In this document: in pieces, positions 1 through 56,896 of the stretch
Layout of the letters: each line of letters starts with the position of its first letter
How positions within the stretch are numbered: position 1 is the first letter of the stretch
Assembly (NCBI GenBank): GCA_000934665.2
Contig: JYFJ02002444.1
Coordinates: 1-56,896 of the forward strand
Source: Catajapyx aquilonaris
Lineage: Eukaryota
Direction of reading: 5' to 3'
DNA: 56,896 nucleotides
Translations under genes and position numbers: made by a program
The notes under the pieces: generated by a model
What the model was told of the DNA's origin: nothing
Seen by the model: the letters and a program-made list of their open reading frames with translations, nothing else
Databases searched by the model: none

Positions 1-1747
1 AACCTGGCAACAACAGAACCGCTATTGATAATCCGCGCGTCTCCTAGGAGGCGGACTTTCGTTGCTAGATGGCTCTGCTGTTGCCAGGTTATGGCACCTC
101 GCATCGTTGGTTACTATCCGAGCGCCATCTATCAACAAAACAGGCCGCTCCCCTAGCGCCTCCCGCGTGACGCGTCTGAGCGCACCCGTTCCTTGTCTAT
201 GAACCCCCTCTAGATGGCGTTTCCGGACACGGGTTCCTATGTCAAAAATACTTGTCTTGGTCCCCTCTATTACCCCTGAAAGTCTTTGCAGAGTTACAAT
301 AGCCACCCTGGTATATTTATGTAAGGGAAAAAGTAAAAATTAATAAAAATTGCGTTTTTGGAAAAGTAAATTCAAATTTTAAAATTTAGCGTAACTTTTT
401 AAATATATTACATAAAATTATATTTGGTGGCCTTCGTCTATTCCGGGCACATCTCCAATTTATTTAAGTCCCTATGTACATCTCTCTACGATCGATATTA
501 AGGGAGATATCGTCACTTTTCGGATACAGCACAGCGCCAAAAACGATAAAATCGACAATCTTTCGTCGCCCGTAGTTCCGTTTTTAATTTTTTTTTCTCT
601 GATGAATGGCCTGTGCCACATTTGTTTGGGGTGGAGTACTTCCATTTAAAAAAGTCTGAACGAAATTCGAGATACCAAGGGCTAATATCGTGACGAACTG
701 ACGTGGAATGACCCATTGAGTTTTTGCCGCCCTGAGAATGATGTTATGGTGGTTTGGATATTTCCTGCTGGTCTCCCCAGATACACCATCCAAGTCGCTT
801 GCTAACCAGCCACCTCGGCATGTAATCATATTTTCTCTTACTGTACTTACTGCACTAACGCTGCCATTACTGTGACAAATGGGCGTCCAGAATGACTCTG
901 GACAAAAACCGGGACAACGCGTGAAATTTCGGAATGTCTGTTCGCCTAATTATTACCAATATGAAACCGGCAATTAGATTGAATATTAATTACGGTGTAC
1001 ATGATTTATAAAAATATGCGCCATTAAACTGTATGTAACAATTTTCATTAAAATGAAAATTCTGGACGGTTCCCAATCATTGAAAAACCAAATACAGTAA
1101 TACTGTAAATTACAATTTTTTAAATCCTAGTTTCAGACTTAAGAACCTGCCAGGAAAAATCAACTCTCATTTTTGAGTGAGAATGTAATTAGGAACAACT
1201 TCTGCTGGCTCATTTCGAAATTTCTCAAATAATTGCAACAGTAGTGTTGCATGAATGACCTGTTCTCCGCTGTTCTCTGACCTGTAGGTATAGAGTGGAT
1301 TTTTGTTCCTCCCTGTGACTAATAATTCCATCCAGCAACAGATGTATTTGAGTGTGATTGGAATGCAGGTGTTTGCACTGCTCTAGGCAGAGGGTTTATG
1401 ATTACGGAAGGAGAATGCCACGTGCCACCCAAGTATAACTAGTGTAAGTTTAGGATGTGGCTAATTTTTTTTTGTACATGGGGATTGCCACGATCATTTC
1501 CACCTTTCTTGCTTAGAGTGACATTTTGGGACTCCAGTGGGTCACTGTGATTCCTATTGACACTCCAACATGAAAATAATTAAGCCAATCCTGGATGCCA
1601 CCTAGACATTGACAACACCTTGTCCTGAATAGAGGAAAAATCATGCCAAACAGGTTCTGCCTGGTTGTGGGGAGGAGGTCAGGGGGGTTGGGGGTCAAGG
1701 GATGGGGGCTTTACGCCAAATGTTTAACGAGCTCATACCCATTTCAG

Positions 1748-2755
1748 GCAAACGATGCTGAAGAAAATGTGAAGAATGGAAACCGGCAAGACATGCAGAG
1801 AAGGAAACACTTGGAGGGGAAGGTTTGTCAGATTTGTACGAAGAAATTCACTTGCCGGACAAATTTGAGGATTCATATGAGAATCCATTCTGGTGAGAAG
1901 CCATTCAGTTGCAAAGTTTGCAAGAGAAAGTTTAGCCAGGCAGGACATTTGAATAGACACATGAGCACCCACACAGGGGAGAAGCCATTCAGTTGCTTAA
2001 TTTGCAAGATAAAGTTTAGTCAGTCAGGGAATTTGAATCTGCACATGCGAACCCACACAGGGGAGAAGCCATTCAGTTGCAAAGTTTGCAAGAGAAAGTT
2101 TCGTCACTCAGCAAGTTTGAACACACACATGAGAACCCACACAGGGGAGAAGCCATTCAGTTGCTCAATTTGCAAGAGAAAGTTTAGTCTGTCAGGACAT
2201 TTGAATCTGCACATGCGAACCCACACAGGGGAGAAACCATTCAGCTGCTCAATTTGCAAGAGAAAGTTTAGTCAGTCACAACATTTGAATGCCCATATGA
2301 GGACCCACACAGGGGAGAAGCCATTCAGTTGCTCAATTTGCAAGAGAAAGTTTAGTCAGTCAAATTGTCTGAATACCCACATGAGGACCCACACAGGGGA
2401 GAAGCCATTCAGTTGCAAAGTTTGCAAGAGAAAGTTTAGTCAGTCAGCAAGTTTGAATATCCACATGAGAACCCACACAGGGGAGAAGCCATTCAATTGC
2501 TCAATTTGCAAGAGAAAGTTTGGTCACTCAGTAGGTTTGAATTCACACATGAGGACCCACACGGGGGAGAAGCCATTCAGCTGCAAAGTTTGCAAGAGAA
2601 AGTTTAGTCAGTCAGCAAGTTTGAACACACACATGAGAACCCACACAGGGGATAAGCCATTCAGCTGCTCAATTTGCAAGAGATTGTTTAGGCAGTCAGG
2701 ACATTTGAATAAACACATGAGGACCCACACGGGGGAGAAGCCATTCAGTTGCTAA
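1748..2755 (+). CDS. C2H2 zinc-finger protein ZF1, terminal exon (11 fingers before stop; upstream exon not identified)
   Basis: Acceptor tttcag|GCA at 1747/1748, like the neighbouring ZF genes. 11 tandem CxxC-x12-HxxxH fingers with TGEKPF linkers. TAA at 2753-2755 replaces AAA (K) inside a 12th finger; the frame stays open to TAA 2909-2911. Confidence 0.9.
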   Translation, partial: ANDAEENVKNGNRQDMQRRKHLEGKVCQICTKKFTCRTNLRIHMRIHSGEKPFSCKVCKRKFSQAGHLNRHMSTHTGEKPFSCLICKIKFSQSGNLNLHMRTHTGEKPFSCKVCKRKFRHSASLNTHMRTHTGEKPFSCSICKRKFSLSGHLNLHMRTHTGEKPFSCSICKRKFSQSQHLNAHMRTHTGEKPFSCSICKRKFSQSNCLNTHMRTHTGEKPFSCKVCKRKFSQSASLNIHMRTHTGEKPFNCSICKRKFGHSVGLNSHMRTHTGEKPFSCKVCKRKFSQSASLNTHMRTHTGDKPFSCSICKRLFRQSGHLNKHMRTHTGEKPFSC

Positions 2756-2835
2756 GTTTGCAAGAGAAAGTTTAGTCAGTCAGGACATTTGAATGGACAC
2801 ATGAGGACCCACACAGGGGAGAAGCCATTCAGTTG
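1895..2835 (+). repeat. 84-bp coding minisatellite (homogenised zinc-finger array)
   Basis: Near-identical units 'acccacacaggggagaagccattcagttgc...tgcaagagaaagtttagtcagtcag...ttgaat...cacatgag' every 84 bp. Confidence 0.9.
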
Positions 2836-3673
2836 CGAGATTTGCATGCGGATGTTTGCAGATTCAAGAAATTTGAAAATGCATGTGAAAACACAAGCAA
2901 AAGAAATGTAATTTTGGTATGTTATCTGGATCAACCATGTCATGTGCAATGTTTAGTTATTATGAACTTGTGTGGCACCCTTGATGCGGATTTAGATTGG
3001 GAATGTTGAAGGAAAGAGCATTATTGTGAGGGTCGAGGGATGTGAAAGACACGTGAACCGTTGTTTTCTTTCCCTCCCAGACATCTAAACCTTGTTGTTT
3101 TTATGAAATGCCTATATAAGCGCCACACTTTTGCAAAAATGTGACCCTTATTTTTGGAATAACTGCGTTACACTTATGAAATGCCTATGTTAGCATAACA
3201 GTTTGAAGCTGTGACGCTTATTTAAAGAAGAACCTCGTTACGCCTTATAGTCAGTGCAGTCATTGCTGCTTTCGCTCCATAAAATTCCCAATAAAAATGC
3301 ATTAGGAATCCTAATGATTGATTGGGAATTTAATGGTGCGAAAACAGCAAGTACTGACTATAAGGCTAACGAGGTTATGGTACATTATAAACGGGCTTAT
3401 GGACTTTTGTACTCCAAACTTTAGAGAGTTACGCATAATTATTATAAGGAATAAAAAATTGATTACCTTACCAACGTTTTATTTTAACTTCAAATTCAAT
3501 CCACTTTGACAATTCCTAATGCAACAACGCAGAAAATAGTGACTTGTATAATTTTTTATTTACCTGTTGTTCTTATTCTTATTCCTATTTACCTGAGACA
3601 ATGCATGAGAATAAAACATGAAGATATAAGCCTGAAACATATGTAACTAATGGCTTTCATTTAATCAACGAAT

Positions 3674-3914
3674 GGGTTAGTGCCATAACGTGCTAAGCCA
3701 CAAAACCTTCATTCTGAGATATGGGCTTTCAAAAGTTTGGCTTAATATGGCAAATCATACAAAACAAGGAACATTATTCGTGATTTTCTCGTGATCTATG
3801 GGGAATTTTTCTAACTACGTGATGCCCACTTGTGAAGCACGTTGGCGGGACTTTCAGACACATGCAAGCTCAAAAAACACAAAAGTGTGGCTTAGCACGT
3901 TATGGCACTAACCC
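3674..3914. mobile_element. MITE with 29-bp perfect TIRs
   Basis: GGGTTAGTGCCATAACGTGCTAAGCCACA (3674-3702) is the exact reverse complement of 3886-3914. Confidence 0.8.
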
Positions 3915-4239
3915 CTTACTGTAAAGCCAATTAAATGCCAACTTCTTGCCATATTACAAGGAGAAGGTGACAAAATCTTGTTTGTATTTTTTGTACAAAC
4001 AATATATGAGAACAACACATGAAGCTAGAAACCTGAACCATATATGCCTAACTAGAATGTTGATATAGAATCGTTTTTGGTAAAATAAAAGTTGCATTAG
4101 TAATCCTAAGGACTTTTTTATTATTATTGCAGTATGTACATGTACATGTCAATATAACTTCTGTCACTCTGTATAAACATGCTTCATGAACCGCCAGTTA
4201 TTATTTCCATAAGAAATAGAAATCCCTTAAATATACATA

Positions 4240-4640
4240 CAGGGTGATTCACTAGGTCCATGGCGGTTTCTGATGAAATGCCACCAGCAGAAGTTTCAGC
4301 TTCATTACTTGCACCTACAACGACATTTCACACAATGAGAATGGTGTATTCAGGTAAGTCCTGCTCATTAGAGTCCCTGATTGTACAATAAGTCCTCTGA
4401 TGCTTGGTGGATCACGACAAAGAACATTTCCAATGTTTAGTATATCACGGGGTAATTATATTTCCGATGGAGTTCATCATCCTTTGAAACGACAATGATG
4501 GCCACTAAGCATACAGTGTTAAAGTATCATCAAGTGTGTGTTTGCGTGGTGAAGTAATAACTTGTTGCTTTACATTGAGAGCTCTAAGCAACAAAAATCA
4601 CTTTTTTTGTCCATGGAAATTAATCTCCATGTCCCATGTA
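4240..4640 (-). mobile_element. possible degenerate Tc1/mariner relic
   Basis: TA|CAGGGTGATTCA terminus; faint minus-strand resemblance to a transposase C-terminus (..VKQQV..); no intact ORF, inner boundary approximate. Confidence 0.3.
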
Positions 4641-4942
4641 CAAACTCTGAGCTTTATACCGTATTAATAATGAATAATGATGAATGCTAATTTGATCTGG
4701 TATTTCCTGAGGTGAATAATAATCGTGATGACTTAGATTTAGAAAACACTCACATTTTCGTTTGACTTAGCCCTTCATTTATAGGTCATTCTGTTTACAT
4801 CCCTTGGCTTATTATCTCGGCATGAAAATAAAATAAACGGCCCCATCGTGCGACCTGTGACACTTCCAGACAAAGCAACCAAGCCAATACTAATGTATAG
4901 AAAGGGGGTCGTATTATAGCCTACTTTCTCCTATATCTAGCA

Positions 4943-5222
4943 CACGTGATCGATGTTCCATTTCAGGGGAATCTTCGGAAGAAGTGTCCGCCATTTTTCC
5001 TTCCGTAAGTATACATAGGCCTGACACGAATGTTTCAACCACATGGAATACGAGATAATTCTTTGGTCACATGGAGGTCACTGGAAGCTCACTAACCCTT
5101 CTACTTCGTCCTTTGTAATCGTCTGATGAAAGTTGAGGAGCGGGATAAACCCACGAAAACATCTCTGCGGATAAGGGTGTCATTGCCCTCTGCCCTCTGC
5201 GGTCACCAATGTCACTATTTAA
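4943..5222 (+). promoter_or_regulatory. FREP proximal promoter (E-box, kappaB-like GGGGAATCTT, GATA, TATA-like TATTTAA)
   Basis: CACGTG ~4943, GGGGAATCTT 4966-4975, GATAAA ~5144, TATTTAA 5216-5222; homologous blocks upstream of FREP2, FREP4 and FREP5. Confidence 0.45.
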
Positions 5223-5290
5223 GCAGTACCCCCTACATGATTGAGGAGAAAGGAGTCGTCTTGATCCAGTCGAGTTCAGCATCCTCCGAG

Positions 5291-7443
5291 ATGATGGCCG
5301 ACATCAACAGTTTTGGTCTCTATTTGTTGTCCACCCTTCTGTTCCTCTCAGGGTCCAATAGTTCCCTGGCCCTGACTAACAATGCGGCCGAAAATATTCC
5401 TCATGCTGCTGATCCGGAACAGTCCAAGGAAGAGAGGCTGGAACTGGCCATACAAACAATCATGAAAACTATGGAGGATGGATTTGCTCGAACGGGTAAT
5501 AAGGAATATTTTGTTAATCATATGTATTGTTAATATGCTTTTTTCATTGTGCAGCACGAGAAGTGAGAGAAATCAAGGAGGGAGTGGCATCATTAGAAGA
5601 GGGGATCAAATCCTCAAAAAATGAAATGCAATCATCAGTAAAAAAGGAAATGACATCCATAAACGATGGTCTGAAATCTTTAGAAGAGAAATTGAGGTAC
5701 GTAAGTGAGCATGCAACCCAAATGCTTTTATTACCACCGTCCACCAATAGTCAAGGGTGGAATAATCGGGAATGTTATCATAGTCATCCTTTGCTATACT
5801 GTTAGGTCATGAAGCTGTTAAATGTGTATTCTGTAAGTCATTGTCGATAGATTAAGAAAGTAAGTTGAGAGGCATGTTCACCTAAATATTTACATTTTTT
5901 TTTTTCAAGATGTGTGATATTTTATTCCAGGGCACTGTCGAGTTGTAAGGAAGGTCAGACCCCTACGAGTGGTGACCTTGACCCTGCCACGAGGGACATA
6001 CAATCGGCATCTGAAGCGAGTCTCGCAGCAGAAAAGAGACTCAAGGCAGAGATTGGTCAGGCAGTGGACACTTTCACCTCATCAGTCACGAGAGCTTCGA
6101 TTGCTGAACAAAAAGTGGACAACGCAACTGTCTGTCCTACTGAATATGGTAGGTGAATTCTCATTGCTGGTACGCATTCTGTGCGTTGGATAAAAATATA
6201 AATTAGACTTGAGCTTGTATTTGCCATTAAAAACTGGAAAGTATAAGTTATTACGCACTCACAGTTGCAAGGAAGGTGCTTGGAGACACGCAGTTTTTTA
6301 CCAATAGGAAAAGGCTGACATGAGACATGCAATAATAAGCACGTCACTCGCAGAACTATGGCCTAACCGAGCTTCTATGCTACTGAGACATACGACATTG
6401 TACTTGATATATTTAAGACTGTGGGAAAAGATGTAATCAAGGTTCTCGGCAGAGTTTTGCAGAATAGAAAAATTAACGACTTCTTGACGACGAAATGCCT
6501 TAGATTCAGACAATATTTCTTTCACACCCGACACCTGCAATTCCCGCTACTTATATTTCTCCTACTATTATTCCTTCATCAGGTAATTGCGATGACGTTA
6601 AGCAACGAGGTCTCAGCACATCTGGCGCGTACACCGTCACCATTTCTGGAAAAAATGTCAAGGTGAGGCTCGCGGAAAAATGTCTCATTCACACGGATGA
6701 ATGATATTATGGGCTACATTATTTTGGTGGAATTAATAGAATTTACCTCACAAACTATAAAGTCGTCGTGTGTCCACAGGTGTACTGCGATATGGAGTCG
6801 GATGGAGGGGGGTGGACAGTGGTACAAAGAAGAGACGACATCGAGCCTCGCCTGGACTTCAATCGAGATTGGGCAGATTACAAGAGAGGGTTTGGTGATC
6901 TTAATGGGGAGTTCTGGCTGGGTGAGTTGCACTCTTGTCACTTATTGTCACCATCACAGAAGACGAATGGATTCACAGCCTTCCCGTATTGTCCCACCCC
7001 GTACAGGTCTTGACACCATCCACGGACTGACCAGTGACCCTTCCACTCCGATGAGGCTCCGGGTGGACCTGGAGGATTGGGAGGGGGAGGAGAGGGTCGC
7101 CTTGTACCACACTTTTAGAGTCCAAGATGAGGAGAAGAAGTACAACCTCACCGTGGGAGGGTACGAGAAGGGACCAGGAGAAGACCCGGGGGACTCTCTT
7201 GCCATCCACAATGGCATGGCCTTCGCCACATATGACCATGACAGCGATGGTAGTCGAAGGCACTGCGCAGCGAGTCACAAAGGTGGCTGGTGGTACAATT
7301 GGTGCCACGATGCCAATCTGAACGGAGATTCTTCTCTCAAGGGAAAGCACGACCAACGGAGCAACGGTATCATCTGGTACGATTGGAAGAGATATCATTA
7401 CTCTCTGAGAAGTACAGCCATGAAGATCAGACCCATCAGATAA
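5291..7443 (+). CDS. FREP1: secreted fibrinogen-domain protein (ficolin/tachylectin-like), ~407 aa
   Basis: Exons 5291-5495, 5555-5696, 5931-6148, 6583-6662, 6780-6921, 7007-7443 (1224 nt, open). Hydrophobic signal peptide, coiled coil, FBG motifs [44 protein letters not shown]. Confidence 0.88.
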
Positions 7444-7473
7444 ACGACCACTATCACATAATTACTGCATGTG

Positions 7474-7584
7474 CAGGGATGGAAAAAGAACCGCTTCTTT
7501 GGGCGGTAAGCGGTTCTTTTTCTATCCCTGCACATGGAAAAAAGAAGCGCTTCTTGGAAGGAAGCGGTACTTTTTCCATCCCTG
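7474..7584. mobile_element. hAT-like MITE just 3' of the FREP1 stop
   Basis: TIRs CAGGGATGGAAAAAG / CTTTTTCCATCCCTG; perfect 8-bp TSD TGCATGTG at 7466-7473 and 7585-7592. Confidence 0.85.
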
Positions 7585-8245
7585 TGCATGTGTCACATTT
7601 TGCAATCAGTTTATTGCGAACTTGCTATTAATAAAGAGCACAGTTATTCAGGGTCCACCTGCGAACAGTTCTTCTGAGATTTTCGCGACATCTGCGGAAT
7701 CGTATGTGGAACATCCAAACATGCAATCGATTTCGATTCATTATATGCAAAACAGGTTTTGTCATTTCCTTTTTTTGGTGCGTCTATTTGGGAATAAATT
7801 AATGCTCTCAACAGAGTCGAAACCAATGAGACCTACATACATTATTTGCAACAATGACACGCCCTGCTTAACAGTGTAAATGACCTCACAGCTGTTCATC
7901 TCTTTATTTCCTGAGCATTGAATTTATATGGCGACCATAGTGCTTTGGTCTGGTTTTCATTGCTTTTGTCCACAATGCGGACACAGGATGCTTCCTGCAC
8001 AACACACCTTCACACTTTTTTTTTTTAACGCCCAAAGTTGATAACAATTCAGCGCCATGCACGCAATGGACGAAAAATCAGGCGACAAATTCCGCCCACT
8101 ACTGTTATATCAGCCAAAAAAATAGCACTTTTATCACATAATCACACACACAGGATGGGCTGTTCTCTCATATAAAATGGCTTTAAAAAAATATCCGGCT
8201 TCTGTTTAATTTCCAGTTGCAACTCAGTCAACTTCGAGTCAAACG

Positions 8246-8995
8246 ATGCTGTTGTTCCTGCTTGGTGTGGTGGCCACCTCTATGGTAATTGGACTTAATT
8301 ACAGGCTAATTGTGTGCCCCAACGACCTCTTTCTCACTCTTGAACAAATTGCGACAAATTGCATCCCGCTTAGGTGTGCGTGAATGGAGACTGCCAGGGT
8401 CTGCCTCTGGACCATCCGGTGATGATCATCACGTTGGACTGCTCCAAGCTGCACGGACAAAACAAACTGGTTAGTACGACAACAATATCCTCACAAGCAA
8501 TGCTACAAGTAAACATCTCAATTATTGTTGACAGTGCGTGTCCGACTGCATAGGAATTCAGCTGGGAAATGTAAGTACGGCAGCCGTTAGTGGAATACCA
8601 TGTTACTTAATGTAAATGACACTGATCAGATCAACGAGGAAGGTGAGTGGAACCCGGAGACTGTGGAGGGGAACCTGGAGAAGCTGCCAGAAGGAGAGCT
8701 TCAACAGGCCTTCAACGAGACTTGGATCAAGTGCGCCAAGTTGGGGAAAGGTCAGTAGACAGCCATGTTATCAACTCAAAAAATATTCGATTGATTGTGA
8801 CCAATTGTTGGTTTCGCAGTTAAGGTGAACAGGAAGATACCAGACTGCGCGGGATTCATCAAAATGGGAAAGTGCTTCAGGAAAATATTCCATAAGGTTG
8901 GTACAATCGACTCGTATCGTACTAAGTAATCTTCATGCACACTTTTGTTCTTTCAGAGATGTCCGGAGTGGGATAAAATATTTGAGCAGCCATAG
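8246..8995 (+). CDS. odorant-binding-protein-like secreted protein (Plus-C-type cysteine pattern), ~135 aa
   Basis: Exons 8246-8284, 8374-8469, 8535-8570, 8630-8750, 8820-8896, 8957-8995 (408 nt, open). MLLFLLGVVATSMVCVNG signal; C-x3-C-x41-C-x14-C-x8-C-x8-CP; TATAAAA ~8172; AATAAA 9037-9042. Confidence 0.8.
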
Positions 8996-10168
8996 AAGCA
9001 TCGCAGTAAGCAGTGCAGACATGCAGCGTAGAATTCAATAAAGATTTTCCAGTCACACTCTCAATTCATTGTTGGCGACAAAAAACGGAGCCTGAGCTAC
9101 TCAGTTTCACTTCTGAAATGAAACGCAACGAACTTTAGCGACTGACTTTTATTCAGGAGGCAACCCAAATATTGAGTAGAGTGCGGCTTTCGAACAGTGT
9201 TTTTGCAGGGCAGTGCACGGCCGAGAGAGAAATCTCTGTAACGGCCAATTAACGTCACTTCAAACAGGTTGCACCTCTTAAAACTAACAATCCAAAACGC
9301 TTCTCCCAACTGAGTACTTGGGCAGTGCATTGCCTCGAGTACAGAGCTACGTCTGAAATAAAACAAGTCTCAACATTAACACACTTTTATAGGCAAAGTC
9401 CAATGACTAAAGGGGGAACTGAATACAAATAATTTAATACTGTACACCTCATCTGATAAGAATTGTTTTTACTACGAAAAATACCTCGGCAATGAAATTA
9501 CGTGTGCAAGATCAGCATCGACATTGTGTCGATCAGCAGTTCCAGTTTTATGCCTTTAGCGGGGGAAGTCCAGCATGATATCAAAATGGTGGTGAAATAG
9601 TATCATGCACGGGAGTCTCGGGTTAGCTGCCCATGGTAAATGGGCTCTACTTGTCCACCCGTGTGTGGTGGTCTGGCCCAGGGGCAGACAAGCCGGAAAA
9701 AAATATTTGGGAGTGAAGAGGAACTCAGTTTTGGTCATTCACTTTTTTCGTCTTCGTTTCAAATAGTTAGCACTGGGGACGAGGTGTGCAGACCTTTTAA
9801 ATTTGTTCTTTTGAAATACGCATGTGTAAAGAAATATTCCGCAGTTTTATTCATACACACTGATCACTACAAAAGAGAGTCACATTAAAACATTTTTAAA
9901 ATAACCAAATAAAAAGTGAATAACCAAAAACTTGGTCCCTCGTCATTCCCAGAAAATTTCTCTGGCTGTTCTTCCATATTTTTCCTTCCAAACAAATAAA
10001 AAACTAACATGTAAAAATTCACTGGTAAAAGCTGACCAGCAAGTCAACATAGATCTGCTCTTCTACCTTACATCAGACGACTGGGTTTGTTAACACTGCT
10101 TATGTCCTACGGAATGTGTTTGACAATAACCGAATAAGTCTTATCACAGTTCCACTGCCCAATTTCGC

Positions 10169-12625
10169 TCAGCATGATGGCTTCGGCGATGGCGAAAAAA
10201 AGGATGTGATTTGCGTCTGAGTCTTCGCTTCCTCCGAGACACTAGTGTTTCCAGTCTTACTTCCAGCGCTGTTTGGGCTTTGACTGTTGTCCTGCTCCAT
10301 GTCTTCAACCCTGCATCTCTTCCGCTCCGTCTCATCCTCGTCCTCATCGTCCTGACAAAACTGTTCAGGCGAATCGAAGATCTTGTCCACTCCCATCACG
10401 TCCGCACACAGAAATTCATTGATTTTCATCCTTCCGCAATCTGGATGACGACCATACCTGTTGAGAAACAGCGCACTTTACCCTGTATTCATATAACATT
10501 TTTTTGTGCGAATTACATACATAGTTTCTATGGAACCATACCTTCCTATCGCGGCAAACAGTCTCCCAACATCTACTCTGGAAGCCTCCAGCAATGCGTA
10601 CATGTCATACAGATGGTCCCTCAGCTTCCGGTCCCCAAACGTGAAGTACACTACCCCACGACCACTCTCAGCCGCAGCCATCAACTGCAACAGACACTTG
10701 AGACGTGGATCGCCATGAAACACACCACAACCCCAGTTGCCTGTAGCCACACCCGAGGGCTGCCCCTGGGACAACTCAGGGGCAAACCCGACATAAGCTT
10801 TTCCCAACTCTCGCCGAACGTTCCTCGGACTGTACTGCAGAAAGGGACGGCTGAAATAGAGTGCGTCTATGGCCACGACACTGGTGATCCGTCGTCCGTC
10901 TTGGTCCACCGCAGTTTCATCTCTGAAGGTCCCGTTCCACTCGAAGGTCCCGCCGTACCCGCGATGCCTACTGAACCGCTGGCAGCCGTGGATCAGGATG
11001 CACTCGGTGTCCTCCATCGACTCGCAGATCAGCATCGAAGCCGCTAGTTCGGGGCAGAGCGCAAATCGGATCTCCTCTTGTACACAACCAGGTCCAAGGA
11101 AGCCGCCGCCTACAAACTTGTTCGCAAAGTCAACCTGCGCAGGGAAGAAAAACAATGCAGAAAAATTTACTTTCATTGAAAAATGCAGTTTCTGTCATGT
11201 ACTTTTCGCTATTAATTTGAATTTGCATTTATTGCCCAGTGAGCGCATGGTCCTTTTGGGGTACTTTTTGTTATAAATTTTTGCTGCGGATTACCTGCAG
11301 CATTCCCTCCCCTTCCGTCTCGATGTTTCCCTCGGACGTCACGTGGAATGCAGGTAGCGGCTTGTTGGATTCTTCCCACTTCGGAATCTCCTCGGGCGGA
11401 AAGTGACGCCTCGTGATGGTCACAACACCGTCTGCACCCTTCTTATACACACACCTGGAAACACCAGATGACAATTAGCAACAATTAAGCTTGCGGCTCA
11501 ATTTTGCTCCTGACCACGTTTACATATGAGCGATCTGCTCAGCGATGCGATGTTATTGTTTGGGGCGAAAATTGATTGGTACTTTCGCCCCAAACAATTG
11601 GTTTCATCACTGAGCGAAACGCTCGTATGTAAAAGCGGCCTAAAACCAGTTTCCTAAACATTAGACCGAATATTTCACCTGAAGTAGTTGAGGACACACT
11701 TGAGCTTCTCAGCGCAGACCTGCCTCATTTGCTGCAGCTTCTTCGATTCCTTTGCCTTACTTCCACTGCCCCTTGCGTCCGTCTGGAGAAGCCCAAAGAA
11801 GTTGATGGCCGGAAACGTGGCATATTCGGCTGTCCTGCGCTTCGAGTTGCGCTTCGGAAACGTGCAGAAAAACGCGTTTGCCAACAAGCACACCACCTGC
11901 GGGATCAAAAATGGGGTCAGAACAAGAGCGGACGACCTTCACGTAACTGACCTGCTCCTGCGACATGGACACGGATGAATTCCGCTTCCTCCTGAGCAAC
12001 GGGAGTTCCCTTTGGAACAAGTCCGGAGCACGCAAGGCCGTCTGAGCGATCCAAGGCAGCAGGAAATCCCTTAGGTACGCCTCCTCCTCTTCCTCCAGCT
12101 CTGACTCGAACAGGTACTCCAGTACGTCCAGGTGCTGCTCCGGAGCCTGCCTGTTGTAGCTGAAGATGGCAGCCTGGATATCCCGCCATCCGGACATCTT
12201 CCGGGAGAGTGCGGACCGGATGAGGTCCCACCGCCAACGGAGAGTCCGCTCATCCGCTTCGGACACTGGGAACATGTTACGCGGCGATTGCGGCATATGT
12301 ACGTGGTACGGATCCCAGTGCTCCGGCTCATCTGGCGGGTGTCGTGCGTACGGTTCCGGAGCTGATCCGGGTACAACTGGAAGCTGCCAAATGGTTAATG
12401 CGTGCCATTTCGCGCAATCATCGACATTACCTTGAACATGACTGTATGGTGCTGGGACGGCTTGATCCGGTGCAATTGCGGGCCACATCCCGGAGCACGG
12501 CTGATCTTCTCAATCGACGTGCCACGCCACGGCAACAGCTGCGTCTCACTGTTGCGGCTGGTCTCAGCCTCGTCGTCCATCGGCTCAGATGGTCCGCTGC
12601 CTGTCGACTCTTCCGCACCCGACAT
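10169..12625 (-). CDS. PARG: poly(ADP-ribose) glycohydrolase, ~628 aa
   Basis: Exons 12625-12431, 12383-11952, 11896-11679, 11454-11295, 11134-10542, 10457-10169 (1887 nt, open). Catalytic signature VDFANKFVGGGFLGPGCVQEEIRF, plus LLANAFFCTFP and VATGNWGCGVF. Confidence 0.95.
11512..11640. mobile_element. palindromic MITE-like element in PARG intron 3
   Basis: tttacatatgagcg...attgtttggggcgaaa / tttcgccccaaacaat...cgctcgtatgtaaa form a long imperfect hairpin; ends resemble the element at 54562-54717. Confidence 0.6.
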
Positions 12626-13200
12626 TGTGCTGCAAGTAGTACTAATTAATGAGACCGCCAGCTAATTAAGCTGCCAATTAATTAATCGGCCCTAGTTGGA
12701 TGAAAAAAAAAAACACATTGTTTAAAGCCACGTGCGACCTTCAAGGCGTGCCTTTGGCTGCCTAATTATTTTCCCTGCAGACTCTACATGTTGGGCTCAC
12801 AAACCTTGATCCTTCAGAGGGCTTCAGAGTCGCGGAGACATTTGCCAATTAGGACAGAAAAATTCGCACAAAATTTAGTCCGAAAGTGTTATTCCGATTT
12901 TTTCCCCTGTTGATTTCCCTATTCCTGCGATTTCAGCATTGAATTTGGCCAGGCCTAGCGTTTCTGATTGGCTGAGGAATATTATAGCAGCTGCGGTTAT
13001 AATCAATGTAACCGCTATTTATTAGTTGGCAGGAACTGCTATTAATAGCGTCTGTAGTATACTCAGCTATGTAAGCTTACACATTAATTTACTATTTATT
13101 GCCACTTACCTACACGAGATGTCACAATGCACATAATGAATAAATACACTTACCTCATTAATATAGAGAAAAAATAAAACGACACCCTTACTTTGTACTT

Positions 13201-13345
13201 CAAGGGGTTTAACCACTCGACTGTAAAGTGTACACTAAAGTGCCAAATTCAAGGAGTACCAAGGAGTACCAAGGAGTCCATACCAAAGAGTAAGGTACCT
13301 GCTGGAAGTATACTACTGCAGGTGTACACCGGAGTGCCACTATTG
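13201..13345. mobile_element. non-autonomous DNA transposon (CAAGG terminus, 8-bp TSD), copy A
   Basis: TSD TTGTACTT at 13193-13200 and 13346-13353; absent from the paralogous site at ~49023; internal GGAGTACC repeats shared with copy B. Confidence 0.7.
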
Positions 13346-13829
13346 TTGTACTTCCTGATCCATTTTGGTAGTGAGAAGATTAATGACCATTTCCCCCCTC
13401 ATCAAATTAAAACACTGCTTACATCTCCTGACATTGATGAATAAGGTCATTATGTAAACATCCTTCGCTTATCTCGGAATAAAAATACACGTGATCGATA
13501 TGTTCCATTTGAGGGGAATCTTCGGAACAAGTGTCCGTCTCTTTTTCCTTTCCTAAGTAGACCTGACAGGAATGTTTCAGCCACATGGAATCATTCTCTG
13601 GTCACATGGAGTTCACTGGAAGCTCATTTTTCTCTTTACTTCCTTGTGATCTTCTGAGAAAAGCTGTTGGGCGGGATAAACCCACTGACATCTCTACTGA
13701 TAATGGGGCCTCGCCCTCTGCCCACAAATATTTTATCTGAGGTCACCAATGTCACTATTTAAGCAGTGCGCCCGAAATGATTGAGGAGAAAGGAATCGTC
13801 TGATCCAGTCGAGTGCAGCATCCTCCGAG

Positions 13830-15957
<2,128 letters not shown>

Positions 15958-17545
15958 ACGACCAGTAATGACTTTTCGCACTTGTCACAATGCAATGCTC
16001 ATCACCTGCAGAATTTTATAACACTGCTCTGCATAATAGCATATTGGTGCAGTATAATAGGTCCTATGGACGTTAGTTTCTATTGAGATAAGGCTATTTA
16101 AAGACTGATGAATTTGGACAAGAAAATATCCGAATATTCTTATGCCTGTCAACTTCTACAGAGTAGTTGCAATTACTATAAGTAATTACAATGGGCAATC
16201 TACGTAATTCAATAATGCCAACAAGAGTGACCCCATGGGGTCACGCACTCTTGTTGGTTTAGATGGGCGGAGAGCTAAACAGGTTAGCTCGACTCCAATA
16301 ATATTTTTTTGCGGCTCCCGCTTTAAAACGTAGAGCCGTGTCACCTAAATCTCGCTTGATAGAATAATTTATCTGCTACAACCAAACCTCTTTTTTGAGT
16401 GCATGCAACTCTGAATCTCGTCTAACACTACAGTATATTTAACTCTATTTTTAAAACGGAGACAATGAAACCCATGTCATTGGATATTTAAAATGTTTTC
16501 ATGTTATAAAATAAAAAGTTGGTTTTTCCCGTTTGTAGAATATTACAATAATTGCTTTGAAATAAAGTGCATGACTTTAACTGTACTGAGGTTTCTTTTT
16601 TCACCACAGACTGAGAGAAAATGATTGTGCTACATCACCATCGCCTAGATTTTCGCTTACATGTATAGGCCAAAGCCTATTCTTGTATGTGGAGAATACT
16701 TGCAAAATAAAATAATCAGTCATATTTCCTGACAACCTGCACAGGCTTTTGAGTGGCTTTATCTCACATCAGTTAGGCCTACCTCCCTTATACCAATGGG
16801 GTCCCTACTTTTTTGATCCCTGCGGTAGAGAGACTATTGTTTGCTGCCATGGCCATCACTATCTTGACACCTGACCATTACTATCTGGATGGGTGGCCAT
16901 TACTGTCTTTTAGGTAGGATATTTTGTGCATTTAAATGTATACACACATTTTGGTAGATTTGCGTGAATTTGATGCATTATGATCGGGGACAACCTCATT
17001 AGTCATTAGAAAAATATTTTTGAACATCTACGTGAAAAGAAAAGGTGAGAATATTCATGTATTACTGAGACCAATACACTAAACTGGCCATCACTGTATG
17101 GTTTACCCTACATATATTTTCCCGACTCAGGTTAAAAAATCAGAATTTGTGGAAATTAAGAACTTATACTGATTCTAGTAATTACTGTTCAGCATAATAA
17201 TTATCATGTGCTGAAGTTGTGACAAGTTCTATAACGTGAACAGAAAACAGCTTAATAAGAAAATCATTGCTATTTTCATAGTTTCTTTCAGGGGGAGTGA
17301 ATCCTCCACTGATAGGAGTTTGCCCCAAAGGATGCTGCGGTGACGTATACGAAGGAGTATTTTGAACAGATTTTGAAAGTCTTCTGCCTCCCTACAGTCC
17401 ACTTCCTCGCCACATTTTGTGTGATTACGGTCATCACTTATCAAAGCTTATCAAATTAATCTGCTCACTTCGAGTGCGTTTCGTCTCGAAGCCGCATTCT
17501 TGTCACTTATTGTCACCATCACAGTTGATATGAATCAATATGTAG

Positions 17546-17982
17546 GTCTGGACAACATCCACCGACTGACCAGCGACCCTTCCACTCCGATGAGACTCCG
17601 GGTGGAGCTGGAGGATTGGGAGGGGGAGAAGAGGGTCGCCTTTTACAGCACTTTCATTGTTGCAAATGAAAAGGAGAAGTACGACCTCGTTGTGGAAGGA
17701 TACGTGGGTAGGGGACCGGTAGGAGGCCCAGGGGACTCTCTGGGAGCCCACTATGGCACGGCCTTCTCCACAAAAGACCGGGACAACGATGATTATGATG
17801 GATCGCACTGCGCACAGGAGTTCAAGAGTGGTTGGTGGTACCACAGCTGCGTCACTGCCCAACTGAACGGAGTTTATCTCAAGGGAATGCACAGTCAATC
17901 GTTTCAAGGTGTCCTCTGGTACCACTGGAAGGGAGATTATTACTCTCTGAAAAGAACAGCCATGATGATCAGACCCAGATAA
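17546..17982 (+). other. intact orphan/duplicated FREP terminal exon (FBG C-terminal half)
   Basis: Preceded by a copy of the FREP2 intron-5 3' end (tatgaatcaatatgtag|GTCTGGAC); open frame GLDNIH...GWWYHSC...MMIRPR*; no exons 1-5 of its own. Confidence 0.8.
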
Positions 17983-18470
17983 ACGACCAGTAATGACTTT
18001 TTGCACATGTCACACTCTAATACTCATCACCTGCAGCATTGTATAACACTGCTCTGAACATTGGTGCAGTATAGAATAGATCATATAGATGTACACAGTA
18101 TTGAGAGTAATAAAACTTTTGTGAACTTTTTTCACTTTTCTCATATTATTTGGCAAAAAAATATTATCCGAATACATTGCAAAATCTATTATTCGAATGT
18201 CAAAATGTGCCAAAACTGACATGATCAACGTTTTTACCTATTGCAAAAGAGTTCCAAAAAAATTGACCATCAAAACAGTATTTGACTCAAACCTTCAGAC
18301 TTCAACGTCGTGACATGCACTTGAAAAAGAGTTAGCAATTATACACTGTGACACGCGTATTTTTATTTCATTTTATCGTAGAGTAATACGCAACAATTGA
18401 CAACTGACATTACAATGGAACATACAGAACTGTCACATCGGTGCAATTCCATGCAGCCTCAAAGCCTATT

Positions 18471-19867
18471 TTATTCCGGGAATTTACTCTGATATAATTG
18501 TACAGAGTAAGCATGATCAGAGAGTGCAGATGACGTATCCAATACACCAAAATGCACTGTTTTGCTCACGTGATTTGCCTTTATATTAATTGTCAAATCA
18601 GACTGGTCTTTAAATTTTCTCTTTGTAATCTGGAAATTATATGACTGCGCTTCTGTGTGTATTTTTAAATCAGTTGAGCACCTAAACTGTTTACCACAAA
18701 GGTGACAAGAAAATGGTTTCTCTCCTGCGTGCATCAATGTAATATGTTGTCTTACATATTTAAGGCTCGGAAACTCTTGATTGCAAATCAGACATGTAAG
18801 TGGTTTCATTCTGTGCCAACTCATATGGTACATCCAGACGGCTGGCGTTTTAAAGTCCCTCTTGCAAATCTTGCAATGAAATGGATGCGCTTCAATACTC
18901 AAGTCTGTCTCTCTCTTTATATGAGCTGCCAAAGCAAATGGGGTACCAAATCTCTTATTGCAAATTTGGCATCCGTATGCTTTCTTGCTGACACAACCAC
19001 CTTCAAATGTGTCCAGATGGATAACCTCCATCACATTTCCTTCAGAGGTCTCCTCCTCTTCTGCCTGAAAGATGTCAATACATTAGTGGAATCCTTCAGC
19101 CCATCTGCCAAAATAGATTAGCTTATCCGTGGCTAATGAGTCCATTTGCCATAATGAGTTCCATTTTCAAATAAAATCTTCCTCAATTTTTCTCTTATCA
19201 TGCCATCGGGGCCCCATGCATCAAACAATCCCAAAAGCCACTCAGCTTCAATAACTGGATTTAAGGTGTGACTTTGGGTATATACTAATAGGGAACAAGG
19301 GTGGCCCAACCCCTGAAGGGTCCGCACCCATTCTGTCCCCTCATTTACACATTTTACAGGAGAGGTAAAAATAGATTGAAAATACCAGGGCCAGTCAAAA
19401 CAAATTGAGACTGATTTTTATGTGATAAAGAGAATCAGTTCATGACTTGCGGTGAAGGTCATTGTGTCCAGTATGGATTGAAGTATTAGAACACCAATTC
19501 TTGTTCAAATATCCCACGCATTCTGGAAAATGGTCTATTCGCCCGTTCTCCTTATTGCCGACTATATTAAATTCACATCCGGCTTAGTTCACAGGTAGCT
19601 TTTGAGTGACTCAATATGCTTACACACCTTGACGTTCCTTTTATTTGTAACGGTCAAGGGATCATCCACATCGTCAGGGGCATCCGACATGGCAACAGAT
19701 GCCTCCTCTTCCTCCACCTTAACAGTGCTGATGTCTTCCACTGGACCAACTGGATGGGGATGAACATGTGACGAGGCGTCTTCCTCAATCCCGATCTTCC
19801 AGGTCTCCTCCTCAACGGTGATGTCCTCATCCTGGCACCTTTCTTCTTTCACCTCTGCCTTAATCAT
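18471..19867 (-). CDS. C2H2 zinc-finger protein ZF2 (acidic VKEE..DDPL N-terminus; partly degenerate fingers)
   Basis: Exons ~19867-19628 and 19064-18471 (phase 0, tttcag|GCAGAA); four finger-like units; paralogue of ZF3. Confidence 0.75.
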
Positions 19868-20871
19868 TAACGATTCATACCTTTAAAAAAAATGGAAATA
19901 AATCCTCCGTTACGTATGACATGTACTGATAATTCAATGGGCTTGCAATTCAGCAGCTCTTTCCTCCATCTCTGGCTCAGATTTAGGCAAAAACGGGAGT
20001 ACTTTCGCATAATTTTATTGTCTCGTCATAAATAACAATTGACTAACTAACATCAGAAATGAAATAATGAGCAAACAGCACTTTCCCCATCAAAAAATGC
20101 ACCACAATCCGTTGAATATGGCATGTACATTCATGTAACCTAATCACATCCTCATGTATGCTTTAAATCATCTCTAGATCCTTGATAACATAAAATGCAA
20201 TGGAAATGTTATGTAAATAATTTCTCGCCAATAGCAGTTACATGATTATGCTAGTCGTTATTCGTTCAATGAGATTCAATTTGAACTGCACTTTTGGTTA
20301 ATTTTCTTTAGGCTTCTTGACACATTTTGGCATTGCCAGGATTTTGTGCTAAATTTTCTTCTGCAGAGAAGCGCATTCAAGTTTTATTAACAGATATGTA
20401 TTTTAAAAATACCTACTGCAGCATGTATGCTTCCTGAGTATCTCTACAATTATCTATTGTGCGATTGCAGTGCACAGTAATCCGAGTGTTAGGGACAAAT
20501 TAATGGACGTACGCACATTGAATTTGCATTCAGCAGATCATATGGTTCAGACAATAAAATTTCATTGGCCTCGACATCCCGACTTTTAACTAATCTCTAC
20601 ATCAATTGTAATGATAAATGCAATGGAAATTCTATGTAAATAGTTGTTTTTATTGCAGCGCTCTATGCCTTGCAAACCTTGCTGTTACTCATAACTAAAA
20701 TGGATCTTTTTTCCTTGTGAGTACTGGAATGTATTTTTAGAAAAACAAGTAAGCTTAACTAAATGTTTTCCTGAGAAGATGTCCCCCCTCCGTGAGATGT
20801 CCCCCCTCCATGAATCCACGGCTCTTCTGAAATGAGATGACAAACCAAACGTTTTCTTGCAAACCCACCAA

Positions 20872-21748
20872 CTAAATATGTTGATTCCTGACATGTTTTT
20901 TTAAATAACCCGGGCTACTCAGAAACTGCCCACAAACATGACAAGAAAATTGATTCTTTCCTGTGTGCGTCAACATATGCGCTTTCAAATGTGATGGCCA
21001 AGGAAACTTTTTCTGGCAAATCAGACATCGCAGTGGTTTCCTTCCTGCGTGCGACCTCATATGGTTGGTCAAGGCAGACGCCAAATAAAATTCCCTCTTA
21101 CAAATCTGGCAACGAAATAGCTGCTCTCCGGAATTCTTGGCTGTGTGCCTCTTCATATGAGCTGCCAAACCAGATGCGGTAGTAAATCTCTCCTTGCAAA
21201 ATTGGCATTCACGCGGTTCCTTCCTGATGCCCGTCCCATCCAGTTGGAAAACATCCATCACATTTCCTTCAGAGGTCTTCTCCTCTTCTGACTGAAAGAT
21301 GCCAATACATTAGTGGCCATCTGTCAAAATGGGTTCGATTACCCATGGCTACTCATCAGCACCTGAAATTGCTACATAGTCAGGCCAGTGGAGAGCCGCG
21401 GCGGGTCCCACGGCAAATGCTTACACTAGTTCCGTTGTCTGCAAAGGCCAAGGGATCGTCCACATTATCTGGACCATCCGGTATGGCCACCAAAGCCTCT
21501 TCTTCCTCCACCTTAACGCTGCTGATGTCCCGCACTGGAACAACTGGACGCAGATGAACATGTGAAGAGGTGTCCTCCTCAATCTTCAAAGTCTGCTCAA
21601 TGGTGATGTCCTCATCACCTTCTTCTTTCACCTCTGCCTTAATCATTAATGACTTGCTCCTAAAAAATAATAATAATCAGGAACACATAATGTATGCAGG
21701 GTAATTGAACAAGGCAAGTACTCACTCCTCAGCATCTCCTGTCTCCAT
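20872..21748 (-). CDS. C2H2 zinc-finger protein ZF3 (4 fingers)
   Basis: Exons 21748-21726, 21659-21425, 21291-20872 join in frame (METGDAEESKSLMIKAEVKEE...DDPL...SEEEKTS...CQFC..); out-of-frame fifth-finger remnant downstream. Confidence 0.75.
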
Positions 21749-22237
21749 ACCAGGCTCAGATTTAGGCAAAATTGGAGAAAATAAAGCATAAGAAAAATTT
21801 TCGGATGAAAAGAACGAAGCCATCTTGGAAATTCTTGGGGTGCGTTCACTAACTCCATAATTTGAAAAGCAGCGATTTCCATTAGCATCGCTGTTGTCTC
21901 AAGTCGCTGCTACTTATCACCAATAGCGGTTATCAGATTTCTGTAGTCGTTACACGTTCTATTCCCATCCATTTAAGATAATGTCATTTAGAAAATATGT
22001 TTATTACGCAGTTTCCTTACAGCATAATATTGGTACTGTGCAGCATTAATTTCTTTCCAGAAATTACAATGATTTTATCATCCAATTTCCTTCACTTAAA
22101 GTGCGATCAATTTAATGGCGCCATTTTTGCAATGATTGATAGTTTCCAATTATTATTAGACAATTTATGAATTCATTATGATTTAGACCTGAAAACCTAA
22201 ATTTTCCTCTACCTCTATAACAATGCGACGTATATGC

Positions 22238-23127
22238 TCACGAGGGATGAGAATCAATAAGAAGGCCGCTTAACTTCCTTTGCGCACACCATTTCCTCCG
22301 GTGTTTTGCTAAAGTAGCTGGAGTACTAAAGTTTTGCTTGCAAACGTCGCAATTGTAAGGCGTCTCCTTCTTATGCAACGTCACATGGGCTCTCCAAGAC
22401 GGGTACTGAGAAAACCTTCTGTTACAAACCTCGCAATTGAACGGCTGCTCACCCGTGTGCAATCTCATGTGCGGAGTCAGACTACATTCCTGTGAAAAAC
22501 TCTCCTTGCAAATCGCACAACTAAACGGCTTTTCACCGGTATGAATCCGCATATGCCTTATCAACTGATAGGCCTGACTATACTTCCTGTCACACACGTG
22601 GCAACTCAATGTCTTCTCAACTGCGCACTTCTTGGCTTGTGACGACAACTGGAATGACTGCATGACCTTTTTCTTGACAGCCTGATAGTCCTGGTTAACT
22701 ACAATGTCTGTTCGCTTCATGTTCGTTAACGAAGCAACAACTGCAACACCATCTTTTTTGCATGCCCAGCTTCTGCATAATTTGTCACCCAAATTGTGGC
22801 CATCTAACTGCAGCACATTCTTCACATCTTCTTTTTCATGCTGAAATGTACAGACATCACTTAAAGCTATGTACTGTTCAGACTACACTATTAGATGCAT
22901 ACCTTACTGGTTCCATCATCAGTAATAGCCAAGGGGTCATCACCAGATTCAGAAACAAGTGTGGTAATAGTAACCAGTACTTCCTCCTTCAATGCCTCCG
23001 ACTTAACGTCACTTGTCGCAAGGGCTGACTGGGCTTCTTCCTTCACCGCAGACGCACACGCTTCTTCTGCTGTACCGTCTTCTACTTTCACATCAACCCT
23101 TGCATCAACCATAGGAGTCAGCAACAT
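22238..23127 (-). CDS. C2H2 zinc-finger protein ZF4 (3 C2H2 + 1 C2HC finger)
   Basis: Exons 23127-22903 and 22840-22238, phase 0; TGEKPF/TGEQPF linkers; acidic VKEE..DDPL first exon. Confidence 0.82.
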
Positions 23128-23330
23128 TATCCTGAAAAAATAATGTGAATTAACACATGCTGCACACTTGTTTCACATGTCTGCTCTAATACATCTACTT
23201 GCTGATTAAAAAATATCAATGTAATCTCACCCTGCAATATTTCTCTCCACAAAAACCCTCAAAAAACCATGAGTAGGACCCAAAAAATGTCCTAAATCGT
23301 ATTTTTCAACTTCTTTTCCAGTGGTTAGGG

Positions 23331-23462
23331 GCAGCCATCTTTGAATGAATGAGGGTGCGTTCACAAGCTCCACCGATTCACACCGTTCCTTTGTTTAAAG
23401 CATAGCAGCTGTCAGCAACCGCTACTGCCCAGTCACCGCTACTACACAGTAACCGCTATCAC
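23331..23462 (-). promoter_or_regulatory. ZF4 promoter motifs (GCCATCTT YY1/Pho-like, GGGTGCGTTCA, ACCGCTA x3)
   Basis: Same motif set upstream of ZF3 (21819-21950) and ZF5 (55551-55695); TAACCGCTA also upstream of PARG (~13009). Confidence 0.45.
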
Positions 23463-24342
23463 TGGTATTTGCTGTCAATTAATATTTTAAAAAATTAATA
23501 TCCTTTAATTGGTTGTGTGTTCTTCAAAGTAGTAGGCCTAATGTGCACATAGTAATGCCGGTACCAATTATTTCATATAATGTTAGAGGTGAAGCCAGGG
23601 ATGCATTTCGCTACCATATCGACGAACCATAGGCTACTGAATTAATATTACTGACCTATTTCATATTTGTCACATTTTATGAGATGGTAGTACATTATTG
23701 CTCCATGTGATGAAATCAAATAACCTTAATGACTAGAGCGATGAAGAAGTGGCTCCTCTACATTGTACCTCAGGTTTCATATTGGTAGTTTGACCACTTT
23801 CCTCCTTATCACTGCTTTTATGTCTCCCAACTTTGATGAAGGTCATCATGTAAACATCAATAATTGCTTATCTAGACATAAAAATAAAACGAACGCCCCA
23901 ATCATGCGACCCATGACCCATCCAGCCAACGACGCCAATACTCATGTGAACAAGGGAAGTTCAGAGAGCATAAGATTTCCTAACCATAGAACAAGTGATG
24001 TGTGTTCTGCTTAGAGGAAAAGGGAAAAAGTGTCAGCCTCTTTTCCTATACACTGGAAACTGGGAGATAGTAATGAAATGAATGTCGAATGCGCATGAAA
24101 TCAATATCTGTGGTGACATGAGTTCATTGGAATTTTATAATTCAAGTTCACTTTCTGTCTCTTCCTTCCTTGTGATCTTCTGATGAAAGTTGTTGGGCGG
24201 GGAAACACCCACTGACATATTCTCCGCAGATAAGGAGTTATATCTGCTGTCACCAATGTCACCCTTTATGCAATACACGCGCCCTATATAAGACTGAGGA
24301 GAAAGGAGTCGTCTTAATCCAGTCGAGTGCACATCCTCCGAG

Positions 24343-27904
<3,562 letters not shown>

Positions 27905-28707
27905 ACGACCAGGAATGATCACTCTTTGCACTTGCACCCTTCCACATACTCACCACCCTTGCCTGCACCATTGTTACATCGTATGTGCATATTAGCTGGG
28001 TATATCGCAGTTTCTTTTAAAGTAATGACTATCTAATTAATTTAATTCCCTGCCAATGTGAGTGACCATCATACACAACATTACTCTCAAATAGGGGTCT
28101 CAGCCTACAACACTACTCTTATGATTGTGTTTTTCTGTTTTTTAAAAGGTTAAACATGAAACCTATGTCACTGGAGGTATGTCACGGGCCAATTTTGTTT
28201 CTGTTGGTTGGTAATCAATGATTAGGCAACATATTGATATTGATATTGATATTATTGTCGTGGCTGGTGTCCTGATCACTTGAATATTATCCCACATTAC
28301 GTATACTCTGATGGTTATGTTATATTCTTAGAAAAGCCCTCTTTGCTGGGACAAGCAGGCACCACGCCATCCACACCCTTCTTAAACATGGACCTGGACA
28401 TGACACTCGGCGTCAATTAAGTCTGAGGCTCAATTTTGCTCGTTAAATTGCAAAATATTGGTACAGCATAATTTTTTTGCATAAATTGCAATGATTAAGC
28501 AATGTATTTTTCTTGTTCAATGTCTTTGCCTTTACAACAACACATTTTAAAATTGTCGTATTTGCTTCATATGTATGTATGTAGAATCTGCAATAAAAAT
28601 AGTTATATCATCAATTATATCAGAAAATTGTGAATTCCTTATGATGTGATATTTAGACCTGAAAACCTCAATTTTCCTCTACCTCTGTAACAATGTGATG
28701 TGTATGC

Positions 28708-29307
28708 TCACGAGGCATGAGAATCAAGAAGGCCGCTTAACTTCCTTTGCGCACACCATTTCCTCGTGTGTTTCGCTAAAGTAGCTGGAGTACTAAAGTT
28801 TTGCTTGCAAACGTCGCAATTGTAAGGCGTCTCCTTCTTATGCAACGTCATGTGGGCTCTCCAAGACGGGTACTGAGAAAACCTTCTGTTACAAATCTCG
28901 CAATTGAACGGCTGCTCACCATTGTGCAATCTCATACAGTATATGCGGAGTCAGACTACATTCCTGTGCAAAACTCTCCTAGCAAATCGTGCAACTAAAC
29001 CAGTATGAATCCGCATATGCCTTATCAACTGATAGGCCTGACTATACTTCCTGCCACACACGTGACAACTTAATGTCTTCTCAACTGCACACTTATTGGC
29101 TTGTGACAACTGTAATGACTGCATGACATTTTTCTTGACAGCCTGACAGTCCTGATTAACTTCATTGCCAGCTACCTTCCTGTCTGTCAACGAAGCAACA
29201 ACTGAAACACCTTCTTTATCGCATGTCCGGTTTCTGCATAATTTGTCACCCACATTGTGGCTGTCAAACTGCAGCACATTCTTCACATCTTCAACCTCTT
29301 TTTCATG
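28708..29307 (-). pseudogene. ZF4 paralogue pseudogene (exon 2 with frameshifts; exon 1 lost)
   Basis: Close copy of 22238-22840 with a deletion in the TGEKP linker and a small insertion; upstream remnant at ~31405-31460 matches 23278-23330. Confidence 0.85.
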
Positions 29308-29344
29308 CTGAAACATACAGACATCACTTAAAACGACTTCTTAA

Positions 29345-29780
29345 CCCTTAACTACGTAGGTGGAGCCTGAGAGGCTCCAAGCACTATTTAAACGAATGTA
29401 ACGTTTTCATTGAATTTTATTTTCCCCTGTCCTTCCGTGAATTTGTCAGAAAAACCTTCCTAAGCATGAAAATGAAAGAATTTTTTTAAAGTCCCTATTC
29501 TTTGGTTAAAACCAATTCGTAACGAGGAACAGGTCCCTCCTGGAACCGCTCAGGCTCTATATCTCGTAGGTGAAGCGTGAGCGGCTCAAACACATGATGT
29601 AACCTTTTAATTAATAATTTTTCCCTGTCGGAATATGCTGCTGACTCATTGTGTTATTTTTGTGTTTTCGGAAGCCTAATGATCTGAACTGCACTTTCTG
29701 TATGTGAAAAGTCCAATACAACAATTTAGTTGATAAGCAGAAATTTAAACATACCGTTGGAGCCTCTCAGGCTCCACCTT
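29345..29780. mobile_element. piggyBac-like non-autonomous element (right end incomplete)
   Basis: TTAA|CCCT terminus at 29341-29348; subterminal AGGTGGAGCCTGAGAGGCTCCA inverted at 29758-29780. Confidence 0.5.
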
Positions 29781-32015
29781 GGAGGTTCTTAGCGGGGTCA
29801 AAATTCGACCAGAAGGGGACAGGTTGGACAAAAGCACCATATTTTTTTCCATGGAACCTGTATTGCTTACGCTTTAGATTTTTGGTAGGATCCACATGAT
29901 CAAGACAATATATGGATCATGAGTTATGAGTCATAATCCATGTGAACGCGTGTCAGCCGGTGGGATACGTCTTCAATAAATAATTGTTGATACTGCCGCA
30001 TTACAAATGACAATAAATAGTTCCCCGCAGACTACTCATGTTATTTAAGTGTTACTTAAATAAGCTGCACAATAGGGGGTCGATCAGGTGTATGATCAGT
30101 GTGCATGAATGTAATGGTAATTGTATGGGGCATTCTGCATCAATGGGGCTACCCTTTATTGCCATGACCTTTTCAGGTTTTGGTCATGTTGAAGTATATT
30201 GTAGTACCAACAGACAGGTTTGCGTAACAGAGTTTGTTTCTCGGTACGACGAGTGGATATGAAACTTACTACAGGGTGCCTAATAATGTGCCAATTTTGC
30301 TCCGTAAGCATCCGTAAGCTGTTACTTGGAGGACAACTCCCAGAAGAACAGTTAATTCCTAAACTTTGTGTGCATTTGAAAGGTAATTTCACTCTTTATG
30401 AGATGGTCTTACTCGTAATTAAGAAGGCAAAAAAATCTTAAATAAAAATGGTGATCAAAAAATTTATTATTTTGATGTTGATCATTAATGAACCCCGATA
30501 AACCGCCCTACGCGAAATACATCATTCCAAAACACCTTCGTTGTATATATGGCCCTGGAGCAGTAACAACCCAAGCACGTGTTACGATGCTCAGAGATTT
30601 TGAAGAGAGCATCTATCATATTGTTGCTTAATAACAATATTAAGTAAGTGCTGAAATAGCAACTCCAATATTATTTCTGGATCTACAAATACCGGTACCC
30701 ATCTAATTGCTGAAATACTTTACAATAATTTTATTGGGAATCCATAAATGACACGAAAAATTCTGAAACTTGCTTCTTCAGAAGCTCTTAAAAATTGTGG
30801 TCTCTTAATTAATTTAATGTAATTTATCTTATTACTCAATGACATCGGTATTTATTGTTAACTCGGTCGAGTTCTTGAATCAGGCTTTCTCGCAATATAT
30901 GTACGGGGTAGCCCTTTATTTATTTTTAGAGTGACAATATTATTTTGCGAATGATATTTTGTTGCCAATTTACGGGATTTCTACGTATGGCGCACAAAAT
31001 GCTGTTGATATTTTGTCAGATCGAATTTCTGATCTCCAGATTTGGCAGCAATCTCAAGCAAACATTTCCCGTATTATTTGAAGCGCCATTCAAAATCAGT
31101 AGTATAGGGGTCGATTAATGAGTAGCTAATATAAAAATATAAAATTTTTGGGAACCATTTAGAATTTAAATTTTGGATTTTCATGGGCATATGTATGACC
31201 ATCTCATAGAAAGCGAAAATACCTTTCAAATGCACACATTAAATTTAAAATTAAACCTGATCTTGTGGCCCTCCCAAGTAACAGCATATACGTATGGGTC
31301 AAAAATGCTAGAAAATGGGCACATGTGACACCCTGTAGTTTCTAAACCACGCATCGTACACATAAACAAATTCGGTTGCATAAACCCAAAACGATGAGGA
31401 GGACCCCCCAAAAAAATGTCAAATTTGTATTTTTCAACTTGCTTTCCAGTGGTTATGAGAATAAATACATTTATCTAATTAATATAGAGCGGAAATATAA
31501 TGACACCAGTATACTTTGTGCTTCCTGATCCATTTTGGTAGTAAGATAATGGCTCTTTTCCCCGGTCATCAAATTAAAACTGCTTCCTTCTACCGGCTTT
31601 GATGAAGGTCATTGTGTAAACATCCTCTGCTAATCTCGGCATAAAAATACACGTGATCGAGCGATGTTCCATTTGAGGGGAATCTTTGGAACATGCTTCG
31701 GAAGAAGTGTCCGTCTTTTTTCCTTGTTCCGTATGCAGGGCTGACACGAATGTTTCAGCCACATGGTATCATTCTCTGGTCACATGGAGTTCACTGGAAG
31801 CTCACCTTTTCTCTTTACTTCCTTGTGATCTTCTGAGAAAAGTTGTAGGCCGGGATACACCCACTGACACATCTCTACTGATAATGGGGCCTCGGCCTCT
31901 GCCTATAAAATGGTTTATCTGCGGTCACCAATGTCACCATTTATTCAGTACGCCCTTCTACCCCAGAGAGAAAGGAGTCGTCTTGATTCAGTCGAGTGCA
32001 GCATCCTCCGAGACG

Positions 32016-37063
<5,048 letters not shown>

Positions 37064-37869
37064 ACGACCAGTAATGACTTTTTGCACTTGTCACCCTGCA
37101 ATACTCACCACCCTTGCCTGCACCATTTTTATATCGGGCATATGCATATTAGTGGGATATATCTTAGTTTCTTTTAAAGTAATGCCAATGTGAGTGATCA
37201 TACGCAACATTAGTCTACTCTCAAATCGGGGTCTCTAACACTACTATTGTGATTGTGTATCTCTATTTTATAAAGGGTTGAACATGAATCCTATGTCACT
37301 GGAGCTATGTCACGGGCCAATTTTGTGTCTGTTGGTTGGTAATTAATGATTAGGAAAGTAGACTTTTGATATTACTACTGTAGTGGCTGGTGCCCTGATC
37401 ACTGTAATATTATCCCACATTACATATACCGTACTATGATGGTTGTCACCATGTTATATTCTTATATTTGTCTTCTGTGCTGGGACAGGCACAAAAACAG
37501 GGCCATCCATTGGCACAAATGTGATCTGAGTGTTCTTGGAGTCTACCAACTGTGAACGTGAGAACGTCGATACATTTCAAGACTTGAACATTGCATTGTA
37601 TGTGGAAACATCAAAACATGTCACAATTAAAATATATTCATTATGAAAAGAGGTTTTGTCATTACCTTTTGGGTGCGTCTATGTATGGCAATAAATTAAT
37701 TCTCTCAACACAGAATTTTTGACCAATGAGAACTGCTTAAGTGTAACAATGCCTCGCCTGTAACAGCGTAAATGACCTCACTGTTTGTTCAGCTCCTTTA
37801 TTTCCTGAGCTTTGAATATTATGTGACACCCATAAAAAGCAACCAGTGCATTTTTTTTTTGTCTGGTTT

Positions 37870-38052
37870 GACTTGGATCAAGTGCGCCAATTTGGGAAAA
37901 TGTTAAGGTGAACAGGAAGATACCAATCTGCGCAGGATTCATCAAAATGGGAGAGTGCTTCAGGAAAATATTCCATCAGGTTGGTACAATCGACTCAAAT
38001 CGTTCAAAAATACCTTCATGCGCACTTGTTATTTCAGCTATGCCTGGAGTGG
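37870..38052 (+). pseudogene. OBP-like gene fragment (exon 4 end, exon 5, intron 5, exon 6 start)
   Basis: Matches 8719-8972 but lacks intron 4. Confidence 0.8.
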
Positions 38053-38928
38053 TTATTAACCAAGGAAATAGGTCTAAAATTGATAATTGACTTGGGGTAA
38101 CCACCTTTGAAAGTGGGTACAACAGCTGCTTTAAAACAGACTTCGGGAACAGATGAATCGCGTATACACTTATCGAACATATCAAAAACAACTCGTCTCA
38201 ATTCAACTTTTAACTTGCAAAATGCGTTGGGTATTCCATCCGGTCCAGCAACAGAGCAGGGCTTTAAATGAATTTACGAACTTCCAGAAATCGCGGGGAG
38301 ACTTCAAATTGGGAGTTTCGTGCACCGTGACGGACCAGTACTTTTATGCCTTAGTTTTTTTGTGCCGATTAAAAAGCAATATTAATCCTCGTTTGATCTG
38401 TGTAGTTCCTTTTCCATTCCTTTATAGAGCTTGGCTAAGAGAGCGCTTTTCAGCGACTAGTTCGAGGTCAAACCAGGGGGTCTGTCTAACTCGCTTGTGC
38501 TCGGGATTCACCTGTTTATTGGTCGAAATTAACCCGTAGTCCAAGAGTATGCCAGTGGCTGCATAGTACACCTGCTTAGCTTGGTTAAGCTTGCTTAGCT
38601 TATCACCAATAGCGGTTATCAGATTTCGCTAGTCGTTACTCGTTCTATTCCCATCCATTAAGAAAATGTCATTCAGAAAAATGTTTATTATGCAGTTTCA
38701 TTACAGCATAAAATTGGTACCGTGCAGCATTTCCAGAAATTACAATGATTTTATTGTCCAATCTACTTATTACCAACAATAACTGCGATCATTTTAAAAT
38801 GGCGGCATTTTTGCAATGATTGATAGTTTCTAATTTTTATTAGACAATTAATGAATTCATTATGATGTGATATTTAGGCCTGAAAACCTAAATTTTCCTC
38901 TACCTCTGTAACAATGTGATGTACATGC

Positions 38929-39246
38929 TCACGAGGCATGAGAATCGAGAAGGCCGCCTAACTACCTTTGCGCACACCATTTCCTCCTGTGTCTCGCTAA
39001 AGTTGCTGGAGTACTAAAGTTTTGCTTGCAAACGTCGCAATTGTAAGGCGTCTCCTTCTTATGCAACGTCATGTGGGCTCTCCAAGACGGGTACTGAGAA
39101 AACCTTCTGTTGCAAATCTCGCAATTGAACGGCTGCTCACATCTCATGTGAGGAGTCAGACTACATTCCTGTGCAATACTCTCCTTGCAACTCGCACAAC
39201 TAAAAGGCTTTTCACCCGTATGAATCCGCATATGCCTTATCAACTG
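38929..39246 (-). pseudogene. ZF4 paralogue pseudogene fragment
   Basis: Copy of 22238-22567 with internal deletion and TAG at ~38962; 5' part replaced by transposon sequence. Confidence 0.85.
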
Positions 39247-39396
39247 GGGTCATTCCATGTCAAATCATCACAGTTTGGAATTAAAATAGGCCTTGACCCC
39301 TCAGATTTTGATGAAACTTGGTGTATCTAGTGTCCTTACATAGCTATGAATGAAAACCAAAAGAAATATTTTTTTTGGCCTACCATTCAAGAGTTA
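39247..39396. mobile_element. DNA-transposon end (GGGTCATTCCATGTC)
   Basis: Abruptly interrupts the ZF pseudogene; related inverted terminus GACGTGGAATGACCC at 700-714. Confidence 0.45.
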
Positions 39397-40765
39397 TCTA
39401 TAATATTAAAATGCTTGCGGACTATGTATAAGCCCTCTGATTGGTCCGCCGCCGCGCATTGTTGCCCCCACCTCCCCATTGGCCCGCGTTCATTGTTCCC
39501 TGGACGCATTGTTACCATGACGCCTCCAATTGGCCCCCCTTCCGAGCATGCGCAATGGGTGGAAGAACGCCACAGTCGCTTGCTGGACGTCAACGAGGAC
39601 ACATCATTCTCCTCTCCCATGAAGACCCCTCCACCCTTCCACCTTCCTCCGCCCGCACGTCTTCACGGTGACCTCACAACAGGGGAGGGGGAGAGGGGAG
39701 AGGGGGGAATGGAACGTACGTGCCGTAAACAAACCGAATCGAATGTTGCCCAAGGTCGGAATCTGTTGTTTATCAGTGTTGCCAATAACTCCATGGACGG
39801 TTATGAACAAAGTAAAATAATTCCGGTTTTTTAAACGAGGTCCTTACTGCTGCCGTCAGATATGAGAAGACCGTAACTCAATGGCCACTTCCCCTTGCGC
39901 CGCTTGCGACGAGAAAAAAAAGCAGTGGTACCAAAAGCACCCGACAGTTGGAGTTGGGATGCCGTTCCTTTTTCCCCCTTCCCCCAACGCCACCTCTTGG
40001 ATGCTGTCAGTAACACTTGCTTTCTTTTCTCGCCGCAAGGGAAGTGGATAATGAGTTACGGTCCTCTCACATCTGACTGCAGTACTGGCATCCCCCAGTG
40101 GGAAGAATTGCAGGATTAACCCGGGGATAGACCGAGAACGTCAAAAGAAAGTGTCGTGAAGAATTAAACCAGTTTTTGATCGTGTAATATTATTTTTTTA
40201 ATTGTAGTTATTTTTTATTTATTAAAATAATCGCGGCCACCCTCGACACCCACGGAGACGGCGTCGCGACCCCCAGGTTGGGAACCACTGATCTAATACA
40301 GACACTGCCAAGTTCCATTGGCTGTTTATTAGTAAAAAGGGAAGTTATGAGCAGTTAGAAAAACGTGGTCGGACAGCGTGCATATGATTTAGATACATGT
40401 GCGAGTGCATGCGAATAGAGGCGGAATAGAGGTTGTGAGTTTTTGTTCATACAATAATTTTTTTTAAAAAATTGCAAAGGTATGGGTATGTTGAGGTGGG
40501 CAAATGCATATTTCCCAGCCAATGCAGAGGTGGGATTGCAGATTGGTCGCAGGGTATAGGGAATCACAGATATGTGAATGCACGGAGGAACGGGTGGGGG
40601 TGGGGGGTTTGAATATGATAGGCATCATCACTGGCAATATAAGTCCAAAGCGATTGAAAATATGGTGGGCACTGTAGGCCGCAGGCCTAGAAAAGAGCGA
40701 GCGAAGCGAGCGGATTTCTAGGCCAGCGCCCTAGGAGAATACGAGCGGAGCGAGGGTTTTCCTAG
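39397..40765 (+). mobile_element. non-autonomous Helitron, unit 1
   Basis: A|TCTATAATATTAAAATGCTTGCG 5' end; 3' GCGAAGC/GCGGAGC hairpins then CTAG. Confidence 0.85.
39849..40083. mobile_element. MITE nested in Helitron unit 1
   Basis: GTCAGATATGAGAAGACCGTAACTCA...TGAGTTACGGTCCTCTCACATCTGAC inverted ends, plus inner CCACTTCCCCTTGCG / CGCAAGGGAAGTGG. Confidence 0.6.
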
Positions 40766-42782
40766 TCTATAATATTAAAATCCTTGCGGTCTATGGCCGA
40801 GCCCTCTGATTGGTCCGCCCCCCGTATTGTTGCCGCCACCTCTTCCTATTGGCCCCCGTCCATTGTTGCTGCGTCGTATCCATGACGCATTGTTACCATG
40901 ACGCCTCCGATTGGCCCCTGTTCCGAGCATGCGCAGTGGGGGTGGAACACGTCCAGTTGCCTGCTGACCTCCGTGGGAGAAGGTCGCTTTTTTCCGTCTC
41001 TCCCGCCTCGGTCATCGTCACCACTGCCGGACCTTTACCCCTCCCCCACCCAACTGTCCCCCCTTCGCCGCGGGTATAGCTGGTTATTGAAAAATGGCCG
41101 TATGCACTGGCGGAGAAATGTAAGTTCGAAATTCTAACCTTAGCATTAGGCCTATACTGATCGGACTGCTTTGGATGAGCGCGCGTAGGCCTACCCATGC
41201 GCGGTGCTTTCACAGATGGGAAGAAGGCCTACAGTACACTGTCTTCGAGGCACTTCTTTCGGACGTAGAATCGAACGCAAATAATCGGGTTGCAAATCTA
41301 CCCACGTTCCAATTAGCCAGGAATGCATAGTGTTGATGGTCATCCAGTGGTGCCAACTGATGGCAGGTTGTTTATACAGTCAGTGAAGGTTATTGAGTTG
41401 GCACAGCTGGCAACCAACAACAATACAGACTCCAATTACACTGTACTCACGATTATCCGGGTGTGGATTATCCGTGGATCGCCATAATATTTTAAGGGCG
41501 ATAGCCCTTAAGTAAGACCGTAGCATAGATTTCAACAATGTTTCAACAATGAATTTTTCCTACTTCTTGTTGTTCTTCTTCTTCTTGTTACGTTTTTTTT
41601 TATTCGCCCTAACTCAAGTTCTGCTGTAGGTAGAGCTTCCAAATTTTGAACACAGATCCCACCCTCGTGAAGTGCATTCCTACCATTTACACTTTTACTT
41701 AATTCCTCTTCAAAACGCCGCAAAAAATTTTAAACCACCAAAAAATACGCATCATTTTTTTTGCTCAATAACTATTCGGAATTTGGTTTCTTCGTCAAAG
41801 GGCCGAAGATGCAGTAGGATGGTGCGGATCTATGTTCAAAATCCCACAGTTCCCAATGCTACAGGATTGGAGCTGTGATTTTTTTACCTCGTATTTTTTC
41901 TGTCATTACTTCATTTGTTCGTTACACTATCACCTAGAAACGTCAATTGTTGTTTACCACCTCATATATTGTTGTGGGTCAAAGGAGGACAAGATGAGCG
42001 ACGCCGAGTCGTACTGTCGCCGTTGGGTTTTCACCCACCCTTTGTGTTTTTTGTACCGTCTGGTACAGTTCTCAATGTATATATTCCGTATATTTTAGCG
42101 TATAGGCTATTTCATAATAATTAAATCAGACTAACCGTTGGCTGGTAGCACTCCACTTTCGTTTTTTTACGACTGTCTCTGTGAAAATAATTTTAGGGAC
42201 TTCTAAGCGACGAAAATCGTCTCCAATGCATTCATAGTGCAGACTGTATACTTGTATAGTGTAGACACTGTAGAGCATAAGTTATGCGTACTGTCAAAAA
42301 AGAACTGAAATTATATCAAAAACTTTCCCTTCAGTAAAAAAAAGAGAAGTAAGACCTCCGCGGCGGAATGAAAGTACTGAAACAAGGCAGGCGCACGTAA
42401 GATCTTCACCAATTGATTTAAGCTGTACCATAGGTCTTACTCAAGCAATTCTCAAGTACGGTATGGAACGTCTCGTAAAATGACTGCTGCAAACTACTCA
42501 GAGCAGTAGGTAGGATTTTATTATGAAAGGAAAAAAATGGGGGGAAAACTAAACCCATTCTAACAGACTTGGTCCAATCGAAAAAGTAAAATTCTAAGGT
42601 AAGTTCTATTTTTTTGGATTAACCAAGCAGCATGCTCTTTGTACAGCGAAATCAACAACCTGTGAATAGCTCCCTTTCCAGGACCATTTTCCGATTGTCC
42701 GTGTTTCCCAATAATCTGTGTTGCAACACCCGTGCAGTCATTAGCCAGGATAATAATCGGAAATACAGTGTATACCTATGTA

Positions 42783-43017
42783 CCGAAGCAGGTTGGCATG
42801 GTGGATAAGGCGTCCGACTCCTAATCGGGAGGTCCTGGGTTCGAATCCCGGGGCCGGCAACCCTGACCGTGGTTTTCTGTGGTTTTCCGCGGTCTTTCTA
42901 GGATAATATATTCCGGGGTCGCGTCCGTATAATAGGCCACAGCCGCTTCCTTCCTTCCCTATCCTTGGAGGTTATTGAAAGGCAATGCTGGGCCAACCTC
43001 CCTAATATCAATTAATT
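42783..43017 (+). mobile_element. tRNA(Arg-CCT)-derived SINE
   Basis: A box TGGCATGGTGG, B box GGTTCGAATCC, anticodon arm TCCGA-CTCCTAA-TCGGG, non-tRNA body ...AGGCCACAGCCGCTTCCTTCC; degenerate TSD cagtgt(at)acctatgt; empty site in Helitron unit 3 (~45253). Confidence 0.8.
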
Positions 43018-43325
43018 CAGTGTACCTATGTGTACAGACTGTATGGTCGCCCAGCTGTATTGTTGTACAAACACTGGGTAGGCTCGGTTCGCCACCTTGA
43101 ATCACATGCATCATTGGAACCACAGATAGGAGCCGTAGTATTTTCAAACTGCACACCCATAAATAACCCTTGACGAGTTTTTGGCAGGTTTTTGGGCCGC
43201 TTCTTTCTCTTTTTTTTGTCCAAAATGCGACGTAGGAGTGATATATTAATGAATAACAAATTCGCGCCAAAATTAAATTCGTGCTGGTCCTTTTCGTTGT
43301 AAAATGCCGGGAAAAAATTAATTTA

Positions 43326-43664
43326 CAGGGTGCTTCGGAAATAAACTTTTTAGAATCGTCCTGCTCTCAGAAAGTCGATCAGAAGTCGAATAGGCCTAAC
43401 AAGTGGACTCAGTCAGTCAGTCACTATATGCATTGTTCTTACGGTTACATAAAATATTACCACAACACTGTACAGTGTTGGACATTAATCGAGGCAGGAA
43501 CCGAAGATAAGCATTCTGCAAGCCAGGCGAGCAAGATTCCTTCTTCTGCCGGTTCCGAAAATGTCGCTAGCTTTATGCCTCGATATTATGTCCAACACTG
43601 TAGGCTACTATCAGTACTATGATAAACTCCCAAGGCCAAGGGTCCAGACTTTACGGGCACCCTG
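43326..43664. mobile_element. Tc1/mariner-like MITE nested in Helitron unit 2
   Basis: TA|CAGGGTG ... CACCCTG|TA; same insertion in unit 3 at 45562-46099. Confidence 0.65.
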
Positions 43665-44102
43665 TAGTACTGAGGGAACAGGTTTACATAAATGATCACG
43701 TGGGAGCAACGTGACCTTGGCATATACGACTCAACTTGGCGGGAACAGGGGGAGAATCTGGAGTTGCTATGGTGGTTGAGTCACAATCCAAGAGATGGCA
43801 GGAGCATATTGAACCGGGTTTGGCACCGCCAAGTTCTCCTTCTCTATGCACATCCTCGCGCACCAAATTCAAAAGCCCTCAGAACATCATAATAATTATG
43901 ATGTAGGGCCTACTCAGCCGTCAAAGGGGTATAAATATAAGGAGGGAGGAGGGAGGGACGGGGGAGTATGACGTGGGTAATTGTTGGATGAGCATCATTA
44001 AGAACACGGCCTACACCGCAGGCCTAGAAAAGAGCGAGCGAAGCCAGTGGTTTTCTAGACCTGCGCCCTAGGAAAAGACGAGCGGAGCGAGGGTTTTCCT
44101 AG

Positions 44103-46534
44103 TCTATAATATTAAATTGCTTGCGTTGTGTGTATAAGCCCTCTGATTGGTCCGCCCCCGTATTGTTGCCGCCACCTGTTCCTATTGGCCCCCGTCCATT
44201 GTTGCTGCGTCGTATCCATGACGCACTGTTACCACGACGCCTCCGATTGGCCCCCGTTCCGAGCATGCGCAGTGGGGGTGGAACACGTCCAGTTGCCTAC
44301 TGGCCTCCTTGGGAGAAGGTCGTTTTTTTTCCCCCGTCTCTCCCGCCGCCGTCATCGTCCCCTGCCGGACCCTTACCCCTTCCCCACCTATGCTACCTGT
44401 CCCCCCTTCGCCACTCGTCACTGATGGTTATTGAAAAATGGCCGTAGGCACTGGTGGAGACGGGTGGAGAATAATGTAAGTTCGAAATTAGAGCATTTTG
44501 GCGGCTTACAGGGCTCAAAATCCATGCAAAATTTTCATTCACACAAATGTAATAGCCTACCATTGCTGATCGGGCTGCTTAGGAACTGCGTGCGTAGGCC
44601 TACCCATGCGCGGTGCTTTCACAGATGGGAAGTACAGTACACTGTCTTCGGGGCACTTCTTGCGGTGCAGTGTCGGAAACTGACTACCGTCGAATGCGTA
44701 GAATCGAACGTAAGAAGGCGGGGTGCAAATATCACGCGTTCGAATTATTAGCCTGGAACGTACTATATTGTTGGTCTTCCGGCAGGTTGTTTATTGAGTC
44801 AGTGAAGGTCATTGAGTTGGCACAACTGGCAACCAACAATAGAATCCAATTACACTGTACTCCCGATTATCAGGGTGCGGATAATACGTGCATCGCCATA
44901 ATAATATAAACATTTACGTCCGAAAAAATGTCTGGAATTTTTGTCCCACTGCTAGATAGTGCATACTGATAACTTAGCAGTGGTAAGGAAATTCCACCCA
45001 ATATCAATATCAATGTCTCACCAAAGGAAAAAAATATATACCATACTTACTCTAGAAGGCAAAGTAAAAATCTATGGTAAGTTTTATTTTTTGAATTAAC
45101 CAAGCAAGCAGCATGCTCTTTGTACAGTAGTACATCAACAACCTGTGAATAGCTCCCTTTCCAGGATCATTTTCCGATTGTCCGTGTTTCCCAATTATCT
45201 GGCAACACCCGTGCAGACGTGCAGTCATTAGCTTGGATAATAATCGGAAGTACAGTGTACCTATGTGTACAGACTGTAGGGTCGCCCAGCTGTATTGTTG
45301 TATAAACACTGGGTAAGCTCTGTTCGCCACCTTGAATCACAGCCATCATTGGAACCACAGATGGGAACTGTATTTTCAAATTGCACACCCTTATCCCTTT
45401 CACAAGTTTTTATCCGGTTTTTGGGCCGTCTCTTTCCTTCTTTTTGTTCAAAATTCGATGTAGGAGTGATATTAATGAATAACAACTTTGAGCCAAAATT
45501 AATCATTTAAATTCGTATAGTGGTCCTTTTGATTGTAAAATGCCGGAGAAAAATTCATATACAGGGTGTCCCGCAAAATAAACTTTTTAGAATCGTCCAG
45601 CTCTCAGAAAGTCGATAGGCCTCACAAGTTGACTCAGTGACTATGGTACATTGTTCTTATGGTTACATAATATTACCACAACACTGTACTATGATAAACT
45701 CCCAAGGGTCGGGGAGGTGTAGATGGCCGAGATGGTAACGTCTCGGCTTGCTGAGTGAAAGGCCCCTGGTTCGATACCCGCCTGGGGAGTTTTCCTTTCA
45801 CCTGCGTCAGGAGGGTTTCTGACCTGTACCTTATTAATTGGAGGTGTCTGGCAACCTAATCTCCTGGGGAACAGCACATGACCCCTTTACAGATCTTGCA
45901 CTTGCACCTATATGTTCCCTCCCCAAAAATCCCTACCCCTACCCTACATCCTTGACTCCTTGCACCGGATATTGAAGTTGAAATATAGAAAAATCGAGTT
46001 AAATGCTGGTATTCCACCCCCCTAAAAAGGCTCCGCCTTATCACGGGGTAACTTTAAAAAAAAAACCCTCCCCAGAGTTCATACTTTACGGGCACCCTGT
46101 ACTGAGGGAACATGTTTACATAAATGATCACGGGTGGGAGCAACGTGACCTTGGCATATACGACTCAACTTGGCGGGAACATGGGGGGGAATCTGGAGTT
46201 GCTATGGTAGTTGAGTCACCATCCAAGAGATGGCAGGAGCATATTGAACCGGGTTTGGCACTGAAAAGTTCGCCATCTCTATGCACATCCTCCAGGGCCA
46301 AATTCACAAACCATCAGGACATCATAATAATTATGATGTACTTAGCCGTCAAAGGTTTAATATAAGGAGGGGGGAGGAAGGGGGAGGGGAGTATGATGAG
46401 AATAATTGTTGGGTGAGCATCATTTAGAACATGGCCTACACCTCCGGCCGCAGGCCTATAAAACAGCGAGCGAAGCGAGTGGTTTTCTAGGCCTGCGCCC
46501 TAGGAAAAGGCGAGCGGAGCGAGGATTTTCCTAG
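44103..46534 (+). mobile_element. non-autonomous Helitron, unit 3
   Basis: TCTATAATATTAAA start after unit-2 CTAG; ends ...GCGGAGCGAGGATTTTCCTAG|T. Confidence 0.85.
45711..46065 (+). mobile_element. second tRNA-derived SINE (poly-A tail) nested in the mariner-like MITE of Helitron unit 3
   Basis: A box TGGCCGAGATGG, B box GGTTCGATACC, A-run 46056-46065, degenerate TSD ctcccaagggtc/ctccccagagttc; absent from unit 2. Confidence 0.7.
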
Positions 46535-46683
46535 TATAAATAATTAAAAGTAGCACTCTTTAAGAGGTCTAAACATAATATTATACACTTTGCCTTGCCA
46601 TAATTGCCAGACTCCCTTTTCATTGTACCGTACAAGACTCATAAATCCTAATCTGCAAGAGTATTATGTCCCACCCCATACAG

Positions 46684-47120
46684 GTCTGGACAGCATCCAC
46701 GGACTGACCACTTCCACTCCAATGAGACTACGGATTGACCTGGAGGATTGGGAGGGGGAGAAGAGGGTCGTCGCCTTGTACAGCACTTTCGTGGTCGGAG
46801 GGGAAGAGGAGAAGTACAGGCTCACTGTGGGAGGGTACGAGGAGGGACCGGGAGGTGAAGGCCCTGGGGACTCTCTGGACTACCACAATGGCAGGGCATT
46901 CACCACAAAAGACAGGGACAACGATGATCGCACTGGAGAGAACTGCTCAGAGGAGTACAAGGGTGGATGGTGGTACCGTAATTGCCACTTTTCCCAACTG
47001 ACCGGACTTTATCTCAAGGGAGAGCATGACGACCAATCCAGTAAAGGTGTCAACTGGTACCACTGGAAGGGATATGCTTACTCTCTGAGAAGAGCAGCCA
47101 TGCTGATCAGACCCAGATGA
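46684..47120 (+). other. intact orphan FREP terminal exon
   Basis: ccccatacag|GTCTGGAC acceptor; open frame GLDSIH...GGWWYRNCHF...MLIRPR*; only ~150 bp of intron 5 upstream before the Helitron array. Confidence 0.8.
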
Positions 47121-47811
47121 ACGACCATCAGTAATGACTCTTTGCACATGTCCCACTGCAATACTCACCACCCTTGCCTGCACCATTTATCGGGTATGCA
47201 TATTAGTGGGGTATATCGTAGTTACTTTTAAAGTAATGCCAATCTAATTAATTCAATGCCAATATGAGTGATCACACACAACATTACTCTCAAATCGGGG
47301 TCTCAGCATCCAACACTACTATTATGACTGTGTTTCTCTATTTTTCAAAGGGTTGAACATGAATCCTATTATGTCACTGGAGGTATGTCACGGGCCAATT
47401 TCGTGTCTGTTGGTTGGTAATCAATGATTAGGCAATGTAGATTTTTGACATTACTATCGTGGTGCTGGTGTCCTGATAACCAACTGAGAATTTAGATACA
47501 TTTCAAGACTTTGAACAGTGTAGGTTATATTATTGCATCGTATGTGGAAACATCAAAACATGTAACAATTAAAATATATTCATTATGAAAACAGGTTTTG
47601 TAATTACCTTTTTGGTGCTATGTTTGGCAATATATTAATTCTCTCAACAAAGAATTTTGGACCCATGAGATCTAAATAATTATGTGTAACAATAATGCCC
47701 CGCCTCTATAAGTGTAAATGACATCACAGTTTGTTCATCTCTTTTATTTCCCGAGGCTTGAATAAATGACACCCATAAAAAGCAACGAGTGCGTATTATT
47801 TGGTCTGGCTT

Positions 47812-47970
47812 GACTTGGATCAAGTGCGCCAAGTTGGGAAAAGGTAAAGGTGAAGATGAAGGTACCAAACTGTGCAGGATTCGTCAAAATGGGAAAGTGC
47901 TTTGGGAAAATATTCCATCAGGTGGGTACAATCAACTCGTATCGTTCAAAGTTACCTTCATGCGCACTCG
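47812..47970 (+). pseudogene. OBP-like gene fragment
   Basis: Matches OBP exon 4 end, exon 5 and intron 5 without intron 4. Confidence 0.75.
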
Positions 47971-47971
47971 T

Positions 47972-48310
47972 TCTTTCATCCTGAAATGTACACATATCAC
48001 TTAAAACATGTGCAACTTCTTAAGGCTACGTACCATTCAGAGTACACTAGATGCACACCTTATATTACTGGTTTTATCATCAGTAATAGCCAAGGCGTCA
48101 TCACCAGATTCAGCCCCAACTCTGGTAGTGACCAGCATTTCATCCTCTACAGCCTCCAACTGAACGCCACTTGTTGCCTTCACAAAGACTGTGGATCATC
48201 AAGGTACGACTGGGCTTCTGCTTTAAACGCCGACGTCCACGCTTCTTCTGCTGTACTGTCGTCGTCTTCTATTTTCACCTCTACCATTCGAGTCATTGCC
48301 ATCATCCTGA
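47972..48310 (-). pseudogene. ZF4 paralogue relic (intron and first exon only)
   Basis: Aligns to 22830-23140 (MVEVKIEDDDSTAEEAW..SGDDALAIT). Confidence 0.75.
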
Positions 48311-49676
48311 AAGAATAATGTGAATTAACACATACTGCACGACACATACTTGTATGTTGTGTCTCTTTGATATTATCCACGCAGAACATTACTAATGATT
48401 AGAAAATATCAATGGAAACTCACCATTCAATATTTCTTTATTATTTATTATTGAGACTGTTTGTACTTTGCAAATTACAATTATTTTGCTCAGGTCAGTA
48501 CAGCAAAACCTGGATAATTATAACAGCAGACGGCAGAGAGAAAAATGGGCATGATTGGCATGCGAGAGAAAAATTACTCTCTCAAGCAAAATGTTGGCTG
48601 TGAGTGCCACAAATTCAATGATCAAAATGTACGCAGACTTTATTGGGATACCAATTTCGCGGCTTGTATAATTAGCGTTAAATTATTTTTCTAGTTTTGC
48701 ATTGTCCACTATAACTAACAATTACTTGTAGGTAGGTTTAAACCAAACGTCACATGTCTAGGTTGAGGGGGATGAAATATACACTGTATATAGTTGGTAC
48801 TTTTGTGGAGAATATCTATAGTGAAACGCTCTGTACATTAATGCAATATTTATGACTGTCAATTTGTCTGCTCTACCCTTAGGTGTAATGGAAGTTAGTG
48901 GCCATGGAGGCAGCAGAACTGTCCTTATATTTGCCACTTTCATGAGATGACACAATGTACATAATGAATAAATACATCATTTATCTATAATATAGATCGG
49001 AAATTAAAACGACACCCGTACTTTGTACTTCCTGATCCATTTTGGCAGTAAGAAGATAATGACCACCTTTCACCTCATCAAATTAAAACTGCTTACATCT
49101 GACTTTGACGAATGTCATTATGTAAACATCCTCCGCTTATCTGGGCATAAAAATGCACGTGATCGTTGTTCCATTTGAGGGGAATATTCGGAACAAGTGT
49201 CCGTCTTTTTTTCTTCCATAAGTAGGCCTGACATCGCAAGTGTTTCAGCCACGTTGTATCATTATTCTCTGGTCACATGGAGTTCACTGGAATTGCAATT
49301 CAAGCTCGCTTTTGTCACTTCATTCCTTGTGATCTTCTGATGAAAGTTTCGGAGCGGGATAAACTCACGAAAACATGTCTGCCGATAAGTGTGTCAGTGC
49401 CCTTCTCCCACAAATGTCTTATTTGCGGTCACCAATGTCAATATTTAATCAGTGCGTCCCACAGGATTGAGGAGAAAGGAGCAAGGGGAGTTCAAAGAGC
49501 ATAAAATTTCCTAACCATAGCACACGTGATAGATGATCTTAAGGAGGCCTCAGCCTCTGCCTATAAATGTCTTATCTGAGGTCACCAATGCAATGTCACT
49601 ATATTTAAGCAGTAAGCCCCACCGGATTGAGGAGAAAGGAGTCGTCTTGATCCAGTCAAGTGCAGCATCCTCCGAG

Positions 49677-52405
49677 ATGATGGCCAACTTCAGCAGTTTT
49701 GGTCCCTATTTGTTGTCCACCCTTCTGTTGTTCCTCTCAGGGGACAATCATTCCCTGGCCCTCACAAACAATGCAGCCGAAAACATTCCCCGTGCCGCCC
49801 ATCCGAAGGAAACCAGCAAGGAAGATGGAGTAGACTTGGCCATGGTGATGAGAGCTATGGAGGATGGATTTGCTCAATCTGGTAATAATAAAGGGCCGAT
49901 GGATAATATTATTATTATCACACCTTGTTTTAAAATCCGTTGAATATGCTCTTGCTTTCTTCATTCTGCAGCACGAGAAGTGAGAGAAATCAAGGGGGAA
50001 GTGAAGTTATTAAAAGAAGGAATGAAATCATTAGAAGAGAAATTGAGGTAAGTAAGGGACCACGTGTGTCAACCCAACAGCTCTTATTGCCACCAATATA
50101 TAGTTCAGGGTAGAATAGTCGTGATGCTGTCACAGGCATTCTTTCCCAACATGGTAGATTATGAAGCTATATGTGTTCGTGAAAACAGTGAGGAATTATT
50201 AAGAAGACGGTTTAATATTGAATGTTGACCTATGTGGGCCTAATTATTTCTTCAAAATACGTGCAATTCATTCCAGCCATGCACTGGACACTATCACCTC
50301 ATTGGTGACGGATATTGTGAACAACGCAACTGTCTGCCCGACCGAATCTGGTAAGAATTCCGATCATTGCTTACGTATATTCTGTGCGTTAGATGAAAAT
50401 ATTAATATGATTTTTGTGCTTTCATTTGCTACAAGTACCGTATAGTCAGTTACACTCACACCTTTGCAAGGAAAGCTGTGAGGAAATTGTGTCTATTACC
50501 AATGTCAAAAAAGCTGACCATGAAGTGTACAGAAAATAGGCAGGGCGACAATGTAACTGCGGCCTATGTAACTGAGCAAAATGCTTGTAAGGGATGCTTT
50601 TAAAACAGTGGGAAAGGGTGTTAATGTGGAGGTGCTCCAGCAGAGTTTTGAAAAACTGACTGGTTTTGCGACGATGAAGTGAATGAAGACTGATTTACAC
50701 TATTTCTTTCAGACCATACACCTTCCGCACTTCCTCCATCCAATTGCCATGACCTTCTGCAACGAGGGCACATATCTTCTGGCGAGTACTCTGTGACCAT
50801 CTCTGGAAAAAATGTTAAGGTCAGAAAGAGGGCGCATTCGCTCTGAATGATAGCGGGCTACATCACCTAATGTCGTCTGGTCCACAGGTGTATTGCGACA
50901 TGACCACGGATGGAGGAGGGTGGACTGTCATACAAAAAAGAGACGACATCTGGTCTCACGAGGACTTCAATCGAGATTGGGCAGATTACAAGAGAGGGTT
51001 TGGTGATCTGAATGGGGAGTTCTGGCTGGGTGAGTTGCACTCTTGTCACTTATTGTCACCATCACAGCAGACGAATGGATTGGCAGGCCTAACGAACCAG
51101 AATTCAAAGTGGGGCGAGATAAAATGAAGACCACAATTCAATACGGGTCCAATTGTGAAAATATAAAATGTTTGGGAAGCGAAAAAACTATTTAATTTTG
51201 TTTCCGATCATGCTGGTAGGCAATTATGCTTTGACTTGATGACAGATGAAAGAGAAACGAATATCTGACAGAACTTGCATAGAAATCGGCATATGTAATT
51301 ATATTTCATTTAGATACTTTCAATGCTCACAATTGGGCCATTCTTGCACTGTATTGTTCCTTTGGCCTAAATATGGAGACTTTGCAGACTAAGTATGATT
51401 GTGATATGTATAGGAGACACATTCTTCGCGCCAGAGTTACATGATATTCAATTAAATGTAATGTTTTTTGGCCTACCATGCCACATGTATACATTATAAA
51501 GTATCGGCCATTTTTAACCACTTCCCGAGGGCGTAGGTCAAAGATTTTTTGGTAACATGTAGACCCACAAGTCTGCTTTATTTGCCACTAAACTAGGTTT
51601 CGCACTGCTCCTCGGAGGGGAACGTTCCAATGGTAAAGCAAAATCTTCTTCGGAAGGAAATCAAAAGTCGTGATGGGACACAAAAATCACTTGAAAATCA
51701 CTGATATTTTCAAAATCGCAGGTCACTTGTAGCGTATTAGAAGCCAATTTTAGACAATTCTAGTGACATTCCAGCTAATTTTGAATTTTCTACAGAAGGA
51801 CATCCACCAAAATAATAACATAAACAATTAAAAGTACTCTCTCAGAGGTCTAAACATACACTTTGCCTTGCCATAATTGCTGAACTCCCTTTTCATTGTA
51901 CTGTACATGACTTGTAAATCCTAATCTGCACGAGTATTATGTCCCACCCCATACAGGTCTGGACAACATCCACGGACTGACCACTTCCACTCCAATGAGA
52001 CTCCGGATTGACCTGGAGGATTGGGAGGGGGAGAGGAGGGTCGCCCTGTACAGCACTTTTGTGGTCGGAGGGGAAGAGGAGGAGAAGTACAAGCTCACTG
52101 TGGGAGGGTACGAGGAGGGACCCGGAGGAGGAGACCCGTGGGACTCTCTTGCCTCACACAATGGCATGGCCTTCTCCACAAGAGACAGGGACAACGATGG
52201 TGATGGTGGAAATAACTGCGCAGAGAGGTCCAAGGGTGGCTGGTGGTACAAATCGTACAATGGATGCCTCCATTCCAATCTGAACGGACTTTATCTCAAG
52301 GGAGAGCACGGCCAATACGATCAAGGTGTCATCTGGGGCTATAACTGGAAGGAATCATGGAGTTACTCTCTGAGAAAAGCAGCCATGATGATCAGACCCA
52401 GATGA
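49677..52405 (+). CDS. FREP5: secreted fibrinogen-domain protein, ~350 aa
   Basis: Exons 49677-49881, 49972-50047, 50277-50350, 50713-50819, 50888-51029, 51957-52405 (1053 nt, open). Confidence 0.88.
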
Positions 52406-52644
52406 ACGACTAGGAATGACTCATTGCACTTGTCACCCTTCTACACTCACCACCCTTGCCTGCACCATTGTCACATCGGGTGTGCATAATAGTGGGGTAT
52501 ATCATAGTTTCTTTTAAAGTAATTTTAGACCCATGAGATCTACATAATTGTGTGTCCTAATGACCTCACAGTTTGTTCATCTCGTTTATTTCCCCGAGGT
52601 TTGAATAAATGACACCAACCAGAGCGTATTATTTGGTCTGGCTT

Positions 52645-52741
52645 GACTTGGATCAAGTGCGCCAAGTTGGGAAAAGGTTAAGGGTGAACAGGAAGATACC
52701 AAACTGTGCGGGATTTGTCAAAATGGGAAAGTGCTTCGGGA
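52645..52741 (+). pseudogene. OBP-like gene fragment
   Basis: gacttggatcaagtgcgccaagttgggaaaaggttaagggtgaacagg..., exon 4 joined to exon 5; followed by a ZF4 5' remnant (cf. 23243-23300). Confidence 0.75.
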
Positions 52742-53572
52742 GTGGTCTCTCCACAAAAACTCTCAGAAAACTACGAGGAAGACCACAAAAAAGTCTTAAT
52801 TTTTGTGTTTTTAAGCCAGTTTTTAGTATTTTTCAAAATAAATCTCTGCTTGGTGTGGTGCTTCTGAATAGTTTTTGGCACATGTTAAACATGAATAAAT
52901 GCAATATTTATTTTCACAAATATTGGTAAAAAATACTATTTAAAAGAACATGCACGCTGCTACACAGTACAGGTTGGACAGTTATGATCTAAAACACTTT
53001 CGAAATATTCGTACAAATTTGCTTTAAAATTCCGACAGCACGCTCTAATATCTAAAATTATTTTCCGGGGAAATCTGTCCCTAACTGTGCAGTTAATTAC
53101 AATTATGTAGTCATAGCCAGTAATATTTTACAATTATATAAAAATGCAGACATCTCTCTGTAATATTTGGCTCATTTATTATTGAGACTGTTTGTACTTA
53201 GCAAATTACAATTATTTTGCTCAGGTCAGTACAGCAAAACCTGCATAATTATAACAGCGGACGGCAGAGAGAAAAATATTTACATCTGCCGTGATGAATT
53301 TTCCCCTCCCTTGATGTCTCGACATGACGCCAGTACTTTGAGTGTAATACGTTTAAAAAATGTCAAATATTATCTGCACATTTTACAATATTGCAAGGTA
53401 TGTACAAACTTTTCAACGCAAACTGAACATAGGCTGGCTGCCCATGATTTATATACATGAGGGTACCATTTGATTAATTAATATTTAACACTGGAAAAGG
53501 AAACATAAAATTTTCATATTATGTACACATGCTTGTGGGAGGGAAATACTTTAACGCAGATAACCCTGCGTG

Positions 53573-55264
53573 TTAATGATGCTGCTTCTTCTCATGTCTT
53601 CTCAAAGCAGATGAGTGACTGAACTTTTTTTCACAAATTTTACAACTGTACGGCTGCTCTCTGGTGTGCACTGGCATATGCCTGGTCAAAGCGCATGATT
53701 GGCTAAATGTTTTGTTGCAAAGCTGACAGCGGAAAGGCTTCTCCCCCGTGTGACACCTCATATGTACTCTCAAATTGGACGTTTGACGAAACCTTTTATC
53801 ACAGAGTTGGCAACTGTATGGCTTTTCACCCGTGTGACTTCGCATGTGCGCATTCAATGTAGGTTGCTCCCTAAATTTTCTGTTGCAAATGACACATTCG
53901 AATGGTTTTTCCCCAGTATGCGTCCTCATATGCCTGGATAAAACGGACGAATCGCTAAGCTCCATGTTGCAAACTGGACATCTGACAAGCATCTCTCCAG
54001 CATGCTTCCTCATGTGAGTCTCTAACTGAAAAGGGTAGCTAAACTTTCTCGGACAAACTTGACAACAGAATGGCTTCTCGCCCGAATGCCGTCTCATATG
54101 TAACGACAAGTCATCCATCGTCTTAAATTTGAGAGTGCATGCATCGCAGCCGAACGGCTTTTCTTCAGGATGCGTGGCCATGTGTTTGGACAGAGCCGAC
54201 GAGTAGCGAAACTCCTTTTTGCAAACCTGACAGCTCAGTGGCTTTTCTCCCGTGTGACTCCGCAAATGCTGTTTCAAATGATCTGACCTATTAAATTTCT
54301 TATTACAATGCGGGCAACAAAATTCTTTCTCTTCCCTATGCCTTCTTTTCCGTATTGCAGTAGGTTCAGGAGCAGATGGCACGTTCTCTTCTTGAACGTC
54401 CTCTTGATCGCCCTGAAACATACAACAATTGTTTAGTGCAATGGTTGGAATGTTAAGCATGTTAACTAGGTCGAAATATTCAGATTCAGAGGTGCAATTT
54501 GCATTATCTGCACTCCAAACTGACCCTTGGAGTGCAAACTGCATTTGGTCCTGTTTTTTAAGGTGCCGTTTACATGTGAGCAATTTGATCCCCAAGCTAC
54601 AACAACACTGAGCAACGCAACTAATATTGTTTGAGGTGAAATTAACAATTGAGTTTCGCTTTATTGGATACTCGCTTGGCGATGACATCGGGCGCATCGC
54701 TCACATGTAAACGCACCTTTACAATTATTTTAACTGCCCATAAGGAAACTTGTGAGCATAGCTTAATCAAGTAAGGTGAAGTGGGGTAAGTGCATAAACG
54801 GGCCGCCATATTGGAATGAAAATGGTTGACGACACCAAAACGCTTCCGGGGATGTTATGTGCAGCTACATGAAGAGTGCCTGATGCGTTTTGGTGTCGTC
54901 AGCCATTTTCATTCCAATATGGCAGCCCGTGTATGCACTTACCCCGGGTATGCACTTACCCCACTTCACCTTAGTAGTTAACAGAAATCCTGCATAAATT
55001 TATTACACTGATTAGATTCATATCAGCTCCAGTTGTTGGCGACCTCTCCGGAGCAGATTCTAAAGGGTCATCATCCACTGGGGCAGTAGCGTCTGGGGCA
55101 GTAACCAGCACCTCCTCCTCTTGCTCTGTCTTCACCTCGGCCTCTTCAGACTCATCCATGAAGCACGACGACTTCTCTTCCTTCACCGTCGCACACCAAG
55201 TCTCTTCCGTCGTAGCAACCCGCTCCGGGTCCTCCTCCACCTCCGTCTTGATGGTCAGCGACAT
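53573..55264 (-). CDS. C2H2 zinc-finger protein ZF5 (9 fingers)
   Basis: Exons 55264-55007 ([20 protein letters not shown]) and 54412-53573, phase 0; probable 5' UTR intron ~55270-55428. Confidence 0.88.
54562..54717. mobile_element. MITE in ZF5 intron
   Basis: GGTGCCGTTTACATGTGAGC / GCTCACATGTAAACGCACC inverted ends. Confidence 0.65.
54774..54971. mobile_element. ~200-bp near-perfect palindromic MITE with TA flanks, in ZF5 intron
   Basis: TA|AGGTGAAGTGGGGTAAGTGCATA...TATGCACTTACCCCACTTCACCT|TA; arms pair over ~70 bp. Confidence 0.8.
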
Positions 55265-56808
55265 TGTTCTAAAAAACATGAGTTGAATGAGCAGACTGGC
55301 CCAGGGGCAAACCAAGGGCATACACATCATATTCTCTCCTCAATGAAATATTGTTGTCCACTCCGATCCACCCCGTAGTGCAATGAAAGACCAAGCACAA
55401 GCCCCCACCATCAGCCAGTCAACTCACCCCCGATGCGGCCGGTCCTTCCAGCCCAAAACCAGGCCTCAAAAGACGGCCAGGACAAGCCCAAAATTGCCCC
55501 CCAAAAAATGTTGTCAATTCCACAATAATTTTTGTGTCGAACGAAAGGCGGCCATCTTGGAAGACATTTGGAAAACAAAAGAGGGGTGCGTTCAGACTCT
55601 ACACGAACCAAACCGTTCCCTTGTCTAAAACATGTTATTGAAAATAACCGCTACTGCAATCACTGCTAGTTAGTTACGTTATCAGCTAGTCGTTATTTTA
55701 CCAAAAAGTCGCAAAAAGTACACTAAATTTAATTAGGATGGAATTTTCGTCCCACTTGCTTCTAACTGTGACGTACAATTATTTTATTTTTAAATTTGGG
55801 GAAAAAAATTCAGGGCCTTCAAAATAACAGGTAGCTACAATCTAGGTGCATCTGTTGTAGAGTACATTTAGTTTTTAAATACTCAATCACGTTTTTTATC
55901 GGTCTGTTTTATTATTTACACATGAACTTATTTTTAATGGCATTCAAAATTCAATCACATGAAGATAAAATATAATTAAATGGGGTCACAAAAAAAACCC
56001 ATGATACCAGTTATACGTTGCTGAGATCCATGATACTGTACCACTTAAGGGTAAAATAAATCCTGCAAGTTCTGCACATAATTTGGACATACTTCATTCT
56101 TAGATGGTGATGTTGTGGATTACATCAACTACAATGGAAAGGTTAGCATATCTTTATTGTAAAGGGAATAAATTTTTGCAGAGGGTCTAGTTCAAGTGAG
56201 GGAGTACAAAGAAGCAGCCCGTTGCAATCTTCTCCTTATTGTTGCTGTTACTGTCTATGGGGGTCTAGTGACTGAACCATAACTTCTCACTGTACTGTAC
56301 TTGATATGCGTGTGTAAGAAATTGTGGGTCAGAAAGCAAATTAATCAGCTTTTGTCTAATGATAACATAACATTCATATGTACAAGTTTTTATCGCATCC
56401 TCAAAAAATTACTGCAACATTTGCTTGACATCTACTTTGGTCTCTCATCAATCTCTATAATTACACTACATGACAAAACTAGGCTGTACTACTGCTCTGA
56501 ATGTCAGTACATTTTTTGTTTTAGTCATCAAGAGAAACGATTTCCAGAAGATGCTTGGTCACTCGCATTGGCATTAAATTACGGTAATGGCCATTGAAAA
56601 TGTGCCCCATTCCAGCTATTGCGGAGAGCATGACATCTATTAGAATATCGGGATCTTTTCTAGTCAAAAGGAGAAAAGAGAAACAAACAGCCATACATAA
56701 TATGACTTATTACGGTGCATAAGGGTACGCACCAACAAGGCGAGCAGTTATAACAATGGTGCAGGTGGTGAATATGGTGACATGTGCAATTATGTGGCAA
56801 GTGGACGT

Positions 56809-56896
56809 CTATCTAGGTCTGATCTTCATGGCTGCTCTTCTCAGAGAGTACTCTGATCCCTTCCAGTGGTACCAGATGACACCTTGATTCAATTCG
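56809..56896 (-). CDS. FREP6 3' end (partial, inverted orientation)
   Basis: Minus strand reads ..ELNQGVIWYHWKGSEYSLRRAAMKIRPR*. Confidence 0.8.
   Translation of the reverse strand, partial: ELNQGVIWYHWKGSEYSLRRAAMKIRPR

Follow-up and report, generated by a model that had tools for sequence, protein, structure and literature searches.

Positive selection on the S1 pocket in an expanded FREP family of Catajapyx aquilonaris

FREP genes in the window

The window, that is, the whole 56,896 nt stretch of contig JYFJ02002444.1 analysed here, contains four intact FREP genes, one pseudogene and two orphan terminal exons (Table 1). The intact genes are laid out as a predicted leader, a predicted coiled coil and an FBG domain. 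Exons 5 and 6 matched the fibrinogen domain PF00147 (E 9.9e-18 and 6.7e-41, respectively), and exons 1-3 of gene 1 had no Pfam match. Both the signal peptide and the coiled coil were identified by eye, not by a prediction program; the predicted leader is a hydrophobic N-terminal stretch conserved across 19 aligned copies. Neither a Gly-X-Y collagen repeat nor a transmembrane segment was seen in the four intact models, and no IgSF domain precedes the FBG domain, the N-terminal exons being short and without Pfam matches. The second LDLa-type exon of gene 4 matches PF00057 and the first has no Pfam match; the terminal exon of this gene (36567-37063) carries an acidic insert of ~20 residues, and its second pocket Cys is changed to Gly. 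The non-FREP neighbours in the window are zinc-finger genes and PARG.

The first-pass annotation described an array of six terminal exons, starting at 7007, 17546, 27465, 36567, 46684 and 51957. All six exist, and the twelve loop strings quoted for them were all found there; however, those at 17546 and 46684 are orphans without exons 1-5 of their own, and two more had been overlooked: the frameshifted terminal exon of gene 2 (a seventh) and, on the minus strand, an eighth, of which the contig retains the 3' end. The GDSL block that the exons were said to share is replaced by WDSL in the exon at 51957.

Table 1. Features of the window and selected or variable stretches of the gene 3 terminal exon, which serves as reference for residue numbering (residue 1, position 27467).
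Feature	Position	Strand	Remarks
FREP gene 1, intact, 406 aa	5294..7443	+	GT/AG boundaries and open frame
Gene 1 exons	5294-5495, 5555-5696, 5931-6148, 6583-6662, 6780-6921, 7007-7443	+	
FREP gene 2, pseudogene	13833..15957	+	In-frame stop in exon 2; terminal exon 15496-15957 with two 8-base insertions
Orphan terminal exon	17546..17982	+	Frame open, acceptor intact; without own exons 1-5
FREP gene 3, intact, 375 aa	24346..27904	+	
Gene 3 exons	24346-24550, 24611-24770, 25005-25078, 25439-25545, 25660-25801, 27465-27904	+	
Residue 67 (TL5A Arg186, FIBCD1 Lys381)	27665..27667	+	Selected by M8 and grid test, not by per-site test
Variable Ca loop, residues 82-88, and helix residues 92-93	27710..27745	+	Ca loop omega 4.1
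Residues 100-104 around the cis-peptide Cys	27764..27778	+	100, 101 and 104 selected; His103 not
Residues 119-132, KG loop end and W-x-x-W-K-G loop	27821..27862	+	Nine selected sites
FREP gene 4, intact, 385 aa	32016..37063	+	486 aa if two in-frame LDLa-type exons are included
Gene 4 LDLa-type in-frame exons	33672-33842, 34243-34374	+	
Orphan terminal exon	46684..47120	+	Frame open, acceptor intact; local repeated DNA upstream replaces exons 1-5
FREP gene 5, intact, 349 aa	49680..52405	+	
Gene 5 exons	49680-49881, 49972-50047, 50277-50350, 50713-50819, 50888-51029, 51957-52405	+	
Further terminal exon, 3' end	56809..56896	-	Cut off at contig end

The FREP clade in the genome

The clade to which the window FREPs belong comprises at least 51 intact terminal exons in the C. 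aquilonaris genome, with dozens of paralogs on many contigs, and the earlier claim of a germline multigene repertoire is supported. Exon-5 matches in the genome amount to 135, a count that uncollapsed haplotypes may inflate. The scaffold of the clade is ~69% identical and bears ~50 natural pocket variants; the closest database protein by identity, carcinolectin-5b, reaches 56%. The family has thus the character of a tandem expansion specific to its lineage, and its P domains are diverse.

The earlier proposal of a near-invariant framework does not hold. Across the 120 non-selected columns, identity is 77% within the six exons of the window and 78% within the 51, and invariant columns number 66 and 21 out of 144, respectively. 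Indels had been placed in the same patches as the substitutions, which is partly correct: pocket loops vary modestly in length (five to seven residues in the Ca loop; the KG loop has seven in 47 of 51 copies), but indels also occur outside the pocket, with 10-34 residues ahead of GDSL and 5-8 near the exon start.

Codon-model evidence for selection

We fitted site models to the 51 intact terminal exons (144 codons) with our own code and empirical-Bayes (NEB) posteriors, not with codeml. The M1a/M2a comparison gave an LRT of 649.6, with omega 4.65 at 17% of sites, and M7/M8 and M8a/M8 gave 624.9 and 574.4. Diversifying selection, as inferred at first pass, is thus borne out, with omega ~4.5 at 17% of sites as an overall summary; 24 sites were selected under M8. 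The LRT was 525 after masking of gap flanks (100 codons left), 639 with an alternative aligner, 660 with F61 codon frequencies, 213 and 185 in two pocket segments with segment-specific trees, and 345 in models allowing double or triple-base changes, and the signal persisted with synonymous-rate variation. Tree-free counts over 1275 pairs yielded pN 0.55 vs pS 0.37 for S1, and 0.14 vs 0.23 for residues 1-56. Null simulations with recombination and/or rate variation (n=5) reached LRTs of 0-114 and omega of at most 2.3. As controls, exon 5 (40 copies) had omega 0.38 and LRT 14, and exon 1 (19 copies) had omega 0.59 and LRT 4; no matches were found for an exon-4 control. The LRTs of exon 5 and of residues 1-61 (LRT 42) lie inside the null range and are not claimed as selection.

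Of the 24 M8 sites, no more than 16 passed a per-site test with a free synonymous rate, and of the seven S1 sites four did. At several sites the estimated synonymous rate was near 0 and the nonsynonymous rate 3-18. The seven S1 positions, taken as a set (see below), had alpha 1.74 and beta 4.89 (p = 6e-7); their synonymous rate is raised in comparison with 0.88 overall, so that part of the excess may be due to local mutation or conversion. Among the 12 closest pairs the ratio was 2.9 for S1 vs 0.95 for residues 1-56, a comparison biased upward because the pairs were picked for low pS. We are confident that positive selection on the pocket is real.

Exchange among copies was examined in the same exons. 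A PHI-like test indicated gene conversion at third positions (p = 0.002), and was not significant for all bases (0.10) or for non-selected codons (0.37). In one exon, a 53-base patch carries all 12 substitutions separating two otherwise identical copies. The longest-identical-run test singled out one of 1275 pairs at corrected p < 0.01 and four at p < 0.05. AU tests between segment trees gave rejection in every case, but carry no information, since every tree had been fitted to the short segment from which it came.

Pocket residues and structure

Seven S1 positions were set from the FIBCD1 and tachylectin-5A (TL5A) structures, as given in the accessible part of the source (PMC3908420), ahead of the site results. 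Six of the seven are among the selected sites (Fisher p = 8e-5), so that selection coincides with the S1 pocket of TL5A, ficolins and FIBCD1, in agreement with the earlier assignment of the variable segments to the binding site of TL5A and ficolins. Variation is also concentrated in patches, as had been noted, with 20 of 70 columns selected at residues 62-132 vs four of 74 elsewhere (Fisher p = 2e-4); these four lie outside the P domain. By residue equivalence, residue 93 corresponds to TL5A Tyr210 and FIBCD1 Tyr405, and residues 119, 120 and 131 to TL5A Tyr236, the pocket-base Ala and Tyr248. Omega was 3.9 for S1 and its neighbours, 4.1 for the Ca loop and 0.52 for residues 1-56. The three Ca-site Asp residues are under purifying selection (omega 0.21), D79 and D81 being both kept in 46 of 51 copies; both Cys of the disulfide between Ca site and pocket (TL5A Cys206-Cys219) occur in 45 of 51, the pair being lost in gene 4. 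The S1 pocket and its rim are under strong, continuing positive selection, and the Ca-binding aspartates under purifying selection.

An alignment-based fold of the gene 3 terminal exon had pLDDT 88.7 (33.6 for a single-sequence fold) and TMq 0.85 to ficolins and 1jc9 (rmsd 1.9 to 1jc9). From residue equivalence, the selected residues would cluster on the binding face.

Six-residue pocket patterns are almost as numerous as the copies (50 distinct among 51), and Tyr, Trp and Phe together account for 25% of residues at the selected P-domain sites (n=20) and for 1% in an equal number of other variable columns. The canonical acetyl-pocket residues are Tyr/Phe, His, Tyr, Ala and Tyr/Trp (FIBCD1 405, 415, 431, 432 and 443). 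All five occur in none of the 51 copies, nor in any of 24 other FBG exons of the genome; one copy has four, two have three and 48 have two or fewer. With no full acetyl-binding pocket among the 51, the label 'lectin' is therefore unproven. The pockets had also been called CDR-like, an analogy that is apt as regards position and aromatic content but not mechanism; the sequence offers no pointer to somatic or combinatorial assembly.

Proposed role and alternatives

The reading that we favour, and consider moderately probable, is that of a secreted FBG clade that expanded recently and whose pocket diversified under immune non-self recognition. The clade would evolve through tandem duplication, loss and occasional segment exchange. 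The predicted leader would direct secretion, and the coiled coil and linker Cys may mediate oligomerisation, so that each gene would display one Ca-stabilised aromatic-rich pocket several times over and the whole family could therefore cover many ligands. With one pocket per gene, this would be a germline repertoire without somatic assembly. The ligands, glycan or peptide and probably not mainly the N-acetyl group of the TL5A type, would most likely be microbe or parasite surface molecules, bound in pattern recognition by agglutination or opsonisation. The immune role is proposed by analogy, invertebrate FREPs being described in PMC4833078 and PMC1242226 as pattern-recognition proteins of variable copy number. 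A promoter scan was uninformative: a strict kappaB motif was present in none of 16 upstream regions, a loose kappaB-like motif in five (10 matches vs 2.1 expected, in regions that are related and non-independent), and GATA was not enriched (20 vs 17 expected). Other points weigh against this reading: in fibrinogen gamma the same surface binds peptides, FBG proteins act in the self-recognition of gametes in Ciona, and mosquito FBN9 showed no positive selection although its immune role is proven.

A bolder version, which we regard as rather unlikely, holds that acetyl-sugar binding was abandoned and that S1 became a paratope-like surface, rich in aromatic residues, for protein or peptide ligands that vary. 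Pockets would be renewed by short-tract exchange between paralogs, and shared coiled coils would allow different chains to mix; the outcome would be a germline repertoire that resembles antibodies but is built on an FBG scaffold, in a lineage of arthropods for which no relatives are described.

Two other functions seem improbable, to a similar degree. The proteins might serve reproduction or self-recognition (egg coat, seminal or spermatophore), under sexual conflict or self/non-self discrimination. The lost acetyl pocket and the strong selection at the binding face would fit, a promoter block common to the genes suggests common tissue expression, and Ciona v-Themis are polymorphic fibrinogen-like vitelline-coat proteins; however, v-Themis are a few multi-allelic loci paired with a sperm receptor gene (PMC7018956). 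The present family, by contrast, has dozens of paralogs spread over many contigs, and the neighbours in this window are zinc-finger genes and PARG. The FBG domains might instead belong to a gland secretion (saliva, venom or defensive fluid) and bind variable proteins of prey, host or enemy. Families of this kind typically gain and lose paralogs rapidly and show selection at the binding face, and the homologues include fibrinogen-domain proteins named as reptile venom components, but these carry a collagen domain (PF01391) that is absent here and, at 47-51% identity, are no closer than horseshoe-crab and coral FREPs.

Slightly less probable still is non-immune surface binding, at the gut lining or cuticle or in symbiont sorting, of varied food, chitin-like or commensal glycans. 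FIBCD1 binds chitin via S1 (PMC3908420) and single-domain FReDs of Biomphalaria responded little to infection (PMC7588048), but pocket residues would not be replaced again and again if the ligand were invariant, as chitin is.

We also doubt strongly that the orphans are alternative last exons joined to exon 5 of the upstream gene, giving several pockets per gene. Both have the right phase besides an open frame and intact AG acceptor, but the exon at 17546 lies downstream of a pseudogene, and, by eye, an exon 5 belonging to the same copy lies within 6 kb of most other exons of the clade. A near-identical copy of gene 2 on contig C9616 (L022), in which the same terminal exon is open, is accompanied by a copy of the 17546 orphan preceded by a 5'-truncated exon 5, a remnant of a whole gene. 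Codon differences between the two copies of this orphan are nine nonsynonymous and three synonymous, mostly in the framework, consistent with decay.

Least probable, and largely refuted, is an artefact or neutral change, in which omega > 1 would be mimicked by loops that are misaligned, prone to mutation or converted, or by redundant copies under relaxed constraint: the third-position conversion signal, the 53-base patch, the raised synonymous rate at some sites and rate-variation nulls up to LRT 114 speak for it, but the observed LRT of 650 (345 with multi-base changes, 525 after masking), the sites with synonymous rates near 0, the tree-free pN excess at S1 and the flat control exons speak against it.

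Comparison with known systems

The view of expanded invertebrate FREP families as collections of different binding specificities goes back to 2005 but was built on alignments. In the mainly open-access literature covered, diversified FREP expansions are already described for mosquitoes and flies, and we found neither positive selection among FREP paralogs mapped to the S1 pocket nor pocket-mapped selection of this strength. Published single-gene tests, in the portions available, are negative or weak: FBN8 gave a weak signal (LRT 9-12) and for FBN9, a proven immune FREP of mosquitoes, no positive selection was detected, both tests being across alleles and species, not paralogs. Here the signal is strong and clean on structurally predefined residues and, with ~50 variants on one scaffold, the relation of pocket to ligand diversity is directly testable. 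Immunologists would not be surprised by such a family, and the function that we propose is putative.

The FBN/FREP genes of Anopheles gambiae (53-59) and the FREPs of Drosophila (14-43) are likewise tandem, lineage-specific expansions of secreted single-FBG proteins, and their diversity at TL5A P-domain binding-site residues was read as a recognition arsenal (PMC1242226, PMC2429915 and PMC4833078, in part). According to the same excerpts, most of their domains keep four aromatic funnel residues, whereas the full set is found in none here. The 135 exon-5 matches, which haplotypes may inflate, exceed the 1-59 FREPs per arthropod in the accessible part of PMC4833078. Biomphalaria glabrata also has a large FBG family (73 genes), in which sFReD domains are more diverse than the FBG domains of IgSF-bearing FREPs; snail FREP diversity resides mainly in IgSF domains, which are absent here, and is partly somatic (PMC7588048, accessible text).

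L- and M-ficolin were the best sequence and fold matches, although ficolins have a collagen stalk, for which there is no counterpart here, where copies number dozens. The predicted layout of leader, coiled coil and FBG domain resembles that of angiopoietin-like proteins. Unlike FIBCD1, the four intact models have no visible transmembrane segment. Tachylectin-5A/5B and carcinolectin-5 share with the family the FBG fold, the Ca-site aspartates, a Cys pair of identical spacing and the lack of collagen, but the N-terminal coiled-coil region of tachylectin-5 is shorter and, whereas the acetyl pocket of TL5A is fixed, the equivalent residues here are the fastest-evolving.

Organization of the FREP array

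The 285.6-Mb assembly contains the window as one complete contig (C1154), in which motif scans, self-comparison and splice-site reading yielded five six-exon fibrinogen-related protein (FREP) genes, all on the plus strand. Each encodes a hydrophobic leader, a heptad-rich stretch and a Cys-bearing linker (all three recognized by eye), followed by a fibrinogen domain (FBG; PF00147 match) spanning exons 4-6. FREP copies are interspersed, and partly co-duplicated, with C2H2 zinc-finger genes. The window's poly(ADP-ribose) glycohydrolase (PARG) shares 55-62% identity with proteins of insects, crustaceans and ticks, and no database protein is closer; the animal is therefore probably an arthropod that lacks close relatives among the database species.

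With both added exons, gene 4 is predicted to encode an open 486-aa leader-coiled coil-LDLa-LDLa-FBG protein, PF00057 being matched by the second added exon only. In its terminal exon (36567-37063), ~20 residues rich in Glu, Asp and Gly are inserted in frame ahead of GDSL, and the second pocket Cys has been lost; a near relative, L019, another locus of this genome, shows the same loss, and its last loop contains a Cys-Cys pair.

Features of the window
Feature	Position	Strand	Remarks
FREP gene 1	5294-7443	+	406 aa
FREP gene 2	13833-15957	+	broken: stop in exon 2, two 8-base insertions in exon 6
FREP gene 3	24346-27904	+	375 aa
FREP gene 4	32016-37063	+	
Added exons, gene 4	33672-33842, 34243-34374	+	phase 1-1, intact GT/AG, inside intron 3
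FREP gene 5	49680-52405	+	349 aa
Orphan terminal exon	17546-17982		open, acceptor intact, without exons 1-5
Orphan terminal exon	46684-47120		open, acceptor intact, without exons 1-5
Further FREP copy	contig end	-	cut off by contig end
C2H2 zinc-finger gene copies	21913-23244, 28612-29332, 38599-39246, 48019-48437	-	co-duplicated head-to-head with FREP genes; ~87% identical
Other zinc-finger gene	1613-2755	+	
Other zinc-finger genes	18471-19082, 20872-21309, 53573-54700	-	
PARG gene	about 10478-12509	-	PF05028, PF20811; between FREP genes 1 and 2
Nested local repeats	39397-46548		79-88% identical pieces at 39.4, 40.7, 42.6, 44.0, 45.1, 46.1 kb; in expected place of exons 1-5 of 46684 orphan; two ORFs, no Pfam match

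The family in the genome

The genome contains at least 154 terminal-exon matches (150 of 188 candidates scored), together with 135/140 exon-5 and 66/73 leader-exon matches. From the window and 70 fetched loci, a subset of all matches, we obtained 75 distinct open terminal exons, broken ones being excluded by design; seven loci (L025, L035, L040, L050, L051, L054 and L064) gave none under the filter. In a midpoint-rooted tree without support values, 51 of the 75 split off together with the window's copies, and their pairwise synonymous difference of 0.04-0.42 indicates a young radiation. The top database protein for the window's FREPs shows 56% identity. Contig C9616 repeats the window's 15.4-18.2 kb with 97% identical non-coding DNA (18 differences/693) and, judged from this similarity, represents either an allele or a duplicate of very recent origin; family counts may therefore contain some uncollapsed haplotypes.

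Positive selection on the S1 pocket

The terminal exon aligns without gaps to ficolins from the first P-domain Cys through the end, and its structure model (gene 3; pLDDT 88.7) reaches a TMq of 0.85 to ficolins and tachylectin-5A (TL5A). The accessible texts list the S1 binding-pocket residues of FIBCD1 as Tyr405, Asn413-Cys414, His415, Tyr431, Ala432, Trp443 and Lys381 (PMC3908420), and the pocket residues of TL5A as Tyr210, His220, Tyr236 and Tyr248 (PMC1242226). Identical spacing from two cysteines places the S1 equivalents at residues 93, 101, 103, 119, 120, 131 and 67 of the gene-3 terminal exon, a seven-site set taken from structures, independently of the selection results.

Codon models (our own GY94 code; 51 exons, 144 codons) gave an overall omega of 1.03, with likelihood-ratio statistics (LRT) of 649.6 for M1a/M2a (omega 4.65 at 17% of sites), 624.9 for M7/M8 and 574.4 for M8a/M8, and 24 sites with posterior >0.95, thus bearing out the diversifying selection proposed in the first-pass annotation, as omega exceeds 1 at the selected sites. 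Selected columns numbered 20/70 within residues 62-132 versus 4/74 elsewhere, and included six of the seven S1 sites, the exception being His103. With separate rates, the S1 set showed synonymous and nonsynonymous rates of 1.74 and 4.89 (p = 6e-7); omega was 3.9 for S1 plus neighbours and 4.1 for the Ca loop, versus 0.87 for other P-domain columns, 0.52 for residues 1-56 and 0.21 for the Ca-site aspartates. The per-site test gave p < 0.05 at 16 of the 24 selected sites, including 4/7 S1 sites; sites 16, 37, 64 and 127 have high rates of both synonymous and nonsynonymous change.

The LRT was 525 on 100 codons after masking near gaps, 639 and 660 with alternative alignments/settings, 213 (residues 62-105) and 185 (residues 106-145) with segment-specific trees, and 345 when double and triple changes were permitted. 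Tree-free pN/pS was 1.51 for S1 and 0.63 for residues 1-56. Null simulations (n=5; tip shuffling, rate variation) reached LRTs of 0-114 and omega <=2.3, and control exons gave omega 0.38, LRT 14 (exon 5) and omega 0.59, LRT 4 (exon 1).

Make-up of the pocket

Among the 51 copies we found 50 distinct six-residue pocket patterns; none retains all five canonical acetyl-binding residues and one retains four, while the disulfide Cys pair (45/51) and the Ca aspartates (46/51) persist. Tyr, Trp and Phe make up 25% of residues at 20 selected P-domain sites versus 1% at 20 other variable columns. Aromatic residues fit sugar stacking and protein binding alike. In fibrinogen gamma, the S1-equivalent site is a peptide-binding polymerisation pocket, according to the accessible text of PMC1242226. 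The FREPs therefore share scaffold and site with TL5A, as the earlier reading of variable lectins implied, but are not classifiable as acetyl-binding lectins.

All loop strings quoted in that reading occur in the window; two of their six exons are orphans. The framework, described as near-invariant, is conserved, yet shows 77% identity among these six exons (120 non-selected columns); 21/144 columns are invariant among the 51 copies. Indels are present in the Ca loop (length 5-7 residues) and last loop (6-10), but equally ahead of GDSL (10-34) and close to where the exon begins (5-8).

Origin of the variation

FREP variation is generated by the duplication and loss of copies and by selected point substitutions, and segment exchange between copies is partly shown. 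An incompatibility test was significant at third positions (p = 0.002) and not over all bases; loci L014 and L024, identical over residues 89-145, were the one pair among 1275 with corrected p < 0.01. Between window exon 15496, a pseudogene, and its C9616 copy, 12/12 substitutions lie inside one 53-base KG-loop patch.

The same exons (15496-15957 and L022:261-703) differ by two 8-base insertions, near-duplicates of adjacent bases, and the 3' flank holds one more 8-base indel, all resembling DNA-transposon excision footprints; the KG loop there has a 9-base unit in three copies. Ten copies (L008, L028, L032, L033, L034, L036, L038, L045, L047 and window gene 5) have one 3' loop module, with a longer last loop and an extra Gly, behind differing 5' halves, which hints that modules were exchanged or that these copies form a young subclade. 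Orphan terminal exons look like decaying remnants, because the 17546 orphan has a C9616 counterpart that follows a truncated exon 5, and the two differ by 9 replacement and 3 silent codons.

Possible function and comparison with known families

Pattern recognition, best supported by analogy with the role of FREPs given in the accessible part of PMC4833078, is the probable function, and an arms race would account for the repeated replacement of the pocket. Alternatively, the family may serve reproductive recognition, for which v-Themis offers a comparison (PMC7018956, accessible part), or the proteins may be gland secretions or bind gut contents or symbionts.

In 16 copies, a block ~60-100 bases upstream of exon 1 is conserved and resembles a promoter, with a CCAAT core and then a TATA-like word, which suggests that regulation is shared; strict kappaB and GATA motifs were not enriched in these 16 upstream regions.

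Searches of a literature collection with few subscription journals returned no paper in which selection at the level of paralogs was mapped to S1. As far as the accessible texts go, mosquito single-gene tests detected no selection in FBN9 and weak selection in FBN8, and FREP families that expanded in tandem and vary at P-domain sites had already been reported from Anopheles and Drosophila and interpreted in the same way (PMC1242226, PMC2429915). The array of C. aquilonaris is a real and unusually strong instance of this known kind of family.
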